Of a stretch of DNA of 64,000 nucleotides, positions 1-64,000 are shown one piece after another. The DNA comes from Parcubacteria bacterium C7867-006 (GTDB taxonomy: Bacteria; Patescibacteriota; Minisyncoccia; Phycocordibacterales; DATDWN01). The stretch's first letter is position 1. Every line of letters begins with the position of its first letter. The stretch spans positions 133,618 through 197,617 of the forward strand of contig LFCP01000004.1 of the NCBI GenBank assembly GCA_001189155.1. The letters are read 5' to 3'. The translations under genes and the position numbers were made by a program. Under the pieces are notes generated by a model. That model was given only the letters and a program-made list of their open reading frames with translations, was not told the origin of the DNA and did not search any database.

Positions 1-1550
1 CTGTTCCAATGAATGGAAGCATTTTCTTTGCGATATTCCAAACCTTCATGTGTGGTCCAAACGAGACACCTTATTACGGTGATTATCCATCAGATTATTT
101 TGACTTTATTATTATAGATGAATGCCATCGTGGCGGTGCGAATGATGAATCTAACTGGCGTGGCATATTGGAGTATTTTTCTTCTGCCGTTCAACTAGGT
201 CTTACTGCTACCCCAAAAAGAAAAGACAATGTCGATACATACAAATATTTCGGTGATCCAGTTTATATTTACTCCCTGAAGGAAGGTATAAATGACGGGT
301 TCCTAACTCCTTTTAAAGTAAAAAGAGTTCAAACAACTCTAGATGAGTATATCTATACTTCAGATGATGAGATTGTTGAGGGCGAAGTTGAAGAAGGAAA
401 AATATATAAAGAGGACGACTTTGCTAGAGGAAATATAAAAATAATTGAAAGAGAGGAGTATAGGGTTAAGATTTTTTTGAAAGAAATAAACCAGAATGAA
501 AAAACTATCGTATTTTGTGCTACACAAGGTCATGCCTTGCTAGTTCGGGATTTGATAAATAGAAACAAAGAAAGTAAAGATACAAACTATTGCGTGCGGG
601 TTACAGCAAACGACGGTTTTCTTGGTGAACAATATCTTCGTGAGTTTCAAGATAACGAAAAGACTATTCCAACTATTCTAACCACTTCTCAAAAACTTTC
701 TACTGGTGTTGATGCTAGAAATATAAGGAATATTGTTTTGATGCGCCCCGTAAATTCAATGATTGAATTTAAACAGATCATAGGTCGTGGGACTCGTCTT
801 TTTGATGGTAAAGAGTATTTCACTATTATTGATTTTGTTGATGCCTATAAGAACTTTCTTGATCCTGAATGGGATGGTGAGCCAATTGATAAAACAACAG
901 AGCAAGGACCAATAGAACCTCCAGGACCTAGAGGACCAAGAGTTCCACCTCCTTTACCACCAGAGCCAATACAGAAACTCAAGATAAAATTGCGAGATGG
1001 TAAAGAAAGAGAAATTCAACACATGGTTAGAACATCTTTTTGGAGTGCAGATGGAAAACCAATTTCTGCTGAAGAATTTTTGCAAAACATGTTCGGAGTG
1101 TTACCTGAATTTTTTAAAGATGAGAAAGAACTTAGAGTAATTTGGTCAAATCCTCAAACAAGAAAAGTATTTCTCGATAAACTTGGAGAAATGGGTTTTG
1201 GCAAGGAACAATTAGAATCTGTACAAAAAATAATTAATGCTGAAAACAGTGACCTTTTTGATGTTCTTGGATATATCGCTTTCGCATTGCAACCAATTAC
1301 TCGCCTAGAAAGAATCCAAAATACTAAGTATGATATTTTTGATGGTTTAGACATTAAGCATAGAGAATTCATTGAGTTCGTACTTGCTAAATACCAAGAA
1401 AGAGGTGTTGAGGAGCTGGATGAGGAGAAATTACCTCAACTATTAAAGCTAAAGTATGACGCTATTTCTGATGCCGAGAAAAACTTGGGGAGCGTGGACA
1501 AAATACGGACAGCATTCTTCGATTTTCAAAAGTTACTTTATTCAAAATAA
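1..1550 (+). CDS. hsdR: Type I restriction enzyme R-subunit-like SF2 helicase, C-terminal part (5' end lies outside the window)
   Basis: The frame is open from the window edge. Helicase motif II is IIIDECHRG and motif III is LGLTATPKR; later motifs are TTSQKLSTGVDA and QIIGRGTR. A Pro-rich linker is followed by a tail (SDLFDVLGYIAFA..TRLER) that resembles the EcoEI-type R-subunit C-terminal domain. Confidence 0.75.
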   Translation, partial: VPMNGSIFFAIFQTFMCGPNETPYYGDYPSDYFDFIIIDECHRGGANDESNWRGILEYFSSAVQLGLTATPKRKDNVDTYKYFGDPVYIYSLKEGINDGFLTPFKVKRVQTTLDEYIYTSDDEIVEGEVEEGKIYKEDDFARGNIKIIEREEYRVKIFLKEINQNEKTIVFCATQGHALLVRDLINRNKESKDTNYCVRVTANDGFLGEQYLREFQDNEKTIPTILTTSQKLSTGVDARNIRNIVLMRPVNSMIEFKQIIGRGTRLFDGKEYFTIIDFVDAYKNFLDPEWDGEPIDKTTEQGPIEPPGPRGPRVPPPLPPEPIQKLKIKLRDGKEREIQHMVRTSFWSADGKPISAEEFLQNMFGVLPEFFKDEKELRVIWSNPQTRKVFLDKLGEMGFGKEQLESVQKIINAENSDLFDVLGYIAFALQPITRLERIQNTKYDIFDGLDIKHREFIEFVLAKYQERGVEELDEEKLPQLLKLKYDAISDAEKNLGSVDKIRTAFFDFQKLLYSK

Positions 1551-1562
1551 TTTATTATTTTT

Positions 1563-2504
1563 ATGACACTATTTAAAAATCAAAATGAAAAGATCAGTAT
1601 AGTTAAGGATATGCCTTTTTCTTTGGAAAAAGACCTTCAAAAACTTACGGAAAAAAATATCAGGGAGATATTCGGATTAGAATTTGTTTCAAGTGAGTTT
1701 CAGCATAATGATTTAAGAATAGATACGTTAGCTTTTGATAGAAACCTAAACACTTTTGTTGTTCTTGAGTATAAAAGAGAAAAGAGTTTTAGTGTTATAG
1801 ATCAGGGATTTGCCTATCTATCGCTAATACTAAACAATCAAGCTGAATTTGTCTTGGAATTTAATAAAAAATTTGAAGAAAAAAGAGGAAAGGCAGATTT
1901 TGATTGGTCACAAATGAGGGTACTATTTCTAACAAGATCGTTCACCCCGCATCAATTAGAGGCAATAAATTTTAAAGACCTACCTATTGAGCTTTGGGAA
2001 GTTACAAGATATGAAGGAGATTTAATTCAGTACTCTCAAGTCAAAAAATCTGGTGCAAAAGCTTCTATTGAAAGTTTAGGTATAAATAATAATGATGTCA
2101 AAAAAGTTTCTAGAGAAGTAAAAACCTATTCTGAAGAGGATTATTTAAATAGTAAACCTGACGGTGTTGGTAAAAAGATATTTGAGTTATTGAAAGAAAA
2201 AGTATTAGTTATAGATTCAAGTATAGTCATGAACCCAACAAAAAGTTATATTTCATTCCAATTGCCTAATAACTGGAGAAATATTTTTTACTGTCATGTG
2301 TATGGAAGTAAGTTAAAAATTGATTTCACTAGATCAGAGCCAAAAGATTTTAATGATCCTGAAAAGAAAGTGTTTTACAATGAAAACAGTGTTAAACACT
2401 ATAATCAGCATATATCATATATAGAAATAGATAACGAGAAAGGTTTGGATTATGGGTTGTATATAATACAGCAAGCATATGACAAGTTTATGAAAGAAAA
2501 TTAA
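1563..2504 (+). CDS. Hypothetical protein with an N-terminal NucS/DUF91-like PD-(D/E)XK nuclease motif and a DUF5655-like C-terminal half
   Basis: 313-aa ORF starting 12 nt after the R-subunit stop. RIDTLAFD...FVVLEYKREKS fits a D..E-x-K nuclease core. The C-terminal family assignment is from recollection only. Confidence 0.45.
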   Translation: MTLFKNQNEKISIVKDMPFSLEKDLQKLTEKNIREIFGLEFVSSEFQHNDLRIDTLAFDRNLNTFVVLEYKREKSFSVIDQGFAYLSLILNNQAEFVLEFNKKFEEKRGKADFDWSQMRVLFLTRSFTPHQLEAINFKDLPIELWEVTRYEGDLIQYSQVKKSGAKASIESLGINNNDVKKVSREVKTYSEEDYLNSKPDGVGKKIFELLKEKVLVIDSSIVMNPTKSYISFQLPNNWRNIFYCHVYGSKLKIDFTRSEPKDFNDPEKKVFYNENSVKHYNQHISYIEIDNEKGLDYGLYIIQQAYDKFMKEN

Positions 2505-2509
2505 AACTT

Positions 2510-3190
2510 ATGAAAACATTATATTTCGATATTGAAACATTGCCAGCAGATGAATCTTCATATAACAAGTTAAAATATCTTTTTGATAAAAAGAAAGAAA
2601 AGAAGTCTAAAGTCAAAAAGATAGAAGATGAGGAGATTGTTGATTCTAGTTCAAAAAGTCTTGATGATTTTATCAATAAAACAGGTTTAGATGGTGCGTT
2701 TGGTAGAGTTCTTTGTATTGCCTATGCTATTGATGATGGAGAGTTACAAGTTTTGTGTAATGACGGAAACGAAAAGAAAACCATAGAGGAATTCTGGGAT
2801 GTAGCAAAAGATTGTGATTTATTTGTTGGTCACAACATTATGTCTTTTGATTTTAAATTTATAATGCAACGATCTATTGTTTTAGGAGTCAAACCAACTT
2901 GGCAGACTCGAGAAATGAGATCTCCAAAGTATCTATCATTTGCAAGATATAGAAATAATCCAATATTCGACACTATGTGTGAGTGGGTTGCTTGGGGTGA
3001 GAATAAAAACTCATCACTAGAGCATGTTGCTCTAGCATTGGGAATTCCAACACCTAAAGATGGAGTTGATGGTTCAAAAGTAGCTGAGGTTTATAAAGAA
3101 GAAGGAGGTATTCAAAAAATTTGTGACTATTGTAAAAGAGATGTTGGTACTACTCGAGCTGTATACAAAAGAATGACTTTTGAAAATTAA
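2510..3190 (+). CDS. DEDD-type 3'-5' exonuclease, RNase H-like fold (PolB-exonuclease-like)
   Basis: Exo I is YFDIETLP, Exo II is GHNIMSFDFKF and Exo III is YCKRDV. The gene starts 5 nt after the upstream gene. Confidence 0.65.
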   Translation: MKTLYFDIETLPADESSYNKLKYLFDKKKEKKSKVKKIEDEEIVDSSSKSLDDFINKTGLDGAFGRVLCIAYAIDDGELQVLCNDGNEKKTIEEFWDVAKDCDLFVGHNIMSFDFKFIMQRSIVLGVKPTWQTREMRSPKYLSFARYRNNPIFDTMCEWVAWGENKNSSLEHVALALGIPTPKDGVDGSKVAEVYKEEGGIQKICDYCKRDVGTTRAVYKRMTFEN

Positions 3191-3236
3191 TTTAAGCCTA
3201 AAAATTTTCTATACTTTTCAAAATACTAGACCTACA

Positions 3237-3607
3237 AAAAACTGACGAGGAATTGCCTAGACACTAGTTTGTAGAATCTACAATCACAGCATCCCAAGCA
3301 ATTTGCTTGACACGAGATGCAGAATTTATAGCACCTTGCTTAGAAACATAAGCTTCTGAAGCAGCAACTTTTTCGCCGTTTCCAGCAACTAGTCGCCATC
3401 GGTAATAACCTGCCGTGTCTTTGTAAATAACAAATATTGTTTTGTTCATACAGTTTAATCTTGTTAACTCTAATAATGTTTAGGGACCGACCAGCGTAGA
3501 GCGCTCCCCGAATAAAAACCGAAATATTCAGTTTCTATTCGGGAGGTCTAGTGGCAGTGTGATCTAAACAAAAGAGAGGGGTCCAAGGTATATCCTCGTC
3601 AGTTTTT
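3237..3607. repeat. 15-bp perfect inverted repeat pair (3237-3251 aaaaactgacgagga; 3593-3607 tcctcgtcagttttt) bracketing the YegP-like gene and its leader
   Basis: The two arms are exact reverse complements, read directly from the sequence. Confidence 0.8.
3264..3449 (-). CDS. YegP/DUF1508 family small protein
   Basis: 61 aa. YYRWRLVAGNGEKVAASEAYVSKQGAINSASRVK matches the DUF1508 repeat pattern. Confidence 0.7.
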   Translation of the reverse strand: MNKTIFVIYKDTAGYYRWRLVAGNGEKVAASEAYVSKQGAINSASRVKQIAWDAVIVDSTN

Positions 3608-3700
3608 CAAAGGCCTGTTTTGATAGAATTTTACACCTTCCCTTTTATGGTGTCTACTGTGATCCGGACGGGGGGTAAAGTGTGAACTACTTGTTATTTT
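3470..3700 (-). other. Locally G+C-enriched structured non-coding region upstream of the YegP-like gene (candidate leader or ncRNA, unidentified)
   Basis: No ORF is present. Hairpin CTCCCCGAATA...TATTCGGGAG is enclosed by GGACC...GGTCC, and there is an ACACC...GGTGT hairpin. I could not find RNase P, SRP or tmRNA signature motifs. Confidence 0.25.
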
Positions 3701-3715
3701 TGTTAATATGGTCAC

Positions 3716-4357
3716 ATGAATACAATCTGGCTAGACAAAGTTTCTGAAAATATTTTCCCTTTGAGTTTGGAGCAAAAAGATATCAAGAAGGCTCTTACAG
3801 AATGGATATATGAAGGTAATTTTTACGATCTAGAAACTCCCTCAGAACTGTGTCAGCTTTGTAATCATCCTGACATTCGATATCAGTTTGAAATTCGAAA
3901 TAAAAATACCAGCAGTACTTTATTAATTGGTTCAGAATGTGTAACTAGATTTGGCGGTATTGTTGTGGTTGATGGGCAAGGAAATACAGTGGAAATAAAA
4001 GAAGCTAAGAAAAGAGTAGCAAAAGATAAAAACAAACTTATAAGAGATGCTGAAACAAAAAGTGTCATCAATACTCTTGTTACTTTAGGATCCTACGACC
4101 ACGAGTTCGACATCTCAAACTTTTTAAAATATTACCAAGAAAGAATGGCTTTCACACCTAATCAATTATCAACTATTCTTTGGAGAATAGAGAAGCATAA
4201 AGTTTACTTCAATAAGTCTCATTTTAAATTAACAATAAAAAGAGAGAGGGAGAAACAACAGCTTTTGAATATGGAAGATTGGAAACTAAAAAAGCTATTT
4301 CCTTGTCTATCGTCATCTCAAAAGAAATTCATTCAAGACGCTACTAATAATAAATAG
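3716..4357 (+). CDS. Hypothetical protein with a Cys-x2-Cys ... Cys putative zinc-binding motif
   Basis: 213-aa ORF containing CQLCNHPDIRYQFE...IGSECV. No family recognised. Confidence 0.45.
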   Translation: MNTIWLDKVSENIFPLSLEQKDIKKALTEWIYEGNFYDLETPSELCQLCNHPDIRYQFEIRNKNTSSTLLIGSECVTRFGGIVVVDGQGNTVEIKEAKKRVAKDKNKLIRDAETKSVINTLVTLGSYDHEFDISNFLKYYQERMAFTPNQLSTILWRIEKHKVYFNKSHFKLTIKREREKQQLLNMEDWKLKKLFPCLSSSQKKFIQDATNNK

Positions 4358-4398
4358 TCGTGTTTAGCTTTTTTAAGAAAAAAAGAAATTTTGTTGCC

Positions 4399-5085
4399 AT
4401 GAAGCTGGTTATAACTGATCATCTAAAGCAACTAGAAGAAAAAAGGACTTCTATCCCTGAAGATGTTTTTGATGTCACTAGGTTTTCTTTAGAAGAACTA
4501 CTGAGCACATTTGAGTCGATGGATACTTTGATTAAGAAAACTGACTACGAAGGTTGCATTAAGTTATCTAGGTCCATACTCGAAAATTCTGTAAACCTTA
4601 GATATATCTACAAAGAGGATACCGAAAAACGTGCTAAAAACTTTAAATTGAAATCAGTAAAGGAACTCTCAAGAAAGTTTGATTCTTTGGAAGAACGTAC
4701 ACCTGAGGCAAAAGAGATGAATGACTACTTTCAGGAGCTTCTTAAGGATTACACGCCTGAGAAAAATATACGTGAAAAATTCAAAGCCGTTAATTCTGAC
4801 GCTACATACATAAGATCATATAGGCGACTTTCGGAATTCATTCACCCTGCATATCGCCCAAAGAAAATAGATTTTAATGAAAACAGACCGTATGTTCTGG
4901 AAATGAAAAGAACTGTTAGATCAGATACATGCATTGTGGCTCTAATGGCTCTAGAAGTGGTTTGTCTTAAATATGACTTGGATGGAGGAATCGTTATGGT
5001 TGATGAACCGGGCTACATAGGAAAGGTATTTTTTGCCACAAACCCAAAGAAAGCATCGGAGGATGTAAAAGACCTTAAATTCTAG
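4399..5085 (+). CDS. Hypothetical helical protein
   Basis: The ORF track starts at GTG 4360. ATG 4399 (MKLVITD) is the more conservative start. No family recognised. Confidence 0.45.
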   Translation: MKLVITDHLKQLEEKRTSIPEDVFDVTRFSLEELLSTFESMDTLIKKTDYEGCIKLSRSILENSVNLRYIYKEDTEKRAKNFKLKSVKELSRKFDSLEERTPEAKEMNDYFQELLKDYTPEKNIREKFKAVNSDATYIRSYRRLSEFIHPAYRPKKIDFNENRPYVLEMKRTVRSDTCIVALMALEVVCLKYDLDGGIVMVDEPGYIGKVFFATNPKKASEDVKDLKF

Positions 5086-5234
5086 ATACCCAAAGTAGTG
5101 TCGCATTTGTCGCTTTTGACCTATTCCGAAGAGGGTCAAAATGATAAGATAAAAGTAATCAAAAAAGCCTTGTGGGGCTTGATGGGTAAATATACGAGAC
5201 CGAGGAGGCCAGCCCTGAAAGCAATATTGATAAC

Positions 5235-5266
5235 AAAAAATCACAGATGCAAATCTGGGATTTTTT
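5235..5266 (+). terminator. Hairpin plus T-run (AAAAAATCaCAGAT-gca-AATCTGgGATTTTTT)
   Basis: Imperfect 13-bp stem followed by TTTTTTG. It lies 150 nt after the previous stop. Confidence 0.5.
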
Positions 5267-5280
5267 GTTATTATGGGGTT

Positions 5281-5913
5281 ATGAAAATTACTAAACTAGG
5301 ACACTGTTGTTTACTCATAGAAACCAAAGGTAAAATAATTCTTACTGACCCAGGGAGTTATACCGTAGAAGCTCATTCTACTCTCGAAAATATTGACTAC
5401 ATTCTGTTTACACACGAGCACCAAGATCATTATCATATCGACTCTTTGAAAGTCATTATCAGAAACAACCCGAATGCTCTAGTATTTTCAAATAGTTCCG
5501 TGAGTGAACTATTAACTCAAGAAGGAATACCACACACTAAAATCAATCATGATCAGGATTTTGACCTAGGAGGTGTTCCAGTTCTAGGTTTTGGAGAGAA
5601 GCATGCACAGATGCATAGCTCAATTCCACCCTCATCAAATCTTGGATTTTTTATTGATAACAAACTCTGGTACCCAGGTGATGCATTCACTAACCCAGAA
5701 CGACCAGTTGAAGTTTTAGCCCTTCCCGTCTCTGGACCTTGGATGAAACTTAGTGAAGCTATTGATTATGCTCTTTTACTCAAACCAAAATTAGCTTTTC
5801 CCGTACATGACGGCACAAGATTTGGTTCTGCTCATGTTCTTCCTGGTAAGGTTCTTACTCAAAATGGAATTGAATTTGTTGTTATGATAGAAGGTGATGC
5901 TAAAGAATTCTAA
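5281..5913 (+). CDS. MBL-fold metallo-hydrolase
   Basis: Contains the HEHQDHYH (HxHxDH) motif. The start was moved to ATG 5281 (MKITKLGHCC), preceded by TGtTATTAT and 6 nt. The upstream GTG extension in the ORF track has no support. Confidence 0.8.
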   Translation: MKITKLGHCCLLIETKGKIILTDPGSYTVEAHSTLENIDYILFTHEHQDHYHIDSLKVIIRNNPNALVFSNSSVSELLTQEGIPHTKINHDQDFDLGGVPVLGFGEKHAQMHSSIPPSSNLGFFIDNKLWYPGDAFTNPERPVEVLALPVSGPWMKLSEAIDYALLLKPKLAFPVHDGTRFGSAHVLPGKVLTQNGIEFVVMIEGDAKEF

Positions 5914-5914
5914 T

Positions 5915-6244
5915 ATGAAATACCTCAAATTCGCCCCACACCTCGTCGAAAAAATCCTAATTGGAGAAAAAGTTTCTACCTGGAGACTTTTTGATGACAA
6001 AGACCTAACTCTCGGCGACGAATTAGCATTCATCAATAAAGAAACTAGCGAAGAGTTCGGTACAGCAAAAATTACTGAACTAAAAATAAAAACTTTAGGC
6101 ACAGTGACTGACGAAGACTACTTTGGTCAAGAAAAGTATCCATCGGATGAAGAAATGTACAAAAACCTTCGAAAATATTATGGAGATAATGTTAGTGAAA
6201 ATACCGAAGTGAAGATAATAAATTTTGATTTCAAACCAATATAA
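5915..6244 (+). CDS. ASCH domain protein
   Basis: The N-terminus FAPHLVEKILIGEKVSTWR is typical of ASCH. ATG 5915 lies 1 nt after the MBL stop. Confidence 0.6.
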   Translation: MKYLKFAPHLVEKILIGEKVSTWRLFDDKDLTLGDELAFINKETSEEFGTAKITELKIKTLGTVTDEDYFGQEKYPSDEEMYKNLRKYYGDNVSENTEVKIINFDFKPI

Positions 6245-6247
6245 ATC

Positions 6248-6730
6248 ATGCTCCCAATCCCCCTCACAGAAAAATATCTCGAGGCAGCAGTCAAAATGGT
6301 GGATGAAGTTTTTCCTCAAGACCTTGATGCAATCTGGAACCCAGAGAAATCTCTACCACTCAGTCTGCGACCTCAAAGCGAATTGAAGCAAGATGTGTTT
6401 GTTGACTATTGGATTGTACTTAACGACAATGATGAAATTATTGGAGTAACCGGTATGTACAGACTCAAAGAAGATCCGGAAGATGTTGTTTGGTTAGGTT
6501 GGTACTGCATTCGAGCAGACCAGAGAGGCAGAGGACTTGGACGAGAACTGTTGAACTGGACGATCGACAAAGCAAAAGAGAGAGGATTCAAGAAAATGAA
6601 ACTATACACGTCTACAGACCCAAACGAAGCGGCAGCACAAATACTATACGACAAACTTGATTTCAAAATAATTGGAGAAGATGAGGGTGACGGCATTCAT
6701 AAGACATTATATCGACAGAAGTTGTTATAA
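6248..6730 (+). CDS. GNAT family N-acetyltransferase
   Basis: Acetyl-CoA binding motif QRGRGLGRELL, 160 aa. Confidence 0.8.
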   Translation: MLPIPLTEKYLEAAVKMVDEVFPQDLDAIWNPEKSLPLSLRPQSELKQDVFVDYWIVLNDNDEIIGVTGMYRLKEDPEDVVWLGWYCIRADQRGRGLGRELLNWTIDKAKERGFKKMKLYTSTDPNEAAAQILYDKLDFKIIGEDEGDGIHKTLYRQKLL

Positions 6731-6753
6731 TTAAATTAGCCATGCCCTCCCCT

Positions 6754-6787
6754 AAAAAACGATAGGCCCGTCCGAAGACGGGCCTAT
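6754..6787 (-). terminator. GC-rich hairpin ATAGGCCCGTC-CGAA-GACGGGCCTAT with a T-run on the minus strand
   Basis: 11-bp perfect stem. The minus-strand reading is followed by TTTTTT. It sits 18 nt after the stop of ORF 6805-7188. Confidence 0.75.
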
Positions 6788-6804
6788 TTAGTGCCGACTA
6801 ACTG

Positions 6805-7188
6805 CTACGTGAGAAGGCGCAAGAGCTTCCTCAAACCATCGCGAAACCTCCTGCGAGTCATCCGGTCGACCGAGGTGAGTTCCTCGGGAAGTATCGTTCC
6901 GCTCACCCTCGACGAAAACGAAAAACCATGAATCCCCAGGAACCGTTCAACAGCAATGATCACTGAACGACGACACGAGCCAAGGAGTGGGTAGACCTCG
7001 ATGATCATCTTCACCTCATCCTTGGTCAGACCCTTTGCGACTCGGTAGGGACTGAAGAACATGTGAAGCACTCCAGCCTCCTTCTTGGAGAGCCGATAGC
7101 GCTTCCTGTAGCGATCCAGAACACCGTCTTGCGCGTTCCGGAGTCTTGCTTCCGAAAATTTCTTCAACTTGATCACTCGCTCCTCCAT
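6805..7188 (-). CDS. GC-rich ORFan (second gene of a two-gene cassette)
   Basis: 127 aa. Its ATG lies 1 nt after the TAG of the upstream ORF (translational coupling). The composition is far more G+C-rich than the flanks. No family recognised. Confidence 0.55.
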   Translation of the reverse strand: MEERVIKLKKFSEARLRNAQDGVLDRYRKRYRLSKKEAGVLHMFFSPYRVAKGLTKDEVKMIIEVYPLLGSCRRSVIIAVERFLGIHGFSFSSRVSGTILPEELTSVDRMTRRRFRDGLRKLLRLLT

Positions 7189-7189
7189 T

Positions 7190-7540
7190 CTAGCTCTGAA
7201 TCTGCCCGACTTCAGCAGCCATGGCCTCCTCGTGTTTCCTCATCTCATCGGCTGCTGCTCGGAAGAACACCTTCAGGCCATCAGGATCCTTCTCCTCGCG
7301 AATCTCATCAGCAACCCAGGAGAGATCGCTCGACGAAAGCCCGAGATCCGGCAGAGCAGTCTTTCCGCTCTTCAGGATTTCTCTAGCTTTCTCGAAACGT
7401 TCCCTTCTCGCATGTAATTCACGACGAGCCAGCCTGAGACCTCCGGGAAGGAACTCGTTCAGGTAGGTGCGCACGGCCTTGCCCACACACATGTGAGCCA
7501 CTCCGCGAAGCAACTCATCTGTTAGTTGGTTGTCGCTCAT
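7190..7540 (-). CDS. GC-rich ORFan (first gene of a two-gene cassette)
   Basis: 116 aa. A G-rich SD-like CCGGGGG lies 7 nt upstream of the ATG, with an AT-rich TTGATT-N17-ATAGTT promoter-like sequence further upstream. Line 7201-7260 is 36/60 G+C. Confidence 0.55.
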   Translation of the reverse strand: MSDNQLTDELLRGVAHMCVGKAVRTYLNEFLPGGLRLARRELHARRERFEKAREILKSGKTALPDLGLSSSDLSWVADEIREEKDPDGLKVFFRAAADEMRKHEEAMAAEVGQIQS

Positions 7541-7639
7541 TTGGTACCCCCGGACACAACTATATAATTATCAAAACATAAATCAAGTATTAATTTAACC
7601 TTGATTTCAAATCACTCTGAATAAGTTATAATACCTCCT

Positions 7640-8200
7640 ATGCAAACATCAATCATTATCCATGGTATGCCATCAAAACAGGAATACCTGAACCCCGAGT
7701 TCCCTTCTGCATCAAATGCACATTGGTTCCCTTGGATACAAAAACAACTAACAATTAAAGGTATTTTGGCTCAAACTCCAGAAATGCCAGAGCCATATGA
7801 CCCTGACTATAAAAAATGGAGTGAGGTTTTTGAACAATTCAAATTAAATCAAGACACAATACTCATCGGACATAGTTGTGGAGGTGGATTTCTTGTTAGA
7901 TGGCTTGGCGAACACAAGGTAAAAGTCGGAAGGGTCGTGCTTGTTGCACCATGGATAGATCCTAAACACGAATACCCTAAAATGTTTGACTTTGAAGCGG
8001 GAGATATTTCTGACAGAGCTGACAGCGTGCATCTGTTTATATCTTCGGATGATGATAAAGAAGAGCTAGATTCAGCTGAAATTTTAAAAGCTAAAATTTC
8101 AAATCTTAAAGTACATCATTTCAACGACAAAGGTCATTTTATAACAGACCACATGAAGACTAATGAGTTTCCAGAATTGCTCGAGATCGTTTTAAGTTAA
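7640..8200 (+). CDS. Alpha/beta serine hydrolase, RBBP9/YdeN-like
   Basis: 186 aa. The nucleophile elbow is GHSCGG. The gene is preceded by TATAAT (7627-7632) and 7 nt. Confidence 0.65.
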   Translation: MQTSIIIHGMPSKQEYLNPEFPSASNAHWFPWIQKQLTIKGILAQTPEMPEPYDPDYKKWSEVFEQFKLNQDTILIGHSCGGGFLVRWLGEHKVKVGRVVLVAPWIDPKHEYPKMFDFEAGDISDRADSVHLFISSDDDKEELDSAEILKAKISNLKVHHFNDKGHFITDHMKTNEFPELLEIVLS

Positions 8201-8202
8201 CT

Positions 8203-8211
8203 TGCTATAAT
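8203..8211 (+). promoter_or_regulatory. Extended -10 (TGcTATAAT) 6 nt upstream of ATG 8218; implies a leaderless mRNA
   Basis: Read directly from the sequence. There is no SD between the -10 and the ATG. Confidence 0.55.
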
Positions 8212-8217
8212 ACCCTA

Positions 8218-8727
8218 ATGGAATCAGCCCCAAAACTATTTAATCCCGAAACAAGTCCCCTCCGCGAAGCTTATGAACTACTGGGAGCAACAACCCCACT
8301 AGAGCTACACCGTCTTTATAGTGAACAAGACCAGATACTAATGAAGTCTGGTAAGTGGGATTATGAAAATCCAGACCTTGTAGTTAACAGAGTGAAAGAA
8401 ATTTTAGAATCAGTTAAACCTGGAGAACTGACAGAAGATGAAATGGAGTGGAGAAACGAAATACTTTGGTTCTGGTATCATCACGCTATTAGCTGTGCTA
8501 TCGGAAGATACAAAGACAAAGAAGCAGCTAAAAAATATTCTGCACACGCATTGGCAATTCAATCAGAAAATCATCCTAACAAAATTACTAAACTCTTGGA
8601 TTTATTAGTAAACGACAAACTTGAAGAAGCAGAAGCTTGGGCAAAAGCAATACAAGAAGAACCAGAGAAAGAAACTGCGCAATTTTTATTAGAGGAATAT
8701 AGATCTGGAAACTTTTTTCTAAACTAA
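8218..8727 (+). CDS. Hypothetical helical protein
   Basis: 169-aa ORF with native AT-rich composition. Confidence 0.5.
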   Translation: MESAPKLFNPETSPLREAYELLGATTPLELHRLYSEQDQILMKSGKWDYENPDLVVNRVKEILESVKPGELTEDEMEWRNEILWFWYHHAISCAIGRYKDKEAAKKYSAHALAIQSENHPNKITKLLDLLVNDKLEEAEAWAKAIQEEPEKETAQFLLEEYRSGNFFLN

Positions 8728-8728
8728 C

Positions 8729-9175
8729 ATGCTCCCACTCGAAATATTCTACATTTATTTCTCTCCATATACAGCACATGCAATCGAAATCGATGGGGTT
8801 GTCTATCCTACTCTCGAACATGCATATCAGTGCGCAAGATACACTGACCCCAAAATAATTGCTGAAATAATTTCAGCAAAAAGCCCAGTCAAAGCTTGGA
8901 AGGCTTCTTCAAAATATAAACACCTGCAAATACCTGAATTCAAAACTGGAGAACACAAATTAAAAATTATGGAAAAGTTAATGAGACTGAAAACAGAACA
9001 ACATGAGGAAATACAAAAAGCTCTCATTGACTCTGGAGATTTAGAAATAGTAAAACATATCGTGACTCCTCCACCAGGAGATAGTTTCTGGGACGATGGT
9101 GAAGATGGTAAGGGGCTAAACCATATAGGCAAAATCTGGATGAAAATAAGAGAAGGACTCATTGACGCGACATAA
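8729..9175 (+). CDS. NADAR (YbiA/DUF1768) family protein
   Basis: FSPYTAHAIEIDGVVYPTLEHAYQCARY matches the NADAR core pattern. Confidence 0.65.
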   Translation: MLPLEIFYIYFSPYTAHAIEIDGVVYPTLEHAYQCARYTDPKIIAEIISAKSPVKAWKASSKYKHLQIPEFKTGEHKLKIMEKLMRLKTEQHEEIQKALIDSGDLEIVKHIVTPPPGDSFWDDGEDGKGLNHIGKIWMKIREGLIDAT

Positions 9176-9232
9176 TTTAAGTGTTAATTTAACGAACAGA
9201 TTTGCCCTACCTACCTGGGCAGAAAGGATCCG

Positions 9233-9508
9233 ATGAATCAGCGGGCTATCAGAAAGCTTCCATTTCCACCGGCGAGTCACTTCACATTGGAAATGGTCAG
9301 GCAGATCAAGGCAATCCCTGATGAGGAAATCAGTTACTCCGAACAAGAGATTGTCTGGATGGAACTGGCAATTCAGAATCTTGAGTACATGATTGCCTGT
9401 GCGAAATCACTCGGCATCAAGACGACCGAGATGGATGAGCACAAGGCTCTGTACGAGGCAGTCATTACCAAGAACAATAACCTGACCGCCTCAGACCGCT
9501 CACGCTAA
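9233..9508 (+). CDS. GC-rich ORFan cassette
   Basis: 91 aa. SD AAAGGA lies 5 nt before the ATG. It is followed by the GC hairpin GACCGCTCACGC..GCGTGGGCGGTC. No family recognised. Confidence 0.5.
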   Translation: MNQRAIRKLPFPPASHFTLEMVRQIKAIPDEEISYSEQEIVWMELAIQNLEYMIACAKSLGIKTTEMDEHKALYEAVITKNNNLTASDRSR

Positions 9509-9540
9509 ATTTTGCGTGGGCGGTCAATTGTTTTATATTT

Positions 9541-9549
9541 TGCTATAAT
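9541..9549 (+). promoter_or_regulatory. Extended -10 (TGcTATAAT) 6 nt upstream of ATG 9556 (leaderless)
   Basis: Read directly from the sequence. Confidence 0.55.
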
Positions 9550-9555
9550 AACTCT

Positions 9556-9852
9556 ATGAAAAAACCATTTTTACATGCCTTAGCAGCGGCACTATACATA
9601 GTTGCTATAGTCCTCATCGCAGAGAGAGTTGGTAATGCATTAAAAAACCAACCTGACACCATAGTCATTCCAATGACCATGCTCAGTCTTTTTGTTCTAT
9701 CCGCAGCCATCATGGGATACATTTTTCTATCTGAACCACTACAGTTACTTATTGAAGGAAAGAAAAAGGAAGCCATCGCTTTCTTCTCAAAAACTGTTGG
9801 TTTCTTTGCGTGTTTTGTTTTAATTTACACAATAATTCTTTTCCTCGTCTAA
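9556..9852 (+). CDS. Small membrane protein (3 predicted hydrophobic helices)
   Basis: 98 aa and strongly hydrophobic. Confidence 0.5.
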   Translation: MKKPFLHALAAALYIVAIVLIAERVGNALKNQPDTIVIPMTMLSLFVLSAAIMGYIFLSEPLQLLIEGKKKEAIAFFSKTVGFFACFVLIYTIILFLV

Positions 9853-9930
9853 ACTCAGTTTAATAACAATTTAATAAATCTTATCATTATTCGTCTTCTG
9901 CAGTATACAAATTAGCGATATAATATTTAT

Positions 9931-10212
9931 ATGAAAAATAAAAACATAGTTATTTCTCTATCAATAATATTTGCATTAGCATTAATAGGTTATTTCTTTT
10001 TTTACAACAAATCAGCACAAAATACAAAAAACCCAAACTCAACAGCAAAAATAAATATAGAAGCCGTTTGCCAAGGTGCACTAGCATATATGACATTCCC
10101 TGACTCAAAAAGTGCAGACATTTATGTAGAGGAGTGTATAGAAGGTAAACATCCAGAAGTAATAGAACGCTATAAAGCATCTTTGAATCTTGATGCTGGA
10201 GTAGCTATATAA
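9931..10212 (+). CDS. Small membrane-anchored or secreted protein
   Basis: 93 aa with an N-terminal hydrophobic helix. TATAAT (9919-9924) lies 6 nt before the ATG. Confidence 0.45.
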   Translation: MKNKNIVISLSIIFALALIGYFFFYNKSAQNTKNPNSTAKINIEAVCQGALAYMTFPDSKSADIYVEECIEGKHPEVIERYKASLNLDAGVAI

Positions 10213-10233
10213 TTTAAATCTCATACAAGATTT

Positions 10234-10242
10234 TGGTATAAT
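10234..10242 (+). promoter_or_regulatory. Extended -10 (TGgTATAAT) 6 nt upstream of ATG 10249 (leaderless)
   Basis: Read directly from the sequence. The string TATAATAACTAAATG is nearly repeated at 10644-10658. Confidence 0.55.
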
Positions 10243-10248
10243 AACTAA

Positions 10249-10587
10249 ATGAAAATATTCACACATTTGCTAGTTTCTACACTAGCCATAATCATAGCAA
10301 CATACATTATTCCTGGAGCAACGATAACTCTCTCAAGTGCTATCGTGCTAGCGGCTGTTCTAGGAGCAATAAATGTTTTCATCAAACCAGTAGTAAAAAT
10401 CATCGCCCTACCGATCACAATACTAACGCTTGGATTCTTTTCTCTCGTTATAAATACTCTATTTATTATTCTAGCTTCAAAAATAGTTCCTGGTTTCTAT
10501 GTATCAGGTTTCTGGCCAGCCTTTTGGTTCTCAATTGCTCTATCACTCATAAACGCTTTTTTCAATCTATTCCAAGATAAAGATTAA
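10249..10587 (+). CDS. YvlD/phage-holin-4-like membrane protein
   Basis: 112 aa with four hydrophobic segments. AVLGAINVFIKPVVKIIALPITILTLG is typical of that family. Confidence 0.55.
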   Translation: MKIFTHLLVSTLAIIIATYIIPGATITLSSAIVLAAVLGAINVFIKPVVKIIALPITILTLGFFSLVINTLFIILASKIVPGFYVSGFWPAFWFSIALSLINAFFNLFQDKD

Positions 10588-10640
10588 AGGATCTCCAAAA
10601 AACTTGAAAAACAAAAGCCCCTAACGGGGTTTTTGTTTTT

Positions 10641-10649
10641 TGATATACT
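10641..10649 (+). promoter_or_regulatory. Extended -10 (TGaTATACT) 6 nt upstream of ATG 10656 (leaderless)
   Basis: Read directly from the sequence. Confidence 0.5.
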
Positions 10650-10655
10650 AACTAA

Positions 10656-11348
10656 ATGACAGAAGAAAAAGTAATTCCTAAAACAAACTTGATTGGTGTA
10701 ATTCTCCAGATCGCTTCTGTATGGGTTCTATCTGACATTGGATACTATATTTTTCTTCCGGCACTTGGTTTTAATGGTGGGTACAATGTTCATCCAGTAC
10801 AAATAACAATCTACTACCTCATATGGACCATAATAGCCATATTTGCCTTCAAAGATATTTTAAAAGATAAAGTAGTTCTAGAAAAAAGACTAGGGACATA
10901 TATTCCACTTGTGGTTGGAAATATTTTTATAGTAATTTACGTATTTTATATACTTCCACTACTTCCAACTATAACATGGACTCCGCCATGGATGCCTCCA
11001 TCAGAGTTACTGAATGCAACAACTTGGTACTTTCTACCGAAATCAATAGAGATATTTCTACAACAAATCCTTCTTCTCGCTCTTGTGATTTCTTTTCTCG
11101 ATAACCAATACAAATTCAAAACAACAGCAATATGGTGCGCACTTCTGTTTGGTGGCAGTCACCTACTGCTAGTTTTTAGTGGAGGTTTTATGTATGCAAC
11201 AGTTTTCACAATAATAGCAGTTGTTGCATCTTTTATATTCACATATCTTTTGCTCGAAGTAAGAAATGGTTTTTTGTATTCATATTTTCTACACTGGATT
11301 TTCTATGCATTTGTCGTTGTTGTAACAAAACTAATTTTCAAAGTTTAA
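10656..11348 (+). CDS. Polytopic membrane protein (weak CPBP/Abi-like resemblance)
   Basis: 230 aa with 6 or more hydrophobic helices. The possible protease motifs are degenerate. Confidence 0.35.
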   Translation: MTEEKVIPKTNLIGVILQIASVWVLSDIGYYIFLPALGFNGGYNVHPVQITIYYLIWTIIAIFAFKDILKDKVVLEKRLGTYIPLVVGNIFIVIYVFYILPLLPTITWTPPWMPPSELLNATTWYFLPKSIEIFLQQILLLALVISFLDNQYKFKTTAIWCALLFGGSHLLLVFSGGFMYATVFTIIAVVASFIFTYLLLEVRNGFLYSYFLHWIFYAFVVVVTKLIFKV

Positions 11349-11396
11349 TTAAAACAAAACCCCCTTTCGGAGGTTTTGTTTTAATTTAGTCTCGAA

Positions 11397-11489
11397 TTAC
11401 TTTTTTCCCACCTGACATCCACAAGAACATGTACCGTCTTCATTTGTATGAACGTGACCACAAGCTTCGCACTTCATTTCATCTGACAT
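11397..11489 (-). CDS. Candidate 30-aa Cys-rich micro-protein (MSDEMKCEACGHVHTNEDGTCSCGCQVGKK)
   Basis: Below the ORF-track cutoff. It has a CxxC...CxCxC pattern and ends at the bidirectional hairpin near 11355-11385. No SD. Confidence 0.35.
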   Translation of the reverse strand: MSDEMKCEACGHVHTNEDGTCSCGCQVGKK

Positions 11490-11574
11490 GTATGTTTTTT
11501 GGTTATGTCTAATATATTCGACCCTTTATTATTTTACCATTTATAATCTCCAAACCTCAATGATTATTTTATAT

Positions 11575-11603
11575 TTGACATTATAGTTAAAATGTGATAT
11601 TAT
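11575..11603 (+). promoter_or_regulatory. Sigma70-like promoter TTGACA-N17-TGaTATTAT for the GC-rich glycosyltransferase cassette
   Basis: The -35 is at 11575-11580 and the -10 at 11598-11603. A ~35-nt leader follows, with AGGAG 6 nt before ATG 11643. Confidence 0.55.
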
Positions 11604-11642
11604 TGTACTAGAAGAACATTGAAACCTTTCACAGGAGAGACG

Positions 11643-12653
11643 ATGTCTACGACTGAAGGCCTAGAGGCCCCGCTCGTCACGATACTCGTCCCCTGCTATC
11701 AGTACGGACGGTATCTACGCAATTGTCTGGAAGGAATTTTCGCCCAGACAATCATCGACCAAATATCGGTTGAAATCATCGTCATCAACGATGCATCAAC
11801 CGACAACACTGACGCTGTTATGCGTGAGTTCACGGACCCGCGTATTCACTACATCCGCCACGACAGAAACCGTGGACTCTGCTACACACTGTCAGAAGGA
11901 CTCACCCTCGCAAGAGGTAAGTACTTTACTCGGATTGACGCGGACGACAGATGGAAACCTCACTTTCTGGAAGTAACACTTCCTGAGCTTGAGAGATACC
12001 CTGATGTTGCTCTCGTCTTCGGTGATGTTGCCCATGTTGATGAACAAGGAAACATCATCAACGAGGAAAGTACAATCGCTCGCTCACTTGAGGTTCACGG
12101 CGATCGTGATTTCAAGGGAGACAGATTTCTTTCACAAGTCGGCGAATGCACAATCGGCACCGCTGGTGTGATAGGAAGAACCGAAGCTTGGCGTAAGGGC
12201 CTACCTTTCCCCAAATGCTTTACTTGGGAGTCCCCGTCTGACTGGTGGCTGAACATCATGGCCATCAGAGATGCAGACGTGTACTACAAGAAGGGTATTC
12301 TTGGGGAATACCGCATGCACAGTGCGAGTATGACCCACCAACAAGGTAGTGTTGATGCGGTCGATATTGAACAGACCACCATCGGCGCTATCAATGAAGC
12401 GTTTAGCGGGGTAAATCTGAAAAGAGAACACCGCCTTGCGCGACGCATGATCTACGCCAACGCATGGACCACCCTCGGGAATATCAATTTCGAAAAAAAC
12501 CGAGGTAAAGATTCGAGGAGGTGCTACGCCAACGCAGTGCTCTGGCGACCGGACTATGTTTTAAGAAAGTCCATCGCTCGACACTTCCTGTCGAGTCTCC
12601 TGCCTCGGAAACTGTACGAGAAAATAAAGAAAGGGGTGAAGAAAATGTTCTGA
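11643..12653 (+). CDS. Family 2 glycosyltransferase (GC-rich cassette)
   Basis: Motifs are ILVPCYQ.., NDASTDNT and RIDADD. The start is set at ATG 11643 after AGGAG. Line 11701-11760 is 30/60 G+C. Confidence 0.8.
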   Translation: MSTTEGLEAPLVTILVPCYQYGRYLRNCLEGIFAQTIIDQISVEIIVINDASTDNTDAVMREFTDPRIHYIRHDRNRGLCYTLSEGLTLARGKYFTRIDADDRWKPHFLEVTLPELERYPDVALVFGDVAHVDEQGNIINEESTIARSLEVHGDRDFKGDRFLSQVGECTIGTAGVIGRTEAWRKGLPFPKCFTWESPSDWWLNIMAIRDADVYYKKGILGEYRMHSASMTHQQGSVDAVDIEQTTIGAINEAFSGVNLKREHRLARRMIYANAWTTLGNINFEKNRGKDSRRCYANAVLWRPDYVLRKSIARHFLSSLLPRKLYEKIKKGVKKMF

Positions 12654-12685
12654 GCCGACCAACGCTAACGCGAAGGTCGGCTTTT
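12654..12685 (+). terminator. GCCGACC-N14-GGTCGGC followed by TTTT
   Basis: The hairpin starts directly after the stop TGA at 12651-12653. Confidence 0.7.
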
Positions 12686-12697
12686 ACTATATAGAAA

Positions 12698-13720
12698 TTA
12701 TTTATCGCCTATTATATTTACTAAAGCAAGTTCCAATGGAAGAGAAGGTATGTATGCACCGTTTGTTTTTTCATATGCGGTTAGAAGTTCAACCAAATCA
12801 GATGAAGTTAGATTCCCCTCGCCTTTTGCTAGAGAACCAACAAACTCAAATTCTTTTTCTGACAAATCATCTTTTATGATATTTCCAGCATTAAACCGAA
12901 CAAGTAGAACCGCTCGTGCAGTGTGGAGAATAAGTTTTAAGAAAACAGACATATCTATGTTTTGACTTACTGATTTTTTAACCGCATCTAGTCCTAAATT
13001 TAAATCTTTATTAACTATTGAAAAAACTACATCATGAACCATGTCGATAGCTGGAGCTCCTGTAACAAGACGAACTTCCTCCTCACTTATAGTTTTATTT
13101 TTAGAGTATGCTAAAACTTTTTGAAGTATTCCGAGTGTATCCCGAAAAGAACCGTCACCGAGCAAAGCAATAAGCTCTGCTGATGCATCATCCACTACTG
13201 AACCTTCTTGTTTTGCAATACTGGTTACAACTTTTTTCAAAACATCTTGAGATGGTTTTTTGAATGTGTATGTTTCGCAACGGGACAAAACTGTTTCTGG
13301 AATTTTGTGAGTTTCTGTTGTAGCTAGAATAAAAACAACATGAGATGGTGGCTCCTCCAAAGTTTTGAGAAGTGCGTTTGATGCTGATTTTGAAAGCATA
13401 TGAACCTCGTCCAAAATATAAACTTTATATTTTGATTCAAAAGGCAGTGTAAAAACAGAATCATTTAGATTTCTAATATCTTCTACACTAGTGTTTGATG
13501 CCGCATCTATTTCATAAATATCATTTTTACTTGTTCCTATAGCTGCAGCAAATATTCTTGCTACAGAAGTTTTTCCCGTTCCCCGTGTTCCAGAAAAAAG
13601 GTATGCGTGGGAAATTTCTCCAGATTTTGCTTCTGCTTCTAGAACTTTAACTATGTGGTCCTGACCAACAACTTCAGAAAACTTACTTGGGCGGTATTTT
13701 CTATATAGTGCTTCTGACAT
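12698..13720 (-). CDS. dnaX: DNA polymerase III gamma/tau subunit (short form)
   Basis: YRKYRPSKFSEVVGQ.., Walker A GTRGTGKTS, DEVHMLS and the SRC motif. Confidence 0.85.
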   Translation of the reverse strand: MSEALYRKYRPSKFSEVVGQDHIVKVLEAEAKSGEISHAYLFSGTRGTGKTSVARIFAAAIGTSKNDIYEIDAASNTSVEDIRNLNDSVFTLPFESKYKVYILDEVHMLSKSASNALLKTLEEPPSHVVFILATTETHKIPETVLSRCETYTFKKPSQDVLKKVVTSIAKQEGSVVDDASAELIALLGDGSFRDTLGILQKVLAYSKNKTISEEEVRLVTGAPAIDMVHDVVFSIVNKDLNLGLDAVKKSVSQNIDMSVFLKLILHTARAVLLVRFNAGNIIKDDLSEKEFEFVGSLAKGEGNLTSSDLVELLTAYEKTNGAYIPSLPLELALVNIIGDK

Positions 13721-13780
13721 AGTAAATAGTATATCTTATTGTGAGTTTGAGACAAAACATATAATTAAGTAATAATTGGA

Positions 13781-13809
13781 AAAGTGCCTCCTGGACAGAG
13801 GCACTTTTT
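13781..13809. terminator. Bidirectional hairpin GTGCCTC-N7-GAGGCAC flanked by A- and T-runs
   Basis: 7-bp stem located 20 nt after the stop of ORF 13830-14150 (minus strand). Confidence 0.6.
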
Positions 13810-13829
13810 CGTGCAGAACGAAGAACAAA

Positions 13830-14150
13830 TTACCCCTTTCGGTGGCCGTTGTCATGGCGATTGTTATCCAGACCCAGATCGATTCGCCTGGACCGAGGCA
13901 GTCGAGGGGCCTCGGTCTGAGGATGACCAAGTGGCTTGACCTTGCTGAGCTCTTGAAGCCCAGCAAAGATCAACTTCCTGACTTCATGACGGGAGGGTTC
14001 GTGCTCGAACATCTTCTTGAACTCCCTGAACAGGAATTCGGGAGTCTCACTGACCAACTTCTTCTGACAGTCCTCGCACACTCCATAATGGCCACTGGTG
14101 AACTTCGGGTCCTCATACAAATGATTACCCTCAACACACATCAAAACCAT
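13830..14150 (-). CDS. GC-rich ORFan cassette (Cys/His-containing N-terminus)
   Basis: The start is set at ATG 14150 (MVLMCVEGNH..) with GAGGGGG 6 nt upstream. The promoter is TTGACT (14204-14209)-N18-TATTCT with TGn. The opposite-strand ORF 13776-14180 lacks comparable signals. Confidence 0.5.
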   Translation of the reverse strand: MVLMCVEGNHLYEDPKFTSGHYGVCEDCQKKLVSETPEFLFREFKKMFEHEPSRHEVRKLIFAGLQELSKVKPLGHPQTEAPRLPRSRRIDLGLDNNRHDNGHRKG

Positions 14151-14220
14151 TGGAACCCCCTCTACACAATCCTTACTTGAGAATATCATATTCAAAAAAC
14201 ATGAGTCAATTTTTTTATAT

Positions 14221-14512
14221 AAAAAAACGAGCCGAAGCTCGATGTAAAGACCCGACTCCACCAATTATGAATCTGGCCAGGATGCAAAATTGGTGGAGTG
14301 GAACGGACTTACCTATCCGTATTACCAAAAACTAGGATAGGTCGGTTACTGATACAGACGCTAGAGATCTCCGTGACTCGCTAGCATCATATCGAAGGTG
14401 AAGGTCCGCTATCCTTCAGGGTGGGAGGACCCTGGGGATTTTTGAGCGATCACCACACAAAAACCAGTGATGTTCTACAACAACGGAGATTGTCGTCACC
14501 ACCAGTTTTCCG
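14221..14512 (-). ncRNA. Candidate ~290-nt non-coding transcript (unit 2), unidentified
   Basis: Promoter TTGACA (14542-14547)-N17-TATTTT. Terminator CGAGC-TTCG-GCTCG followed by T7 (14221-14241). Internal stems are TTGAGCG/CGCTCAA, CAGGGT/ACCCTG, the three-way set GGATAG/CCTATCC/GGATAGG, and a 12-bp stem ACTCCACCAATT/AATTGGTGGAGT. Confidence 0.4.
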
Positions 14513-14549
14513 CTCAACAAAATACATTATTAAATAATTATTGTCAAAT

Positions 14550-14724
14550 AAAAAAACCGTCACATTGACGGCAAATTTCAATGGCATAGTGCCCCCGTCA
14601 ATAAGGTGACGAGCCATTATTGACGGGGGCAAGAGTAACAAAGCTACTCTCTTGTGCCTGATGTGGGTGATTTCTGGTGCCCTGACGGAGTTGAGGACTA
14701 ACACTATCAACACCACACCTTCGA
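14550..14724 (-). ncRNA. Candidate ~175-nt non-coding transcript or attenuator-like leader (unit 1), unidentified
   Basis: Promoter TTGACA (14753-14758)-N16-TACTAT (14731-14736). Perfect 14-bp hairpin at 14591-14630. Terminator GCCGTCA-ATG-TGACGG followed by T7. The terminator arm can instead pair with the 3' arm of the 14-bp hairpin (8 bp, ATTGACGG/CCGTCAAT). Confidence 0.4.
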
Positions 14725-14761
14725 GGAGACATAGTACGAGAAAATAATATTTTGTCAAATT

Positions 14762-15760
14762 TTATAAACCTTTTATATATTCCTCTATTATTTCCCCCAC
14801 TTCATTTGAATCCTTTGCCTCCATCAGTTTCATTCGAAGTTCCTTTGCCCCATCCCATCCATGAACGTAAGCTTTATAATGTTTTTTCATTATTGCAAAA
14901 CTTTTGTGTGAAAGAGTTTTTTCAAAAAGTTTAGTGTGTTCAACCATTACCCGAAGTCTATCTGGTATTGAAACATCCTCTCTGCTAGTTGTTTTACTAA
15001 ACAACCAAGGGTTTCCGAAAATAGCCCTGCCGAGCATAACACCATCACAGCCAGTCTCGAGAACTTTGGCTTCAGCATCTTTCAAATCAATGACATCCCC
15101 GTTTCCAAAAATTAGCGTCTCACTTTTATTACCGAGTGAGTCAACAAAACTATCACGTATTTCAACAGCTCTTTTTATATGCTCCCATCTTGCAGGAACC
15201 AAAGACATTTCTTTTCTTGTCCGAGCATGGATAGTAATAACAGCAGGATTTGTTTCTAATAGTGCTGGCAACCAATTCTCAAGTTCGTTTTTGTTATAAC
15301 CAATTCTGGTTTTTACACTTACAGGAATATTTTTACCATTCTTACTTGCGCCTCTTTTTGCGGCCAGAATTATTTCTTGTGCAAGTTTTAGGTTTTTTAT
15401 TAGTCCAGCTCCAGCCCCCTGCTTCTCTATGCTTTTATCTGGACAACCCATATTTATATCTATCCCATCAAAACCTAAATCAACTGCAAGTTCAGCAGCC
15501 TTTTCCATTATCTCTGGTTTGCTCGTAAAAAACTGTGCAACTATAGGTCTCTCTGCTTCTGTATATGACAGATCTTTTATTAAAGCATCATACCCACCAA
15601 GAAAAAGTCCGTCAGCAGAAACGAACTCAGTCCATGTAACATCAGGTTTTCCATATTTTGAAATAATACTTCGAAAAGCCGAGTCAGTTACATCCGCCAT
15701 AGGAGCAAGAACCATTATCCCCTTAGGTTTATTATTTTTTAATTCTTTCCAAAAATTCAT
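14762..15760 (-). CDS. tRNA-dihydrouridine synthase
   Basis: VLAPMADVTDSAFR, NMGCP and a TIM-barrel FMN pattern. Confidence 0.8.
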   Translation of the reverse strand: MNFWKELKNNKPKGIMVLAPMADVTDSAFRSIISKYGKPDVTWTEFVSADGLFLGGYDALIKDLSYTEAERPIVAQFFTSKPEIMEKAAELAVDLGFDGIDINMGCPDKSIEKQGAGAGLIKNLKLAQEIILAAKRGASKNGKNIPVSVKTRIGYNKNELENWLPALLETNPAVITIHARTRKEMSLVPARWEHIKRAVEIRDSFVDSLGNKSETLIFGNGDVIDLKDAEAKVLETGCDGVMLGRAIFGNPWLFSKTTSREDVSIPDRLRVMVEHTKLFEKTLSHKSFAIMKKHYKAYVHGWDGAKELRMKLMEAKDSNEVGEIIEEYIKGL

Positions 15761-15761
15761 A

Positions 15762-16562
15762 CTATATATTTAAAAATAGACTAGCTAGTGTAACCGGCCC
15801 AACTCCACCAGGAACTGGTGTGACTAGAGAAGCTTTTTCAAAACAACCAGGGTCAATATCGCCAACTATCTTTCCAGCTTGTTCGCTAGTCCCAGCGTCT
15901 ATCAAAACCACTCCATTTTTTATCATATCTGGCTTAATCATATGAGGAGATCCTGCACCAGAAATAATAACATCTGCAGACATTATCAAACTTTTGCTTA
16001 AATTGGAATCTGTATTTTTATCTATAGTATTAAAATAGATACCTTTTAGTGTAAGCATATTTTGAACCGGTTCACCCACCAACCGACCATTACCAATAAC
16101 TAAAATATTTTTATTATTCAAATCCACATTATAAAAATCTAAAATCTCAGAAACAGCTTTTGCGACAGGTGGGGTCTTATTTAATCTCCCATTTTTATAT
16201 TCATTTTTTGCTTTTTCACTCAGGATATCTATATCTAACTCAACTGGAACCAGATTTAAAACATCTTGAACTGGGAAACTTGAAGGTAGAGGCAACTGTA
16301 TAACCACCCCGGCGATATCTTGTTCCACTATACTGCTAACGATCGAAGAAACTTCTTCAAAGGACAGATTTTCTCTATCTTTAAAAACTCGAGTTGGAAT
16401 ACCTAAAGACTCAGCAAATCTACATTTCATTTTTATAAACTGTTTACTAGCCAAATCATTTCCAAATATGATAAAACAAACCTCTTTTTTGGGTTTGTTT
16501 TTTAAATTATGGGCAATATCTTTCTTTAATTTATCCGAAACCAATTTCCCATCAGCTATCAT
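15762..16562 (-). CDS. folD: Methylenetetrahydrofolate dehydrogenase/cyclohydrolase
   Basis: VIGNGRLVGEP.., TPVPGGVGPVT. Confidence 0.85.
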   Translation of the reverse strand: MIADGKLVSDKLKKDIAHNLKNKPKKEVCFIIFGNDLASKQFIKMKCRFAESLGIPTRVFKDRENLSFEEVSSIVSSIVEQDIAGVVIQLPLPSSFPVQDVLNLVPVELDIDILSEKAKNEYKNGRLNKTPPVAKAVSEILDFYNVDLNNKNILVIGNGRLVGEPVQNMLTLKGIYFNTIDKNTDSNLSKSLIMSADVIISGAGSPHMIKPDMIKNGVVLIDAGTSEQAGKIVGDIDPGCFEKASLVTPVPGGVGPVTLASLFLNI

Positions 16563-17446
16563 ATTTTTTCTCCTTTTAGTTTATAAAACAATTTGTTTCC
16601 ATATCGTAGATCAATATACTCTATCGGTAAATCAGAATTTGTACTAGTTGATAAAGCTGGAGTTTTTAACAAAGACTCAAGATTTTTTGAAATTTCTGTT
16701 AGAGGCTTTTTTGTATCAAAGAAAATTTTACCGCCCCCAGAAACCACCAGAGAAAAATCCCCCTCATCTTCAGCAATTAAATAGAGAGGTCTAATAGACA
16801 TCGCTTTGATATCAGAAATAAAATGTACTATTTCTTGAAACTTTGTTGATGATGAAATGTAATAGTTTCCTATAGGAGTAGATGTTGAAACCAAACCATA
16901 GAATTTAAAATACGCATCTCCAGAAAAATATGGGGCTTCAGAAAAAATGGTACTATTCTGATCTATAAAAAAACACTTTTGATATTCTGAATCTTTCTCA
17001 ACTGGAGTTGTTGTTGAAATCTCAACCTGGCCTGGTAATTTATCACACCAAATAGCAAAAGGTTTTCTCTCCTCTACCGTTACAACCATAGTCCTCAACC
17101 CGTCTAAACCAATACTAATAGTGTCTATTCTTTTAAAATTTTCTTTCAAATAAACAGAAAGTTGTTTTTTGGGATACCAAAAACTGCTATTTTTTGGAAA
17201 AAGCCAAAAATAAGAATCTTTCATATAAGAAAAAGACTTATCTGAAATGTCTGACTCAGTTACCAACACTCCTCCTTTCAATACAACTTTTGAAATCCGA
17301 ACTTCTGGTCTGTGTGAAATATATGAAGACAGACCTATAATAAAAATAATTAAAAAAGAAATTATAGAATACTTTATTATTCTTTTTTTTCTTTTTCTTC
17401 TGAGAAACTCCTCATGCGAAGGTAGTGTTGAATTATTGATTGGCAT
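16559..17446 (-). CDS. ftsQ: FtsQ/DivIB-like cell division protein (N-terminal TM plus POTRA-like domain)
   Basis: A basic N-terminus, one TM helix, then ISKVVLKGGVLVTESDI. Overlaps the folD start by 4 nt. Confidence 0.55.
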   Translation of the reverse strand: MPINNSTLPSHEEFLRRKRKKRIIKYSIISFLIIFIIGLSSYISHRPEVRISKVVLKGGVLVTESDISDKSFSYMKDSYFWLFPKNSSFWYPKKQLSVYLKENFKRIDTISIGLDGLRTMVVTVEERKPFAIWCDKLPGQVEISTTTPVEKDSEYQKCFFIDQNSTIFSEAPYFSGDAYFKFYGLVSTSTPIGNYYISSSTKFQEIVHFISDIKAMSIRPLYLIAEDEGDFSLVVSGGGKIFFDTKKPLTEISKNLESLLKTPALSTSTNSDLPIEYIDLRYGNKLFYKLKGEKI

Positions 17447-17480
17447 AGATTTTTCAATTTTTATTTTTTAGAGCACGCAT

Positions 17481-17498
17481 AATCGCAAGCTTGCGATT
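17481..17498. repeat. 18-nt perfect palindrome AATCGCAAGCTTGCGATT, extended by GAGCA/TGCTC
   Basis: Read directly from the sequence. It lies 35 nt upstream of the ftsQ-like start. Confidence 0.8.
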
Positions 17499-17655
17499 TG
17501 CTCTCACTCAACGATCAAGAAAACGATTCTCTCATTCCAGAGCCCTCTCGCAAACTCGGGCTCCGCCCTCAAACAGTGCTCCGGGCTTCTTCTCATTCGT
17601 TGTCGTTTTCTAATCGTTTCCGTAGTCTCCAAAAAACAAAAATCTCAAATAGACG

Positions 17656-18939
17656 TTACTTTTTGGAGATTACGGTCTGGCCACCCATGTATGGTCTCAG
17701 AACTTCTGGAATAGTAATTGAGCCATCTGCGTTTTGATAATTTTCAACAATCATAATAAGAGGTCTACCAGAAAGAGCAGTATTGTTTAGTGAGTGAACA
17801 AATTTCATTTTTCCATCATCATCTCTGTATCGGATGTTGAGCCGTCGTGTTTGAAAATCATGAAAATATGAAGCTGAACCTGTCTCTCTGTATGTATTCT
17901 CTGATGGAAGCCAAACTTCAATATCATATTTTTTAACCTGACCTAAACCTAAATCTCCTCCGCAGTTTGCTACAACGTGATAGTGAAGACCGAGAGCCTC
18001 TGTTATCTCCTCACTATTTCTCTGTATTTCTTCGTGATATTTTACAGACTCCTCATGACTTGCTTCACACAAAACAACTTGTTCATATTTATAGAACTCA
18101 TGAACTCGCAAAATTCCTCGCGTATCTTTCCCATGACTTCCTGCTTCTCTTCTAAATGCTGGAGAAAATGAAAGCATCTTTAACGGTAAATCTTTTTTTT
18201 CTAAAACTTCATCCATATAGTAACCCATAGTAGCAACCTCTGCTGTTCCAGCGAGATAATCTCCGTCTTGAGTCTTATACAAATCCTCTTCACCTTGTGG
18301 AAGATATCCAGTTCCCATAAAAACTTCTCGTTTGAGTAACGAAGGAACAATCATAGGTGTCCAGTTATTTCCATCTGCTCCTTTTTTATAAAAATATTCC
18401 TGTGTAAAGTTCCACAGTGCATTCATTAAACGAACCCCGTCACCTTTCAAAAAATATCCTCTGAAACCAGCGACTTTTGTTCCCCTCTCTAAATCAAGCA
18501 TCCCGAGGTTTGTCATAAGCTCAATATGATCCTTTGGCTCAAAATCAAACTTTGGCTTTTCACCCCAAACTTTAACTTCTCTGTTGTCTTTGTCATCAAC
18601 CCCTTCTGGTACTGAAACATCTGGAATATTTGGTACAGCAACCATCAAAACCTGCCAATCATGCATAACAGTTTTTAGCTCCTCTTCTTCTTTCTGAAGA
18701 GATTCTTTCAAAACTTTCATTTCAGCTATCATCTGAGACTTCTGTGCTGGATCAGATATAGAAACAATTTTCTGACTGACTTCGTTTTGCTCTGAACGTT
18801 TCTGATCTATAGACAAAATAAGTTCTTTTCTCTTATCGTCTATTTTTATGAGAGCTTCTACATCAAAATCTATATGCTTTTTCTTTGCACCCATAGCCAC
18901 AAGATCCTTGTTTTCTCGTATGAATTTGATATCTAACAT
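17656..18939 (-). CDS. serS: Seryl-tRNA synthetase
   Basis: N-terminal coiled coil and class II motifs (FRREAGS.., TGSASYFHDFQ, NNTALSGRP). Confidence 0.9.
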   Translation of the reverse strand: MLDIKFIRENKDLVAMGAKKKHIDFDVEALIKIDDKRKELILSIDQKRSEQNEVSQKIVSISDPAQKSQMIAEMKVLKESLQKEEEELKTVMHDWQVLMVAVPNIPDVSVPEGVDDKDNREVKVWGEKPKFDFEPKDHIELMTNLGMLDLERGTKVAGFRGYFLKGDGVRLMNALWNFTQEYFYKKGADGNNWTPMIVPSLLKREVFMGTGYLPQGEEDLYKTQDGDYLAGTAEVATMGYYMDEVLEKKDLPLKMLSFSPAFRREAGSHGKDTRGILRVHEFYKYEQVVLCEASHEESVKYHEEIQRNSEEITEALGLHYHVVANCGGDLGLGQVKKYDIEVWLPSENTYRETGSASYFHDFQTRRLNIRYRDDDGKMKFVHSLNNTALSGRPLIMIVENYQNADGSITIPEVLRPYMGGQTVISKK

Positions 18940-19022
18940 ATTTCAGATTGTAACAGAATTTTTTATATATGAGAATAGCCGGTCGCCCGGCTATTTTAAT
19001 CATCTCACCCCCCTTTGCTCGT

Positions 19023-19268
19023 TTAAACTTTCTTGTACCTACCAACAAGTTCGGACTTGATGGCGTACACAACGCCACCATCGCCAATAGTCCGCATTGG
19101 CACAACAAACATTCTCTTCGTGCTCTCGTCATTCGGGTTGATCCTCACCTCCTCTTTCCTCTGTCTTTGAATCTCGACAGTGGTTCCAGAATACCAAACA
19201 CCGATCCAGACGAGCTCTCTCAAGCGCTCTCTGTAAACAGAGATGTCGTCGGTAAGTCTAACAATCAT
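19023..19268 (-). CDS. GC-rich ORFan cassette
   Basis: 81 aa. AGGAG lies 5 nt before the ATG, TTGACA lies upstream, and the hairpin AGCCGG-GCGA-CCGGCT lies downstream. No family recognised. Confidence 0.5.
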   Translation of the reverse strand: MIVRLTDDISVYRERLRELVWIGVWYSGTTVEIQRQRKEEVRINPNDESTKRMFVVPMRTIGDGGVVYAIKSELVGRYKKV

Positions 19269-19337
19269 AAAGTCTCCTGATAATTAGGTTACCTTTTTAA
19301 ATAGTGGTGTCAATTATTTTGCTATACTATATATATT

Positions 19338-20192
19338 ATGGAAATCAGGGATCTTCCAAAGAAAGACTTTCCTCCACTCTTGAATGAAATAAACGACCCA
19401 CCAAAGTCACTCAGAATTATTGGTGAGTTACCGAAAACAGAAAAATATCTAGCGGTTGTTGGTTCTAGAAAATATAGTGAGTATGGAAAAGCTGTTTGCG
19501 AAAAACTGATAGAGGGGCTGCGAGGTTATCCTATTACTATAGTATCAGGCCTTGCACTTGGTATTGATTCTATTGGTCACAAAGCTGCAATAAAAGCTGG
19601 ACTACCAACAATTGCAATCCCCGGTTCTGGTCTTTCTCCAAAAGTTTTATATCCATCAAGCCACCAGAACCTAGCAAAAGAGATAGTAGAAAATGGCGGA
19701 TGCTTACTTTCAGAATTTGAAGACAATACTCCTGGATATCCATCAAACTTTCCACAAAGAAACAGAATCATTGCTGGAATGTCCCATACAACTTTAGTTA
19801 TCGAAGCTGAACTTAAATCTGGGACTTTAATTACCTCAAAATACGCTATTGAATATAACCGTGATGTGTTCACGGTTCCTAACTCAATATTTTCAAAAAC
19901 ATCCGAAGGACCGCACATGCTACTCCGACTAGGAGCCACACCCATAACACAGTCCAGTGATATCGTCACAGCACTTGGACTTACTCCACACGAAAATCTT
20001 TTTGAAAAAAGAGATTACAAAGACTGCTCTAGTGATGAACACGAAGTCATAAATCTCCTGTATGAACCAATGTCACGTGATGAAATTATTCAAAAGCTAG
20101 GTAAGCCTGTATATGTAACACAAACAATCCTAGCAACAATGGAAATCAAAGGAATCATAGAAGAAGTGTTGGGAGAGATTCATTTGAAATAG
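19338..20192 (+). CDS. dprA: DNA processing protein DprA/Smf
   Basis: GSRKYS.., SGLALGIDS..H, PQRNRIIAG. Confidence 0.85.
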   Translation: MEIRDLPKKDFPPLLNEINDPPKSLRIIGELPKTEKYLAVVGSRKYSEYGKAVCEKLIEGLRGYPITIVSGLALGIDSIGHKAAIKAGLPTIAIPGSGLSPKVLYPSSHQNLAKEIVENGGCLLSEFEDNTPGYPSNFPQRNRIIAGMSHTTLVIEAELKSGTLITSKYAIEYNRDVFTVPNSIFSKTSEGPHMLLRLGATPITQSSDIVTALGLTPHENLFEKRDYKDCSSDEHEVINLLYEPMSRDEIIQKLGKPVYVTQTILATMEIKGIIEEVLGEIHLK

Positions 20193-20233
20193 TTTTTTAT
20201 TTCACGTATAAATAATGTAGAACTGGAGGGTTC

Positions 20234-20500
20234 ATGATACTCGCACTTGAAAAAATGTTGGTCGATGTCCCGATTTCTGCTGGAGACAGACTGCAGTGGA
20301 ACAACGAAGGTAAGTTTATCACTGCTCAGGCGCAAAGTGGGAAACCACTCTACTGGCACGGCAACCAGCTGAAGAAGATGGCTAGCTGGCTGCGGAGCGA
20401 CGAACAGTTCGACAGCTATGTGATGATTCTGGCAGAAATACTGAATCTCAAGGCTGTCCTCGTTGAAGGTGAACGTCACAGGACTTATCGATTTGAGTGA
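20234..20500 (+). CDS. GC-rich ORFan cassette
   Basis: 88 aa. GGAGGG lies 4 nt before the ATG. The promoter is TTGAAA-N17-TATAAA and a GC hairpin CGGCTCCGCGC..GCGCCGGAGCCG follows. Preferred over the antisense ORF 20180-20515, which lacks an SD. Confidence 0.5.
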   Translation: MILALEKMLVDVPISAGDRLQWNNEGKFITAQAQSGKPLYWHGNQLKKMASWLRSDEQFDSYVMILAEILNLKAVLVEGERHRTYRFE

Positions 20501-20614
20501 TGTTCTTTCGCTCACACACGGCTCCGCGCAACACTGCGCCGGAGCCGTTAAACTTTATAAAAAATAATATGTTAAATTGGACAAAATTTATTTTTATAGT
20601 AATACTAGATAGCA

Positions 20615-22822
20615 ATGACAAAATTATTAATTGTTGAGTCTCCAGCAAAAGCAAAGACAATTTCAAAATATCTGGACGGAAAATATAAAGTAGTTGCTTC
20701 GGTTGGACATGTTAGAGATCTCCCAAAATCAAACAAAAAAGCCATTGATATCGAGGGTGGTTTTGTGCCACATTATGAAATCTCAAAAGGTAAAGACAAG
20801 GTAGTAGAAGAAATAGCATCACTTGCTAAAAAAGCAGATGAGATTCTTCTTGCTACCGACCCAGATCGTGAAGGAGAAGCTATCGCTTGGCACGTTGCCC
20901 AAGCAACTGGAATGAAAAATCCTAAACGGGTTGTATTTCATGAGATTACAGAAGAAGCGGTAAAAGAAGCGATCCAGCATCCACGTAAAATAGATATGAA
21001 CCTAAAAGAGGCTCAGGAAGCTAGACGAGTCCTAGATAGGCTTGTAGGTTATGATCTATCTGGACTTATTTGGAAAAAAGTTAGATATGGTCTTTCTGCT
21101 GGTCGAGTACAATCCCCTGCACTTCGAATAATAATGGAAAGAGAAAGAGAGATTCGAGCTTTTAAAAGTCATACTTTTTGGGTTATTTCAGCAGATGTTG
21201 AAAGCAAAGATGGAAAAGCTTTTAATATAGTATGTGAAGACGAGCCAACAGATAAAAAAGTACTAGATGAAATAGTTGCAACTGCTGAAAAAGCTGGCAA
21301 AGCCGGTGAATGGTTTATAAAAGATGTAAAAGAATCAAATGTAAAAAAATCTCCGCGTGCACCGTTCATTACATCCACACTACAACAGGCGGCATCATCT
21401 AGATTAGGGTTTGCTCCATCTAGAACTATGGGTATTGCACAGAAACTATACGAGGAAGGTCATATTACATATATGAGAACTGACTCAACCAACCTAAGTA
21501 AAGTCGCTATCACTCAAATCGAGGATATTGTTACAAAAAAATACGGAAAAGAATATCTGCAGGTCAGAACATATAGTGCAAAAAGTAAAAATGCTCAAGA
21601 GGCACACGAGGCGATACGACCAACACATTTTAATGTTGAAAATGCTGGACACACAGATGAACAGAAAAAACTTTATAAACTCATCTGGGAAAGAGCGGTT
21701 TCCTCTCAAATGTCAGACGCTCAAACTCTCCGAACAAAAATAACCGCCAACATAAAGGGAGAAACTATTCCAGATTTCTCTATCACAGGTTCCCAAATAA
21801 AGTTTGCAGGATGGCTATTAGGAGATCCGGATTCAAGAGGAGATGATGTGGAACTTCCAAAAGTTTCTGCTGGAGATAAACTAGGTTTCCAAAAAATAAA
21901 TACTGAAGAAAAACAAACTGAACCACCAGGAAGATATTCGGAAGCTGGTTTAGTTAAAGAACTTGAGAAAAGAGGCATTGGAAGACCTTCTACATATGCA
22001 TCTATCATAAAAACCCTAGAAGACAGGGGTTATGTTGAGAAAGTTAATAAAGCTTTAGTCCCAACAGATACAGGAGATGTTGTATCAAGTTTTCTAGAAG
22101 CAAACTTCCCTACATATATTTCAGATGGATTTACTGCTGAAATGGAAGATAAACTAGACCTCATCGCAGAAGGAAAAGAAGAATACGTGAAGACTCTGAA
22201 AACTTTTTACAAACCTTTTCTAGCTGAAGTAAAAAGCAAAGACAAAATGGATAAAGTCACTAACCTGGGAGATGCAGATCCAAAGTTTAAGTGCCCTATT
22301 TGTGGAAGTTCTATGATTATTAAACTTTCTCGTTCAGGAAAGTTCCTATCATGTTCTAGATATCCAGACTGTGAAGGAGCACTAACGATGGATGGTGTAG
22401 AAATCAAAAAAGATGCACCTATTGGTAACGATCCAGAAACTGGACTACCTATATTTGTTCTGTTCGGAAAATATGGACCATATGTACAACTCGGCGAAAG
22501 AGTAAAAGGTAAAGGAAGTAAAAAGGCTCCAAAACCAAGAATGGCAAGTGTTCCAAAAGAAAAAGATTTAAATTCTGTTACTGTAGATGATGCACTAGTG
22601 TACCTTTCACTCCCACGAATATTAGGAAAACATCCAGAAACTGGAGAGAATATTACAGCAAACATCGGACGATTTGGCCCATATATTGCACACAACACAA
22701 AACCTAAAGCAGACTTTAGATCACTAAAGACTGACGATGTGTATAAAATAGACCTCCCACGAGCATTAGAAATACTGAAAGAAGAAAAAAAGAAACGTGG
22801 TTTTGCAAAAAAAGCAAAATAG
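20615..22822 (+). CDS. topA: DNA topoisomerase I
   Basis: TOPRIM (LIVESPAKA, DPDREGEAI), active-site region YITYMRTDS, and a C-terminal Zn ribbon CPICG...C..YPDC. Confidence 0.9.
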   Translation: MTKLLIVESPAKAKTISKYLDGKYKVVASVGHVRDLPKSNKKAIDIEGGFVPHYEISKGKDKVVEEIASLAKKADEILLATDPDREGEAIAWHVAQATGMKNPKRVVFHEITEEAVKEAIQHPRKIDMNLKEAQEARRVLDRLVGYDLSGLIWKKVRYGLSAGRVQSPALRIIMEREREIRAFKSHTFWVISADVESKDGKAFNIVCEDEPTDKKVLDEIVATAEKAGKAGEWFIKDVKESNVKKSPRAPFITSTLQQAASSRLGFAPSRTMGIAQKLYEEGHITYMRTDSTNLSKVAITQIEDIVTKKYGKEYLQVRTYSAKSKNAQEAHEAIRPTHFNVENAGHTDEQKKLYKLIWERAVSSQMSDAQTLRTKITANIKGETIPDFSITGSQIKFAGWLLGDPDSRGDDVELPKVSAGDKLGFQKINTEEKQTEPPGRYSEAGLVKELEKRGIGRPSTYASIIKTLEDRGYVEKVNKALVPTDTGDVVSSFLEANFPTYISDGFTAEMEDKLDLIAEGKEEYVKTLKTFYKPFLAEVKSKDKMDKVTNLGDADPKFKCPICGSSMIIKLSRSGKFLSCSRYPDCEGALTMDGVEIKKDAPIGNDPETGLPIFVLFGKYGPYVQLGERVKGKGSKKAPKPRMASVPKEKDLNSVTVDDALVYLSLPRILGKHPETGENITANIGRFGPYIAHNTKPKADFRSLKTDDVYKIDLPRALEILKEEKKKRGFAKKAK

Positions 22823-22864
22823 CTCAAGATTGTTTTTAGTTTAGTTTTAACTACAATTAATAGT

Positions 22865-24358
22865 ATGAATGATATAAAGGAGATATTCTCCTTATTAAAC
22901 AACCCCACAGAAGAAGATAAAGCCTTAATACAAAAGGCCTATGATTTCGCGCAAAAAGCCCACACTGGAGGAGTTAGAAAAAGCGGAGAACCTTATTTTA
23001 ACCATCTTTTCGGTACGGCAAAAAATATTGCAGAACTTGGAATGAGTTCAACAACAATAGCTGCCGGTTTTCTTCACGACATAATAGAGGATACAAATGT
23101 AACCCCAGATGAACTCAAAAAAGAATTTGGAGATGAGATACTTTTCCTTGTTGAAGGTGTTACAAAACTTGGGAAAATCCGCCACCACGGCACAGCTAGG
23201 TATGATGAAAGTTTAAGAAAACTTTTTGTTGCAATGTCTCAAGACATTAGAGTACTTATAATAAAACTCTGCGACAGACTTCACAATATGATGACTCTCG
23301 AACATGTTCCAAAAGAAAAACAACTCAGAATTGCAAAAGAAACTCTAGAAATATATGCCCCTATCGCCTACCGATTGGGAATCAAAAAACTTCAACGTGA
23401 TCTAGAAGACACGGCTTTTAAATATGTTTACCCGAATGAATATGAAGAAATAAGAAAAATAATGAAGGCAAAAAGGGAGAAAATCGAAATTGAGCTAACA
23501 AAATTTGAAAAACTCCTAAAAAAAGAGTTGGCGAAAAATAATTTTACAGATTTTCACATAGATCATCGTGTAAAAAGTATGTACTCTCTTTTTAAGAAAC
23601 TAAAAAAATACAAAGGTGATGTAGAAAGTATATATGATATATCTGCTCTACGTGTGACAGTAAAAGAAGTCGCTGATTGTTACAAAGTTTTGGGCATTGT
23701 CCATAGTAACTGGCGACCTCTACCAGAGAGAATAAAAGACTATATTGCCTCCCCAAAACTTAATGGTTACCAGTCTATCCATACAACCATATTTACTGGT
23801 GATGGAGGAATTATTGAAGTTCAAATAAGAACACAAGAAATGGACAAAGAAGCTGAATACGGAATCGCTTCTCATGTTTCATACAAAGAAGGATTGAAGA
23901 AAAAAACAACAAATCCAAATCTACTATGGATAAGAAGTATCCTACCTGGGAAAAATATGTCTGGTAAAAAAACTTCTACATCAACTGATGTACCGAGTTG
24001 GATAAAAGAGTTAGTAGAATACCAAAATGAAGCAGGAGATGAGTTTATTGATGATATAAAAAACGACTTCTTTGAAGAAAGAATATTCGTATTTACCCCA
24101 AAAGGAGATGTTATAGATTTACCAAAAGACTCTTGTGTTATTGATTTCGCCTATGCGATACATACAGACATTGGTGACCATATTTCATCGGCGAAAATAA
24201 ATGGAAGGTTTTTAGCTATAACAACTACACTAAAAAATGGAGACAGAGTAGAAGTTGAAACAAAAAAGGGTGCAAAACCAAGTTTCAAATGGATTGAGTT
24301 CTGCAAAACAACGATGGCTAGAAGAAAAATAAATCAGGCACTAGGAATTATCAAATAA
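22865..24358 (+). CDS. rel: Rel/SpoT-family (p)ppGpp synthetase/hydrolase (HD + synthetase + TGS domains)
   Basis: HD motif FLHDIIEDT, synthetase motif YQSIHTTI, and TGS motif FTPKGDVIDLP. Confidence 0.85.
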   Translation: MNDIKEIFSLLNNPTEEDKALIQKAYDFAQKAHTGGVRKSGEPYFNHLFGTAKNIAELGMSSTTIAAGFLHDIIEDTNVTPDELKKEFGDEILFLVEGVTKLGKIRHHGTARYDESLRKLFVAMSQDIRVLIIKLCDRLHNMMTLEHVPKEKQLRIAKETLEIYAPIAYRLGIKKLQRDLEDTAFKYVYPNEYEEIRKIMKAKREKIEIELTKFEKLLKKELAKNNFTDFHIDHRVKSMYSLFKKLKKYKGDVESIYDISALRVTVKEVADCYKVLGIVHSNWRPLPERIKDYIASPKLNGYQSIHTTIFTGDGGIIEVQIRTQEMDKEAEYGIASHVSYKEGLKKKTTNPNLLWIRSILPGKNMSGKKTSTSTDVPSWIKELVEYQNEAGDEFIDDIKNDFFEERIFVFTPKGDVIDLPKDSCVIDFAYAIHTDIGDHISSAKINGRFLAITTTLKNGDRVEVETKKGAKPSFKWIEFCKTTMARRKINQALGIIK

Positions 24359-24375
24359 ACTCTTTACTGGATTTA

Positions 24376-24399
24376 AGAATTTCCAAATTTGGAAATTCT
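24376..24399. terminator. 24-nt perfect palindrome AGAATTTCCAAATTTGGAAATTCT between convergent rel and parB
   Basis: Read directly from the sequence. Confidence 0.6.
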
Positions 24400-24400
24400 A

Positions 24401-25459
24401 CTATATTGAGAAATTTTTGATGGAGTACAACTGCTCATCATCTTGATTCTCCTCTTCTTTTTTTTGTTCAGGAGTTCTATCATCCAGATTTTCTGGCTCA
24501 CTCTTTAAATCTTCAATAGTCATCTCTGCGATACCTGGATCTCGAACATAATTTGGGATATTTTCATTTACTGGAGGGATAGGATTTGCCTCTATATGCC
24601 TATCCATTTTCTCAGTTGGAGAAACTGTTTTATTACTTTTTATTAATTCCAATATTTCATGCAAATCCTGTGGTGAGAAGAAATCTATTGTTATCTTTCC
24701 ACCATTATCTCTTTTTTCTATTGATACTCGTGTTCCAAGAGTCTCTGTGAGTTTCTCTTCCATTTCTTGAGTTTCTGGGTCCAAAGTTGCTCCTTTCTTT
24801 TTTATTTTATCGTAAGCAATTCTTCGTCCAATAGCCTCTGCCTCACGAACTGTGAGTTTTTTAAACATTATTTCTTTAAACAAAGTGGTCTGTTCCTCTG
24901 GTCTGTCACCCAACATCATAAGAGGTCTTGCGTGACCTTCTGATATTTTCCCTTGAGAAAGAGCATCTAAAATATCTGATGGGAGAGCCAGAAGACGGAT
25001 TGAGTTTGAAACATATTCACGACTTTTTCCAACTTTTTTTCCAATATCAACATGCTTAAAACCAAATTCATCAATAAGTCTCTGGAAGGCTCTGGCTCTA
25101 TCAACTGGATTTAGATCCTCTCGTTGAATATTTTCAATAATAGCAAGCTCAAGCTTCATCAAATCGTTCTCCTCATCACCCACCTTAATCAAAGCAGGGA
25201 CTTGAGTCAGTCCAGCAAGTTTTGATGCTCGAAGTCTTCTCTCTCCAGCAATCAATTCATATTCAACTGCAAGACCACCATCCTCTTTTGGAACTTCTTT
25301 TCTAGTAACAACTAGGGCTTGCAAAACACCATACTGACGGATTGAATCAGCCAAGCTTTGTAACTCCGGTTCACTGAATTCCCTTCTTGGTTGAAAAGGG
25401 TTAGGAACTATTTTATCGACATCTATCCAGAATACTGAATCATTATAGAATTGTGACAT
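24401..25459 (-). CDS. parB: ParB/Spo0J partition protein with an acidic C-terminal tail
   Basis: ParB box LIAGERRLRA and an HTH region. Confidence 0.85.
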   Translation of the reverse strand: MSQFYNDSVFWIDVDKIVPNPFQPRREFSEPELQSLADSIRQYGVLQALVVTRKEVPKEDGGLAVEYELIAGERRLRASKLAGLTQVPALIKVGDEENDLMKLELAIIENIQREDLNPVDRARAFQRLIDEFGFKHVDIGKKVGKSREYVSNSIRLLALPSDILDALSQGKISEGHARPLMMLGDRPEEQTTLFKEIMFKKLTVREAEAIGRRIAYDKIKKKGATLDPETQEMEEKLTETLGTRVSIEKRDNGGKITIDFFSPQDLHEILELIKSNKTVSPTEKMDRHIEANPIPPVNENIPNYVRDPGIAEMTIEDLKSEPENLDDRTPEQKKEEENQDDEQLYSIKNFSI

Positions 25460-25501
25460 AAGGCAATTTTATCACACAAAAAAATCTGGCTCAACTTTGG
25501 G

Positions 25502-26584
25502 TTATTTAAAGTCCCCAACTAACTCTGGTTCAACATTTAGTTTTACGCCAAACTCATTTTTGATACTTTCACGAACTTTGTTCGATAAATCTATAACCTC
25601 TTTAGCTGTTCCAGAACCAGTAAAATTATTTATAACACCCGCATGACTTTCTAGTATTTTTACTCCACCATTCACTACCCCTTTAAAACCCAGAACTTCT
25701 ATCAAAACCCCGTAAGGAACCTTCATACCCTGAGCTACGGTAAAAGAAGCTTTTTTATTCTTAATATCATTAGCTTTATCCAAAAAACCCTTCTGTTCTA
25801 ATTTTTTTATTATTTCTTCATACTTTTTTTCATCAATAACTTCAGCGTTCCAAAAGCTCCCAACCGTTCCATCAACTGGGCTTTTGGGAAATGGAAACTT
25901 ACTATCTCTTATTGAGATAACAGCTTCACGGATTGATTTGAGTGTCGGTTCTTTTTGTGGATGGTTTGTAAAATATTTTGTAAAATCACCATATTTTAAA
26001 TTTAATTCTCCGAATTTATGTAAACAAAATGTTACACTCGTAACAACATACTTTCCTTTATGTTGATTAATATCATTTAAACAACTCTTTCTATAAGAAA
26101 AATTTAAATCAGATTTTGATAAAACTTTTTCTTTCAATGATTCAATATCTACTACCTTAACAGACACAATGCAACTAGAAACCTCCTGACCATATGCCCC
26201 TATATTCTGAACAACAGATGCTCCTACAGATCCAGGAATGTGTGATAAATTTTCAATACCATATAAACCACGATCAATACAAAATTTCACAAAGCCATCC
26301 CAACTCTCTCCTGCACCAACTTCGAAAGTAGAACTATTTTCATCATCACAAACCAACTCAATACTAGGAATTAAAATTTTTATAACCAAACCATCAAAAC
26401 CAGAATCAGATATTATGATATTGCTACCTCCACCTAAAATAAAATGATTAATATTTTTTTCTTTGGCGAAAGATATGGCTTTTTTCAGCTCTAGAATAGA
26501 AGAGGCTTCAACAAAATATCTAGCATTTCCACCAACATACATACTTGTTAAAGGTCTGAGATTGTGGTTCTCTAATATCTTCAT
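25502..26584 (-). CDS. murB: UDP-N-acetylenolpyruvoylglucosamine reductase
   Basis: FAD-binging pattern MYVGGNARYF..ILGGGSNI. The start is set at ATG 26584 (MKILENH). The 40-aa upstream extension in the ORF track is hydrophobic junk. Confidence 0.85.
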   Translation of the reverse strand: MKILENHNLRPLTSMYVGGNARYFVEASSILELKKAISFAKEKNINHFILGGGSNIIISDSGFDGLVIKILIPSIELVCDDENSSTFEVGAGESWDGFVKFCIDRGLYGIENLSHIPGSVGASVVQNIGAYGQEVSSCIVSVKVVDIESLKEKVLSKSDLNFSYRKSCLNDINQHKGKYVVTSVTFCLHKFGELNLKYGDFTKYFTNHPQKEPTLKSIREAVISIRDSKFPFPKSPVDGTVGSFWNAEVIDEKKYEEIIKKLEQKGFLDKANDIKNKKASFTVAQGMKVPYGVLIEVLGFKGVVNGGVKILESHAGVINNFTGSGTAKEVIDLSNKVRESIKNEFGVKLNVEPELVGDFK

Positions 26585-26623
26585 AATTATTACCAATATA
26601 TCACATATGATATAATCCCAAAT

Positions 26624-27955
26624 GTGAAAAAAACTGAAAAAATACAAAAAAATACTGATGATTTTAAGATAATTGGTGGGAAAAAACTTTCTGGAACAAT
26701 ACAAACAAATTATTCAAAAAATGGTGCGATGGGGCTTTTCTGTGCATCATTACTAAATAAAGACATAACTATACTTCATGGTATTCCTCGTATAGAAGAA
26801 ATAGCTAGAGCTATGGAAATATTTGAAAGTATAGGAGTAAAGACAGAGTGGACTGGAAAAAATACTGTAAAAATAACTCCTCCTAAAAAATTCAAAATAA
26901 ATAACATAGATATGAAATCTGCCGGCAGAATACGTTCTGTACTAATGATGATAGGTTCTCTAATACACTCTGAAAATAAATTCAATATTCCACATGAAGG
27001 AGGTTGCAAAATGGGACAAAGAACGATCGCCGCACACAGATATGGCCTAGAGTCTCTGGGAGTAAAAATCGTAACAAAAGAAACGCATTATGAAGTGAGT
27101 CACAAAAAACTTAAACCAGCTGATATTGTCCTATATGAAGCCAGCGACACAGCAACAGAAAACCTACTGATGGCGGCGTCTCTTGTACCAGGAAAAACCG
27201 TACTACGTTTTTGCCCGCCAAACTATCAAGTTCAGGAGGTTTGTTTTTTCCTAGAAAAATGCGGAGTTAAAATAGAGGGTATTGGAACAACAACATTAAC
27301 CATACATGGGATAAAAGAAATAAATCAAAAGATAGAATACCACAACAGTGAAGACCCTATAGAATCTATGATGTTTATATCTGCTGCAATAGTTACAAAT
27401 TCAAAGCTAACTATAACGAGATGCCCTATTGATTTTCTATCTTTGGAAATACTGAAACTAGAAAAAATGGGGTTGAAATATGAAAAATCAAAAGAATATT
27501 TAGCGGAAAATGGTGGAACAAAACTAGTAGACATAACTGTTCACCCTTCAAAGCTAAAAGCTTTATATGACAAAATACATGCATCTGCATACCCAGGAAT
27601 AAACACAGACAACCTACCATTCTTTGTCCCGATAGCTACTCAGGCAAAAGGAACTACACTAGTACACGACTGGATGTGGGAAAATAGAGCCATCTATTTT
27701 ACCGAACTGAACAAGCTTGGTGCAAATATTGTCCTAGCTGACCAACACAGAGTTTTAGTGCAAGGCCCAACCGAACTAAAAGCAAACCAAGTTGTCTGCC
27801 CTCCTGCCCTACGACCAGCTATGATAGTTTTTGTATCAATGCTCGGAGCAAAAGGAACTTCAATATTAAGAAATGTTTATTCAATAAAACGAGGCTACGA
27901 AAATATAGCTGAAAGACTAAATGCAATAGGTGCTGAAGTTACAATATTAGATTAG
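26624..27955 (+). CDS. murA: UDP-N-acetylglucosamine 1-carboxyvinyltransferase
   Basis: IIGGKKLSG.., active-site loop HEGGCKMGQR, C-terminal motif RGYENI. Divergent from murB. Confidence 0.9.
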   Translation: MKKTEKIQKNTDDFKIIGGKKLSGTIQTNYSKNGAMGLFCASLLNKDITILHGIPRIEEIARAMEIFESIGVKTEWTGKNTVKITPPKKFKINNIDMKSAGRIRSVLMMIGSLIHSENKFNIPHEGGCKMGQRTIAAHRYGLESLGVKIVTKETHYEVSHKKLKPADIVLYEASDTATENLLMAASLVPGKTVLRFCPPNYQVQEVCFFLEKCGVKIEGIGTTTLTIHGIKEINQKIEYHNSEDPIESMMFISAAIVTNSKLTITRCPIDFLSLEILKLEKMGLKYEKSKEYLAENGGTKLVDITVHPSKLKALYDKIHASAYPGINTDNLPFFVPIATQAKGTTLVHDWMWENRAIYFTELNKLGANIVLADQHRVLVQGPTELKANQVVCPPALRPAMIVFVSMLGAKGTSILRNVYSIKRGYENIAERLNAIGAEVTILD

Positions 27956-27956
27956 T

Positions 27957-27988
27957 AAAAACAACCTCATAAAGAGGTTGTTTTTATT
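27957..27988 (+). terminator. AAAAACAACCTC-ATAAA-GAGGTTGTTTTT hairpin after murA
   Basis: 12-bp stem plus a T-run. Confidence 0.75.
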
Positions 27989-28109
27989 TGGTGCCGGAGG
28001 AGGGACTCGAGTCTTACAGACTCAGTACTCCAATTGGATATTTTTTCAAAATATCTCAATCGGGTTTCGAGTCCTCACGAAAGTCAAAACATGACTTTCT
28101 CTCCGGCAT
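27989..28109 (-). ncRNA. tRNA-Leu-linked tRNA-like element, copy Z (complete: 5' acceptor strand, H1, split T-arm P1, P2, P3, 3' acceptor strand and CCA)
   Basis: It starts with GCCGGAG, identical to the tRNA-Leu(CAA) acceptor, and ends with TCGAGTCCCTCCTCCGGCACCA; 18 nt of that end are identical to the tRNA 3' end. It does not fold as a cloverleaf and has no D or anticodon arm. It is homologous to copies X and Y, with compensatory stem changes. Confidence 0.4.
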
Positions 28110-28137
28110 GCAAAAATCCCCTTTCGGGGATTTGTTG

Positions 28138-28219
28138 TGCCGGAGGAGGGACTCGAACCCTCACGCCTTGCGACACACGATTTTGAGTCGTGCGCGTATA
28201 CCAATTCCGCCACTCCGGC
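28138..28219 (-). tRNA. tRNA-Leu (anticodon CAA)
   Basis: Cloverleaf: acceptor GCCGGAG/CTCCGGC, anticodon loop CTCAAAA, long variable arm, T-loop TTCGAGT. Followed by a terminator hairpin ATCCCC-GAAA-GGGGAT with a T-run. Confidence 0.9.
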
Positions 28220-28298
28220 ATAAAACCAATATAACATATTTTAATATAAAGTTCAGGGCCGACAAACACTAGCGCTTGTCGGACCCTGACTGCAGTCA

Positions 28299-28814
28299 TT
28301 ACCCCTTCTTCAGAACTAATCTTGGCAAATTCTGAGTAATGGGTAGAGACACAAGTGTCTTTGCTTTGTACAACCTGAAAGCTTCTTGGCGATTGCCATC
28401 AAGAAGATTCGAGATCCTTATGCCGAGTCTCGAAACAGCCTGAGGTTTCGCTTGGGTGGTCGAAGGATAGCACAGAAAGGTAGCATCGTCGTGCACAGGC
28501 TCTGCTCCATATCCAAGTGTACGCAAAGCAGTGCACAAACAGAATGCAAGCCTCTCAGCCCTAGCAAACACAGGGCTAGTTGCGTATCCAATTGGATGAA
28601 TTTCGTTCGCGAGCCAGACGATGCTGAAGTCATCTTTCAGCTTACCGTCAACCTTTCTCTTTGAGGCAACTTGCGCTGCGTTGAAGACCTTCTTCTCGAG
28701 CTTAAAATTCAGCTGGAGAGATGGTTGAAGTCGAAGCTTGTGCCACTCCTTCACTCCCACTTCAACAAACTTGTTCCATTCATCGCTACCAACTGCTCGC
28801 ACCCAGTATTTCAT
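28299..28814 (-). CDS. GC-rich ORFan cassette
   Basis: 171 aa. AAGGAG lies 8 nt before the ATG and the GC hairpin GGGCCGACAA..TTGTCGGaCCC lies after the stop. Wedged between tRNA-Leu(CAA) and miaA. Confidence 0.55.
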   Translation of the reverse strand: MKYWVRAVGSDEWNKFVEVGVKEWHKLRLQPSLQLNFKLEKKVFNAAQVASKRKVDGKLKDDFSIVWLANEIHPIGYATSPVFARAERLAFCLCTALRTLGYGAEPVHDDATFLCYPSTTQAKPQAVSRLGIRISNLLDGNRQEAFRLYKAKTLVSLPITQNLPRLVLKKG

Positions 28815-28868
28815 TTCGCAATCTCCTTGCCGAAATAACCTGTCCGTTGTACAGTTTGTCTTATTAAA

Positions 28869-29795
28869 ATGAAAAAATCAAGTTTTAAAAATAATCCAAT
28901 AAAACCTAAAATACTAGTTATCCTTGGTCCAACAGCCACAGGCAAAAGTGACCTAGCTGTTAAACTCGCTAAAAAATATAATGGTGAGATTATTTCTGCT
29001 GATTCAAGACAAGTATACAAAGGTTTAGATATCGGCACAGGAAAAATCACTAAAAAAGAGATGCTAGGGATTCCGCACTACATGCTAAACGTCATATCTC
29101 CTAAAAAAGTATTCTCTGTTTCTGATTTTCAAAAACTAGCTAATGCAAAAATAGAAGAAATAATTTCAAAAGGAAAACTCCCTATAATAGTTGGAGGAAC
29201 AGGATTCTATATTCAATCAATCGTAGATGGAATAGTTCTACCAGAAGTTCCTCCAAATAAAAAACTCAGAAAAGAATTAGAGAAAAAAAATATTGATGAG
29301 TTAGTTTTAATGCTAGAAAAAATTGATAAAGAAAGACTAAAAAATATAGATAAAAACAACCCTGTACGACTGATAAGAGCTATTGAAATAGCAGAAAAAC
29401 TTGGCTCTGTGCCAAAGATAAAAACACAAAAAAGTAACTATGATTTTATACAAATCGGTCTTAACCTCCCAGAGGGAGAAATAAAAGAAAAAATACACAA
29501 AAGACTCCTAGCAAGAATTAAAAAAGGAATGATGAAAGAAGCAGAGAAAATTCATAAAAATGGCTTATCCTGGAAACGTATGCGAGAACTAGGACTTGAG
29601 TATCGATACCTGGCAGATTTTCTGGAAAAAATAATAGACCAAAAAGAACTCATTAATAAACTAGATTCCGAGATATATCATTACAGCAAAAGACAGATGA
29701 CTTGGTTTAAAAAAGATAAAAAAATTAAATGGTTCAATCCAAAAAATTTATTAAATATAGAAAAATTTGTTAATAACTCATTGATTAATAACTAG
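28869..29795 (+). CDS. miaA: tRNA dimethylallyltransferase
   Basis: GPTATGKS.., ISADSRQVYKGLDIGTGK. Confidence 0.9.
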   Translation: MKKSSFKNNPIKPKILVILGPTATGKSDLAVKLAKKYNGEIISADSRQVYKGLDIGTGKITKKEMLGIPHYMLNVISPKKVFSVSDFQKLANAKIEEIISKGKLPIIVGGTGFYIQSIVDGIVLPEVPPNKKLRKELEKKNIDELVLMLEKIDKERLKNIDKNNPVRLIRAIEIAEKLGSVPKIKTQKSNYDFIQIGLNLPEGEIKEKIHKRLLARIKKGMMKEAEKIHKNGLSWKRMRELGLEYRYLADFLEKIIDQKELINKLDSEIYHYSKRQMTWFKKDKKIKWFNPKNLLNIEKFVNNSLINN

Positions 29796-29827
29796 CAATA
29801 TAGTAAAAATAAAAAAGGAGGACCGAC

Positions 29828-29929
29828 ATGCTCGAGATCCTTGGTAAATCAGTTCTCGCTCTGGTAGCGTTCTGGCCATTCTGGGTTACTCCACTGGCGA
29901 TAGTCTTCGCCTGCAGGCGAACTCAGTAG
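29828..29929 (+). CDS. GC-rich 33-aa hydrophobic peptide (MLEILGKSVLALVAFWPFWVTPLAIVFACRRTQ)
   Basis: AAGGAGG lies 7 nt before the ATG. One TM-length hydrophobic stretch has a basic C-terminus. The GC hairpin GCCCCGTG..CACGGGGC follows at about 29949-29975. Confidence 0.4.
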   Translation: MLEILGKSVLALVAFWPFWVTPLAIVFACRRTQ

Positions 29930-30021
29930 AACGACTCCACAGTTGTATGCCCCGTGACCTACCTAGGCACGGGGCACCGTTTTGCCTAAAGGTAAAAAAT
30001 CCTGTAGGATTGAACAAATAA

Positions 30022-30092
30022 GGGGGGTTAGTTAAGTGGTATAACTACGGTCTCCAAAACCGTCGTCGGGAGTCCGATTCTTCCACCCCCCG
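30022..30092 (+). tRNA. tRNA-Trp (anticodon CCA)
   Basis: Acceptor GGGGGGT/ACCCCCC and anticodon loop CTCCAAA. Confidence 0.9.
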
Positions 30093-30103
30093 CATATTTT
30101 TAT

Positions 30104-30138
30104 AAAACAAAAAACCGCTTGTAGCGGTTTTTTGTTTT
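30104..30138. terminator. 16-bp perfect bidirectional hairpin AAAACAAAAAACCGCT-TGT-AGCGGTTTTTTGTTTT
   Basis: Lies between convergent tRNA-Trp and rpmG. Confidence 0.75.
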
Positions 30139-30313
30139 ATTTCTTCACAGCTTTTAACGGGAATTTAACCTCACCAAAAACAACTCTCTTTCGAAGTTTC
30201 TTGTCATACTTCTTTAGGGAAATCTTCCTTTCAACTTTCCTCTTGTTTTTTCCAGTGAAATAAACTGATCCAGTTTCTTTGTTTGATATTGGTATTAATC
30301 TGTCTTGTGACAT
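30137..30313 (-). CDS. rpmG: 50S ribosomal protein L33
   Basis: 58 aa, below the ORF-track cutoff. YFTGKNKRKVERKISLKKYDKKLRKRVVFGEVK fits L33 (Cys-less form). Confidence 0.7.
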   Translation of the reverse strand: MSQDRLIPISNKETGSVYFTGKNKRKVERKISLKKYDKKLRKRVVFGEVKFPLKAVKK

Positions 30314-30363
30314 AGTTTTAATAAATTACCAGAAAAGAGACTAAAATGCAAGGTTTATAAAGT

Positions 30364-30398
30364 AAAAAGCCGTCCGAGTAAAAGTAACCTCGGACAGG
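30364..30398 (-). terminator. CCGTCCGAG-N10-CTCGGAC(A)GG hairpin with a T-run on the minus strand
   Basis: Located 22 nt after the stop of ORF 30420-30626. Confidence 0.6.
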
Positions 30399-30419
30399 CC
30401 TTTCACTCTTGGACAGACT

Positions 30420-30626
30420 TCAGAATTCGAAGATTGGACGCGGGATGAGGATCTGCTCTGTTCCAGCGACCCTCATAGAGATGTGCTTTTCACCACCACA
30501 GTGTCGAAAGACGACAACACCGCGAGTGTTGTCTGGGTCGTTCTGCACATAAACGACAGTGCAGTTGTTGACCTTGTCACCAACTTGAAGCGAGCTCCAC
30601 TGATCGCTGGACATCTCGTTAGACAT
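30420..30626 (-). CDS. GC-rich ORFan cassette
   Basis: The start is set at ATG 30626 (MSNEMSSDQW) with GGAGG 5 nt upstream. The promoter is TTGACT-N17-TAACAT. 68 aa, no family recognised. Confidence 0.5.
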   Translation of the reverse strand: MSNEMSSDQWSSLQVGDKVNNCTVVYVQNDPDNTRGVVVFRHCGGEKHISMRVAGTEQILIPRPIFEF

Positions 30627-30710
30627 CGCGGCCTCCAAAATTGTTCCAACTATTATGTTAGTTCTAAAAAAGTTACTAGTCAACAAAAATCCCCTTGCGG
30701 GGAATCTTTG

Positions 30711-30793
30711 TGCGTAGGGAGGGATTCGAACCCCCGTAGGCCGAAGCCGAGAGATTTACAGTCTCTTGTAATTGACCACTCTACCACCTACGC
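30711..30793 (-). tRNA. tRNA-Tyr (anticodon GTA), class II with a long variable arm
   Basis: Anticodon arm AGAGA-CTGTAAA-TCTCT and T-loop TTCGAAT. A terminator hairpin ATTCCCC-GCAA-GGGGAT follows. Confidence 0.9.
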
Positions 30794-31165
30794 AATCTTA
30801 TATTTAACGTATTTACTAGTCTCGATACTTATTTCATTTCTTGATTCTACTTCAGCCCATGGCAAATCATACATTTGCCCTTTTTGAGTAAAAATAAATA
30901 ACCTATCAAATGAATTTTTATCGTATTTCTTGGAATAACTGAAAGATTGATTTCCCCCTGTTATTCTGAGACCGACTTTACAGGTTTTGCTATTACTATA
31001 AAGTCCTGCGTATTTTACTTGAACTTTGGACAAAAGTCCATTTTTTTCAATTATCAAATCATAATCTCTTTTATCACCAATAGGCAAACACACTTCATAA
31101 CCAGAAGTTATATAATGTCTTATAGCATTACCAACTGCTATATCTCCTTTACTTTTGGTATTCAC
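30788..31165 (-). CDS. Stand-alone PD-(D/E)XK endonuclease of the group-I-intron-associated type
   Basis: KGDIAVGNAIRHYITSGYEVCLPIGDKRDYDLII...KVQVK. Its last two codons overlap the 5' end of tRNA-Tyr. Confidence 0.6.
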   Translation of the reverse strand: MNTKSKGDIAVGNAIRHYITSGYEVCLPIGDKRDYDLIIEKNGLLSKVQVKYAGLYSNSKTCKVGLRITGGNQSFSYSKKYDKNSFDRLFIFTQKGQMYDLPWAEVESRNEISIETSKYVKYKIA

Positions 31166-31200
31166 AACTAGATTATAACAGAGTATTAGTCTGTCATCAA

Positions 31201-33876
31201 TTAGGCCAATGCATTTTCGTTTACAAAACCATCAGTTACAAACGAGCCATTCTTTCCCTTCTTTACATTAAACACGAACTCACTACCCTTCATATCAACA
31301 GTAATAGAACCACCTTTTGATATTCCCTTACTTACCATAAGTGATGCAATAGGAGTCAAAATCTTTGACTGTATAAGTCTCTTTAGAGGTCTTGCACCGT
31401 ACTGTGGGTTATAACCTTCTTTAGATAGATGCTCCATAACAGAGTTTGAGAGAGTTAATTTTATTTCTTTCTGCTCAAGTCTTTCTTTAACAATATCAAC
31501 TTGGATTTTAACAATCTGGGCTATTGCTTCTTTACTCAAAATATCAAAAACAATAATATCATCTAACCTATTCAAAAACTCTGGTCGGAAGTGATCTTTC
31601 AGTGCCTCCATTACTTTTGATTTCGCTTCTTCATAGTTTGCCTTCTCTGTTCTTTCTGAAGCAAAACCAATTTTCTCCATTTTATCTATATACCTAGCAC
31701 CAATGTTTGATGTCAGAATGATTACAGTATTTCTGAAATTAACAACTCTACCCTTACTATCTGTAAGTTTACCGTTATCTAGAACTTGTAGAAGAATATT
31801 GAAAACTTCTGGATGAGCTTTTTCTATCTCATCAAAAAGAATAACTGAATATGGTCTATGTCGAACCATCTCTGTTAGATTTCCACCTTCTTCATGACCA
31901 ACATATCCTGGAGGAGCACCGATAATTTTTGAAACACTGTGTTTCTCCATAAACTCTGACATATCAACTCTTATAAGAGCCTTGTCGTCATCAAACAAAA
32001 ACTGCGCTAGAGCTTTTGTTAACTCTGTTTTTCCAACTCCAGTTGGACCTAGGAACAAGAATGAGCCAATAGGTCTGTTTGGGTCTGAAATACCAGCACG
32101 ACTTCTTTTGATTGTATCTGATATTTTCTGAACAGCCTCTTCTTGTCCAACAATTCTGTTTTTCAAAACCTCATCCATTCTATTTAGTTTATCTGCCTCC
32201 TCCTCAAGCATCCGGCTAACAGGAATACCTGTCCATTTTGAAACAATGGTTGCAATATCATTTTCTGTAATTTCTTCTTTCAAAATTCTTCTTGAACTCT
32301 GAAGCTTCTTTAATCTTTTTGATTTTGTATCCAAATCTTTTTCTAGACCTGGAATTTTTCCATAACGTATTTCGGCTGCACGAGAAAGATCTGCTCTAGC
32401 TTCTGCAGTCTCTGCTTCTCGTCTCAATTCCTCTAGTTGTTTTTTAATAGCTTTAATATCTGATACAGTCTCTTTCTCATTGTTCCATTTAAGTTCTATT
32501 TCAGATATTTCTTCCTTCAAATCTGCAATTTCTTTTTCAATCTCTTTAAATCTAGCTTTTGATTTAGGATCAGTCTCTTTTTTTAGAGCCTCATGTTCTA
32601 TTTGTAGTTTAACTATTTTTGAGTGAGCAGTCTGAAGAACTGGAGGTTTGTTCTCCATTGCAATTTTCAAATATGAAGCAGACTCATCAATAAGATCTAC
32701 AGCCTTATCAGGAAGAAATCTATCAGAAATATATCTCGAACTTAGATTTACAGCAGCGACAATAGCCTCATCGGTTATGTGAACACCATGATAAAGCTCA
32801 TATTTTTCTTTTAGTCCTCTCAAAATAGTGATGGCGTCATCAATACTTGGCTCATTAACATAAACAGGTTGGAATCTTCTAGTTAAAGCGGGATCTTTTT
32901 CAATATGTTTTTGGTATTCTTTCAAAGTCGTTGCACCAATAGCTCGAAGTTCCCCCCTAGCGAGAGCTGGCTTTAACATATTTGATGCATCTAGAGATCC
33001 TTCTGCTGATCCAGCCCCAACAATAGTATGAATTTCATCGACAAAAAGAATTATTTTCCCATCAGATCTTTCTATTTCTTTTAGTATGTTCTTCAATCTC
33101 TCTTCAAACTCACCTCTGTATTTTGTTCCTGCAATAAGTAATCCTAAATCCAAAGAAACAAGCTCTTTGTCGCGCAATGACTCTGGAACTTCTCCCATAG
33201 ACATTCTGATAGCTAGACCTTCTACAATAGCTGTTTTTCCAACTCCAGCCTCACCAATAAGAATAGGATTGTTTTTTGTTCGTCGAGAAAGAATTTGAAC
33301 TATTCGTCCGATTTCGTCATCGCGTCCAATAACAGGGTCTAGTTTATTTAACTGAGCCAGTTTTGTTAAACTTCTTGTGTATTTTGATAGAGCTTTAAAC
33401 TTTTTTGGACTATCAGTCTCAACTGTTTTTGTTTTTCTGATATCTTCAATAACTCTCAAAACAGTATCTTTATCAATTTTAAATTTCTTTAATAAATCTT
33501 TTGCTACACTCGGAACCTCAGTTAAGGCTAGGAAAAGATGTTCTGTTGAAACAAACTCGTCATTCAAAATAGATGTTTGCTTACCTGAGTTCTCTATTGT
33601 TTGTGCTAACTCTGGAGTTAGATATATCTGGTATGAAGCAGACAAAGTCTGACCAGGATCACTACCCTCGATACCCTCAAGAAGAGAGTCTGTCATAAGA
33701 ATTGTATCAACCTCTAATTTTTCTAAAATAGAATTAACCACACTCTCCTCCTGTAGAATAAGAGCTGTTAGAAGATGAAGTGGATTAACGTGATTCTGAC
33801 CACGTTCAATAGCTAGCTCATGAGCCTTTCGTATTGCTTCCTTTGCTTTAGTTGTAAAGTTATTAAATGGTTGCAT
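31201..33876 (-). CDS. clpB: ATP-dependent chaperone ClpB
   Basis: Two AAA+ modules ([16 protein letters not shown]) with a middle coiled-coil. 891 aa. Confidence 0.9.
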
Positions 33877-33941
33877 AAATATGCTTATTTTGGCCTATTA
33901 TATTACATTTTTGGCTAAAGTCAATGTAACCTAAATCAGAA

Positions 33942-34784
33942 TTATTGAGCTTTTGAAGCCTCATTTAGAGTAGAAAGTTCCTTCTTCAAAATCGATACTG
34001 GGACGAAAACTTTTGACGCATCAGATGATAGTTTAAAACCAATTACATCTCCAGAGAGGTTGAAGGCTGGACTTCCATCTACCAAATCTTTTATAGAAAT
34101 ATCTGTATTAATTCCTGATAGATACTTTATAGTACTTGTTCCAACGCCGGATTCTTTCATATCTAAAGATATTACTCTACCAACAGCAATTGCATTTGTG
34201 TCATTACCACCCAAAGCAATAATTGTTTGTCCCAGTTTAGGATCTGAATCTCCCAGAACAGCTGGTGAAAACGGGTAAGATGTTTTATCTGTTACTTTTT
34301 CTCCTTGATTAGCTTTAAATAATATAAAATTTGTTTGTTTATCTACTCCCATAGGAATAAGAGGAAATTCTTTACCGTCACTCATTGTAACAGTATAAAC
34401 ATTACCAGCTGGGAGATATTTCCTATCAGCTGCGATAACACCGTCTTTTGTCAGAACCAAACCTATACCGTAAAAACTAACTGTACCAACATTTCCATCT
34501 TTTTCTTTTATTCTCACAATACTTTTTAGGTTTTTATTTATTGAATCAACAATCAAATCCTCTTCTTTAACAACAACAGTTGTGACCTCTTTCTGTCCAG
34601 ATGTTGTAACAGCCGCAGGAGTAACTGTCTCAATAGTTTTTTCTACAATTCTATTTATGTTTCTTGTTACTTCAATAGGAGTCTCTTGCAAAAGAGAAGT
34701 TGTCATAATTCCAGTAGCAATAGATGTAACAAAGCTAATAAGTAGAGTCAAAAGAATGATTTGATTTTTATTTAGATCTTCCAT
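33942..34784 (-). CDS. Membrane-anchored trypsin-fold (HtrA/S1C-like) protein; catalytic His not evident
   Basis: N-terminal TM helix. LGDSDPKLGQ..ALGG and DGSPAFNLSGDVIGF resemble S1C blocks, but the catalytic triad is incomplete by eye. Confidence 0.4.
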   Translation of the reverse strand: MEDLNKNQIILLTLLISFVTSIATGIMTTSLLQETPIEVTRNINRIVEKTIETVTPAAVTTSGQKEVTTVVVKEEDLIVDSINKNLKSIVRIKEKDGNVGTVSFYGIGLVLTKDGVIAADRKYLPAGNVYTVTMSDGKEFPLIPMGVDKQTNFILFKANQGEKVTDKTSYPFSPAVLGDSDPKLGQTIIALGGNDTNAIAVGRVISLDMKESGVGTSTIKYLSGINTDISIKDLVDGSPAFNLSGDVIGFKLSSDASKVFVPVSILKKELSTLNEASKAQ

Positions 34785-34811
34785 TTGTGATTATAATAAC
34801 ATAACTAATTA

Positions 34812-35993
34812 TTATTTGATAACTTTCTTCAACACTTTTATTAAATAATCTATATCTGATTTTTTAGTTCCCCGACCCATAGTAAATCTTAAACTTGATA
34901 GGCTACAATTCTCTTTACCTATATTGGATATAACGTAAGAAGATGAATCTTCTTTCAAAGTTCGACAAGAAGAAGAATACGATGCACACACACCATTAAC
35001 ATCCAGAGATATAACAGAGAACTCAGCGTCCAATCCATGGAAACAAATGTTTAAATTATTAGGTAATCTATTTTTGTGAGAGCCATTTAGTGAGGCTTTT
35101 GGGAAAATCTCTAAAATATTTTTTATCCCGTAATCACGAATTAATTCTAATCTTTTGCTTTCTCTTTCCCTTTCTGAAGTCACTATCTCGAGAGCTTTTG
35201 CTAATCCCACAACATTAGAAATATTTTCTGTACCACTTCGCAGACCCTTCTCCTGACCGCCACCAAAAACTATTGGTTTTATTTTTACATCACCTCTAAC
35301 ATATAGAAATCCAGAACCTCTTGGGCCGTAAATTTTTATTCCATCAACAGTCATCAAATCCACTCCGAGTCTTAAAACATTCATATCCAAATATGATGGT
35401 GCCTGACAAGCATCTGTATGGAAATAAGGCAGTATAGTATTTTTACTTTTTCTAAACTCCCTTATAACTTTTGAAATCTCGTTTATAGGTTGTATTGTTC
35501 CTATCTCGTTGTTTGCGTACATGACAGAAACTAAAACAGTATTCTCTCTCAAAACTTCTTTAATTGATTTTGGAGAAACTATTCCATCTTCACCAACCGG
35601 AACAATAGTTACTTCACCACCCCTATTTTCTATTTCTTTAAAAACTTCCAAAACAGCAGGGTGCTCTATCGTTGTAGTTACAAAATGCTGAGTAAATCCA
35701 TTTTTTCTATTAGCTTCAAACACTCCCAATATAGCCAGGTTGTTACTCTCTGTTCCCCCACTAGTAAAAACAATATCCTCTTTCTGTGAACTAATTATGT
35801 TTGCTATCTTTTTTCTTGCAGAAGACAACTCTTCCTTTGCTAAAATAGACTCAGAATACAGAGCTGATGGGTTAAAATATAGACTTGTCTTTTTTTTATT
35901 TATCTCAAACTCCACTTCTTTTAAAATTGGTGTCGTTGATGCATAATCCAAAAAAACTCGTTTTTTAGGCAAAAAATTACTTAAAAATGTCAT
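34812..35993 (-). CDS. Cysteine desulfurase (class V aminotransferase, NifS/IscS-like)
   Basis: YLDYASTTP-like start (VFLDYASTTP), TSGGTESNN, and the PLP-Lys region. The start is set at ATG 35993, preceded by TATTAT and 6 nt. Confidence 0.8.
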   Translation of the reverse strand: MTFLSNFLPKKRVFLDYASTTPILKEVEFEINKKKTSLYFNPSALYSESILAKEELSSARKKIANIISSQKEDIVFTSGGTESNNLAILGVFEANRKNGFTQHFVTTTIEHPAVLEVFKEIENRGGEVTIVPVGEDGIVSPKSIKEVLRENTVLVSVMYANNEIGTIQPINEISKVIREFRKSKNTILPYFHTDACQAPSYLDMNVLRLGVDLMTVDGIKIYGPRGSGFLYVRGDVKIKPIVFGGGQEKGLRSGTENISNVVGLAKALEIVTSERERESKRLELIRDYGIKNILEIFPKASLNGSHKNRLPNNLNICFHGLDAEFSVISLDVNGVCASYSSSCRTLKEDSSSYVISNIGKENCSLSSLRFTMGRGTKKSDIDYLIKVLKKVIK

Positions 35994-36049
35994 AACTTTA
36001 TAATACAGAGTCTTTTGCAAAATACAACAAAATGTAGTATAGTTGCGAA

Positions 36050-36520
36050 ATGATTTTTGATCCATTATATATCACATACGGTCTAATAGCCCTAGTAGTG
36101 ATACTTGTTGGATGGAATCTGAGACTAGAGATAAAAATCAAAAAACTCCTTATCGGAAAGGATGCGAAATCGTTAGAGGACTCTATTGTAAGTGCAAAAG
36201 ATAATCTAGAGAAACTTAATACTTTCCAAAAGGAATCTTCTTTGTACTTTAGAAATATTGAAAAGAGACTCAATCGAAGCCTACAGTCAGTAGAAACTAT
36301 AAGATTTAACCCCTTCAAAGGCACTGGTGATGGAGGTAACCAAAGCTTTTCAACATCTTTTCTTTCAGAAAATGGTGATGGAGTAGTAATATCGAGCCTC
36401 TATTCTAGAGACAGAGTTAGCGTATTTTCAAAACCATTGAACAAGTTTGAAAGTAGTTTTGAACTTACAGAAGAAGAAAAAGAAGTCATAAAAAATTCGA
36501 AATCTCAACTTTCACAATAA
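36050..36520 (+). CDS. DUF4446 family protein
   Basis: IRFNPFKGTGDGGNQSFSTSFLSENGDGVVISSLYSRD. TATAGT (36038-36043) lies 6 nt before the ATG. Confidence 0.6.
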   Translation: MIFDPLYITYGLIALVVILVGWNLRLEIKIKKLLIGKDAKSLEDSIVSAKDNLEKLNTFQKESSLYFRNIEKRLNRSLQSVETIRFNPFKGTGDGGNQSFSTSFLSENGDGVVISSLYSRDRVSVFSKPLNKFESSFELTEEEKEVIKNSKSQLSQ

Positions 36521-36558
36521 AACTAAAGCTCAGTTTATGAACTTAATCATTTACTACC

Positions 36559-38085
36559 ATGCAAACAACAAAAACAATAGAAGCGAAAGCTACGGTAGAA
36601 CGATCACCTGTGGTAGCAATAATGGGTCACATAGACCATGGTAAGTCCACTCTCCTTTCATATATAAGAAAAAGTAAAGAACCTCTCAACGAAGCTGGCG
36701 GAATCACTCAGCATATTTCTGCATACGAAGTTGAACACGAAACAAAAGAAGGTAAAAAACAAACCATTACTTTTATAGATACACCGGGACACGAGGCTTT
36801 TGGTGGTATTAGAAAAAGAGGGGCTTCTGTTGCAGATGTGGCTGTTTTGGTTGTTTCTGCTGAAGATGGAGTAAAACCTCAAACCATAGAAGCTCTAAAC
36901 TCAATAAAAGACAGTCACACTCCATATGTTGTTGCTATAAATAAAATAGATAAACCAGAAGCAAACATAGATAGAACAAAACAAAGTCTAGCTGAAAATG
37001 AAATCTATGTGGAAGGTTGGGGTGGAGATATTCCTGTTGTTGCTTTGTCAGCAAAAACAGGAGAAGGAGTTCCAGAACTTCTAGATATGATAATTCTAGT
37101 TGCAGAACTAGAAAATCTAACTGGAGACAGAAACACTCTAGCAGAGGGTATTGTTATAGAGAGCAACAGAGATACAAAAAAAGGTATTACGGCAACTTGT
37201 ATAATAAAAAATGGATCAATGGAAAAAGGTATGTTTATTGTCAGTGGAGTTGCTATTGCCCCAGTCAGAATAATGGAAAACTATCTTGGAAAACAGATAG
37301 ACAAAGCTTCTTTCTCTAGCCCAATAAGAATTATCGGCTGGGATGAACTACCTATTGTGGGAAATAGATTCCAAGTTTTTGACGACAGAAACAAAGCAAG
37401 GGAAGCTGTTGAAGCAGAAAAAGAAAAAATCGCAAATAAAAAATCTGCAGAAAATAGTCCTGAAAACTTTAGTAATGAAATAATCATAATACCTGTTTTG
37501 GTTAAAGCAGATACAGGAAGTAGTCTTGAAGCTGCAATAAATCAAATCAAAAAACTGGGTACTGAAACAGTAAAACCTCAAGTTGTTGCCTCTGGTATTG
37601 GAACCATATCAGAAAATGATATTCGACTAGCGAGTGGAACAGAGAAAGCTGTAATCATAGGCTTTAATGTAAAAGTAGACTCCCCTGCAAAAAACCTTGC
37701 AGAAAGAAGCGAAATAGAAATAAAGACTTTTGATATTATCTACAAAATGACAGAGTGGTTAGAAGAATTAATAAAAACAAAAACTCCAAAAATAAAAGTA
37801 GAAGAAATCACTGGTAGAGCAAAAGTACTAAAAGTATTTAGTAAATTAAAAGATAAACAAATTCTTGGTGGAAGAGTCGAAACAGGAAAAATAACTCTCG
37901 GATCACAAGTAAAAATAAAAAGGCGAGATTCTGAAATAGGTGAAGGAAAAGTTAGAGAACTTCAGCAACAAAAAAATGCTACTGAAGAAGTCCGTGAAGG
38001 AAGTGAATTTGGAGCGATGATTGTCTCAAATATAGAGATAGCTCCTGGAGACCACATAGAATGCATAATAGTAACAGAACAATAA
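36559..38085 (+). CDS. infB: Translation initiation factor IF-2 (short form)
   Basis: GHIDHGKST, DTPGHEAF and NKID. Confidence 0.9.
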   Translation: MQTTKTIEAKATVERSPVVAIMGHIDHGKSTLLSYIRKSKEPLNEAGGITQHISAYEVEHETKEGKKQTITFIDTPGHEAFGGIRKRGASVADVAVLVVSAEDGVKPQTIEALNSIKDSHTPYVVAINKIDKPEANIDRTKQSLAENEIYVEGWGGDIPVVALSAKTGEGVPELLDMIILVAELENLTGDRNTLAEGIVIESNRDTKKGITATCIIKNGSMEKGMFIVSGVAIAPVRIMENYLGKQIDKASFSSPIRIIGWDELPIVGNRFQVFDDRNKAREAVEAEKEKIANKKSAENSPENFSNEIIIIPVLVKADTGSSLEAAINQIKKLGTETVKPQVVASGIGTISENDIRLASGTEKAVIIGFNVKVDSPAKNLAERSEIEIKTFDIIYKMTEWLEELIKTKTPKIKVEEITGRAKVLKVFSKLKDKQILGGRVETGKITLGSQVKIKRRDSEIGEGKVRELQQQKNATEEVREGSEFGAMIVSNIEIAPGDHIECIIVTEQ

Positions 38086-38086
38086 T

Positions 38087-38416
38087 ATGAGCACACGAGA
38101 TGATAGAATAAAAGAAATATTAAGAGACTTGGGAGCACGTTTTTTGCTTATAAATGGAAATGGTTCATCACTTATTACTGTTACAAATGTAGAATTAACA
38201 AGTCGTGGTAAAAATGCTACTATCTTCTTTACAGTCTTTCCAGTTGAATTTGAAAAGACCGCACTTGAGTTCGCAAAGAGAAAACGTAGTGAATTCAAGG
38301 AGTTTGTAATGGATAATTCAAAATTAGGTCGTATTCCTCAACTTGATTTTGAAATAGATACAGGAGAAAAAAATAGACAAAAAATTGACTCTCTCCTTGG
38401 TCAGCAAATAAAATAA
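38087..38416 (+). CDS. rbfA: Ribosome-binding factor A
   Basis: Positioned directly after infB. Contains RIKEILRD...ITVTNVELTSRGKNATIFF. Confidence 0.65.
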   Translation: MSTRDDRIKEILRDLGARFLLINGNGSSLITVTNVELTSRGKNATIFFTVFPVEFEKTALEFAKRKRSEFKEFVMDNSKLGRIPQLDFEIDTGEKNRQKIDSLLGQQIK

Positions 38417-38488
38417 GGCGTAGTGGCCAAGTGGTAAGGCAAAGATCTGCAAAATCTTTATACGGCGGTTCGATTCCGCCCTACGCCT
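38417..38488 (+). tRNA. tRNA-Cys (anticodon GCA)
   Basis: Acceptor GGCGTAG/CTACGCC and anticodon loop CTGCAAA. Starts directly after the rbfA stop. Confidence 0.9.
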
Positions 38489-38549
38489 CCCGAAAAAAGC
38501 AAAGCTTTTTAGCGGAATTGGGCCAATTTAGGTCATTCAAATAAATATT

Positions 38550-38634
38550 GCCCGGATGGCGGAACTGGTATACGCGCACGACTTAAAATCGTGTCTCGAA
38601 AGGGATGTGGGTTCGATTCCCACTCTGGGCACCA
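38550..38634 (+). tRNA. tRNA-Leu (anticodon TAA), CCA encoded
   Basis: Acceptor GCCCGGA/TCTGGGC, anticodon loop CTTAAAA and a long variable arm. Confidence 0.9.
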
Positions 38635-38654
38635 GAAGAAAAACGGAGTTTTTT

Positions 38655-38775
38655 GAGTGGGAATCGAACAGATTTCCGGTTTACAAATTCAATAGAATTT
38701 GTCGGAAATTTGCGTTTTTAATTTTATTGAGTGGCGACGAAATAAAATTAAAAAAGATTACCCCACTCTGGGCAC
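38655..38775 (+). repeat. Split copy of the tRNA-Leu(TAA) T-arm and 3' end (element W): GAGTGGGAATCGAA-[two hairpins]-GATTACCCCACTCTGGGCAC
   Basis: Its ends reproduce GTGGG TTCGATT CCCAC TCTGGGCA of the adjacent tRNA. The interior holds the hairpins GATTTCCGG..CCGGAAATT-like and TTTTTAATTTTATT/AATAAAATTAAAAA. Confidence 0.5.
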
Positions 38776-38811
38776 AATAAAACTCCGTAAGGAGTTTTAT
38801 TGTGCCCAGAG
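38766..38811. repeat. 21-bp perfect inverted repeat CTCTGGGCACAATAAAACTCC-GTAA-GGAGTTTTATTGTGCCCAGAG
   Basis: It joins the 3' acceptor-like end of W, a terminator core, and the 5' acceptor-like start of X. Confidence 0.85.
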
Positions 38812-38929
38812 AGTAAAGCTATGTTATAATTTTACGTTTGGAATCGAAGCCCGATTGAGATTTTTTATGATTTTAAGAAACAAAAAATCCAATTAGGGTA
38901 CTGATCCTGTAAGGATCGAATACCCAAAC
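38802..38929 (+). ncRNA. tRNA-Leu-linked tRNA-like element, copy X (lacks a 3' acceptor strand)
   Basis: GCCCAGAG start, H1 GTAAA..TTTAC, P1 GTTTGG/CCAAAC, TCGAAGCC, P2 GATTTTTT/AAAAAATC, GTACTGA, and P3 GATCC-TGTAA-GGATC (38903-38917). Confidence 0.4.
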
Positions 38930-38933
38930 TTTG

Positions 38934-39006
38934 TGCACCCACCAGGGATCGAACCTGGGACCTTATCCTTAAGAGGGATCTGCTCTACCAGCTGAGCTAT
39001 AGGTGC
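38934..39006 (-). tRNA. tRNA-Lys (anticodon CTT)
   Basis: Acceptor GCACCTA/TGGGTGC (one G-U pair), anticodon loop CTCTTAA and T-loop TTCGATC. Confidence 0.85.
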
Positions 39007-39084
39007 AATTCGTACATATTACCTGATATTTATGGTAATTTCAATATTTTTAAGAATATGTTATAGTTCTCGTGTGATAAATAC

Positions 39085-39165
39085 GGGCAAGTGGCGGAAT
39101 TGGTATACGCGCTAGTCTTAGGAACTAGTTCCTCACGGATTGGGAGTTCGAGTCTCCCCTTGCCC
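39085..39165 (+). tRNA. tRNA-Leu (anticodon TAG)
   Basis: Acceptor GGGCAAG/CTTGCCC and anticodon loop CTTAGGA. A terminator AAACACC-GAAA-GGTGTTT follows. Confidence 0.9.
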
Positions 39166-39199
39166 ACAAACAACAAACACCGAAAGGTGTTTTTGTTTT

Positions 39200-39328
39200 G
39201 GGACAAGGAGAAAAGTCTGGGAGACTTTTCGTGGAGACTCGAAGCCTGTTTGAGATATTTTGGGAGTTATGAAATTACGAACAAAAATATCCAAACATGG
39301 GTACTGATCCTGTAAGGATCGAGTCTCT
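39200..39328 (+). ncRNA. tRNA-Leu-linked tRNA-like element, copy Y
   Basis: GGGACAAGG start, H1 AAAAGTC-TGGGA-GACTTTT, P1 GGAGAC/GTCTC, TCGAAGCC, P2 GATATTTT/AAAATATC, GTACTGA, and P3 GATCC-TGTAA-GGATC (39306-39320). Confidence 0.4.
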
Positions 39329-39375
39329 AATGAAAATTTTGAGTCGCGGACGAGTCTCCTAAAAATGGAACTCAT

Positions 39376-39444
39376 GTACAGAAACTGTAAGTTTCGAGAT
39401 TCTCCCCTTGCTAATTATTCCTGACCGAGTCTCCCCTTACCCCC
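39376..39444 (+). repeat. Partial second element (P3 GAAAC-TGTAA-GTTTC plus a tRNA-3'-end-like CGAGATTCTCCCCTTGCTA) and a third tRNA-3'-end-like copy (CCGAGTCTCCCCTTACCCC)
   Basis: Compare with the tRNA-Leu(TAG) 3' end TCGAGTCTCCCCTTGCCCA. Confidence 0.55.
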
Positions 39445-39448
39445 CCAC

Positions 39449-39477
39449 TTGACAGATACCACATAATGTATTACTGT
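39449..39477 (+). promoter_or_regulatory. TTGACA-N17-TACTGT promoter-like sequence for the GC-rich ORF 39495
   Basis: It starts 5 nt after the last tRNA-3'-end-like copy. Confidence 0.4.
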
Positions 39478-39494
39478 ACAACGCAGGAGCACCT

Positions 39495-39707
39495 ATGACA
39501 CACAACGAGATTGTCACTCTGATGAGGAGCAGTCGCTCTCCAGAGGAGTGGAAAAGCAATGAGGAGAGAGTGAAAGCTCACTTCTCTGGAAGTCTACCCT
39601 CTTTCTGGTACGGACTGATCGTTCAGTCCGAGGTGGCCAAGAAAACAAAAGCTTCATGGCCAAAACCACGACCCACACAACCCAAACGGCCGAGCCTGTG
39701 CCGCTGA
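39495..39707 (+). CDS. GC-rich ORFan cassette
   Basis: 70 aa. AGGAG lies 6 nt before the ATG, and a GC hairpin plus T-run lies after the stop. Confidence 0.5.
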   Translation: MTHNEIVTLMRSSRSPEEWKSNEERVKAHFSGSLPSFWYGLIVQSEVAKKTKASWPKPRPTQPKRPSLCR

Positions 39708-39805
39708 CACACCGAGCCGCCGAGTTCCGAGAGGAACCCGGCGCTTTCTTATTTTTTTGAATAAACAAAAACCACTTGTAAAAGTGGTTTTTGTTTATTC
39801 AACTA

Positions 39806-39955
39806 CTATATAACTTTCTCACCCCTAATTACTCTGATTAGAATTACTATAATAGCAATCACAAGCAATACATTTATAAAACCTCCTATTGTATGTGCTG
39901 TGACAACACCAAGCAACCATAGTATGAGTAATATAACCGCAATTGTGGTTAACAT
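39806..39955 (-). CDS. lmo0937-family small membrane protein (49 aa)
   Basis: MLTTIAVILLILWLLGVVTAHTIGGFINVLLVIAIIVILIRVIRG matches that family pattern. Below the ORF-track cutoff. Confidence 0.6.
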   Translation of the reverse strand: MLTTIAVILLILWLLGVVTAHTIGGFINVLLVIAIIVILIRVIRGEKVI

Positions 39956-39958
39956 ATA

Positions 39959-40603
39959 CTATTGATTAGTATGAAATGTTGAAGGCCAAGTAATACTCTC
40001 ATTACCTAAACTGTCTCTAACATAAACAATATAATAATATGTTGTATTAGGACTAAGATTAGTTAAAGATGTTGAATGTGAAGACTGTAGATTTGTATCT
40101 ACTAGAACACTAGACCCGCCAATAGTAACTTTAGTTGTCTGACTACCTTCAATCATTGAAAGTGGTGATGTTCCGTAATAAAGAACTGATGAAGAATTCT
40201 CATCTGTATTCCAACTAAGATTGGCCCCAGTATTTGAGACATTTACATTAACTGAATATATAAAAGGAGAAGTATTATCACCATTCATTTGGTTGTTTAT
40301 AGCAGCCAAAGTTATTGGACCAACACGACCAACAGTGGCTATTCCATTTCTTGCCTGAAAGTTAGAAACTGCTGAAGTAGTTAGAGTTCCGAAATACCCA
40401 GTAACTAGACCTTGAGGATAGATTGTTGCATCTTTAGCAAGAAAAGTTTGGAGAAGAGAAACATCTGCTCCAGACATACCTTGCTGTAACTGTCTGGTTA
40501 ACATTTCAGCAGAAGCTATAACTGGACTACCAGCTAAAACTAGAGAACTTATAATTATACTCGCACCGAAAACATACTGAACAAAACTTTTAATATTTGT
40601 CAT
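39959..40603 (-). CDS. Secreted protein with a peptidoglycan-binding (PG_binding_1-like) domain and an FN3-like domain
   Basis: The start is set at ATG 40603 (signal-like MTNIKSF..ASA). Contains GADVSLLQTFLA..GYFGTLTTSAVSNFQ, and LSWNTDE...LSPNTTYYY. Confidence 0.6.
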   Translation of the reverse strand: MTNIKSFVQYVFGASIIISSLVLAGSPVIASAEMLTRQLQQGMSGADVSLLQTFLAKDATIYPQGLVTGYFGTLTTSAVSNFQARNGIATVGRVGPITLAAINNQMNGDNTSPFIYSVNVNVSNTGANLSWNTDENSSSVLYYGTSPLSMIEGSQTTKVTIGGSSVLVDTNLQSSHSTSLTNLSPNTTYYYIVYVRDSLGNESITWPSTFHTNQ

Positions 40604-40876
40604 GATTTTTATATTTAATTTATAAAAGAACTTGGGCAAAACAATTTCTAAGTGCAAACTCTAGATACTTTCCACTGGATACAAATTAAATTGTCCAGTC
40701 GACTCTTGGAGATTACGAGTCTGATGTGCACCGTTGTTATTAGATATCCTTGCGACCCATTCATTATACACCCAATATTGACAATATACTACCTATATTG
40801 TTTTATGACACACAAATGCAAATAAACCTATTTTCATAAGTTTATTCTAATAACTTATAAAATATTAATGCAATAA

Positions 40877-41842
40877 CTACCCAACCTTATTCTTCACCTC
40901 ATTTCCTTCAAAAAAGTCTACAATACTTTGAGCAGCTAAAACTGCCATATCATTTCTCGCACTCTCACGTGCAGAGGCTATGTGTGGAGTCAAAACAACA
41001 TTTTGTAAATCTTTCAATCCATCGGCTAGGTTCGGTTCAAACTCAAAAACATCAAGTCCTGCTCCGGCAATAGTTTTATTTTTCAAAGCCTCAACTAGAG
41101 CAACCTCATCAACAACAGGCCCGCGAGAAGTGTTAATCAAAAATGCTGTCGGCTTCATTATTTTCAAATGACTTTCGTTTATCAGATGATGTGTAGAATC
41201 CATAAGCGGGACGTGGAGACTGACGATATCTGCAGCTTTTAGTAATTCATTTACATCACTATAAAAAACAGCTCCGCAATCACTCTCTATTTTCTCATTT
41301 TTTGCAACATCATTATAAATAACATTTACACCAAATCCCTTTAAAATATGAGCTACTCTACCGCCGATATTTCCAACACCAATCAAACCTATAGTTTTTC
41401 CGGACAGATCAGTTCCCACAAAGTTATATGGAGTCCAACCCTTGAATTTTCCCTCTCTCATAAACAAATCACCCTCAACTAGTCTGGTCGTAAGAGCCAA
41501 CATAAGCGCAACTGTATGTTCTGCTACAGCCAAAGCCGAAACTCCTGGCGTATTTGTAACAACAACTCCTCTCTTTTTTGCTTCTTCAACATCTATATTA
41601 TTAAAACCTGTAGCATAGTTAGCTACTATTTTTATATTTGGTGAAGCATCAAAAACACTAGAATCTATTTTATCAGTAAGAAGCGAAACTAGACCAACAT
41701 ATTCGGAACTTTTAAGTCTTTCTAGTAACTCTTCATGACTTGGAGCGTGTTCGTCAGGATAAATATCTAACTCAAAACCTTTCTCCTCCAACATTTTTAT
41801 ACCAACTTCTGGAATTTTTCTAGTTAAAAATATTTTATTCAT
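40877..41842 (-). CDS. D-isomer-specific 2-hydroxyacid dehydrogenase (glyoxylate/hydroxypyruvate reductase-like)
   Basis: GLIGVGNIGGRVA, NTSRGPVVDE, LDVFEFEP, and the TPHIAS motif. Confidence 0.8.
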   Translation of the reverse strand: MNKIFLTRKIPEVGIKMLEEKGFELDIYPDEHAPSHEELLERLKSSEYVGLVSLLTDKIDSSVFDASPNIKIVANYATGFNNIDVEEAKKRGVVVTNTPGVSALAVAEHTVALMLALTTRLVEGDLFMREGKFKGWTPYNFVGTDLSGKTIGLIGVGNIGGRVAHILKGFGVNVIYNDVAKNEKIESDCGAVFYSDVNELLKAADIVSLHVPLMDSTHHLINESHLKIMKPTAFLINTSRGPVVDEVALVEALKNKTIAGAGLDVFEFEPNLADGLKDLQNVVLTPHIASARESARNDMAVLAAQSIVDFFEGNEVKNKVG

Positions 41843-41859
41843 TTTATTTTCATTTAATT

Positions 41860-42504
41860 TTATTGGTTTTTTAACGATCGAATTTCTTTATTTATCATAT
41901 AACCCTCATTATCTAAATCATAAATAACGATATCACTAAAAAGCATTTCTACATTTGAAATGTCTTCATCTTTAATTTTTTCTATATATTTCATCAGTGC
42001 ACGAATAGTGTTTCCATGAGAAACAATCAAAATATTTTTTCCACTATTTATCAATGGAACAATTACTTCAACAAAAAAAGGTACAGCTCTCTCGTAAACC
42101 ATTTTTAAACTCTCACCATTTGGAACTGGCACATCCCAACCACGGCGAATTTTATTAAATTCGTCCTCACCTATCTCTGTTTCCATATCCCATTTATTTT
42201 TTCCAGTATAGTCTCCATAGTCACGCTCATTTAGAGCTGAAACATGCTCTGTTGGCAAAACAGAATCAGCCATACAAACACTCAATATAGATGAGAGAGT
42301 TTCTATTGATCTGACCTGCATAGAAGCAAAAGCTTTATCAAAACAAATATCTTTAACTAACTCACCCAACTCTTTTGATTTTGCAAAGCCATCTTCAGTT
42401 AAATGAACATCGCGACTACCAGTCCATTGTCCCAACTTGTTCCACTCTGATTCTTGATGACGAACTATTACTAGTTTACCTTTTTTAACAATTTCATTTT
42501 CCAT
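41860..42504 (-). CDS. gpmA: Histidine phosphatase family protein, dPGM-like phosphoglycerate mutase
   Basis: VIVRHQESEWN (RHGE-like), and a later SHGNTIRA. Confidence 0.7.
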   Translation of the reverse strand: MENEIVKKGKLVIVRHQESEWNKLGQWTGSRDVHLTEDGFAKSKELGELVKDICFDKAFASMQVRSIETLSSILSVCMADSVLPTEHVSALNERDYGDYTGKNKWDMETEIGEDEFNKIRRGWDVPVPNGESLKMVYERAVPFFVEVIVPLINSGKNILIVSHGNTIRALMKYIEKIKDEDISNVEMLFSDIVIYDLDNEGYMINKEIRSLKNQ

Positions 42505-42505
42505 T

Positions 42506-43318
42506 TTATTTCAATAAATTAACTTCTGATTTCATATGATTTTCTGATTCAGAAACTATCTTTTCCATAACAGAAACTACTTCGAGAGGATGTTTCCCTA
42601 TTGCAGTTTCTTCTGAAAGCATAACAGCATCAGCACCTTGTGTTATAGCGAACGATACATCTGTAACTTCAGCCCGAGTTGGCTCAATGTTTTCTGTCAT
42701 ACTCAAAAGCATCTGTGTCGCCACTATAACAGGCTTACTAACTAGTTTACATTTTTTTATTATTTCAGATTCAATAAAAGGTATTTCTTCAATCCTAAAC
42801 TCATTTCCTAAATCACCTCTAGCTATCATGATGGCATCAGAGACTTTTATTATTTCATCAATATTATCTACAGCACTTTTTCTTTCTATTTTTGATACAA
42901 CTCTTTGTTCGCCTCCACAGCTTTTTATAAAATCTTTACAAACAACAACATCATTTGCAGAACCCACAAAAGAGAGAGCAATAAAATCAATATTTTTATC
43001 AATCGAAAATTTTATTATTTCTTTATCATTATCAGTTATGGCGGAGTCAAAGTTTTTATCATAAGTATGAGAGTTTCCGTTTTGGACACGAGGACCAGGC
43101 AAATCAGCCATTATTAAAATTTTTCTATTTAAATTTTCTTCAGTTTCTCTAATAACATTTATAACTCTATTTTTCTCATCAAAATCTCCCCAAGAAAAAT
43201 TGAGTCTTGCAATATCCAAGCCAGAAGTGACCATTGATTTGAATATTTCTGGATCTTCAGAAGAACCGTTAATAGTAGCTATAATTTGAGCCCGAGAATT
43301 CATCTTTTTATTATACAA
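42506..43318 (-). CDS. pyk: Pyruvate kinase, A-domain (barrel) only
   Basis: LNFSWG, KIERKSAV.., MIARGDLG, and ATQMLLSM..PTRAEVTDV. At 270 aa there is no room for the usual B-lid and C-terminal domains. Confidence 0.7.
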   Translation of the reverse strand: MYNKKMNSRAQIIATINGSSEDPEIFKSMVTSGLDIARLNFSWGDFDEKNRVINVIRETEENLNRKILIMADLPGPRVQNGNSHTYDKNFDSAITDNDKEIIKFSIDKNIDFIALSFVGSANDVVVCKDFIKSCGGEQRVVSKIERKSAVDNIDEIIKVSDAIMIARGDLGNEFRIEEIPFIESEIIKKCKLVSKPVIVATQMLLSMTENIEPTRAEVTDVSFAITQGADAVMLSEETAIGKHPLEVVSVMEKIVSESENHMKSEVNLLK

Positions 43319-43402
43319 CAGTAAGAACTTAAAGCTATGTAAAAGTAATAAAAAATATAAAAAATATCCTTGTTTTTGGCTGTTTTTTGTTGTATAAAAA
43401 AC

Positions 43403-43431
43403 TTGACTTTTCTATTTTTATGTGATAGAAT
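43403..43431 (+). promoter_or_regulatory. TTGACT-N17-TGaTAGAAT promoter for the GC-rich two-gene module
   Basis: The -35 is at 43403-43408 and the -10 at 43426-43431. A ~65-nt leader follows, with AAAGGA before ATG 43503. Confidence 0.6.
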
Positions 43432-43502
43432 TATAAGCAGATGAGGATAGGCATCCTGCCGACCTCTCAGAACATTGACATCTGCATGAAAGGAAAAAGA
43501 AA

Positions 43503-44834
43503 ATGTCTGGACTAACGATGCTGTCGCTCGTCTTGACGGCACTGTTTCTCCTCTTCGCATTCTACCAGTCGAGGCCGAGCAAAACAGCCAAACCTGAAGA
43601 AGGACAAGAGAAGAAGTCGTCAAACGAACGACACAACCTTTGGTATCACCTGGGGTTCGTCGATGACACACCGAACCTGATTCGTCAGGTCGTCGCTGGA
43701 AGCGCAAAAAGCGGCCGGCCGATCAGGTACTTTGGGAACCTGCACGACGGGGTTATTGATGAGGCCACTGGCATCATTACATCCAACCCTAACCCACCCC
43801 TCCTTTCGGAGGGTTGGTTCCTGAATTTGATCAGGAAACACTTCGGCAAACGCTGGTGTCGCATTCCGATCATCCAGCATGTGAAGCCTTTGACGATTGA
43901 CCGGGTGGTCAGCAAGGACACCAAGTCAACTGTCAACGAACTCTCCGATGAACTTGACGCCTCAACAGTCGTCAAGGAAGGTCTCTACCGACTGATTCTT
44001 CGCCCAACCCTTCACAAGGATGTTGACGCGAAGAACAACATCCGGTTTAGCGTAATCAGTTACGCTGTTCTGGAAGTGTTCGACGCCAAACCGGCGTTCA
44101 ACATCTACCCGGACAGCTACTTGATCACTGTCAGCAAACTGATCTCTGCTTATCTTTCGAAGAATACCTTCAAACTTTCGTACGATGAGTACAAAGAGCG
44201 AGGGAACTCCTTCGAAAAAGAGCAGATCGATGAGTTGAACGGCGTGCTTCTCAGTCTGGGAATTCGGTGCAAGGAACTTCGTATGGGCGACCCTGAACTC
44301 AACAAGAGTGTTCAGGAAAGCCTTGAAAAAGAAGCCAAGGCTGAACAAGAAGCCAAGGCTCAGAAACGAAAGGGTCAGGGCCAAAAAGACTACGATACTC
44401 TCGTGTCCGAAGGCCAGTCCCAAGCAATCAGGAATCTGGCTGCCGCCAAGGCATCCAGGTTCTCTGAACTCATCAACCTCTACAAGAACGAAGGCTTGAC
44501 TGGGTCTGAAGCAGTGGACAGAGCAAATGCAATGATCTCAGCCGAGTTCAACGCAGATGCTGTTCGACAGCTTCAAGGAACCTACGTCGCTTCAGGTAAC
44601 GGCGTTCAACTTGCCGTTATGGAGAGAAGACCAAGTGCAACTACAAGTTCGACTACCGAAGCTGCAGCTCAAGCAGCGCCTACTGGCAGTCAGTCAGTGG
44701 GCCAGGCCTCGGCTCAACCAGCTCAACCTGTGGCTCAAAAGCCTATGGCTCCGAGCACAACCCAGGCTGGTCAGACTCCGCATCAGAATCAAGGCAGGGG
44801 TCACAAAGACAAGGGCCGCCGCAACAAGAAATAA
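43503..44834 (+). CDS. GC-rich membrane-anchored protein with an SPFH/band-7-like core and a low-complexity Ala/Gln/Pro/Thr tail
   Basis: N-terminal TM helix. LGIRCKELRMGDPELNKSVQESLEKEAKAEQEAKAQ and downstream GQSQAIRNLAAAKA resemble SPFH C-terminal blocks. Line 43561-43620 is 30/60 G+C. Confidence 0.45.
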   Translation: MSGLTMLSLVLTALFLLFAFYQSRPSKTAKPEEGQEKKSSNERHNLWYHLGFVDDTPNLIRQVVAGSAKSGRPIRYFGNLHDGVIDEATGIITSNPNPPLLSEGWFLNLIRKHFGKRWCRIPIIQHVKPLTIDRVVSKDTKSTVNELSDELDASTVVKEGLYRLILRPTLHKDVDAKNNIRFSVISYAVLEVFDAKPAFNIYPDSYLITVSKLISAYLSKNTFKLSYDEYKERGNSFEKEQIDELNGVLLSLGIRCKELRMGDPELNKSVQESLEKEAKAEQEAKAQKRKGQGQKDYDTLVSEGQSQAIRNLAAAKASRFSELINLYKNEGLTGSEAVDRANAMISAEFNADAVRQLQGTYVASGNGVQLAVMERRPSATTSSTTEAAAQAAPTGSQSVGQASAQPAQPVAQKPMAPSTTQAGQTPHQNQGRGHKDKGRRNKK

Positions 44835-44949
44835 ACGGTCCAACACCATCGTTGCGGTCATTGCGATCATCACGCTGATTATCGCGAAGATCGCAACTAG
44901 CGTCTTCCACTTTCTGTCGGAGATTGGTCTTTGGTTCAAAGCGGAAGCT

Positions 44950-45825
44950 ATGAACTACTATCAAACTCCCAGTGGTGGACTGATTAGCAAGGTAATACTG
45001 GTGGTTCTCCCGGTTGCATCATTTGCGCTTGCGTACGTGATGTATCGGAGGAACCATCCAACTTCTCCGAGGTTCAAATATCGTAGTAGCCGAAGTTCGA
45101 AAGACTTCGCCGCTGCTGTGATGATGCCGTTTGGCCTGGCCATCGGCGTCGGAATCCTCTGGGGAGTTGTGTACTTCCTGGCTTGGGGGCCTGGAATTCT
45201 GCACTACTTCTCTTTCCCTATCTGGGGAAAAGCGGAAGCTAGGATGAGCACTCCAACCAACAGTGGCTTCGTCGACAAAAACGAAGTCCACCGTCGGACG
45301 GGAGAGTTCTGGTATTCCAACTTGCCACCGACCGAGGCCAAGGAGATGCTCGACATCGCCACGGAAGAGTCACATTTCCAGCAATTCAACACTGATGGGA
45401 GTGTCTTCACCGGCGTGGACGACCCAGCCGACACGGGCGTGATGCAAATCAACGTCCGTGAGAACCAGAAAGACCTGATAGCGTGGGGGCTCAACGTCAA
45501 CACTCTCGAAGGAAATCTGGAAGCGGCCAAAAGGCTTCGTCAGAAATACGGCACGAAGCCTTGGCAACGGACGGTGGATAAAATCAAAAACCGTCCGTCG
45601 CAGATAATCACCATCAAGGTGCCAAAGGAAGGTCGCAGTGAAAGGTTTACCCCCGACGGCAGATTCTGCCAGGGTCAAACCGATCTTCCAGTCACCGTAT
45701 GGGACGACAAAGGTAGGAGCCACCCAATGACTCCGACCAGCGTTCCAACTGTTCCGTCGTTGTGGTATGAGTACTCCACTCCAAGTGGAGGCTCACTCCC
45801 AACGATCACCATTTCATGCAGGTAA
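44950..45825 (+). CDS. GC-rich membrane-anchored lytic transglycosylase (SLT-domain) protein
   Basis: Catalytic block TEESHFQQFN and GVMQINV. The start is set at the first ATG after the upstream stop. The ORF-track start 44557 would overlap the upstream gene by 278 nt. Confidence 0.6.
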   Translation: MNYYQTPSGGLISKVILVVLPVASFALAYVMYRRNHPTSPRFKYRSSRSSKDFAAAVMMPFGLAIGVGILWGVVYFLAWGPGILHYFSFPIWGKAEARMSTPTNSGFVDKNEVHRRTGEFWYSNLPPTEAKEMLDIATEESHFQQFNTDGSVFTGVDDPADTGVMQINVRENQKDLIAWGLNVNTLEGNLEAAKRLRQKYGTKPWQRTVDKIKNRPSQIITIKVPKEGRSERFTPDGRFCQGQTDLPVTVWDDKGRSHPMTPTSVPTVPSLWYEYSTPSGGSLPTITISCR

Positions 45826-45831
45826 CGCAAA

Positions 45832-45866
45832 GCGCGGAGACCCTTCGGGGCCCTCCGCGCTTTTTT
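45832..45866 (+). terminator. GCGCGGAG-N13-CTCCGCGC followed by TTTTTT
   Basis: Located 6 nt after the stop TAA at 45823-45825. Confidence 0.8.
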
Positions 45867-45886
45867 CATATCTGAATTTTGTGTTG

Positions 45887-46195
45887 TTATAGTTTTAGAA
45901 AATTCGTTGCACCTGAAGAATTTATATCAGAAGATGTTATACCGAATGTTCCCATAACAAAACGTATAATCCCAAAAACAGAAAACATAATAACCATACC
46001 TGCGATCCCCCACATTATTGCACTTCTTGACTCTCCTCTAGTTTTATCAGCAGAATTTAAATCTTGATTTAGGAAATTGAATACTCCGTAAACAAAATAC
46101 AAAAACGATACCGCAAACATTAGTAACAAAAGTGGATTGATAATCAAATCAATTACTTTGTTTAGGAAAGGTACAATAGATAATGATGAGGACAT
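45887..46195 (-). CDS. TrbC/VirB2-like (type IV secretion pilin-like) small membrane protein, paralog 6
   Basis: Two hydrophobic helices flank a polar loop with the shared ..MWGI.. motif. No signal peptide. Confidence 0.45.
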   Translation of the reverse strand: MSSSLSIVPFLNKVIDLIINPLLLLMFAVSFLYFVYGVFNFLNQDLNSADKTRGESRSAIMWGIAGMVIMFSVFGIIRFVMGTFGITSSDINSSGATNFLKL

Positions 46196-46210
46196 AATTT
46201 GTCCGAAAAA

Positions 46211-46555
46211 TTAAAGACCTAGAACCTGTGGAGGTTGAATAGCTCCATTGTTAGTTACTCCCAAGTTTGTTTGCAACCAGTAAACTAGACCGTAGATAGA
46301 AAGCATCACTGCAATAGCAACAACACCCCAAATCATCTGATTTCGGCCAGCTTCCTGTGCCTTTGGATCTCCTGCAGCTCGTAGAAATACAACAAGTCCC
46401 CAGAAGAAGTAAATGATAGCTAAGGCGAACATTATTGGAATAATTCTTCCTATAATTTGTCCAAAATCCTGAACTAGAGCAGAAAGGTTACCCAATGTCT
46501 GAGCAAAAGTTAGAACTGGAGCCAAAGCTAAAGCTGAATAAATAATTTTCTTCAT
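46211..46555 (-). CDS. TrbC/VirB2-like pilin-like protein, paralog 5
   Basis: Signal peptide, then the core FFWGLVVFLRAAGDPKAQEAGRNQMIWGVV. Confidence 0.5.
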   Translation of the reverse strand: MKKIIYSALALAPVLTFAQTLGNLSALVQDFGQIIGRIIPIMFALAIIYFFWGLVVFLRAAGDPKAQEAGRNQMIWGVVAIAVMLSIYGLVYWLQTNLGVTNNGAIQPPQVLGL

Positions 46556-46641
46556 TTTTTTAAATTAACTATTAAATAACTAATGTAATAATTGTAGTAC
46601 AAAATCAATAAAAAACAAGTATATTGTGGATAAAGAAAATA

Positions 46642-47043
46642 TTAATTTCCAAATGTTGGTAAAGTATAACCACCTTGTTGTGGTGTATACAAACCAGAAG
46701 AACTACTAGTTCCATTTGGTGAGATACCGATTAGATTACCTATAGCCATTAAGATTCCATAAATTGAAAACATCACAAATAACGCAATAACTCCCCAAAG
46801 CATTTTTTTCTTTCCATCTTCTCGTGTTTTATCACTAGCCGCATCATTTAGAATAAACTGCGCTCCACCCCAAAAGAAAAAAGCCATTGCAAGACCAAAC
46901 ACAATTCTAATTCCAAAATTAATAAGTCCACCAAAATCCACAAGTAATGTTCTGAGACTGTCTAGAGCAGCAAAAGAGACAACCGGTAAAACCAGAGCCA
47001 AAGATGATGCTAAATAAATCCTTTTGTTTAATTTCATATTCAT
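46642..47043 (-). CDS. TrbC/VirB2-like pilin-like protein, paralog 4
   Basis: Signal peptide, then the core FFWGGAQFILNDAASDKTREDGKKKMLWGVI. Confidence 0.5.
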   Translation of the reverse strand: MNMKLNKRIYLASSLALVLPVVSFAALDSLRTLLVDFGGLINFGIRIVFGLAMAFFFWGGAQFILNDAASDKTREDGKKKMLWGVIALFVMFSIYGILMAIGNLIGISPNGTSSSSGLYTPQQGGYTLPTFGN

Positions 47044-47056
47044 ATTATTTTAATAA

Positions 47057-47512
47057 TTATGGTGCCGGAACCCCACTTGGTAAATTAAAAGTACTTGTAT
47101 TCTGACCACTGTTTGTTGAAGTTGGTATAAGTGGAATAGTTGATGAATCCCCTATCTCCAAATCTCGAGCTATCAATCCTATGATAGCTCTTACAGAAAT
47201 AAGAACAAACAGCACAACAACCCCCCATATCATATAATTTTTACCCTTCTGCACATCTGCTGGACTACCAGAGTTTAGAATAAACCTCGATAGACCCCAG
47301 AAAAATGCTAAGAAACTTAAAGCAAAAAGTATCGGAATAATAAGAGAGATAACATTTATTATATGGTAGATACTACAACCAAAATCAACACCTATTAAAG
47401 AAAAACTACTAGTGTCGCAAGCTGTTACTCCAGAAGTAAACTGAGAAAAAACAAAAGTTGGAAACATTAGCACTATCAGAATGAGAAACTTTAAATGTTT
47501 TTTTGTATTCAT
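47057..47512 (-). CDS. TrbC/VirB2-like pilin-like protein, paralog 3
   Basis: The start is set at ATG 47512 (MNTKKHLKF). The core is FFWGLSRFILNSGSPADVQKGKNYMIWGVV. Confidence 0.5.
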   Translation of the reverse strand: MNTKKHLKFLILIVLMFPTFVFSQFTSGVTACDTSSFSLIGVDFGCSIYHIINVISLIIPILFALSFLAFFWGLSRFILNSGSPADVQKGKNYMIWGVVVLFVLISVRAIIGLIARDLEIGDSSTIPLIPTSTNSGQNTSTFNLPSGVPAP

Positions 47513-47520
47513 ATTTTTAT

Positions 47521-47925
47521 CTAGTTCATAAGAGCTCTGACTGTATTTTCGACAACAACTGAAATAGCAGCCGCTCCCAGAAGTATACCTGCACCAATAA
47601 GTGACCATAAAAGGTTTTTCTTTGCGTCATCAATTTTCTTTGGGTTACCTTGAGCAAGAACAAACTGAAAACCTGCCCAGACAATCCAAACCACAACAGC
47701 AACAGCAGCTATTGGCATAACTATATTTGACAATATAACTCTAATCAAAGCCATAAGGTCATTACCTCCATTAAAAGGATTATCGATTTTCGCACCTATC
47801 TGTGTTGAACCTGGAGTTGGTGATTGTGTTGTTGATGGAGCTGGCATTGTTTGAGCCAACAAAATTACCGGGGCAAGCATCACAAGAAAACCCATAACAG
47901 AAAATATTTTTTTTATTTTATTCAT
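47521..47925 (-). CDS. TrbC/VirB2-like pilin-like protein, paralog 2
   Basis: Signal peptide, then the core VWAGFQFVLAQGNPKKIDDAKKNLLWSLI. Confidence 0.5.
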   Translation of the reverse strand: MNKIKKIFSVMGFLVMLAPVILLAQTMPAPSTTQSPTPGSTQIGAKIDNPFNGGNDLMALIRVILSNIVMPIAAVAVVVWIVWAGFQFVLAQGNPKKIDDAKKNLLWSLIGAGILLGAAAISVVVENTVRALMN

Positions 47926-47934
47926 AAATTTTTA

Positions 47935-48399
47935 TTAACCTAATGGTACCAAATTTTTAACATTGTTATTCAATAAACTATTTGTAATCAGTGTAACTAT
48001 GAGCCAAGCTGCTAACATAAAAAATATTCCCCAAGCAACCTTAACAAGCCTACCGTTTGCCCTTGCTCTAGCCCCCGGATTACCTCCAGATGTCATATAC
48101 TCAAAACCAACATATGCAATTATTACAACAGTAAAAGCTAGGGCAAGAGGAATAGCTATTCCAAAAAATTTCTTAACCGCATATATCAAATCATTAAAAC
48201 CACAATCCCCATAGATAGTGGTGCCGTTAGGACCAGGCCTACTACATTCATATGTTATACCAGTACTCTGACCACCTCCAGTTGTGTCTGTACTTCCACC
48301 TGGAGGAACCATTACTTGTGAATATGAAAAAACAGGTAGAGAAATAAATAAAGCTATCAAAAAGAATTTTAATATTTCTGATTTTATTTTATTTTTCAT
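47935..48399 (-). CDS. TrbC/VirB2-like pilin-like protein, paralog 1 (most divergent)
   Basis: Signal peptide followed by the same helix-GNP-loop-helix layout. Confidence 0.4.
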   Translation of the reverse strand: MKNKIKSEILKFFLIALFISLPVFSYSQVMVPPGGSTDTTGGGQSTGITYECSRPGPNGTTIYGDCGFNDLIYAVKKFFGIAIPLALAFTVVIIAYVGFEYMTSGGNPGARARANGRLVKVAWGIFFMLAAWLIVTLITNSLLNNNVKNLVPLG

Positions 48400-48400
48400 A

Positions 48401-49693
48401 TTATTTTAATTGAGCATTTAACTCCAAATTAACTCTATTGAGTGCCTCTGGTATACTAGTTTTTCCACCAGTTATAGATTCTATCATATCCCTAAACAAG
48501 TTTGAGCTTTGTGTTGGTTCTGGATCAATCCATGAGTGTGAAATCAAAGCTGAGTTATAAAATACAGTTCTGTAGGCATCTGTTGGCGCATCTGCTAACA
48601 AATCTCTTCTTACTGGAGGAAGATTAACTACAGTTTCAAGTGCTTTTATAGATGCTGGCTCTACCAAAGATACAGCTAGAGTGTATGCGCCAGCAATTTT
48701 TTGAGATTGTTTAACAATAGAGAGCGAATACATATGTCCAAATACAGATTTTTTTGGAGCATTTCTTATTTGAGGAACATAAGTTACATCAAAATTTAAG
48801 TTTGAATTTTTTTGTTGTATAGGGAATATTTCTGAAGCAAATCCAATATATGTTGCAAGATTTCCAGCTAAAAACATATTTAATGAGTTTGGTAATGATC
48901 TGTTCCATGTATAAGCAGGAGAAGTTGGATTTGAAAACTGAGTATAGAAACTGACTGCTGACTGACTAGGTGCTATAGGATAGTTAAATACAGCATTTAA
49001 AACAGATACTACATTGCTGTTTTGTCTTGTTGTAATAGGAGTACCAGCCTGAATCAATATCATTGATAGAATCTCTTTTGCATTTACTATATTTCTCCAC
49101 TCTCCCAATGCAACAGTAGCTTGTAAAATGTTCGCATTGTTATCACGTTTAGTCATTTTATTTATAAGATCATATATCTCATCCCAATATTTTGGAGGTT
49201 GAGGAATGACATTGTTTGAAAACATATCTCTATTCCAATACATAACAAGAGGATCAACAATAAAAGGCAGTGAGGTGACACCATCTGGAGCTAGAAACAT
49301 TTCCCCTTCCTCTATGAAAGTATCTTTAAATGTTCTAGCTGAATAGTTTTTATATGGAATAGTAAAAATTTTATTTCTATTCTGATAAACCCAATCATCT
49401 CTCAATATCACAAGATCAGGTCCCTTTCCGTCAGCAAGAGCCTCAACAAAGCTTTGTTGAAAATCTACAGAATCCTTTTTAACATAAGTAACTTTTATTA
49501 GTTTATTACTTGCAACAGAAGAAGCTTTATAGGCGGCATTAAAAGCATTATCACTTATTGTTCCCCAAACCAACAAATCAGCTTGAGCTGATGAAGATGA
49601 CCCTTTCGACATAGCAAACAAGAAAAGCCCGACCACTATTGAAACAGAAAAGATTGCTAAAACTGCAAGTTGAAATTTACTTAGATTATTCAT
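48401..49693 (-). CDS. Extracellular solute-binding protein (ABC-type, family 1-like), membrane anchored
   Basis: 430 aa with an N-terminal TM helix and an SBP-like alternating pattern. No permease or ATPase gene is adjacent. Confidence 0.6.
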   Translation of the reverse strand: MNNLSKFQLAVLAIFSVSIVVGLFLFAMSKGSSSSAQADLLVWGTISDNAFNAAYKASSVASNKLIKVTYVKKDSVDFQQSFVEALADGKGPDLVILRDDWVYQNRNKIFTIPYKNYSARTFKDTFIEEGEMFLAPDGVTSLPFIVDPLVMYWNRDMFSNNVIPQPPKYWDEIYDLINKMTKRDNNANILQATVALGEWRNIVNAKEILSMILIQAGTPITTRQNSNVVSVLNAVFNYPIAPSQSAVSFYTQFSNPTSPAYTWNRSLPNSLNMFLAGNLATYIGFASEIFPIQQKNSNLNFDVTYVPQIRNAPKKSVFGHMYSLSIVKQSQKIAGAYTLAVSLVEPASIKALETVVNLPPVRRDLLADAPTDAYRTVFYNSALISHSWIDPEPTQSSNLFRDMIESITGGKTSIPEALNRVNLELNAQLK

Positions 49694-49698
49694 ATCTG

Positions 49699-50226
49699 TT
49701 ACATTTTCTTAAAAATAAAACCATAATGATGGCTACCAGCTGAAACTTCTCTATCCATATGAAAACCAGCCTTTTCAAACAGAGTCTGTGCTTTATCTTT
49801 TTTTATGACCGATTTTGGAGTTGGACCTATTCCACCAAAAGAATCTGCCCAATCAACAACTAAAACTCTTCCGCCTGGTTTCAAAACCCTCTTCAATTCC
49901 TTAATCATCCCATCTTTATCATCTAATTGAAATAAAATATTTCCAAGAAAAACTAAATCAATTGAAGAATCACGAAGTTTGGTGCCGTTTGGTTTCTCTA
50001 TATCACCCCAAATAACCTCAACATTGTATAAACCCTCACGTGTAGCGTGGTTTTTGAGTTTTGTAAGTAAGTCCTTATTTACATCTATAGAATAAACACG
50101 GCCAGTAGACATCAAAGCTTTTGCAGCCGCCAGAGTGTAATGACCTGACCCACTACCAAAATCAGCAACCTCCATCCCTGCTTGTATTCCACAACTTTCA
50201 ACATTTTTTACTGGATCAGAGAACAT
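49699..50226 (-). CDS. Class I SAM-dependent methyltransferase
   Basis: Motif I VADFGSGSGHYT and motif post-II VFLGNILF. Confidence 0.75.
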   Translation of the reverse strand: MFSDPVKNVESCGIQAGMEVADFGSGSGHYTLAAAKALMSTGRVYSIDVNKDLLTKLKNHATREGLYNVEVIWGDIEKPNGTKLRDSSIDLVFLGNILFQLDDKDGMIKELKRVLKPGGRVLVVDWADSFGGIGPTPKSVIKKDKAQTLFEKAGFHMDREVSAGSHHYGFIFKKM

Positions 50227-50281
50227 AGTTTTTGTTAACTATATTGTAATACGAAAAAATATTATAAGTAAGTAGGTTATG

Positions 50282-50372
50282 AACATAGAATTTGTCGAAC
50301 CAAAAACTTTTTATAGGGGTTAGGGGTAGGGTCTGGCATATCAAAAGTTTTTGTGAGTAAAAATTCTATGTT
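50282..50372. repeat. Nested inverted repeats (AACATAGAATTT/AAATTCTATGTT and CAAAAACTTTT/AAAAGTTTTTG) enclosing the G-tract run GGGGTTAGGGGTAGGGTCTGG
   Basis: Read directly from the sequence. The outer arm abuts the gyrA stop codon. Confidence 0.8.
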
Positions 50373-52849
50373 TACAAACAAATCAATGAAGCAATACTAT
50401 CTCCGTCGCGCAACTTCATGATGCGAACTCCCTGAGTCTGTCGTCCTAACACTGGAATCTCCTTTGCATCCACTCTTATCACTTGAGACTTCTTTGAAAT
50501 AGCCACTATCTCTCCCTCACCTTCGGCAAAAACTTTTGCTGAAATAAGATTTCCTGTTTTTGGAGTAACATTTGCTGTTTTGATACCACTTCCACCTCTG
50601 TTTTGTATCTTATACTCATCTATATCTGTACACTTTCCATATCCATTTGCAGAAATAACCATCAAACTACCATTATTCATTGAGTTTGGAACTGTTTCAG
50701 CGGAAATAACAACATCACCTTTACCTAGTTTTATTGCTCTAACACCCATAGCTGTTCTTCCCATCTCTCTTATATCTGCCTCTTTAAAATGAATTGACTG
50801 ACCTTTTTGTGTAACAACTATAACTGTGTCTTTACTATGAGTGAATGAAGCAGAGACTAGTTCGTCTTTATCTTCTAGCTTGATAGCGATAATTCCTGAA
50901 ATACGCACATCGTGGAATGATGCTGTTGCTACTTTCTTTGCGACTCCCTGCTTTGTAACCATCATCAGAGAACTTGTCTCTTTCTTAACTTCTTTTGGCA
51001 TTGGTAGAACAGATGTAACACTCTCACCCTCACCTAGAGGCAAGAAGTTCATTATAGACTTACCTTTTGTTGCTCTTCGCCCTTCTGGAATATCATACAT
51101 TTTTGTTTGATATGCTTTTCCTTTGTTTGTGAAAAATAGTAGGTCGGAGTGAGTAGATGCGATAAGAAGCATTGTCACAAAATCCTCTTCTTTTGTATCC
51201 AAATCAACAACTCCAACCCCTCCTCGTTTTTGTTTTCGAAATTCATCTGGATTTGTTCTTTTTATGTATCCACCAGCAGTTAGAACTAAAGCGTTTTCCT
51301 CATCAGGAATTAAATCCTCAACTGACAAAACTTGAGCTCCGCCTTTTATAATACGAGTTCTTCTTTCATCACCATATTTCTCTTTTATTTCTTTACTTTC
51401 GTCTTTTATTATTCCCAAAATCTTTTTTGGTGATGCAAGAATCGCCTTACACTCTTCAATAAATAGTTGAACTGCTTTTAATTCATCCTCGATTTTCTTT
51501 CTTTCAAGACCAGCGAGTCTAGAAAGTTTCATTTCCAAAATAGCAGAAGCTTGGATTGCTGAAAACTTAAATTCTGACATCAAACGCTTATGTGCTTCAG
51601 TAGTGTCCTTTGAGCTTCTAATAAGTTTTATAATCTGCTCTATGTGATCAAGAGCTTTTTTAAGACCGAGTAAAATATGCTCTCTCTCAAGAGCCTTTTT
51701 CAAGTCATATTCTGTTCTGCGTCTTATAACAGTAACTCGGTGAGAGATAAAATTCTCCAAAATCCCTTTTAGAGAAAGTGTTTCTGGTACTCCGTTTACC
51801 AAAGCAAGCATATTGTAATGGAAAGTATCCTCTAGTTGAGTATGTTTATACAAATAATTCAAAACTGTTTGAGGATGCGCTGTTCCTTTGAGCTCAATAA
51901 CAATTCTAATATCTTTTGCTGACTCATCTCTAATATCTTTTATACCCTCTACTTTTTTCTCTCTATGTAAATCTACAATTTTCAAAATAAGATCTGATTT
52001 ATTAACACGAAAAGGAATAGAAGTGATAACAATCTGGAACTGACCAGACTTTGTTTCAACTATCTCAGCGTTACCACGAACAACAACACCACCTTTTCCA
52101 CTAGCATATGCATGAGCAATGTCTTTTTGATTGAAAGCAATACCTCCAATTGGAAAATCTGGTCCTTTTACAAACTCTAGTAAATCTTCAGTTGTAGCAT
52201 CTTTATTATCGGCAAGATGAATTACAGCATCCATTACCTCTCCCAAGTTATGCGGAGGAATGTTTGTTGCCATTCCAACAGCAATACCAAGTGTTCCGTT
52301 CAAAAGTAAGTTTGGAACTCTAGTTGGCAAAACCTTTGGCTCCTTCTTTGTTCCATCGTAGTTTGGAATAAAATCAACAGTTTCTTTTTCAATATCCTTC
52401 AAAAGTTCAGCAGCCAAACGAGACATTTTTGACTCTGTATATCTGTATGCAGCGGCGTTATCTCCATCAATAGAACCGAAGTTACCTTGTCCAACTATGA
52501 GTGGATATCGCATAACGAAGTCCTGAGCCATTTTCACCATTGAGTCATAAACAGCAACATCGCCATGAGGGTGGTAGTTTCCAATAACGTCTCCAACAAC
52601 AGTAGCGGATTTTCTTGTTTTACCAGAAAAAGTAAGATTATTCTCACCCATTGAGAACAAAATTCTTCTGTGTACAGGTTTCAAACCATCACGAACATCA
52701 GGAAGAGCACGGTCAGTAATAACTGACATAGCATAATCAATAAAAGAAGTTTTCATCTCATCAGTGATTTCCTGTGAGATCACATTTATATGAGGTAATG
52801 CTGCTACCGGTTCATCTCCATTACTGTCAGACTTGAGTTTTTTTGCCAT
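50372..52849 (-). CDS. gyrA: DNA gyrase subunit A
   Basis: DGLKPVHRR, the active-site AAYRYTE-like [10 protein letters not shown], and C-terminal beta-pinwheel repeats. Confidence 0.95.
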
Positions 52850-52902
52850 AGAATTATGAAATTTATCCCACTATTATATCATATTGAGGCCAGAATTCCA
52901 AC

Positions 52903-53265
52903 CTACAAATCAGAGCTAATGTCCTCTGTTGTGTTTGATTCTGGCTCTGAAATAGGAGAAGGGGCAGTATCATTCGATACATAGTAAGTGCTTGTACCAA
53001 TAGAATAGACTGATTCTTTTAAATTATTTATTTGATTCTTAATTCCAAAAATACCCTCTTTTATATTCTCAAAAAAACTAGTAGTCGGACTTGCTTCAAC
53101 CGAAGCTGCTGTTTGTTTTTGTTTTTCTCTAAACCTAAAATCTGGATATATAACTGAAAGCCAAACTGCAAATATAGTTCCAACTAAAACAAAAGAAGTT
53201 AGAAAAGCTATTTTCTTTTTAGAACTTTCTGATTTTTGTCTGAGTCTTTCAATAAAATCAAACAT
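52903..53265 (-). CDS. Hypothetical membrane-anchored protein
   Basis: 120 aa with one TM helix. Confidence 0.45.
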   Translation of the reverse strand: MFDFIERLRQKSESSKKKIAFLTSFVLVGTIFAVWLSVIYPDFRFREKQKQTAASVEASPTTSFFENIKEGIFGIKNQINNLKESVYSIGTSTYYVSNDTAPSPISEPESNTTEDISSDL

Positions 53266-53270
53266 TTTTA

Positions 53271-53912
53271 TTAAATAGCTTCAAGAATAACGATCTCACC
53301 TTCTTTACCCTCAACATCTTTTCTTTTTATGGTTAATTTATCTATAGGTTTTACTCCCTCTTCTCCAGATTCTTTCAAAAACTTTTTAAGAGCATCTTTT
53401 TCGCCAACATCTCCAAAGTGGCTAGGTATTATGATTTTTGGTTCAAACTGTACAGCTAGTTTGTGAGCAGTGGCTGAATCTAGAACATTATCTCCTCCAA
53501 TAGGAACAAACAAAATATCAACTGACTCTAAACCTTCTTTTGCTTCAGAAGAAAGCTTTTCATCAGAAAGAGCACCGAGAAAACCGAGATTAATCCCTTC
53601 AAGTGAAACTGTATATACAGTATTTATATGCTCTTTACCTCCGTATGTAGAACCAGACAAAAAACCCTTTATGAAAACACCCTGAACTTCGTACTCGCCA
53701 GGACCTTGGATAACAAAGGACTCTTTTTCTCCACGAGAAGTCTGCTCAACTCCGTTGTGCTCAGGTGAGTTTATAGAGACCAAAGTTATATCGCTTCCGA
53801 ACTTTGTTGATTTAAGTTTTGAATCTTTTGAAATAGGATTTACAGCAATAGTTGTATCTCCGAATGAAACTTTGAAAAAATCTGCTCCGTGGTATGTGAT
53901 TATCATACCCAC
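53271..53912 (-). CDS. MBL-fold hydrolase-like protein (UPF0173-like)
   Basis: 213 aa with a beta-lactamase-fold pattern. The canonical HxHxDH is degenerate. Confidence 0.55.
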   Translation of the reverse strand: MGMIITYHGADFFKVSFGDTTIAVNPISKDSKLKSTKFGSDITLVSINSPEHNGVEQTSRGEKESFVIQGPGEYEVQGVFIKGFLSGSTYGGKEHINTVYTVSLEGINLGFLGALSDEKLSSEAKEGLESVDILFVPIGGDNVLDSATAHKLAVQFEPKIIIPSHFGDVGEKDALKKFLKESGEEGVKPIDKLTIKRKDVEGKEGEIVILEAI

Positions 53913-54068
53913 AGTGTAGCAAAAAACCTATACATTTCAAATGTATTGCAAAATGGGCATTTTTGGGTATACTTACTCTCTGTATATTAATAGCCGCAAT
54001 AGGACTTAACCTCGACCCATCCGGACACAGTAGTTAGGGATTGAAAAGCCTGGAGCACATATACTAAA

Positions 54069-55199
54069 ATGGCAAAAGCACAAGTTATTGAGGAGGAAAT
54101 AATGGAGGAGGCTGAAGTAAGTAAAAAGACTAGCACTATGGACAAAGTCCTAGATGCATCATCAAATCCCCCATCTATCGACGACGTAGTCGAAGGTAAA
54201 GTTATAGGTATAGAGAAATCAGCAGTTTATATAGATATACCACCTTTTGGAACTGGTATTATTTTTGGACGTGAGTATATAAATGCACGAGACATTATAA
54301 AGAAAATTAACGTCGGAGACTCTGTTGCAGGTAAGGTTGTTAGTATTTCTAACAAAGACGGTTACATAGAGATATCTCTAAAGGAAGCTAGACAAGCTCT
54401 AATCTGGTCAGAAGCAGAGGATGCTATCAGAGACAAGAAAATCTTTGAACTTCCTGTACAGGAAGCAAACAAAGGAGGACTTATCCTTTCATGGCAAGGT
54501 ATTTCTGGATTCCTTCCAGCTTCACAGCTTAAAACAGAGCACTATCCACGAGTTTCAGACGGAGACAAAGATAGAATTCTAGAAGAGCTAAAGAAACTAG
54601 TTGGTCAGAAAATCTCTGTTGCTATAATAGGCGCTTCTCCAAAAGAAGGTAAACTTATCTTCTCAGAGAAGAACCCTGAACAGAAAAACAAAGACTACAT
54701 AATCGGTAAATACCAGCTTAACGACGAAGTTATGGGTGAAGTTACAGGAATGGTAGACTTTGGTGTATTCGTAAAGCTTGAGGAAGGTCTAGAAGGTTTA
54801 GTACACATTTCAGAGATAGACTGGGCACTAGTTGAAAACCCAAAACTTCTATTCCATATCGGAGAGAAAATCAAAGTAAAAATTATTGAAATCAAGGACG
54901 GAAAGATATCTCTATCTATCAAGGCTTTGAAGGAAAATCCTTGGAAAGACGCAGAAAAGAAATACAAAAAGGATGACGTTGTTGAGGGTGTTGTTATTAA
55001 ATTCAACAAACATGGAGCTCTTGCTTCTATTGAAGAAGGTATAGCAGGACTCGTTCACATATCAGAGTTTGGATCAGATGAGAAACTTCATGATGCACTA
55101 GAACTTGGGAAAAACTACAAGTTCAAAATAACAATGTTTGATGCAAAGGAACAAAAAATGACACTTTCATTTGTTGATCCTAATAAAAAAGCTGAGTAA
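54069..55199 (+). CDS. rpsA: 30S ribosomal protein S1 (four S1 domains)
   Basis: Repeated G.V..v..fG.FV.l...GL.HiSE blocks. Upstream lie TTGCAA-N16-TATACT and a ~100-nt leader. Confidence 0.85.
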   Translation: MAKAQVIEEEIMEEAEVSKKTSTMDKVLDASSNPPSIDDVVEGKVIGIEKSAVYIDIPPFGTGIIFGREYINARDIIKKINVGDSVAGKVVSISNKDGYIEISLKEARQALIWSEAEDAIRDKKIFELPVQEANKGGLILSWQGISGFLPASQLKTEHYPRVSDGDKDRILEELKKLVGQKISVAIIGASPKEGKLIFSEKNPEQKNKDYIIGKYQLNDEVMGEVTGMVDFGVFVKLEEGLEGLVHISEIDWALVENPKLLFHIGEKIKVKIIEIKDGKISLSIKALKENPWKDAEKKYKKDDVVEGVVIKFNKHGALASIEEGIAGLVHISEFGSDEKLHDALELGKNYKFKITMFDAKEQKMTLSFVDPNKKAE

Positions 55200-55223
55200 T
55201 TAAAAAATATTCAGATAGCAGAT

Positions 55224-55251
55224 AGGGCGGCCCGTGAGGACCGCCCTTTTT
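55224..55251 (+). terminator. AGGGCGG-N10-CCGCCCT followed by TTTT
   Basis: Lies after the rpsA stop. Confidence 0.7.
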
Positions 55252-55270
55252 GTGTTAATCGAGTGAGGAA

Positions 55271-55591
55271 TCAATCGTTTTCGCGTTCGAACTCGTCGTC
55301 CTTATGATCCTTCCGACGCTTTTTCTCGACCGACAGTTTCTTTCGCTCGAGGATCTGGACGAGTTGTTCCGCCATCTCCTTGTGGTGTGATGGCAAACGA
55401 CTCGGCCAACTCTCAAGCCTAGAATGTACGAGAGCGATGAGCTCGTCGTGACCGGTCCGAATATCGAGCCTCATCATGAACCTCATGAAGTGGAATTCGA
55501 TACCCGTATCGATAGAAGCCGTTCGCATCTCCTTGATGAACGCCTCCGAAATCGAAAGCTCCTCGTCATCCTCAGACACTCGCTGCGCCAT
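55271..55591 (-). CDS. GC-rich ORFan cassette (acidic/basic helical protein)
   Basis: The start is set at ATG 55591 (MAQRVSEDDE) with AAGGAG 6 nt upstream. The promoter is TTGACT-N16-TACTCT. 106 aa. Confidence 0.5.
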   Translation of the reverse strand: MAQRVSEDDEELSISEAFIKEMRTASIDTGIEFHFMRFMMRLDIRTGHDELIALVHSRLESWPSRLPSHHKEMAEQLVQILERKKLSVEKKRRKDHKDDEFEREND

Positions 55592-55642
55592 ATGTACTCC
55601 TTCAGTCTGCCAGAGTAACACTTTAATCGATTTAGTCAATTT

Positions 55643-56230
55643 CTAATTAAATCCTGTCATTGCTTTCTCCAAACCGTCAGATACAAAAACTTCTAGAGCT
55701 TCATTCACACCCTTTGAAAGCTTCTTCAGCTCCTTTATTTCTTCGTCTTTAAACTTTCCAAGTATTACTTTTGTTACAGCATCCTCACCTTTTGGTTTCT
55801 TTATCTTTCCGCTTGGTGTTGTAGGAGAAATCCCCACTCGAACGCGAGCGAACTTTTCTGTTTTTATGCTTTTTATTATCGACTCAAGTCCCCTATGCCC
55901 TCCAGATGATTTATTAAAGGAGATTTTTGAAACTCCGAAAGGTAAATCAAGATCATCATATATCACCATCATTTTTTCTGCAGATTTTACACTAGTAACA
56001 AGAGGCTTCACTGATTTTCCAGAATTGTTCATAAAAGTTTCTGGCAGAACTAAAGTAACAGGAGTTTTACCTACTTTTACTTTTGCTACAGTTGCATTTA
56101 GTTTTTTATCTAGTTTCCATTCTGCATCCAAAGACTTTCCAAACAATTCAACAAGCATCCTACCTGTGTTATGCCTTGTTTCCTTGTATTCATCTCCAGG
56201 ATTACCTAGACCAACTATTATATATGCCAT
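55643..56230 (-). CDS. pth: Peptidyl-tRNA hydrolase
   Basis: IVGLGNPG..Y..TRHN and GGHRGL. Confidence 0.9.
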   Translation of the reverse strand: MAYIIVGLGNPGDEYKETRHNTGRMLVELFGKSLDAEWKLDKKLNATVAKVKVGKTPVTLVLPETFMNNSGKSVKPLVTSVKSAEKMMVIYDDLDLPFGVSKISFNKSSGGHRGLESIIKSIKTEKFARVRVGISPTTPSGKIKKPKGEDAVTKVILGKFKDEEIKELKKLSKGVNEALEVFVSDGLEKAMTGFN

Positions 56231-56419
56231 ACTGACTATACTACCACAACAAATAATCTCGTCGACTCATGATTTTTTTGGAACATCGCGGAGCGCGTGA
56301 AGACGTGAGCGCGAAGAAAATTTTCAGCAGAAAATTATTCTGTTTCCAAAAAAGTTATGAGGAAAAAGAGATTATGAAATTAATTTGTGTCAAACCATAT
56401 TTGGCTGTATAATGCAGCC

Positions 56420-57058
56420 ATGAATCCGGAAAAAGCTCCTATAGAAGCCATAAATACGCCAGAAAATGAACCTAGCTGGTGGAGTAAAGAGGGTCTAAAA
56501 TCTCTCGGAAAAGATGTTGGAGTATTTGCTTTTGTAGCTCTCTTTATAATACTTCCATTTAGAATATATGTAGCAGAGCCATATCTTGTAGATGGTCGTT
56601 CAATGGACCCAACTTTTTCTACAGGTGACTATCTTATTGTAGACAAACTATCAGAAATAAAAAGAAATGATGTGGTTGTTTTTAAAGCAGTTAACGCAAA
56701 CCAACCAAACAAAAGTTTTATAAAAAGAATTATTGGTCTTCCAGGAGAAACCGTAATTGTAAAAGATAATACCGTAAAAATAATCAACTCTGAGAATCCA
56801 GATGGATTCACATTGGATCAATCTTATATAACTCACAAATCTACAGGTAGTTACCAAAAAACTCTAGCTGGTGATGAATATTTTGTTATGGGAGACAATA
56901 GAGCCGAGAGTTATGACTCTCGTTATTGGGGGGCTCTTAATAGAGTATATATCACTGGTAAACCCATAGTCAGACTGTTTGGTATAAAAACATATGGACC
57001 AATGCCGGTTCCATTGTTAAATAAGTTTGATATTCTACCAGGAAAAGAAACTGAGTAA
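56420..57058 (+). CDS. lepB: Signal peptidase I
   Basis: GRSMDPTF and GDNRAESYDSRYWG. The start is set at ATG 56420, 7 nt after TATAAT (56407-56412). Confidence 0.85.
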   Translation: MNPEKAPIEAINTPENEPSWWSKEGLKSLGKDVGVFAFVALFIILPFRIYVAEPYLVDGRSMDPTFSTGDYLIVDKLSEIKRNDVVVFKAVNANQPNKSFIKRIIGLPGETVIVKDNTVKIINSENPDGFTLDQSYITHKSTGSYQKTLAGDEYFVMGDNRAESYDSRYWGALNRVYITGKPIVRLFGIKTYGPMPVPLLNKFDILPGKETE

Positions 57059-57073
57059 TTAACAAAAATCACT

Positions 57074-58273
57074 ATGGCCAAAAAAGAAGCAGTAAAGGAA
57101 AACTCTCATCTAGAAATCATTTGTGACAAAGTTGGAGAAATAGCTATTAACTATGGTTTTAATGTTATAAAAGCTCCAAACATAACAAGTGATGACTTGC
57201 ACAAATCAAAACAGTTCAAAGAATTTGATCATTACAATGATGTAGAAGAAAAAGTTGCTCTAACAAGATGGTATATGGATAAAAGAATGGACCTAGAAGC
57301 TCAGCCACTTGCCATTCACTACAAAAAGCCTCTTTCAGGAGGTCCTAACAAAAAGAAAACTAATGTTGAAACATATGGTTTTGAGATTATGGGAAGTAAC
57401 AGATCAACTAGTGAATCCTTGATATTAAAATGCGTAATTGCTGTATTAGAAGAGCTAGGATACAAGGATCTTTTTGTTGATATAAACAGTATTGGAGATC
57501 GTGAATCAATAGCTAGATTTGAAAGAGAAATAAATTCTTATTTCAGAAAACACGCCCATACCCTACCATCAAAAATAAAACTAGACTTTAAGAAAAACCA
57601 CTACGAAATACTGAAAAATAATCCTGAAGAAGCTAAGGAATTTTTGAAAAATGCCCCACAAACAGTTGGCTCTCTATCTGATGTTGCAAGACTACACCTA
57701 AAAGAAGTTCTGGAAAGTGTTGAGGCTTTTAATGTTGCATATAAAATAAAACCGAATCTAGTTTCAAATAAACACTATGCCTCATATACTATTTTCGAAA
57801 TAAGACAAATATCAGATAAAAAAGATGAGGATGGCGAACTTCTAGCTTATGGTTACAGATACAACCATCTAGCAAAAAAACTTGGTGGTAAAAGAGAGAT
57901 TCCTTCTATTGGAGCAACTATAATAGCAAAGAAGAATCACTCTTTAGCAAAAAAGGTTATAATAAAAAATATAAAAAAACCAAAATTCTACCTAGTTCAA
58001 CTTGGTAATACAGCAAAACTTAAGGCTTTAAATGTTGTTGAATTACTGCGAAAAAATAAGATCCCCGTATATCACTCTATAACAAAAGACAAGATAACAG
58101 GCCAACTAAACGGCGCTGAATATATGAAATCCACCCATGTGCTTATTATGGGCCAAAAAGAGGCCATAGAGAACAGTATGGTGGTTAGAAACATCCTAAA
58201 CAGAGAACAAGAAACTGTCCCTATAGCCAACCTCGTAGAATTCCTAAAAAACCTAGATAAAAGCAAAAAATAG
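57074..58273 (+). CDS. Histidyl-tRNA synthetase-like protein with degenerate catalytic motifs
   Basis: HisRS-like blocks (YGFEIMGSN, DINSIGD, GYRYNHL..GGK..PSIGATI) plus a class IIa anticodon-binding-like C-terminus. The motif 2 arginines are not evident. Confidence 0.5.
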   Translation: MAKKEAVKENSHLEIICDKVGEIAINYGFNVIKAPNITSDDLHKSKQFKEFDHYNDVEEKVALTRWYMDKRMDLEAQPLAIHYKKPLSGGPNKKKTNVETYGFEIMGSNRSTSESLILKCVIAVLEELGYKDLFVDINSIGDRESIARFEREINSYFRKHAHTLPSKIKLDFKKNHYEILKNNPEEAKEFLKNAPQTVGSLSDVARLHLKEVLESVEAFNVAYKIKPNLVSNKHYASYTIFEIRQISDKKDEDGELLAYGYRYNHLAKKLGGKREIPSIGATIIAKKNHSLAKKVIIKNIKKPKFYLVQLGNTAKLKALNVVELLRKNKIPVYHSITKDKITGQLNGAEYMKSTHVLIMGQKEAIENSMVVRNILNREQETVPIANLVEFLKNLDKSKK

Positions 58274-58321
58274 AGCCTAAGTCTTGAATTTTATAGACGA
58301 TTATGTTAGAGTAACCCCCAT

Positions 58322-58567
58322 ATGATAAACGCAGAAGTAGTAAGAACAGGCAGTGAAAATAACCTAAACCTTATCCGACGATTTACCAAAAAAGTCCAAG
58401 GTTCTGGTGTTTTACCTCGTGTTCGAAGTATTCGATACGCAACTAGAAAGCAGTCTGAATATGTAAAACAAAAGAAAACTCTTAAAGTTCTAAAGAGAAG
58501 AGAGGAGGTGTCTGAAATGATTAAGATGGGAAAAATGAACGAATTCACAGGACGAGGAAAAAAGTAA
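58322..58567 (+). CDS. rpsU: 30S ribosomal protein S21
   Basis: V.V...E....ALRRFKK-like LIRRFTKKV and a basic tail. Confidence 0.85.
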   Translation: MINAEVVRTGSENNLNLIRRFTKKVQGSGVLPRVRSIRYATRKQSEYVKQKKTLKVLKRREEVSEMIKMGKMNEFTGRGKK

Positions 58568-58568
58568 A

Positions 58569-58955
58569 ATGAATTCTGAGACATTCACAATAACAAACAA
58601 GACTAAAGGTGCGCTCCCAAGCGTGCCTTTTGCAAAAATAAAAGATATTGCAATGGGTAAGGGTTATTCCCTATCTCTAGTTTTTATAGGAGAAAGAAGA
58701 TCAAAAAAGTTAAATGGAAGTTACCGAAACAAAAATAAATCAACAAATGTTTTAAGTTTCACTTTAGATAAAAAAAATGGAGAAATTTTTATAACTCCAG
58801 CTGTTGTAAAAAAACAAACCAAAAAATTTGGGAGAAATTTTCAAAATCTTGTTGCATTTTTGTTTATCCACGGTTTGATGCATTTGAAAGGAATGGACCA
58901 TGGTAGTACAATGGAAAGAGCGGAACAAAAGTTGCGAAAGCAGTTTGGAATTTAG
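58569..58955 (+). CDS. ybeY: rRNA maturation RNase YbeY
   Basis: HGLMHLKGMDH (HxxxHxxGxxH). Confidence 0.85.
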   Translation: MNSETFTITNKTKGALPSVPFAKIKDIAMGKGYSLSLVFIGERRSKKLNGSYRNKNKSTNVLSFTLDKKNGEIFITPAVVKKQTKKFGRNFQNLVAFLFIHGLMHLKGMDHGSTMERAEQKLRKQFGI

Positions 58956-58984
58956 TAAAAATTTTTCTCCGCACCATTTCACTA

Positions 58985-60166
58985 ATGATGCGTAATATTA
59001 CAGTAGGAATAGATATTGGAACATACCAAGTAAAAGTGGTAGTGGCAGAACTTGTTAGAGAAAATAACAAAAATGTAACAAAAATACTAGGTACTGGGCT
59101 AACAGAATCAAAAGGTTTAAGGCATGGTTATATTATAAACAGCGCTGATGTTACTCAAAGCATACAAACAGCTGTAAGACAAGCGGAAAAAACATCTGGA
59201 GTTAAAATAAATAAAGCCTATGTTGCTGTTGGCGGCATAGGCCTTTCTGGTATCACATCCAGCTCTAGCACTATGATAGGTAGAGCTGATTTGCAAATAA
59301 CTGATCTTGATATAGAAAAACTCAATGAAATCTGCGAGGAAAACATCTCTCCGAATCTAATTCAGAACCACAGAATACTTCACAGTATTCCTCTTTCATA
59401 CAAAATAGATGGAAAACCTGTTCTAGCAAAAACACCTTTAGATATGAAAGGTACAAAACTAGAAGTTAAAATGCTTTTTATAACATGCCTTGAGGCCCAC
59501 TTAAACGACCTGCTAGAAGCTATAGATCAAGCAGGTATAGAAGTAATAGATGTAATGGCCTCACCTATTGCAGCTTCTTTTGTAACTTTAACTAAAGCTC
59601 AGAAAATAGCTGGATGTGTACTAGCAAACATAGGAGCAGAAACCATAACTATTGTTATTTTTGAAAACAATATTCCTATTTCTCTAGAAGTCTTCCCTAT
59701 TGGCTCAACTGATATTACAAACGACATAGCCCTTGGCTTAAAAATCCCACTTGAAGAAGCAGAAAATATAAAAATTGGAGGACTAACATCAACTACTTAT
59801 TCAAAAAAGAAACTAGATGAGATAGTTACAGCAAGACTTACTGATATGTTTGAATTAATAGAAAATCATCTGAAAAAAGTTGGAAGAAACGGATTGCTTC
59901 CTGCAGGAATATTTATAACTGGAGGAGGTGGTGGTATTGGAACAATAGAAGATTTTGCAAAAGCCGCATTAAAACTACCATCAAGAATAGCAAGTATGAC
60001 TTTAGGAGAGCAAAAAAGTAGTGTGAAGGATTCTACTTGGGCTGTGGCTTATGGTTTGTGTATGCTTGGCTTTTCAAAAGAAGAAAAAAGAAATCTTGGA
60101 ATAAAAAACTCAATGAGTAGAACTGGTGCAAAATTACTAAACTTTTTCAAACAATTCTTACCTTAA
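58985..60166 (+). CDS. ftsA: Cell division protein FtsA
   Basis: Actin-fold phosphate motifs VGIDIGT and ANIGAETIT. Located upstream of ftsZ. Confidence 0.9.
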   Translation: MMRNITVGIDIGTYQVKVVVAELVRENNKNVTKILGTGLTESKGLRHGYIINSADVTQSIQTAVRQAEKTSGVKINKAYVAVGGIGLSGITSSSSTMIGRADLQITDLDIEKLNEICEENISPNLIQNHRILHSIPLSYKIDGKPVLAKTPLDMKGTKLEVKMLFITCLEAHLNDLLEAIDQAGIEVIDVMASPIAASFVTLTKAQKIAGCVLANIGAETITIVIFENNIPISLEVFPIGSTDITNDIALGLKIPLEEAENIKIGGLTSTTYSKKKLDEIVTARLTDMFELIENHLKKVGRNGLLPAGIFITGGGGGIGTIEDFAKAALKLPSRIASMTLGEQKSSVKDSTWAVAYGLCMLGFSKEEKRNLGIKNSMSRTGAKLLNFFKQFLP

Positions 60167-60311
60167 TCGAAAGAAAATAGCTAAAATTAATGATTTATAA
60201 GAGCACAATTGACGCCATAAAGTCAACTGTTTTTATTTATAGACTTTGATGATATAGTACTGGTACGACAGAGAAGGATAAGAGATTTAACTGTAATAAA
60301 ACCTTAAAAAT

Positions 60312-61475
60312 ATGCCTCAAATTAAACCAGAAGTAGAAGCATTTGCACGAATAAAAGTCCTTGGAATTGGAGGTTCTGGAAAGAACGCTCTAAACCACAT
60401 GATTAACTCCAAAGTAAAAGGGGTTGATTTTATTGCTGTAAACACAGATTCTCAAGACTTACACCACGTTCAAGCTAAAAGAAAAATCCACATTGGAAAA
60501 AACTTGACTCGAGGACTTGGAGCTGGAATGAATCCTGAGCTCGGAAAAAGAGCAGTAGAAGAAACAAAGGAAGAAATCCAAGAAGCGATCAAAGGTGCTG
60601 ATATGGCTTTTATCACTTGCGGACTTGGAGGAGGGACTGGAACAGGTGCAGCCCCTATCGTAGCTAGAATAGCAAAAGAAATGGGAGCTCTAACAGTGGC
60701 TGTTGTTACAAAGCCCTTCTTTTTCGAAGGACAACAGAGAATGAAACTAGCTGAGGCTGGACTTGAGGAACTACGAGGTGCAGTTGATGCAATCATTGTT
60801 ATTCCAAACGATAGACTTCTCTCAACTATTTCAAAGGAGACTACTGCAAAATCAGCTTTTGCAATCTGTGATGATGTTCTAAAGTCGGCTGTAGAAGGAA
60901 TCTCAGACCTTATTACTACTCCAGGTATCATCAACATCGACTTCGCAGATATTAAAGCTGTGATGGCTGATGCTGGTTCAGCTCTTATGGGTATTGGAGT
61001 TGCTACAGGCGAGAAAAGAGCAGAAGAAGCCGCAAAGATGGCCATTAACTCCCCTCTACTAGAAGTTTCAATAAACGGTGCAAAGGGAGTTCTATTCTCT
61101 ATTGCTGGAGGAGATGATTTGGGAATGTTTGAAATCCAGGACGCTGCAAAAATCATCACTGAATCAGTTGATCCAAATGCACGAATTATTTTTGGTACAG
61201 TAAAAGACGATAAACTAAAGAAGGGTGAGGTTAAAATCACAGTTATAGCGTCAAACTTCCCAGAAAACTTTAACAAGAAAACCCTATTCCAATCTTCACC
61301 TACAGTCTCAACTCCAGCGCCAAAAAGAGAAGAACCAGTAGAAGAAAAAGGTAAAATCTACAACTCTATCCCAACTCAAAGCAGTACTACAGAAGAACCT
61401 AAAAAAATAATTGATGATGAGGATGATGAATGGGGTGCAGTGCCAGCATTTCTAAGAAGGTCAAAGATCAAATAA
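60312..61475 (+). CDS. ftsZ: Cell division protein FtsZ
   Basis: GGGTGTGAAP signature, NTDSQ, and a C-terminal conserved peptide DEWGAVPAFLRR. Confidence 0.95.
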   Translation: MPQIKPEVEAFARIKVLGIGGSGKNALNHMINSKVKGVDFIAVNTDSQDLHHVQAKRKIHIGKNLTRGLGAGMNPELGKRAVEETKEEIQEAIKGADMAFITCGLGGGTGTGAAPIVARIAKEMGALTVAVVTKPFFFEGQQRMKLAEAGLEELRGAVDAIIVIPNDRLLSTISKETTAKSAFAICDDVLKSAVEGISDLITTPGIINIDFADIKAVMADAGSALMGIGVATGEKRAEEAAKMAINSPLLEVSINGAKGVLFSIAGGDDLGMFEIQDAAKIITESVDPNARIIFGTVKDDKLKKGEVKITVIASNFPENFNKKTLFQSSPTVSTPAPKREEPVEEKGKIYNSIPTQSSTTEEPKKIIDDEDDEWGAVPAFLRRSKIK

Positions 61476-61480
61476 TAAAA

Positions 61481-61509
61481 TAGCCTCCGAACGGAGGCTA
61501 TTTTATTTT
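61481..61509 (+). terminator. TAGCCTCC-GAAC-GGAGGCTA followed by TTTT
   Basis: Lies after the ftsZ stop. Confidence 0.75.
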
Positions 61510-61536
61510 CCTATAATCCTGATATACTGAAATTCT

Positions 61537-62460
61537 ATGACATACGACTTAATCATAATCGGAGGTGGACCAGCAGGAGTATCTGCTGGTGTTTACGCTG
61601 CTAGAAAAAAATTAAAGACTCTACTTATTGCTCCAGAATTCGGAGGACAAAGTATAGTATCAGAAGGAATTGAAAACTGGATAGGAACAATAAAAATACC
61701 AGGTTCCGAATTAGCAGAAAACCTTAAAAAACACTTGTTGGCTTATGCTAATGATTCAGTTGTGGTAAAAGAAGGAGAAAGTGTAAAAGATATCAAAAAA
61801 GATACTGAAGGTTTTATTGTTTTAACAGATGATGGAGAATACTCAACAAAAACTATTTTGATTGCCACTGGAAGCACTAGACGAAAACTAGATGTTCTTG
61901 GAGCAGAAGAATTTGATAATAAAGGTTTAACATACTGCGCCTCTTGTGATGGCCCTTTATTCGCTGGCCAGGATGTTGTTGTTATTGGAGGTGGAAACGC
62001 AGCGTTTGAAACTTCAGCTCAACTACTAGCCTACTGTAAAAGCGTAACTCTACTAAATAGATCGGATAAATTTAAAGCTGATGAAATTACAATAAACAGA
62101 CTGAAAGAAAATAGTCATTTCAAAGTGATCACAAATGCTATACCAAAAGAAATAAAAGGTGATAAATTTGTCTCGTCTATTGTATATGAGGATGCTGCGA
62201 CAAACGAAACTCATGAGATACAAACTCCTGCAGTTTTTGTAGAAATCGGGTTAATTCCAACAACTTATTTCGCTAAAAATATTATTAACCTAAATCAAAT
62301 CGGGCAAATACCAGTAAATCCAAAAACACAACAAACAGAAGTAAAAGGTATTTGGGCTGCCGGAGACTGTACTGACGGTCTATATCACCAGAACAATATT
62401 GCATCAGGTGACGCTGTTAAAGCCCTAGAGGACATCTACGTTAACCTACATACTAAGTAA
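61537..62460 (+). CDS. trxB: Thioredoxin-disulfide reductase
   Basis: GGGPAG, redox-active CASCDG, and GGGNAA. Confidence 0.9.
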   Translation: MTYDLIIIGGGPAGVSAGVYAARKKLKTLLIAPEFGGQSIVSEGIENWIGTIKIPGSELAENLKKHLLAYANDSVVVKEGESVKDIKKDTEGFIVLTDDGEYSTKTILIATGSTRRKLDVLGAEEFDNKGLTYCASCDGPLFAGQDVVVIGGGNAAFETSAQLLAYCKSVTLLNRSDKFKADEITINRLKENSHFKVITNAIPKEIKGDKFVSSIVYEDAATNETHEIQTPAVFVEIGLIPTTYFAKNIINLNQIGQIPVNPKTQQTEVKGIWAAGDCTDGLYHQNNIASGDAVKALEDIYVNLHTK

Positions 62461-62463
62461 AAG

Positions 62464-62535
62464 TGACCTTACCGGGAATCGAACCCGGATTGCAGCCTTG
62501 AAAAGGCCGCGTCCTAACCGTTAGACGATAAGGCC
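62464..62535 (-). tRNA. tRNA-Glu (anticodon TTC)
   Basis: Anticodon arm CGGCC-TTTTCAA-GGCTG and T-loop TTCGATT. Confidence 0.85.
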
Positions 62536-62603
62536 AACAGCACAGCAAAACTATAGCATTTTTTGTAAAAAAAGCAAAAATATGCTAGTTTTACTGTGTT
62601 AAC

Positions 62604-62676
62604 GCGCGGTTAGCTCAGTTGGTAGAGCATCTCATTGACGTTGAGAGGGTCAGAGGTTCGAGTCCTCTATCGCGCA
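62604..62676 (+). tRNA. tRNA-Val (anticodon GAC)
   Basis: Anticodon arm TCTCA-TTGACGT-TGAGA and T-loop TTCGAGT. Confidence 0.9.
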
Positions 62677-62680
62677 CAAA

Positions 62681-63862
62681 ATGAAAATTTTAAGCATCGA
62701 AACCTCCTGTGATGAGACAGCAGTGAGTATAGTTGAAGCTGAAGGAGGACTAGACTCCCCCTCATTTAAAGTCCTGGGAAATGCCTTATTCTCACAGATA
62801 GCCATACACAAAGAATATGGTGGGGTCTATCCTATGCTAGCGAAACGAGAGCACGCAAAAAACCTAGCACCACTTTTAGAAAAAAGTCTAAAAGATGCTG
62901 GTTTACTAAAAAACCAACAAAACAACCATACTGAAGAATTTTGGAAAGACGTAGAAAATATTTTATCTAGAGAAGAAGGTTTATTCCCTGCATTAAAAGA
63001 AACATTCAAAGATATCGATAAGCCAAACATAGATGCAATATCTGTTACTTCTGGTCCCGGACTTGAACCAGCTTTGTGGGTTGGTATTAGTTTTGCGACA
63101 GCATTAGGAAAGCTTTGGAACATACCTGTTATTGGTGTAAACCATATGGAAGGGCATATTGCTTCAGTTTTAATAGAAAATATAGACGAAAGAAAAGTTG
63201 AATTCCCTGCTCTAGCAGTTTTGATTTCAGGTGGTCATACAGAAATAGTCAAAATAAACTCTTGGGGTAAATATAAAGTTATTGGACAAACAGTAGATGA
63301 TGCTGTTGGCGAGGCCTTTGATAAAGTAGCTAGACTTCTAGGATTACCCTACCCGGGAGGACCAGAAATCTCTCGTTTAGCAGAAAAAGCAAGAGAAGAA
63401 AATCTTCCTCACACAGCAAAACTGCCTAGACCAATGCTACATTCAAACAACCTAAACTTTTCATTCTCAGGCCTAAAAACTGCAGTGCTTTATTACATTA
63501 GAGACCATTTTTCTGGTAGTTTTGAAAATATGAACGAAGAAAATAAATCTGATCTAGCACGTGAATTTGAAGATGCCGTTATAGATGTTTTGAGAGAAAA
63601 AACAAATGAAGCGCTAAAAGAAAATAATGTAAAAACTCTTATAGTTGGAGGTGGAGTAATAGCTAATAAAAAATTAAAAGATGTATTCATTGATTTCGAA
63701 AACAAATACTCTGGGCTTGTAGTAAAAATTCCAACGAGAGGCCTAGCAACAGATAACTCACTAATGATAGCCGTAGCAGCATATATAAACACATGCTTAT
63801 ATCCAGAAATATTAACTAATACAAAAAAAATAATAGCAAAAGGTAATTTAGGATTTGAATAA
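62681..63862 (+). CDS. tsaD: tRNA N6-adenosine threonylcarbamoyltransferase
   Basis: ILSIETSCDET, VNHMEGH and GGV.AN. Starts 4 nt after tRNA-Val. Confidence 0.9.
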   Translation: MKILSIETSCDETAVSIVEAEGGLDSPSFKVLGNALFSQIAIHKEYGGVYPMLAKREHAKNLAPLLEKSLKDAGLLKNQQNNHTEEFWKDVENILSREEGLFPALKETFKDIDKPNIDAISVTSGPGLEPALWVGISFATALGKLWNIPVIGVNHMEGHIASVLIENIDERKVEFPALAVLISGGHTEIVKINSWGKYKVIGQTVDDAVGEAFDKVARLLGLPYPGGPEISRLAEKAREENLPHTAKLPRPMLHSNNLNFSFSGLKTAVLYYIRDHFSGSFENMNEENKSDLAREFEDAVIDVLREKTNEALKENNVKTLIVGGGVIANKKLKDVFIDFENKYSGLVVKIPTRGLATDNSLMIAVAAYINTCLYPEILTNTKKIIAKGNLGFE

Positions 63863-63898
63863 AAAAGTATTTTATGTTATAAAACTTAAAAGAAGCAC

Positions 63899-63939
63899 AA
63901 AACAGAAAGGACTCACGCAATGTGAGTCCTTTCTGTTTT
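63899..63939 (+). terminator. 18-bp hairpin AAAACAGAAAGGACTCAC-GCAAT-GTGAGTCCTTTCTGTTTT
   Basis: Lies after the tsaD stop. Confidence 0.75.
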
Positions 63940-64000
63940 ATATTTAACTACTCTTACTTAGTTCAAATCAATCTCCTTATTTATATCTTCAATCTTTTTA

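Follow-up and report, generated by a model that had tools for sequence, protein, structure and literature searches.

The window analysed here, a 64,000-nucleotide stretch with a G+C content of 37.0%, comes from Parcubacteria bacterium C7867-006, a groundwater organism with a tiny, AT-rich genome. Its backbone consists of housekeeping genes and is not a prophage, and 12 G+C-rich blocks (B1 to B12) with 14 open reading frames (ORFs; 6423 bp in total, 10% of the window) lie between these core genes. A sequence-only reading had detected the blocks from hand counts of G+C, and stretches of 0.45-0.57 G+C do match the positions that it listed; its counts were correct at 8041-8100 (18/60), 20641-20700 (20/60), 7201-7260 (36/60) and 43561-43620 (30/60), and off by one at 11701-11760 (29/60, not 30). 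Comparison of the 14 block ORFs with 60 backbone ORFs revealed the difference in composition and codon usage that this reading had left to statistics: GC3 ranges from 0.49 to 0.66 (median 0.60) in the former and from 0.18 to 0.46 (median 0.24) in the latter, a complete separation with no overlap (Mann-Whitney U=840, p=7e-9). GC1 and GC2 are likewise higher in the block ORFs, which contain more Arg (7.9% versus 3.7%) and more C3+G3 (0.59 versus 0.24), almost lack NTA codons and are unlike the backbone across the board in codon and amino-acid usage. The contrast is no artefact of chimeric assembly, as 3000 nt spanning three cassettes with their junctions are reproduced at 100% identity in an independent Logan assembly of SRR2043728, and orthologous cassettes are found in MAGs of other studies; mis-assembly is excluded.

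The reverse-strand block B1 (6762..7586) has a promoter at ~7559-7586, two abutting ORFs at 7190-7540 (116 aa) and 6805-7188 (127 aa, Arg-rich) with GC3 of 0.61 and 0.66, and a terminator hairpin at 6762-6787; it has no match in Pfam, PHROGs or PADLOC. B2 (9160..9525, forward) comprises a promoter, a leader, a 91-aa ORF (9233-9508; GC3 0.62) with no homologue in the fetched loci of relatives, and a terminator with a 12-bp stem (9494-9525). B3 (11575..12690, forward) carries an AGGAG Shine-Dalgarno (SD) motif, a GT2 glycosyltransferase ORF (11643-12653, 336 aa; GC3 0.55), recognized earlier and confirmed by Pfam (PF00535, E=5e-29), and a terminator; its promoter, TTGACA-17-TGnTATTAT (11575-11603), is the best match in the scanned region 6000-25999. 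B4 (13785..14209, reverse) has a promoter at 14180-14209, a GGGGG/GAGG SD, a 106-aa ORF (13830-14150; GC3 0.64) and a terminator. Two further reverse-strand units (within 14228..14758), at 14556-14758 and 14228-14547, run from TTGACA promoters (each scoring 10/12, at 14758 and 14547) through G+C-rich DNA to terminators (14572-14556 and 14241-14228). They contain no convincing ORF, Rfam gave nothing with the cutoff relaxed to E<=1, and a pseudo-ORF across both folds more stably than its synonymous shuffles (z=-3.7); they are candidate small RNAs.

B5 (18960..19315, reverse) occupies the serS-dprA gap with an 81-aa ORF (19023-19268; GC3 0.57), lying back-to-back with the dprA promoter while its terminator abuts the serS promoter, and B6 (20195..20565, forward) occupies the dprA-topA gap with a GGAGG SD, an 88-aa ORF (20234-20500; GC3 0.56) and a terminator. 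B7 (28240..28865, reverse), divergent from miaA and adjoining tRNA-Leu, has a 171-aa ORF (28299-28814; GC3 0.49) whose AF2 model (pLDDT 84.7) weakly resembles Alba and gave no significant match against the PDB. B8 (29790..29975, forward) combines an AGGAGG SD, an ORF for a 33-aa hydrophobic peptide (29828-29929) and a terminator, and gene calling finds it in the independent Logan contig L003 as well; the same contig contains an identical copy of B9 (30350..30690, reverse), in which a TTGACT promoter, immediately following the terminator of tRNA-Tyr, precedes a GGAGG SD, a 68-aa ORF (30420-30626; GC3 0.61) and a terminator. B10 (39440..39765, forward) has a TTGACA promoter, an AGGAG SD, a 70-aa ORF (39495-39707; GC 0.52) and a terminator, and four CGAGTCTC(C) repeats lie upstream of it. 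The B11 operon (43400..45870, forward) adjoins five T4SS_pilin genes and has a conserved promoter, TTGACTTTT..TGATAGAAT, a leader of ~70 nt and a terminator; it encodes an SPFH/Band_7-like membrane protein (43503-44834, 443 aa), for which the earlier SPFH-like assignment is backed by a weak Pfam Band_7 match (E=3.7e-7), and then a 291-aa membrane protein (44950-45825). B12 (55215..55660, reverse), between rpsA and pth, has a TTGACT promoter, an AAGGAG SD, a 106-aa ORF (55271-55591; GC3 0.66) and a terminator, and is a singleton at 90% identity clustering. A lytic transglycosylase that had also been named among the products found no support in Pfam or PDB sequence searches.

The earlier description of the blocks as self-contained, compositionally distinct expression units placed between core genes held for all 12. 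Each has a TTGA(C/T/A)-type -35, a spacer of ~17 nt and a -10 in AT-rich DNA, a G+C-rich leader of 25-70 nt, a GGAG/GAGG/AGGA SD motif 5-10 nt upstream of the ATG and a terminator-like G+C hairpin with a T-run. Terminator-like sites number 32, against 13.8+-4.3 expected, with the strongest at cassette ends; promoter-like sites show no overall enrichment in this AT-rich DNA (57 versus 52), so that the argument for promoter function comes from position and from conservation in relatives. No Rfam family or tRNA accounts for the blocks, and comparison of filled with empty sites revealed no terminal repeats or target duplication, in agreement with the previously noted lack of an integrase and repeats. 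As judged from sequence, 51 of 57 backbone genes have no SD, and in many a -10 box lies only a few bases upstream of the ATG, suggesting that they are leaderless; the core genes of the entire clade give the same leaderless impression. The same division runs through the relatives, in which an SD is found in 40 of 54 gap ORFs, is retained in diverged leaders, and occurs in 1/171, 0/35 and 1/48 core genes of AT-rich, intermediate and G+C-rich genomes, respectively. The 16S anti-SD is reported to go undetected in many cases in Parcubacteria (PMC9297842).

Other Paceibacteria carry homologues of at least seven of the 14 block ORFs (B1a, B3, B5, B6, B7, B11a and B11b), in the same place or a similar one, and these are G+C-rich as well wherever composition was measured. 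Where present, the compared core genes keep the order dnaX-dus-(folD)-x-serS-dprA-topA-relA-parB-murB-murA-miaA-L33-clpB, and gap content varies. The B1a homologue, in relative L020, is 42% identical and similarly placed. In relative L095, B3, B5 and B6 have identical positions (GC3 0.51-0.60 versus 0.22-0.34); the B3 orthologue, also present in L096, lies in the same place beside dnaX with 62% aa identity, a GC3 of 0.55 and an SD retained although the leader has diverged, the B5 orthologue has 68% aa identity, and the B4 slot combines the same promoter and dnaX-side flank with another G+C-rich cargo of ~230 nt without a long ORF. The B6 copies are 97% identical in amino acids and 94% in nucleotides, whereas dprA is only 88% identical in amino acids. 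Their differences, ~13 synonymous and 3 non-synonymous, indicate that B6 is under purifying selection; this synonymous excess and the order GC3>GC1>GC2, seen in 12 of the 14 block ORFs (GC3 is the top position in 13), are both consistent with real coding genes. At 90% identity the B6 cluster has four members, from other assemblies. A search of 1.84 billion representatives gave only five clusters of B7 homologues, at 28-41% identity; a homologue lies beside miaA, in the same position, in L097, L098 and L019, with a GC3 of 0.44-0.49 versus 0.21-0.26 in L097 and L098. B11 homologues share 41-65% aa identity (42-48% for those examined, in L086/87, L090, L091, L093 and L094), and the operon lies beside a T4SS-pilin array with a conserved promoter in five other lineages, in all of which it is G+C-enriched over its own backbone. 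No homologue was detected for B1b, B2, B4, B8, B9, B10 and B12, most fetched loci not spanning their slots, and these seven could still be recent foreign captures.

In about 50 relatives surveyed, the serS-dprA and dprA-topA gaps contain either nothing or a single small SD-led ORF, whose size and strand are similar from genome to genome. One slot can be contested by several families with little or no sequence relationship (phmmer separates at least five for dprA-topA), and the small-protein family of B5 (motif ..lPf..nG..YYvle.E) recurs in both gaps flanking dprA. Cassette GC3 is ~0.5 irrespective of the core GC3 of the host lineage (0.2-0.5); the regression of gap-ORF on core GC3 has a slope of -0.09+-0.17 and an intercept of 0.53 (n=54), and values in relatives span the core level (0.27 in L019, 0.37 in L113) up to 0.74. 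Cassette similarity is incongruent with backbone similarity: dprA and cassette identities are 93% and 33% for L095-L100, 90% and 29% for L009-L105, 79% and 66% for L101-L111, and 88% and 97% for the window organism and L095 (B6). No cassette family of the AT-rich genomes turned up in a G+C-rich relative, and a G+C-rich reservoir is thus not demonstrated.

We lean, with modest confidence, towards the explanation that the blocks are accessory cassettes from a pool shared by the clade, which sit at fixed positions and are swapped between lineages, and we are similarly inclined to regard them as the flexible gene complement of one clade of Paceibacteria (Zambryskibacteria-like Parcubacteria); in this form the earlier idea of a horizontally exchanged gene set stands. 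Single self-transcribed units (small genes and one operon) would occupy fixed intergenic slots between conserved core genes and would be exchanged by homologous recombination in the conserved flanks formed by core-gene ends, promoters and terminators, with DNA uptake as the probable preceding step; the organism carries dprA. Recombination is suggested by the incongruence of cassette and backbone similarity, although an old balanced polymorphism would look the same. The composition of the cassettes may mirror both the pool and a force that holds G+C high in place, most likely selection tied to SD-led, stably folded mRNAs or, alternatively, turnover faster than amelioration.

Selection of this kind might also suffice without any exchange. 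It is possible, if rather unlikely, that the cassettes are native genes that evolve fast and are inherited vertically, with their G+C held by selection on mRNA or expression mode, forming a separate leadered, SD-dependent, stably folded class with core-rare codons in a leaderless, SD-less genome. Consistent with this, the SD is coupled to the cassette class, the rise in G+C begins at about the transcription start and stops at the terminator, leaving promoters AT-rich, the flanking core genes show no gradient over their nearest 40 codons (0.26 versus 0.25), B3 and B5 are at compositional equilibrium, the promoter and leader of B11 have been retained over deep divergence, and the mRNAs of cassettes have about twice the folding stability per nucleotide. 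However, that stability includes no extra structure beyond composition (synonymous-shuffle z of -1.9 versus -1.6 for core genes), some members have core-level GC3, and the allele similarities are incongruent with the backbone; moreover, we know of no mechanism that requires whole-gene G+C enrichment for SD-led translation.

Recent, independent, moron-like captures from a higher-GC donor (the host of an epibiont, its phages or CPR phages), still unameliorated, are improbable. The composition and codon usage of the cassettes do resemble a ~50-55% G+C genome, the same sample contains Parcubacteria of 48-56% G+C (PMC4508563), for seven ORFs no homologue was detected in relatives, and the spread of cassette GC3 in relatives looks as if ages differed. 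Nevertheless, the phage moron architecture proposed earlier is not supported: no phage homologues (PHROGs, tblastn against 50,697 phage records, IMG/VR) or defence-system homologues of cassette ORFs were found, and every homologue found sits in a Paceibacteria context. Conservation with the same composition in relatives, which the sequence-only reading took as the mark of old native genes, applies to at least six of the 14 block ORFs, and B1a, with a positional homologue, adds a seventh; the capture reading is contradicted for this half. In addition, B3 and B5 have diverged from L095 at synonymous (4-fold) sites to the same extent as backbone genes, yet their GC3 is still 0.51-0.57 and AT<->GC changes are balanced, and simple amelioration since the split from L095 would require an ancestral GC3 near 0.85; unless their alleles were replaced repeatedly, these two are thus not recent imports that have yet to ameliorate.

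Slightly less probable again is GC-biased gene conversion, in which the slots would be hot spots of recombination whose G+C is raised by biased repair of heteroduplex. The incongruence of cassettes with dprA is evidence of exchange at the slots, and Lassalle et al. reportedly linked recombination to GC3 in bacteria in 2015; however, the boundaries are sharp and the adjacent flanking codons unenriched, replacement of non-homologous cargo puts heteroduplex in the flanks and not in the cargo, and a shift from 0.24 to 0.60 far exceeds reported effects. Finally, although G+C-rich islands of AT-rich genomes are often RNA genes, stop-poor G+C-rich DNA gives chance ORFs and the two units at 14.2-14.76 kb have none, an artefact (chimeric assembly or misread RNA genes) is refuted for the protein-coding blocks by the independent assembly, the orthologues, the coding signals, the lack of Rfam matches, the Pfam domains of the 443- and 336-aa ORFs, the purifying selection on B6 and the confidently predicted fold of B7.

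With regard to the exchanged cassette pool, the few annotated members are envelope-associated, namely the GT2, the SPFH scaffold with its membrane partner beside pilins, and the 33-aa hydrophobic peptide, and the remainder are fast-evolving small proteins. These properties suggest that the pool may serve variable cell-surface, host-interaction or conflict functions, which would be under diversifying or frequency-dependent selection.

The G+C profile of the window shows a backbone of about 0.35 interrupted by stretches of 0.45-0.57, which lie where the sequence-only reading had placed its blocks; four of the five 60-nt hand counts in that reading were exact and the fifth was off by one. The 12 blocks, hereafter cassettes B1-B12, contain 14 ORFs (B1 and B11 carry two each, a and b) that together make up 10% of the window. 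G+C at the third codon position (GC3) is 0.49-0.66 in these ORFs and 0.18-0.46 in 60 backbone ORFs, with no overlap between the two sets (U=840, p=7e-9). C3+G3 is 0.59 in blocks against 0.24 in the backbone, the NTA codons (ATA, TTA, CTA and GTA) are nearly absent from the block ORFs, and arginine is used twice as often as in the backbone while the use of lysine and isoleucine is lowered. The claim of a deviant composition was therefore borne out, as GC3 and codon usage are both wholly distinct from those of the backbone. The block ORFs are real genes, because G+C follows the order GC3>GC1>GC2 in 12 of the 14 (GC3 being the highest position in 13), because two of them carry Pfam domains, and because B6 differs from its orthologue mainly at synonymous sites. 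These domains, GT2 (E=5e-29) and Band_7 (E=3.7e-7), agree with the GT2 and SPFH-like proteins recognized earlier by eye.

The window sequence is contained in contig J055_10000067 (121.7 kb) of JGI metagenome 3300001199, and the proteins of the window are 100% identical to those of C7867-006. The C7867-006 metagenome-assembled genome (MAG) comprises 652 kb with 36% G+C and comes from the Hanford aquifer (Nelson and Stegen 2015, PMC4508563). In a scan of one genome per GTDB species, its TopA was placed among Zambryskibacteria-, Nomurabacteria- and Kaiserbacteria-like Paceibacteria, at up to 92% amino-acid identity. Mis-assembly is excluded as a source of the blocks: in an independent Logan assembly, 3000 nt that include three cassettes and all of their junctions are 100% identical to the window, and orthologous cassettes are present in MAGs of other projects. 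The distinct composition and architecture are real, statistically clean and lineage-wide.

All 12 blocks show the architecture described in the sequence-only reading, namely -35 and -10 elements in AT-rich DNA, a G+C-rich leader with a GGAG-type Shine-Dalgarno (SD) sequence, an ORF, and a G+C hairpin followed by a T-run. The leaders are about 25-70 nt long and have a strong SD in 12 of 12 cassettes. Terminator-like sites are enriched (32 observed against 13.8+-4.3 expected). Promoter-like sites show no overall enrichment in the AT-rich DNA of the window, so the case for promoter function is made by their position and by their conservation in relatives, which was found for B3, B4, B5 and B11. 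From these elements, the cassettes are predicted to be autonomous transcription units, each with its own promoter and terminator. The units are small and dense, with one ORF of 65-170 aa per slot and 12 slots in 49 kb. A stretch of about 120 nt just upstream of the B10 promoter, at 39320-39440 (+), contains four copies of CGAGTCTC(C), which may form an array of protein-binding sites.

The core genes are organized differently. No SD precedes 51 of the 57 backbone genes, and in many of them a TATAAT or TATACT box lies 6-9 nt upstream of the ATG, as is typical of leaderless mRNAs. In loci fetched from related Paceibacteria, a 5-mer SD was found in 1 of 171 core genes of AT-rich relatives, 0 of 35 of intermediate and 1 of 48 of G+C-rich ones, and a -10-like box closely precedes 121 of 171, 24 of 35 and 37 of 48 of these genes, respectively; over the window and these loci (L006-L147), the box lies 4-16 nt before the start codon in most core genes. 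This pattern suggests that the core genes are translated in a leaderless or SD-independent manner throughout the clade, and the scarcity of SDs fits the report by Tsurumaki et al. (2022, PMC9297842) that just 48% of the 16S genes of Parcubacteria have a detected anti-SD motif. That core genes of this clade are leaderless or lack SDs is not described in the literature that we searched. Deinococcus, Mycobacterium and haloarchaea are likewise leaderless-dominant with an SD-led minority, and the core genes studied here resemble theirs in lacking an SD and in having a -10 box just before the start. In contrast to those organisms, the leadered, SD-led minority here is a compositionally separate accessory class at hot spots, a coincidence for which we also found no description in the searched literature.

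The blocks had been read as, possibly, many independent captures from a higher-GC donor. As a reading of recent captures, this does not hold for half or more of the ORFs, since these have homologues at the same or a similar position in relatives, G+C-rich there too where composition was measured. Among the core genes compared, order is kept wherever the genes are present (dnaX-dus-(folD)-x-serS-dprA-topA-relA-parB-murB-murA-miaA-L33-clpB), and the gaps between them in relatives range in length from roughly 40 nt to over 1 kb, often with a higher G+C content than the core genes. The close relative L095 (GCA_020049755.1; 93% amino-acid identity to the window in SerS and 86% in DnaX) has orthologues of B3 (62%), B5 (68%) and B6 (97%) at exactly matching positions, and they are G+C-rich there too (GC3 0.51-0.60 against 0.22-0.34). 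Homologues of B7 are confined to five clusters among 1.84 billion representatives; the gene also lies beside miaA and tRNA-Leu in L097, L098 and L019, with a GC3 of 0.44-0.49 against 0.21-0.26 in the first two. Five further lineages also have the SPFH operon of B11 beside a T4SS-pilin array. Its amino-acid identity there is 42-48%, its promoter is conserved, and its GC3 exceeds that of the local backbone in all five (as in L090, with 0.64/0.61 against about 0.32, and in L094, with 0.37/0.46 against 0.16-0.23). A homologue of B1a, 42% identical, occupies a similar position in L020. Thus, the absence or non-synteny in close relatives that marks a recently acquired genomic island was not found for B3, B5, B6, B7, B11a or B11b, and B1a is similarly placed.

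The mode of divergence also bears on the age of the cassettes. Between the window and L095, identity at fourfold-degenerate sites is 0.43-0.47 in B3 and B5, as low as in the backbone (0.37-0.63), and AT-to-GC and GC-to-AT differences are balanced (34/33 in B3 and 12/9 in B5), with GC3 still at 0.51-0.57. B3 and B5 are therefore not decaying imports; either their composition is at equilibrium or their alleles have been replaced from a G+C-rich pool. Amelioration toward the host with divergence was not seen in the orthologues of B3, B5 or B11. The earlier statement that no integrase, transposase or terminal repeats accompany the blocks held up: the genes called in the contig stretches examined include none with an integrase or transposase Pfam domain, and filled and empty serS|dprA sites, when compared, show neither terminal repeats nor target duplication. 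Some cassettes lie near tRNA genes, without repeats.

A further 49 loci came from scanning metagenomes for dprA. In about 50 relatives, the serS|dprA gap, which holds B5 in the window, is either empty (25-136 nt) or filled (330-700 nt), mostly with one minus-strand ORF of 65-113 aa, a few relatives having longer inserts. The dprA|topA gap, which holds B6, is likewise empty (34-80 nt) or filled (350-1000 nt) with one ORF, mostly of 68-101 aa and on the plus strand in most relatives; by phmmer, its occupants fall into at least five families plus singletons. One family, with the motif ..lPf..nG..YYvle.E, includes B5 and is found in both gaps. Among the non-redundant gap ORFs of relatives with AT-rich cores, 40 of 54 have an SD, and GC3 exceeds that of the core by 0.20 on average in those with an SD and by 0.13 in those without. 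The GC3 of gap ORFs stays at about 0.5 whatever that of the core, which varies between 0.2 and 0.5 (slope -0.09+-0.17, n=54).

Cassette similarity is incongruent with that of the backbone. Between L095 and L100, the identity of DprA is 93% and that of the cassette 33%, and the corresponding values are 90% and 29% for L009 and L105, 79% and 66% for L101 and L111, and 88% and 97% for L095 and the window. Judged by these pairwise comparisons with dprA, cassettes appear to have been exchanged between lineages. In the B4 slot, the window and L095 have a common promoter and dnaX-side flank and different cargo.

Two further differences in gap content were observed. The B6 slot of L095 (16461-16686) contains an additional insertion of about 113 nt that the window lacks, located between the terminator of B6 and the promoter of topA. 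In L010 (5491-6117) and L016 (5616-6245), a G+C-rich ORF of 208 aa (66% mutual identity) lies between dus and a 295-aa gene, in the place that folD occupies in the window, and neither locus has a folD match.

Of the concepts already known, core-flanked integration hot spots, or flexible islets, come closest. Oliveira, Touchon and Rocha reportedly put forward a hot-spot model of chromosomal integration between core genes, and the flexible islets of marine picoplankton are an example of flexible genomic islets between core genes. The cassettes are like them in that the same core-flanked interval holds differing content or none in relatives (with at least five families in one slot), in the lack of a dedicated integrase, and probably in replacement via homologous flanks. 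They differ in the very small size and density of the slots, in the full private kit of promoter, SD and terminator that each single gene carries, in an initiation mode distinct from that of the core, and in a constant G+C-rich composition, whereas accessory genes usually exceed the core in A+T. We found no description of this combination in the searched literature.

The modular PeSL-type cassettes that Arbiol, Comeau and Krisch are said to have described in 2010 from the hyperplastic regions of T4-type phages are also similar, with small novel ORFs bracketed by a conserved promoter and stem-loop and with shuffled cargo, as in the B4 slots of the window and L095. However, the present units reside in a cellular chromosome, no long promoter or stem-loop repeat common to the slots was found, and circular intermediates are not known. 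The sequence-only reading had instead invoked phage morons, the 'more DNA' of lambdoid prophages, which share with the cassettes a single ORF with its own promoter and factor-independent terminator, placement between conserved genes and a distinct composition. Of that analogy, the distinct composition and the apparently autonomous, horizontally exchanged unit stand, but not the phage setting or the recent capture from a host or phage: the cassettes are not inside a phage or prophage, their neighbours are the chromosomal housekeeping genes that had been named (dnaX, serS, dprA, topA, miaA, rpsA and pth), many are positional orthologues across species and thus clade-native alleles at fixed slots, and they are G+C-rich in an AT-rich genome. 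Nor do they match phage families. A tblastn search of 50,697 phage records returned generic GT2 matches only, PHROGs gave zero matches for 10 small ORFs, and three scans of viral contigs in IMG/VR were negative. Integron cassettes are comparable as small, mostly ORFan, single-gene mobile units in a shared pool, but they are promoterless, depend on attC and intI and form arrays, whereas the present units have their own promoters and are scattered, and neither the 64-kb window nor the contig stretches examined contain an integrase.

The rise in G+C starts near the transcription start and stops at the terminator, which points either to a property of the transcript or its mode of expression, or to residence in a G+C-richer reservoir. 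With regard to the former, it is conceivable, if rather improbable, that two expression regimes, one of AT-rich, SD-less and largely leaderless core genes and the other of G+C-rich, leadered and SD-bearing slot cassettes, amount to a separate translational channel that keeps the cassettes G+C-rich and portable. Such a channel would be made of composition, codon set and initiation mode together; it might, for example, be conditionally engaged, depend on rare tRNAs or ribosome state, or guard against AU-directed RNA decay, and the portability it conferred would span lineages of very different G+C. As for a reservoir, no G+C-rich one was found, and the families of AT-rich genomes were not seen in G+C-rich relatives; some family members have a core-level GC3 (0.27 in L019 and 0.37 in L113), which fits turnover with partial amelioration. 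Selection for a particular mRNA structure is not indicated, because folding z-scores against synonymous shuffles are similar in cassettes (-1.9) and core genes (-1.6); cassette mRNAs are about twice as stable per nucleotide simply from their composition. GC-biased gene conversion spreading from the flanks is unlikely, because the 40 core-gene codons next to cassettes are not G+C-enriched (GC3 0.26 against 0.25 in the rest of the same genes).

Those cassettes that could be annotated are envelope-related, namely the GT2 glycosyltransferase, a 33-aa hydrophobic peptide, and the SPFH scaffold with its membrane partner beside five T4SS_pilin genes. Because of these annotations, and because the small cassette proteins evolve fast and have multiple alleles per slot, they probably have variable roles at the surface, in host interaction or in conflict. 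The earlier identification of B11b as a lytic transglycosylase found no support in Pfam or PDB sequence searches; its basis was only a resemblance to the motif ES...GVMQIN seen by eye. The predicted model of B7 is confident (pLDDT 84.7) but has no match in the PDB at E<0.001 and weakly resembles the Alba-like proteins Pop7/Rpp20. A PADLOC search for defence systems was negative save for one chance-level match of 13.7 bits. The five tandem T4SS_pilin (PF18895) paralogues at 46211-48399 (-) have the native AT-rich composition and adjoin the G+C-rich SPFH operon, an arrangement conserved in at least five other lineages. The leader of this operon, about 70 nt at 43430-43502, contains the motif GGCAATTCnGCC / TGCAATTCCGC, which is conserved in L090, L093 and L094 even though the coding sequences of the lineages share just 43-48% identity; the motif may belong to an RNA element that regulates in cis.

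Structured RNAs as an explanation of the ORF-bearing blocks were ruled out by Rfam searches, which returned only nine tRNAs over the whole window at gathering thresholds and nothing meaningful at E<=1 for 13700-14800 and the corresponding gap of L095. Separate from these blocks, two consecutive units with a strong promoter, a G+C-rich body and a terminator lie between dus and B4 without a convincing ORF, at 14228-14547 (-) and 14556-14758 (-). They have no Rfam match at E<=1, a pseudo-ORF spanning them folds more stably than its synonymous shuffles (z=-3.7), and L095 has two analogous units in the same gap. A 90-130-nt element occurs in three copies, always beside tRNA genes, at 27988-28135 (+), 38835-38930 (-) and 39200-39335 (-); its core reads TCGAtCCTTACAGGATCAGTACcc..ATTGGAT, an AT-rich stretch of 25-35 nt and ATCTCAAnCGGGcTTCGAgTC, and conserved copies are present in L010, L018, L019, L022 and L083. 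It has no Rfam match, ARAGORN with introns gives only poor tRNA-Val/Phe models, which argues against an intron-containing tRNA, and it could encode a tRNA-like molecule or a small RNA. Downstream of serS, no gene was called in a 209-nt spacer at 17447-17655 (-), whose G+C of about 0.43 is above that of the backbone and which may represent an RNA or the leader of the next gene; L095 has a spacer of comparable length.

CPR bacteria (Patescibacteria), with their tiny genomes, are thought to be host-dependent, and the variation of their surface and interaction genes is poorly known. The region analysed here is a dense and orderly series of single-gene slots between essential genes, filled across species with alternative small proteins and distinguished by high G+C and by SD-led initiation, which is not the mode of the core genes. 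It carries a warning for the detection of horizontal gene transfer, as atypical composition here does not equal recent foreign origin. If the pattern holds genome-wide, GC3 and the SD would together provide a simple signature of the flexible, probably host- or phage-facing proteome, and the genome would be a natural case of accessory genes that are G+C-richer than the core, opposite to the usual rule. It would also offer a test bed for the coexistence of leaderless and SD-dependent initiation and for whether the anti-SD has truly been lost in this group.

Follow-up and report, generated by a model that had tools for sequence, protein, structure and literature searches.

How, or whether, one ribosome can read two kinds of gene start is the question raised by a 64,000-nt stretch of DNA (here called the window) from Parcubacteria bacterium C7867-006. 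In this stretch, AT-rich genes, many with a promoter-like -10 hexamer just before the ATG, are interspersed with GC-rich genes preceded by a Shine-Dalgarno (SD) sequence. The source, a Zambryskibacteria-like member of the CPR, is an uncultured bacterium of tiny size from groundwater. We refer to the AT-rich genes as native and to the GC-rich genes as cassettes (GC3 values in the window are 0.18 to 0.34 and 0.46 to 0.66, respectively). This division is inexact because the closest relative, L002, lacks some of the AT-rich leaderless-type genes (those at 7640-9175 and 9931-10587).

Promoter-like hexamers at the starts of native genes

The starts of this type in the window are listed below; positions are those of the -10 element or, in the longer ranges, of the element through the start codon, and distances are those between the -10 hexamer and the start codon.

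7627-7632, plus: TATAAT, 7 nt, ATG 7640; serine hydrolase gene, 7640-8200 (186 aa)
8203-8211, plus: TGcTATAAT, 6 nt, ATG 8218; gene 8218-8727; -10 overlapping the upstream gene's end
9541-9549, plus: TGcTATAAT, 6 nt, ATG 9556; membrane protein gene, 9556-9852 (98 aa)
9919-9924, plus: TATAAT, 6 nt, ATG 9931; gene 9931-10212
10234-10242, plus: TGgTATAAT, 6 nt, ATG 10249; gene 10249-10587
10641-10649, plus: TGaTATACT, 6 nt, ATG 10656; gene 10656-11348; kept in L002
13718-13733, minus: dnaX, TATACT, 7 nt, ATG 13720; layout kept in about 30 Paceibacteria loci
18937-18955, minus: serS, TGtTACAAT, 7 nt, ATG 18939; kept across relatives
22852-22867, plus: rel, TACAAT, 7 nt, ATG 22865
25457-25474, minus: parB, TGaTAAAAT, 6 nt, ATG 25459
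26608-26626, plus: murA, TGaTATAAT, 7 nt, GTG 26624; the sole non-ATG case, start uncertain
34782-34795, minus: TATAAT, 5 nt, ATG 34784
36000-36005 (plus-strand numbering), minus: nifS/iscS, TATTAT, 6 nt, ATG 35993
36038-36043, plus: DUF4446 gene, TATAGT, 6 nt, ATG 36050
43301-43315, minus: pyruvate-kinase-like gene, TATAAT, 6 nt, ATG 43303
56408-56413, plus: signal peptidase gene, TATAAT, 6 nt, ATG 56420
61520-61539, plus: TGaTATACT, 8 nt, ATG 61537

All nine cases given in the first-pass annotation are in the sequence, although one hexamer had been placed a single nucleotide off (it lies at 56408-56413, not 56407-56412). The nifS/iscS and DUF4446 genes form a divergent pair of this type (35991-36052) with a 56-bp spacer.

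Among the first ATGs of the window's 78 ORFs of at least 90 codons, 16 had a -10-like hexamer 5 to 8 nt upstream, compared with 4% of all ATGs (binomial P = 7e-8). Spacings of 5 to 7 nt were each above those in 100 dinucleotide shuffles of the window (z = 2.3 to 2.9). The result was the same when gene calls were not used. The window together with 36 related loci contains 468 extended -10 sites (TGnTAtAaT); an ATG followed at a spacing of 6 nt in 74 of these, at 7 nt in 22, and at 8 nt in 22, against a background of about 7. Neither GTG nor TTG was enriched downstream of these 468 sites, and enrichment of ATG alone is as expected for 5'-terminal start codons. When 503 native starts were pooled, 83 had the 6-nt spacing versus about 6 to 10 at each other spacing.

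A further feature favors a promoter role for the hexamers. When they were chosen without regard to the TG of the extended -10, that dinucleotide was still enriched two positions upstream (T, 0.77 versus a background of 0.34; G, 0.66 versus 0.16). The putative native promoters have the extended -10 but no clear -35. The enrichment of the layout recurs in 34 genome loci of relatives and in a second, independent set of 80 metagenome loci. In Paceibacteria, -10-N6-8-ATG is kept at the orthologues of dnaX, serS, dprA, rel, parB, and the gene at 9556 while the flanks have diverged; for the last gene, the start layout is identical in L002, L024, and L028. The arrangement, in its position, enrichment, and conservation, is real and far above chance, and its spacing makes the mRNAs of most native genes appear to be leaderless.

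Shine-Dalgarno sequences of the GC-rich genes

The GC-rich genes are moron-like units of promoter, SD, ORF, and terminator in polymorphic intergenic slots.

6752-7551, minus: two-gene unit, 53-56% GC; SD GGGGG 6 nt before ATG 7540 (116 aa); second gene 6805-7188 (127 aa); strong hairpin terminator 6752-6788
9223-9534, plus: 91-aa ORF 9233-9508; SD AAAGGA 4 nt before ATG; terminator hairpin 9494-9534
11630-12653, plus: GT2 glycosyltransferase, 50% GC; SD AGGAG 5 nt before ATG 11643, a start with which the NCBI annotation agrees
13774-14165, minus: ORF 13830-14150, 106 aa from the SD-supported ATG 14150; SD GAGGGGG; terminator 13774-13805
18975-19280, minus: slot-1 unit, between serS and dprA; 81-aa ORF 19023-19268; SD AGGAG 5 nt before ATG; terminator hairpin 18975-19003
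20205-20565, plus: slot-2 unit, between dprA and topA; -10 TATAAA; SD GGAGG 4 nt before ATG 20234; ORF 20234-20500 (88 aa), then a GC-rich hairpin
28299-28830, minus: 171-aa ORFan; SD AAGGAG 8 nt before ATG 28814
29815-29929, plus: 33-aa hydrophobic ORF; SD AGGAGG 6 nt before ATG 29828
30361-30640, minus: ORF 30420-30626, 68 aa from the SD-supported ATG; SD GGAGG; terminator 30361-30397
39483-39752, plus: 70-aa ORF 39495-39707; SD AGGAG 5 nt before ATG; terminator 39718-39752
43403-45860, plus: largest GC-rich island, 52% GC; promoter TTGACT-17-TAGAAT, leader of about 65 nt; first ORF an SPFH/Band-7 protein with a weak SD, AAAGGA, 8 nt before ATG 43503; second ORF ending at 45825, start uncertain; hairpin 45823-45860
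55271-55605, minus: ORF 55271-55591, 106 aa from the SD-supported ATG 55591; SD AAGGAG 5 nt upstream

With automated first-ATG calls, an SD was present at 10 of 14 GC-rich genes in the window versus 2 of 56 native genes (Fisher P = 1.5e-7). After the starts were curated, 12 of 15 GC-rich genes in the window had a GGAGG-type SD 4 to 8 nt from the start, and none of the 15 had a start-proximal -10. In the 6805-7540 pair, the second gene, said to be translationally coupled, starts 1 nt past the first gene's stop codon. In close relatives, an SD preceded 23 of 40 GC-rich genes versus 12 of 204 native genes, and SD spacing peaked at 4 to 6 nt. This contrast was replicated in two independent sets of relatives. 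Both halves of the distinction drawn in the first-pass annotation between native and cassette starts hold statistically in the window, in the 34 related loci, and in the 80 metagenome loci.

SD motifs in native genes, at 3% to 6%, are at the level of chance, and the regions upstream of these genes are A-rich with no enrichment of G. The reported lack of an SD at topA, rel, clpB, gyrA, infB, and the probable ftsZ (60312) was confirmed. By strict criteria, roughly half of those native genes that have more than 20 nt upstream show neither of the two signals; 20 native genes start no more than 20 nt after the preceding gene. From -25 to +35, GC-rich genes have a predicted folding energy of -11.5 kcal/mol, compared with -4.7 for native genes of the leaderless type and -6.2 for the remaining native genes. 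The window also encodes a 4-domain S1 protein.

Two probable start-site architectures

We consider it likely that two start-site architectures coexist in this genome and follow gene composition. In AT-rich native genes, the extended -10, with the last T of the hexamer 6 nt (less often 7 or 8 nt) before the AUG, would lead RNA polymerase to initiate at the A or adjacent to it, and the predicted leaderless mRNA would be recognized by its 5'-terminal AUG with no SD. Downstream native genes in operons, which are also SD-less, would most likely be translated through tight coupling to the gene before them, at gaps of -4 to +17 nt, and through starts that are A-rich and unstructured. In a GC-rich accessory unit, an AT-rich promoter and a leader of 15 to 65 nt, with a GGAGG or AGGAG SD 4 to 8 nt from the start, would precede an ORF that is GC-rich, as is the hairpin terminator behind it. 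At least some of these units probably came from bacteria that use SDs and have a higher GC content. The units have far more structure around their starts, and translation would proceed by ordinary SD/anti-SD pairing. If the model is true, the lineage's 16S rRNA would retain a tail of the CCUCC type, of which the core genes make little use.

Translation and origin of the GC-rich genes

Are the cassettes translated? Indirectly, the comparisons among relatives suggest that they are. Values of dN/dS were 0.17 for the GT2 gene (dS, 1.7), 0.23 for slot 1, and 0.05 for slot 2. The SD is kept in four pairs of GC-rich orthologues (GT2, slot 1, and slot 2 versus L003 and the 171-aa gene versus L083) despite diverged leaders and saturated synonymous sites. 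Purifying selection (dN/dS of 0.05 to 0.23) together with SD retention across saturating divergence argues for translation. In about 11 relatives, every slot-2 gene is preceded by a GGAGG-type SD at canonical spacing, and the encoded proteins are unrelated or 30% to 47% identical; the slot-2 protein has a confident predicted fold (pLDDT, 86).

These observations on SD retention and selection weigh against the strongest alternative, that the canonical anti-SD has been lost, leaving the cassette SDs as unread donor baggage with poor or SD-independent translation. An anti-SD was found in only 48% of Parcubacteria (PMC9297842), and the related Wolfebacteria and Campbellbacteria have AT-rich 16S tails without CCUCC and only 2% to 5% SD genes (PMC10783764). 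The chance-level SD frequency of native genes would fit such a loss; within native coding sequences, SD-like motifs are avoided weakly and without specificity. However, Amin et al. (2018) recorded the anti-SD in all of 53 Nomurabacteria genomes and all of 9 Kaiserbacteria genomes, two groups whose relatedness to the window's clade is comparable. Given the retained SDs and the purifying selection, we regard loss of the anti-SD as unlikely.

We give less credence to a nonforeign origin of the GC-rich SD-led genes, by which they would form a resident, lineage-specific regulon with structured, GC-rich mRNAs that depend on the SD and are translated only in particular ribosome states. Bacteroidetes, in which rpsU bears an SD and the anti-SD is normally occluded, would be the parallel and provide a precedent for an unused anti-SD (PMC7797042). 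Residence itself has support. Some of the SD-led GC-rich genes have long resided in the clade and did not arrive recently; vertically inherited GC-rich genes with dS of >1 have held a GC3 of about 0.55 in both lineages, which "recent foreign DNA" in a simple form does not explain. The small ORFans recur in the same slots of several relatives and have homologues in the clade only (2 in 5.8 billion proteins and 9 in 1.84 billion representatives); in these searches no donors outside the clade were detected for the small ORFan cassettes. But the slots differ among relatives by presence or absence and by replacement with unrelated ORFs, and the GT2 and NUDIX genes of this class have ordinary bacterial homologues (the more distant GT2 homologues are in O-antigen clusters, in a 61% GC genome). 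In the comparison of the window with L002, the slot-2 gene is far less diverged (dS, 0.32) than its flanks (dS, 1.3 to 1.5), which points to recent exchange. Occlusion of the anti-SD has no support in this lineage.

Slightly more doubtful again is a reading of the native starts in which the TATAAT-like element is no promoter but an AT-rich motif of a non-SD kind that binds the ribosome or acts as an enhancer on leadered mRNA, as in the "group B" genomes of GeneMarkS-2, and the genes are not leaderless. The element does occur in tight same-strand gene arrays, such as at ATG 8218, 17 nt past the preceding stop codon. In addition, CACATATACT is conserved in rpsA relatives only 1 to 4 nt before the ATG, a distance too short for a -10 to place the transcription start at the AUG. 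A ribosomal motif fits poorly with the full extended -10 consensus, including a TG at the promoter-specific position, with the dominant 6-nt spacing, at which the A of the ATG is itself the canonical +1, and with the enrichment of ATG but not GTG or TTG. At internal genes, the -10-like motif is absent in bulk, and long, tightly packed native runs, including the pilin gene cluster at 46 to 50 kb, do not have it at such genes.

Finally, the sharp compositional jumps within a metagenome-assembled contig could suggest that the GC-rich segments are chimeras that arose in assembly or binning, but we dismiss this for practical purposes: an independent Logan assembly (SRR2043728) spans the cassette/native junctions and has them identical, L002, L083, and L087, all from other samples, share cassettes at matching positions, and cassette terminators adjoin native promoters.

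Relation to known systems

Leaderless initiation and the scarcity of SD sequences are each already known. What appears to be new in the model of two architectures is that the start signals are split by gene class.

Genes and lineage

The window has a GC content of 37% and carries hsdR, dnaX, dusB, folD, serS, dprA, topA, rel, parB, murB, murA, miaA, clpB, nifS/iscS, rbfA, gyrA, pth, lepB, hisS, ftsA, the genes for a short IF2 and a four-domain S1, and nine tRNAs. The source organism belongs to the class Paceibacteria of the CPR/Patescibacteria, and its DnaX is 81 to 88% identical to those of Candidatus Zambryskibacteria MAGs. Almost uncultured, the CPR/Patescibacteria account for a very large share of bacterial diversity; their ribosomes are known to be reduced. 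Components of reduced size in the window are IF2 (36559-38085; 508 aa), which lacks the N-terminal region, and S1 (54069-55199; 376 aa); DnaX (12698-13720) is also small, having only 340 aa.

Between serS and a 295-aa gene (16559-17446) there is a noncoding stretch of about 200 nt (17450-17655) with GC-rich parts and a long hairpin, agagcacgcataatcgcaagcttgcgatttgctct; a search of Rfam gave no match to it, even when the thresholds were relaxed. At 46211-48399 on the minus strand, five small paralogous genes of the T4SS_pilin family (PF18895) lie in tandem and adjoin the largest GC-rich island (43403-45860), which encodes an SPFH protein and a second ORF.

A -10 box directly precedes the ATG of many native genes

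The genes fall into an AT-rich, native class and a GC-rich, accessory class. All of the -10/ATG pairs that the first-pass annotation had listed before native genes are present in the sequence, with one correction: a hexamer placed at 56407-56412 lies at 56408-56413. We scored as -10-like any hexamer with A at position 2, T at position 6, and at least five of six matches. Such a hexamer was found 5 to 8 nt upstream of 16 of the 78 first ATGs (ORFs of at least 90 codons), versus 4% of all ATGs (P = 7e-8). A gene with this layout, from which the mRNA would begin at the AUG, is called leaderless-type here. When the window was pooled with 34 loci of relatives, giving 503 native starts, the spacing was 6 nt in 83, 7 nt in 29, and 8 nt in 22, and other spacings had about 6 to 10 each. 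The two positions that extend the -10 box played no part in selecting the hexamers; T was found at the first with a frequency of 0.77 and G at the second with a frequency of 0.66, against backgrounds of 0.34 and 0.16. No clear -35 element was seen.

The first-pass annotation had proposed a motif scan against shuffled controls, and the -10/ATG spacing proved to be enriched: dinucleotide shuffles of the window gave z = 2.3 to 2.9 at each of the spacings 5, 6, and 7. Independently of gene calls, 74 of 468 TGnTAnnnT sites were followed by ATG at 6 nt and 22 each at 7 and 8 nt, with a background of about 7 at other spacings; GTG and TTG were not enriched after these sites. A further 80 metagenome loci around rpsA, independent of the first set, gave the same result. 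At the orthologous dnaX, serS, dprA, rel, and parB genes and the gene starting at 9556, the layout TGnTAtAaT, 6 to 8 nt, ATG is kept across Zambryskibacteria and loci labeled Wolfebacteria, Nomurabacteria, and Kaiserbacteria, while the surrounding bases have diverged.

Among the native window genes that have a gap of more than 20 nt or a divergent neighbor, 16 of 38 (about 42%) have a -10 box at the start. The native genes without the leaderless layout are A-rich upstream, with no enrichment of G, and 20 of them start no more than 20 nt after the preceding gene.

Several single sites deserve mention. The spacer between the -10 box and ATG 7640 (7633-7639) is ACCTCCT, which is an anti-Shine-Dalgarno (anti-SD) rather than a Shine-Dalgarno (SD) sequence; this is probably a coincidence. 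In the rpsA orthologues (54050-54071 in the window; relatives' loci L090 to L115), the motif CACATATACT is conserved only 1 to 4 nt before the ATG, too near for a -10 box from which transcription would start at the AUG. The motif may serve the S1 gene as an operator or as a conserved element of the 5' UTR. The AT-rich leaderless-type genes at 7640-9175 and 9931-10587 are absent from L002, the closest relative (window 6743-9537 and 9854-10638); therefore, accessory genes of both start-signal types exist. At 6733-6760, TTATAAT is followed after 10 nt by an ATG and a 9-codon ORF that runs into the terminator of a GC-rich two-gene unit. At the matching position, L002 carries a leaderless-type membrane-protein gene, and the 6733-6760 sequence may be what is left of a native gene start that was replaced.

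SD sequences are concentrated in the GC-rich genes

GC3 is 0.46 to 0.66 in the GC-rich ORFs and 0.18 to 0.34 in native genes. We counted start signals in the two classes by a neutral first-ATG rule.

Start signals by gene class, with Fisher test values
Window: native (n = 56), leaderless-type 29%, SD 4%; GC-rich (n = 14), leaderless-type 0%, SD 71%; SD, 1.5e-7
Close relatives: native, SD 12/204, leaderless-type 55/204; GC-rich, SD 23/40, leaderless-type 1/40; SD, 2.7e-13; leaderless, 3e-4
Replication set: native, SD 3%; GC-rich, SD 32%; SD, 7e-9

SDs were found in 2 of 56 native window genes and in about 3 to 6% of native or core genes overall; the GC-rich class is the exception. After curation of starts, 12 of the 15 GC-rich window genes had an SD, as expected from the earlier claim that nearly every GC-rich cassette has one. 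Among the three without an SD is the second gene of the 6805-7540 pair, which had been correctly singled out as a translationally coupled exception; the other two are uncertain ORFs. The distance from the end of the SD pentamer to the start codon peaks at 4 to 6 nt. The window, its relatives, and the replication set thus confirm the observation of two start-signal types split by gene class and support its interpretation.

These layouts affect the calling of start codons in such genomes. In the window, the longest-ORF start is wrong for several genes, e.g., nifS, lepB, four small GC-rich ORFs, and the GC-rich glycosyltransferase gene GT2 (11643-12653), for which our curated start is that of NCBI. 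The sequence GAGGAGG before ATG 54102 resembles a strong SD and was rejected as one: it codes for Glu-Glu-Glu within rpsA, which starts at 54069, and it is not conserved in the 80 orthologous loci. A motif-centered scan from SD to ORF in each locus was discarded as too noisy, matching in frame within native genes. A putative hydrophobic ORF of 33 aa (29828-29929), just upstream of tRNA-Trp, has a perfect AGGAGG SD.

The GC-rich genes form small units in variable intergenic slots

Each GC-rich unit is self-contained. A predicted promoter with an AT-rich -10 box precedes a short SD-bearing leader and the GC-rich ORF, and the unit closes with a predicted terminator, a GC-rich hairpin trailed by T residues. 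The predicted -10-like boxes lie 10 to 25 nt upstream of the SDs. The units are flanked by the core chromosomal genes serS, dprA, topA, dnaX, and miaA, and the intergenic slots that hold them differ from relative to relative. Slot 1, between serS and dprA (18940-19337), is empty, with 43 to 88 bp, in four relatives' loci (L007, L008, L009, and L019) and filled in the window, L002, L003, L011, and L087, where the GC-rich ORFs differ. Nearly all relatives carry a small SD-led ORF of their own in the dprA|topA slot (slot 2; 20193-20614), which is empty (46 bp) in L083. Both slots are hypervariable across L002 to L019, L083, and L087, being empty or holding either homologous, fast-evolving ORFs or unrelated small GC-rich ORFs led by SDs.

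There is no similarity among the units, and most are ORFans. A 171-aa protein had two homologues in 5.8 billion proteins; the 88-aa slot 2 protein had nine matches in 1.84 billion representatives, and its confidently predicted fold matches no known fold. Searches of the cassette proteins with Pfam, PHROGs, and PADLOC gave nothing besides GT2 and SPFH. A phage origin was rejected: the PHROG matches for the cassettes amounted to one weak match, no relatives were found on viral contigs, and two cassette proteins had no relatives in IMG/VR. Integron- or MITE-like ends were likewise rejected, since the 12 units compared share no end repeats (best matches, 9 to 15 nt at E values of at least 0.016).

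Distant homologues of GT2 sit in the O-antigen clusters of a genome with 61% GC, which supports horizontal acquisition of this gene. One relative carries a GC-rich, SD-led NUDIX gene. In the large island, the ORFs at 43503-44834 and 44557-45825 are in different frames and share 278 nt; the second may start at ATG 44950, which has no clear SD, and a frameshift or sequencing error is possible. In another relative's locus (L022, 11000-21000), GC3 is 0.55 to 0.70 over nine consecutive genes, half of the locus, which may reflect either a large island or chimerism of the contig.

Selection on the GC-rich genes and their SDs

Native genes compared between the window and L002 had dS values of 1.1 to 2.3 and dN/dS values of 0.02 to 0.12. 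The same comparison was made for three GC-rich genes.

Divergence of GC-rich genes between the window and L002
11643-12653, GT2, glycosyltransferase gene: dN/dS 0.17, dS 1.7
19023-19268, slot 1, 81-aa ORF between serS and dprA: dN/dS 0.23, dS 0.95
from 20234, slot 2, 88-aa ORF between dprA and topA: dN/dS 0.05, dS 0.32

Purifying selection on all three implies that their proteins are made. The SD core has survived in four orthologue pairs whose leaders have otherwise diverged, and in one of these pairs even the start codon has changed (ATG to GTG). Such retention points to use of the SD in this lineage.

The slot 2 proteins of the window and L002 are 97% identical, and the 45 nt upstream are identical. 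The flanking dprA and topA genes have dS values of 1.3 to 1.5, against 0.32 for the unit. The much lower divergence of the unit relative to its flanks, together with the identical 45 nt, indicates a recent exchange of the unit between lineages.

The GC3 of GT2 and of the slot 1 ORF is about 0.5 to 0.6 in both the window and L002 at dS values of 0.95 to 1.7, where synonymous sites are saturated. Neither gene has ameliorated toward the native value of about 0.25.

Why two start signals might coexist

The predicted folding energy of the region from -25 to +35 is -11.5 kcal/mol for the GC-rich genes, -4.7 kcal/mol for the native leaderless genes, and -6.2 kcal/mol for the other native genes. Judging from these values, AT-rich, unstructured starts could dispense with an SD, and the structured, leadered mRNAs of the GC-rich genes plausibly could not.

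We looked for the 3' end of the 16S rRNA and for proxies of a working anti-SD. Rfam found no rRNA in the window at gathering or E-value thresholds, there were no 16S motifs in the approximately 170 fetched loci, and the supplementary tables of three published papers have no Zambryskibacteria entries. Look-ups by exact protein match, meant to extend the ends of the window, yielded short Logan contigs only. SD-like motifs are depleted in native coding sequences to 0.82 to 0.84 over all Paceibacteria loci, where control motifs range from 0.70 to 1.45; the depletion is weaker in the Zambryski clade alone. The prfB frameshift site, a possible reporter of anti-SD function, is absent from the sole prfB found (locus L119). 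The bases following GGAGG, from which a 16S tail beyond CCUCC might be deduced, show no preference.

It might be proposed that Zambryskibacteria ribosomes lack the canonical anti-SD, as in the related Wolfebacteria and Campbellbacteria, and that the clade-restricted GC-rich genes nevertheless keep GGAGG at canonical spacing under selection, with GGAGG read by nonstandard means; we consider this improbable. In that case, GGAGG might be recognized by a 16S tail of variant sequence, by a minor allele of the 16S gene or a minor class of ribosomes, or by a protein factor. Were this so, the accessory genome would have a translation channel to itself, set apart by the SD and possibly switchable.

Implications

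Bacterial genomes with leaderless genes are well described, and SD scarcity and anti-SD loss in part of the Parcubacteria have been published. Our literature search found no description of leaderless initiation in CPR/Parcubacteria nor of a GC-rich subset of genes led by SDs. The leaderless half of our result is thus a known phenomenon in a new lineage, and the split of start signals by gene class appears to be new. Conserved across Paceibacteria, TGnTATAAT-N6-ATG offers a concrete, testable model of CPR initiation, by leaderless mRNAs plus coupling; initiation of this kind could explain why loss of the anti-SD is tolerated. That start signals divide by gene class suggests that they preserve a record of gene origin, and they may also act as a filter on the expression of foreign genes. 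A prediction is that lineages lacking the anti-SD will be without the SD-led, GC-rich accessory class.

Comparison with known systems

Morons, which Juhala et al. and Hendrix et al. are said to have described in phages in 2000, are reportedly genes that come singly, each with a promoter and an intrinsic terminator of its own. The GC-rich units are likewise single-gene units of deviant base composition, with their own predicted promoters and terminators, and they separate genes that are neighbors in related genomes. Unlike morons, they are in a bacterial chromosome, no phage relatives of them were found, and several are long-term residents of their slots. They resemble integron cassettes in being small, mostly single-ORF accessory units whose contents differ by genome at the same place. 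However, they have predicted promoters and terminators of their own and no attC-like or other end repeats, and they are scattered over 50 kb in many intergenic slots instead of forming an array; no integrase was seen among the scanned ORFs.

In Bacteroidetes, the anti-SD is present but sequestered, and few genes, e.g., rpsU, are led by an SD (PMC7797042). There, as here, the core genome ignores the SD, and strong SDs persist in a few genes. The Bacteroidetes gene, however, encodes a ribosomal protein and takes part in autoregulation, unlike the genes described here, and the leaders of Bacteroidetes core genes contain A-rich regions, whereas the core genes here are leaderless-type. Bacteroidetes are the nearest functional analogy, with no support here for sequestration itself.

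Tsurumaki et al. (2022, PMC9297842) found an anti-SD in 48% of Parcubacteria. Noncanonical 16S tails have been reported for Campbellbacteria (AT-rich tail GAATATTTCAAAATG), Wolfebacteria (also AT-rich), and other Parcubacteria (PLoS One 2024, PMC10783764), and Nomurabacteria and Kaiserbacteria retain the anti-SD (Amin et al. 2018, PMC6107228). Our organism is of the same bacterial class as the SD-scarce Parcubacteria, with SDs in only 3 to 6% of core genes. The papers on those bacteria document the rarity of SDs and the lost 16S tail, but neither the -10/ATG layout nor an SD-rich subset of GC-rich genes.

The genomes of GeneMarkS-2 group C (Actinobacteria and Deinococcus-Thermus) have a Pribnow box 6 to 8 nt from the start in 25 to 50% of cases (PMC6028130). 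The organism studied here is similar in having the box at that distance in a large share of first genes (about 42%), and in both, the mRNAs would begin at the AUG without a 5' UTR. It differs from group C in its lineage, CPR/Parcubacteria, and in its promoter, an extended -10 with no clear -35. It also differs in the rest of its genes: in group C, these are SD-led, whereas here, the remaining native genes are without an SD, and SDs are confined to the accessory class.

Follow-up and report, generated by a model that had tools for sequence, protein, structure and literature searches.

What fills the gap between dus and dnaX in this uncultured CPR Parcubacteria bacterium: a regulatory leader, a set of genes, or remnants of inserted DNA? 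CPR/Patescibacteria have very small genomes and probably live attached to other microbes; to our knowledge, their non-coding RNA biology has been little studied. The window, by which we mean the whole 64-kb stretch of DNA analysed here, has a GC content of 37%, and GC-rich patches of 48–56% are numerous across it. Genes on its minus strand are ordered serS, an FtsQ-like gene, folD, dus, the region studied here, and dnaX. Two minus-strand promoter-to-terminator units are found in the dus–dnaX gap, U1 (14758–14550) and U2 (14547–14221), and the dus stop codon abuts the U1 promoter. The features of the region are collected in Table 1.

Table 1. Features of the dus–dnaX region, in the order of minus-strand transcription (positions are those of the window)
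Feature	Position	Strand	Evidence or detail
dus (tRNA-dihydrouridine synthase), upstream flank	14762..15760	-	Pfam PF01207, E=3e-61
U1 promoter, TTGACA-N16-TACTAT	14731..14758	-	10/12 consensus matches
U1 RNA, about 175 nt	14550..14726	-	fold z=-4.9; models R2, R3
U1 5' hairpin Ha, with apical block GGGCACCAGAAA (14671-14682)	14660..14719	-	block invariant in three U1-type copies
U1 3' domain: closing stem GGCA/UGCC, Hd 14631-14651, He 14591-14630	14583..14658	-	six-genome alignment
U1 intrinsic terminator, GCCGUCA-AUG-UGACGG + U7	14550..14572	-	hairpin 14572-14556, then T7
U2 promoter, TTGACA-N17-TATTTT	14519..14547	-	10/12 consensus matches
U2 RNA, about 290 nt, five hairpin domains + terminator	14221..14512	-	fold z=-5.9; L189 homologue; model R1
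U2 hairpins	H1 14460-14509; H2 14397-14454; H3 14351-14393; H4 14311-14342; H5 14251-14302	-	
U2 intrinsic terminator	14221..14241	-	hairpin 14241-14228, then T7
Promoter of the small-protein gene, TTGACT at 14209	14180..14209	-	motif scan
Small protein, 106 aa, zinc-ribbon type, basic C-terminus	13830..14150	-	homologues
Terminator-like hairpin after the small-protein gene, AAAAGUGCCUC...GAGGCACUUUU	13778..13808	-	sequence reading; conserved in L188, L189
dnaX (clamp-loader subunit), downstream flank	12698..13720	-	Pfam PF13177, E=8e-35

A first-pass annotation of this DNA had proposed two autonomous back-to-back units, each delimited by a promoter and a terminator, and a third promoter (TTGACT) ahead of the ORF at 13830–14150. 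We recovered every one of these elements, the third promoter at 14209 included, and the signals of both units are conserved in homologues. Between positions 12500 and 16000 there are 16 promoter-like sites (7.9±2.6 in shuffled sequences) and nine terminator-like sites (2.3±1.4 in shuffled sequences). The whole window was also scanned for a strong promoter with a hairpin and a T-run within the next 60–600 nt. Only three units were returned from the 64 kb: U1, U2 and one small protein gene (30364–30683, minus strand), whose ORF of 66 aa has a ribosome-binding site. U1 and U2 are the sole non-coding promoter-terminator units of their kind in the 64-kb window.

We compared the gap with that of related genomes. 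The dus-then-dnaX order is present in 102 of 160 related Paceibacteria loci fetched through Dus, where the gap measures 0–2900 nt and is shorter than 115 nt in 26 of the 102. Searches with U1, U2 and the small-ORF region (blastn and nhmmer) revealed no similarity in these 160 loci, whose Dus proteins are at most 81% identical. Closer relatives (Dus 85–90% identical) were reached via the protein database and exact-protein look-ups, and two further ones through homologues of the small protein. In the closer relatives the gap consists of back-to-back units, each with a TTGAC-type promoter, a GC-rich RNA of 170–330 nt and an intrinsic terminator, and the combination of units differs from genome to genome. 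The window carries [U1][U2][small protein], L188 [U1][small protein], L189 [U2][small protein] and L172 [U1][another small ORF]. The arrays of L162 and L171 read [a][b][U2][d] and [a][a2][b][small protein], respectively, a being a unit of the U1 family in both; that of L173 is [x][d], and L168 and L177 have [y][small ORF]. Hence, U1 is absent from L189, and U2 from L188, L171 and L172.

Arrays differ even among L162, L171 and L172, whose flanking genes are 87–92% identical at the nucleotide level; for the pair L162 and L172 the flanks reach 88–91%. Between L188 and the window, dus is 79% identical and the small-protein cassette 91%; L162 and L173 share unit d at 87% identity, with flanks at 74–82%. 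Such a combination of different arrays between similar flanks with these cassette and unit d identities argues for gain, loss and recombination of whole units, and not for drift alone. The junctions between units regularly consist of a T-run followed by (A)TTTGACAA, and no integrase gene was seen among the flanking genes inspected. Judged by these comparisons, the dus–dnaX gap appears to be a turnover hot spot, in which at least seven unrelated RNA units occur in varying combinations among relatives.

Transcription signals are retained through this turnover. The U1 promoter has the form TTGACG-N17-TACTAT in L188 and TTGACT-N16-TAGTAT in L172, and the position of the U1 terminator is kept in both. 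For U2, the hexamers and the N17 spacing are identical in L162 and L189; the promoter is ~89% identical to that of L162 over 47–49 nt, while the RNA body has diverged. In L162, L172, L188 and L189 the spacer sequence varies, yet the hexamers, their spacing and the terminators are preserved.

Both RNAs fold more stably than expected from their composition in shuffled controls: none of 200 shuffles folded as well as U1, and none of 200 as well as U2 (z-scores against these controls are given in Table 1). Further z-scores for homologues of the units were –6.2 and –4.3. U2 of L189 is 81% identical to that of the window over 312 nt, versus 78% in dus and 79% in the remainder of the region, dnaX included, and U2 is thus under constraint comparable to that of coding DNA. 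The 55 substitutions that separate these two U2 copies break 5 of 100 base pairs, versus 27±3.3 upon random placement (0/2000 simulations), and nine pairs are changed on both sides. In L162, U2 keeps the promoter, the 5' end and the 3' hairpin with the terminator, and its middle part has diverged. Nevertheless, U2 from the window, L189 and L162 all fold as the same five hairpin domains plus terminator, and a covariance model built from the window and L189 copies with L162 held out (R1) recovers the L162 copy at full length (E=1.5e–8). In the three-sequence alignment 92% of cells are paired (31–44% in slid controls) and 19 pairs are changed on both sides (8.4±2.1 in shuffles, 0/500), counts that are inflated by structures derived from member sequences (for U2, from the window) and by alignments fitted to the models, as are those for U1 given further on; the families comprise three distinct U2 and six U1 sequences. 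Some of the 'broken' pairs, including in the three-sequence U2 count, are artefacts, because MAFFT mis-registers hairpin arms (H1 of L189 U2 and He of window U1).

Two structural elements had been proposed for U2 before. Its 12-bp stem is present. A three-way competing set of pairings held in part: one helix, CCUAUCC/GGAUAGG (H4), gains support from a double compensatory change in L189. By our own reading of the sequence, the competing GGAUAGCGG pairing survives in L189 through wobble pairs alone, and the three sequences of the set were not found in the alignment of the L162 homologue. With covarying helices and a common fold, U2 appears to be a conserved structured RNA in three genomes.

In U1, a perfect 14-bp hairpin noted earlier at 14591–14630 is indeed there and corresponds to He. 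The homologues in L188 and L172 have a longer form of about 290 nt, composed of a 5'–3' closing stem, Ha, two extra middle hairpins, Hd, He and the terminator; U1 of the window has neither the middle hairpins nor the long closing stem. A covariance model built from the L188 and L172 copies alone, with the window copy held out (R2), recovers window U1 (E=4e–6) and, over the Hd–He portion, also matches the 'a' units found in L162, L167 and L171. Aligned together, the sequences of L188, L172, L167, L162 and L171 are homologous over Hd–He and show compensatory changes in 11 of 29 pairs. A second model, R3, built from the U1-family sequences of these five genomes and again with the window copy held out, recovers window U1 with E=2e–5 and gives no match to units x and y or to loci L001–L160. 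Similarly, none of the first-slot RNAs x (L173) and y (L168, L177) or the RNAs of L001–L004 and L081–L083 matched as U1 relatives with R2 and R3. After manual placement of the window row, 92.5% of cells in the six-sequence alignment are paired. Compensatory changes occur in 18 of 29 pairs, and none of the six sequences breaks any of the 20 core pairs of Hd and He. In all six genomes, without exception, the U1-family unit is the first after dus. U1 therefore appears to be a short member of a six-genome, fast-evolving RNA family of the first unit after dus, whose conserved core would be a three-way junction of hairpins Hd and He just before the terminator.

Among the three U1-type copies, the only invariant block is GGGCACCAGAAA, in the apical part of Ha. 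An exact 11-mer of this block is identical to the 3' end, the encoded CCA and the first trailer bases of tRNA-Leu(UAA) (38627–38637), the only one of the window's nine tRNAs with an encoded CCA. We estimate the chance expectation of an exact 11-mer match elsewhere in 64 kb at about 0.03. A 5-bp stem precedes the block in the window and in L188; the block was not seen by eye in the three 'a'-type sequences. When the window tRNAs were compared with all units (blastn-short), nothing but noise was obtained, the U1 block excepted.

Neither unit matches a family in Rfam. The first-pass annotation could match them to no known riboswitch, tmRNA, RNase P, SRP or 6S RNA, and database scans bear this out. 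With Rfam 15 (4227 families) at gathering score, the whole window yields nine tRNAs and no match in the units; at E≤10, three chance-level matches of 14–19 bits and no family are found over 13600–14900, and at E≤1 nothing is found in the dus–dnaX gaps of nine related loci. ARAGORN predicts no tRNA or tmRNA at the units. tRNA genes carrying group I introns are known in Patescibacteria (PMC13011429). A group I intron was considered for the units and rejected, as Rfam scans, including with model RF00028, were empty there. No paralogues of U1 or U2 and no direct repeats were found elsewhere in the window, and different unit families have no k-mers of ≥10 nt in common. In viral contigs, the U2 hairpin pattern had 0 matches and the U1 motif 10, about the number we estimate for chance; phage and plasmid records gave one 33-nt low-complexity match and nothing else. 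Taken together, U1 and U2 have no Rfam 15 match, and the 160 loci and the viral, phage and plasmid collections gave no homologue beyond a narrow Parcubacteria clade.

Coding potential is likewise absent. The only ORF spanning the units (14450–14758, 102 aa) had been doubted because it would read through a terminator and a promoter. The ORF exists, and we also judge it spurious, because it spans two units that are found separately in L188 and L189. Gene callers place no gene in the stretches homologous to U1 and U2, and no ORF of ≥12 aa with a ribosome-binding site is common to the homologues on either strand. A promoter and a terminator are equally expected around a very short peptide gene missed by such ORF criteria, an observation that counts against reading the units as RNA genes. 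No significant pairing was predicted between either unit and the translation start regions of dus, dnaX and the small-protein gene (z from –1.1 to +1.5).

The GC-rich ORF next to U2 had been labelled an ORFan, which does not hold: homologues with 92, 75 and 58% identity exist. The more distant ones carry a CxxC...CxxC pattern, of which the window copy is short of one Cys. The family comprises 5 cluster representatives among 1.84 billion proteins, and the ORF at 13830–14150 is, on this evidence of homology, a real gene of a small zinc-ribbon-type protein family. The protein has no significant match in Pfam, PHROGs or PADLOC (best E-values of 0.04–0.05 in the latter two), and its AlphaFold2 model was unusable for a fold search because of a mean pLDDT of 57. 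The promoter slot ahead of the gene, AAAAAATTGAC...TATGATA, is conserved, and its cargo depends on the genome: L162 and L173 have the non-coding unit d there and L172 has another small ORF; the small protein occupies it in L171, L188, L189 and the window.

Could U1 belong to the downstream gene rather than stand alone? As a transcription attenuator or riboswitch-like leader, it would set the 14-bp hairpin against the terminator to give conditional read-through downstream, an arrangement previously called a classic terminator/antiterminator. The 8-bp alternative pairing on which that proposal was built does exist: the 3' arm of He and the 5' arm of the terminator have 8–9 bp of complementarity (–12.9 kcal/mol in the window), and a weaker version is available in L172 (–9.0 kcal/mol). 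However, it cannot compete in energy and is not conserved. At –26.6 kcal/mol, He is more stable than the alternative duplex (–12.9 kcal/mol); it is also the first to form as transcription proceeds, and its 5' arm has no upstream competitor. With that arm blocked the terminator is still in the minimum-energy fold, and in L188 the alternative pairing reaches just –6.1 kcal/mol. Long U1 forms have the 3' strand of their closing stem between He and the terminator. Moreover, a full TTGACA promoter, and not a regulated ORF, comes after the U1 terminator (the U2 terminator, too, has a complete promoter behind it), the unit that follows U1 varies by genome (U2, the small-protein gene or another small ORF), and Rfam offers no riboswitch, T-box or leader family match. 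We find an attenuator scarcely credible. A highly divergent housekeeping RNA (SRP, 6S/Ms1-type, RNase P or tmRNA) in one of the units is a most improbable explanation as well, even though the location invites it. In Bacillus, as in many other bacteria, dnaX is classically preceded directly by the SRP RNA gene, and a position upstream of dnaX, a strong promoter and terminator of its own and a size of 175–290 nt would all suit such a gene. But Rfam, whose library as used here presumably includes bacterial SRP RNA models, is empty of any family even at E≤10, the SRP domain-IV motif was not seen by eye, and the folds are multi-branched rather than rod-like. The patchy distribution speaks to the same effect: U1 and U2 are missing in sister genomes, and 26 of 102 gaps are shorter than 115 nt, which disfavours a housekeeping role, since sister genomes would not be expected to do without an essential RNA. 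A precedent for a housekeeping RNA that escapes sequence searches is Ms1, which is poorly conserved and had to be found by gene synteny (PMC9130861).

The units might instead be mRNAs for very small proteins, such as type I toxins, or the RNA component of a toxin-antitoxin or defence system to which the neighbouring small protein belongs. Strong promoters, highly structured RNAs of 170–300 nt, the 5'–3' closing stem of the long U1 forms and a strain-variable tandem order beside small proteins would be in keeping with this. No shared ORF of ≥12 aa with a ribosome-binding site is found, though, ToxI-type tandem repeats were not seen in the sequence or in window self-matches, the small proteins are without a significant PADLOC or PHROGs match, and there are no fixed pairs of RNA unit and small protein, the two combining freely; we regard a toxin or peptide gene as very unlikely. 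Finally, the units could be non-functional, i.e. GC-richer foreign fragments or decaying genes in an insertion hot spot, with transcription signals arising in the AT-rich junctions. The high variability of the gap (0–2900 nt over 102 loci) and the many patches of 48–56% GC in a 37% GC genome would agree with this. Yet compensatory changes maintain the helices, U2 is conserved like its coding flanks and unit d more than its flanks, promoters preserve their hexamers and spacing around a changing spacer sequence, and similarity to phages and plasmids is limited to the 33-nt low-complexity match. Decay or foreign debris is thus also an improbable account of the units.

Overall, transcription signals, the absence of coding potential, covarying conserved structure and a presence/absence mosaic are all observed for U1 and U2. 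We suggest that the two units are quite probably independent, stand-alone structured small non-coding RNA genes, which form an accessory part of a variable dus–dnaX array. Each would be transcribed from its own sigma-70-type promoter and end at its own intrinsic terminator, with no leader or attenuator role. The RNAs are predicted to be expressed and would most likely act in trans as accessory small RNAs; the predicted action in trans would most likely involve protein binding or pairing through conserved single-stranded blocks. The units in the gap would be gained, lost and recombined between close relatives. A further-reaching proposal, which we consider unlikely but worth stating, is that the gap is a cassette-like 'RNA island', similar to a defence or accessory island, of at least seven unrelated RNA and three small-protein families swapped between lineages by recombination at AT-rich terminator/promoter junctions. 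Its RNAs might then serve in conflict or host interaction, and U1, which repeats the tRNA-Leu(UAA) 3' end (GGGCA-CCA) in one of its apical loops, could be a decoy for a factor that recognises acceptor ends.

If U1 and U2 are small RNA genes of this kind, they add two previously undescribed structured RNA families (at least seven with those of the relatives), with clear transcription signals and covariation support, and they define a locus where RNA genes turn over between genomes with about 90% identical flanking genes. If the RNAs are expressed, even genomes as reduced as these would devote resources to structured RNAs that vary from strain to strain, which would make the locus a natural starting point for work on accessory RNA roles in episymbionts. 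The covariance models R1–R3 could seed new Rfam families.

Several known systems resemble this locus in part. As in T-box and trp-type attenuators, U1 has a stable hairpin upstream of a terminator with one arm able to pair with the terminator, but it differs in having no regulated ORF in the same transcription unit and no family match. With the SRP RNA gene (scr/ffs) the units share a genomic position upstream of dnaX, an autonomous promoter and terminator and the size range; they differ in lacking an Rfam match and, by eye, a domain-IV motif, and in being dispensable in sister genomes. Ms1 RNA was located by gene synteny, which suggests weak sequence conservation (PMC9130861). Like 6S and Ms1, which both bind RNA polymerase, U1 and U2 are poor in sequence conservation, keep their structure, occupy a fixed syntenic place and measure 180–300 nt; however, their predicted folds are multi-branched and not a rod with a central bubble, and at dus–dnaX several unrelated RNAs occupy the locus with patchy presence. 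At the level of locus comparison only, integron arrays and defence islands are similar in that relatives carry different small self-contained units at a fixed site. Unlike in integron arrays, no integrase gene was seen among the flanking genes and nothing attC-like in the hairpins inspected, each unit at dus–dnaX brings its own promoter and terminator, and the cargo is mostly non-coding RNA.

Among structured RNAs, raiA, OLE, ROOL, GOLLD and HEARO are GC-rich RNAs of unknown function found in AT-rich genomes. U1 and U2 are much more narrowly distributed than these, and cmscan with the 4227-family Rfam library is empty for them, but they too form a GC-enriched intergenic block with a multi-helix fold in an AT-rich genome. 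Tandem stand-alone small RNA genes with their own promoter and Rho-independent terminator are represented in bacteria by OmrA/OmrB, PrrF1/PrrF2 and LhrC1–4. Unlike genes of the OmrA/OmrB type, U1 and U2 are unrelated to each other and are not paralogues, they are long and heavily structured (5–6 helices) without a known seed/target pair or chaperone, and their host is a reduced-genome CPR bacterium. In common with OmrA/OmrB, PrrF1/PrrF2 and LhrC1–4, they are intergenic and have a sigma-70-type promoter and an intrinsic terminator per gene; as in OmrA/OmrB-type genes, they measure 100–300 nt, contain no ORF and lie head to tail, and they combine a narrow phylogenetic range and fast sequence drift with a retained structure.

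Because the gap between dus and dnaX contains protein-coding ORFs in more distant Paceibacteria, this junction seems to serve generally as an insertion site. These ORFs are 130-500 aa long and some are common to several loci; judged by eye, they looked like ordinary cellular enzymes together with a lysine-rich small protein.

Features of the dus-dnaX gap in related loci (L numbers) and of the window
Feature	Location	Strand	Description
Unit 'd'	L162 4765-5035; L173 3848-4115		non-coding, ~260 nt
Gap RNAs	L001 5000-5840; L002 5110-5630; L003 5080-5310; L081 4000-4510; L082 1815-2300		promoter/terminator-delimited, dus-dnaX gap
Gaps with protein-coding ORFs	L021 4973-6008; L047 5099-7018; L037, L102, L076		more distant Paceibacteria
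Small zinc-ribbon-type protein family	window 13830-14150; L168 4334-4645; L171 4704-4988	- (window)	upstream of dnaX
Intergenic stretch	window 17447-17655	-	209 nt, between serS and FtsQ-like gene; hairpins; 43-46% GC
Third promoter-to-terminator unit	window 30364-30683	-	TTGACT promoter, GGAGG ribosome-binding site, 66-aa ORF, strong terminator
Patches with 48-56% GC	window 6805-7540, 9233-9508, 11619-12653, 18969-19280, 43503-45886, 55271-55639
tRNA-Leu(UAA)	window 38550-38637	+	sole one with encoded CCA among the window's nine tRNAs

The gap also holds RNAs. In the more distant relatives with Dus at 74-81% (L001, L002, L003, L081 and L082), these are 180-480 nt long, bounded by promoter and terminator, and lie in gaps of 42-51% GC. 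We found neither an Rfam match for them nor sequence kinship to U1 or U2, the two minus-strand RNA units between dus and dnaX in the window. L081 and L082 have the 3' half of their RNAs in common (88% identical). Unit 'd', found in the gap of L162 and L173, has the same promoter that elsewhere drives the gene of the small zinc-ribbon-type protein. Its two copies are 87% identical, whereas the flanking genes of both loci reach only 74-82%. A search of 1.84 billion proteins yielded just 5 cluster representatives for the family of this small protein. Its distant members carry four cysteines (CxxC...CxxC); the copies of the window, L188 and L189 have three only.

Against a genome background of 37% GC, six patches of the window stand at 48-56%, and the majority overlap ORFs. 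One is the GT2 glycosyltransferase adjoining dnaX, which is a dnaX neighbour in L173 too. The patches suggest an accessory gene pool of differing base composition. The third promoter-to-terminator unit, immediately 3' of tRNA-Tyr, is one more small GC-rich gene (ORF at 51% GC). The stretch between serS and the FtsQ-like gene matches nothing in Rfam and lacks a consensus promoter; it may be a further structured RNA or a leader.

The invariant block in the apical part of U1 hairpin Ha (14671-14682, minus strand) has exactly the sequence of the last bases and trailer of tRNA-Leu(UAA), GGGCA-CCA-GAA. In the related locus L172 this match extends to 14 nt.
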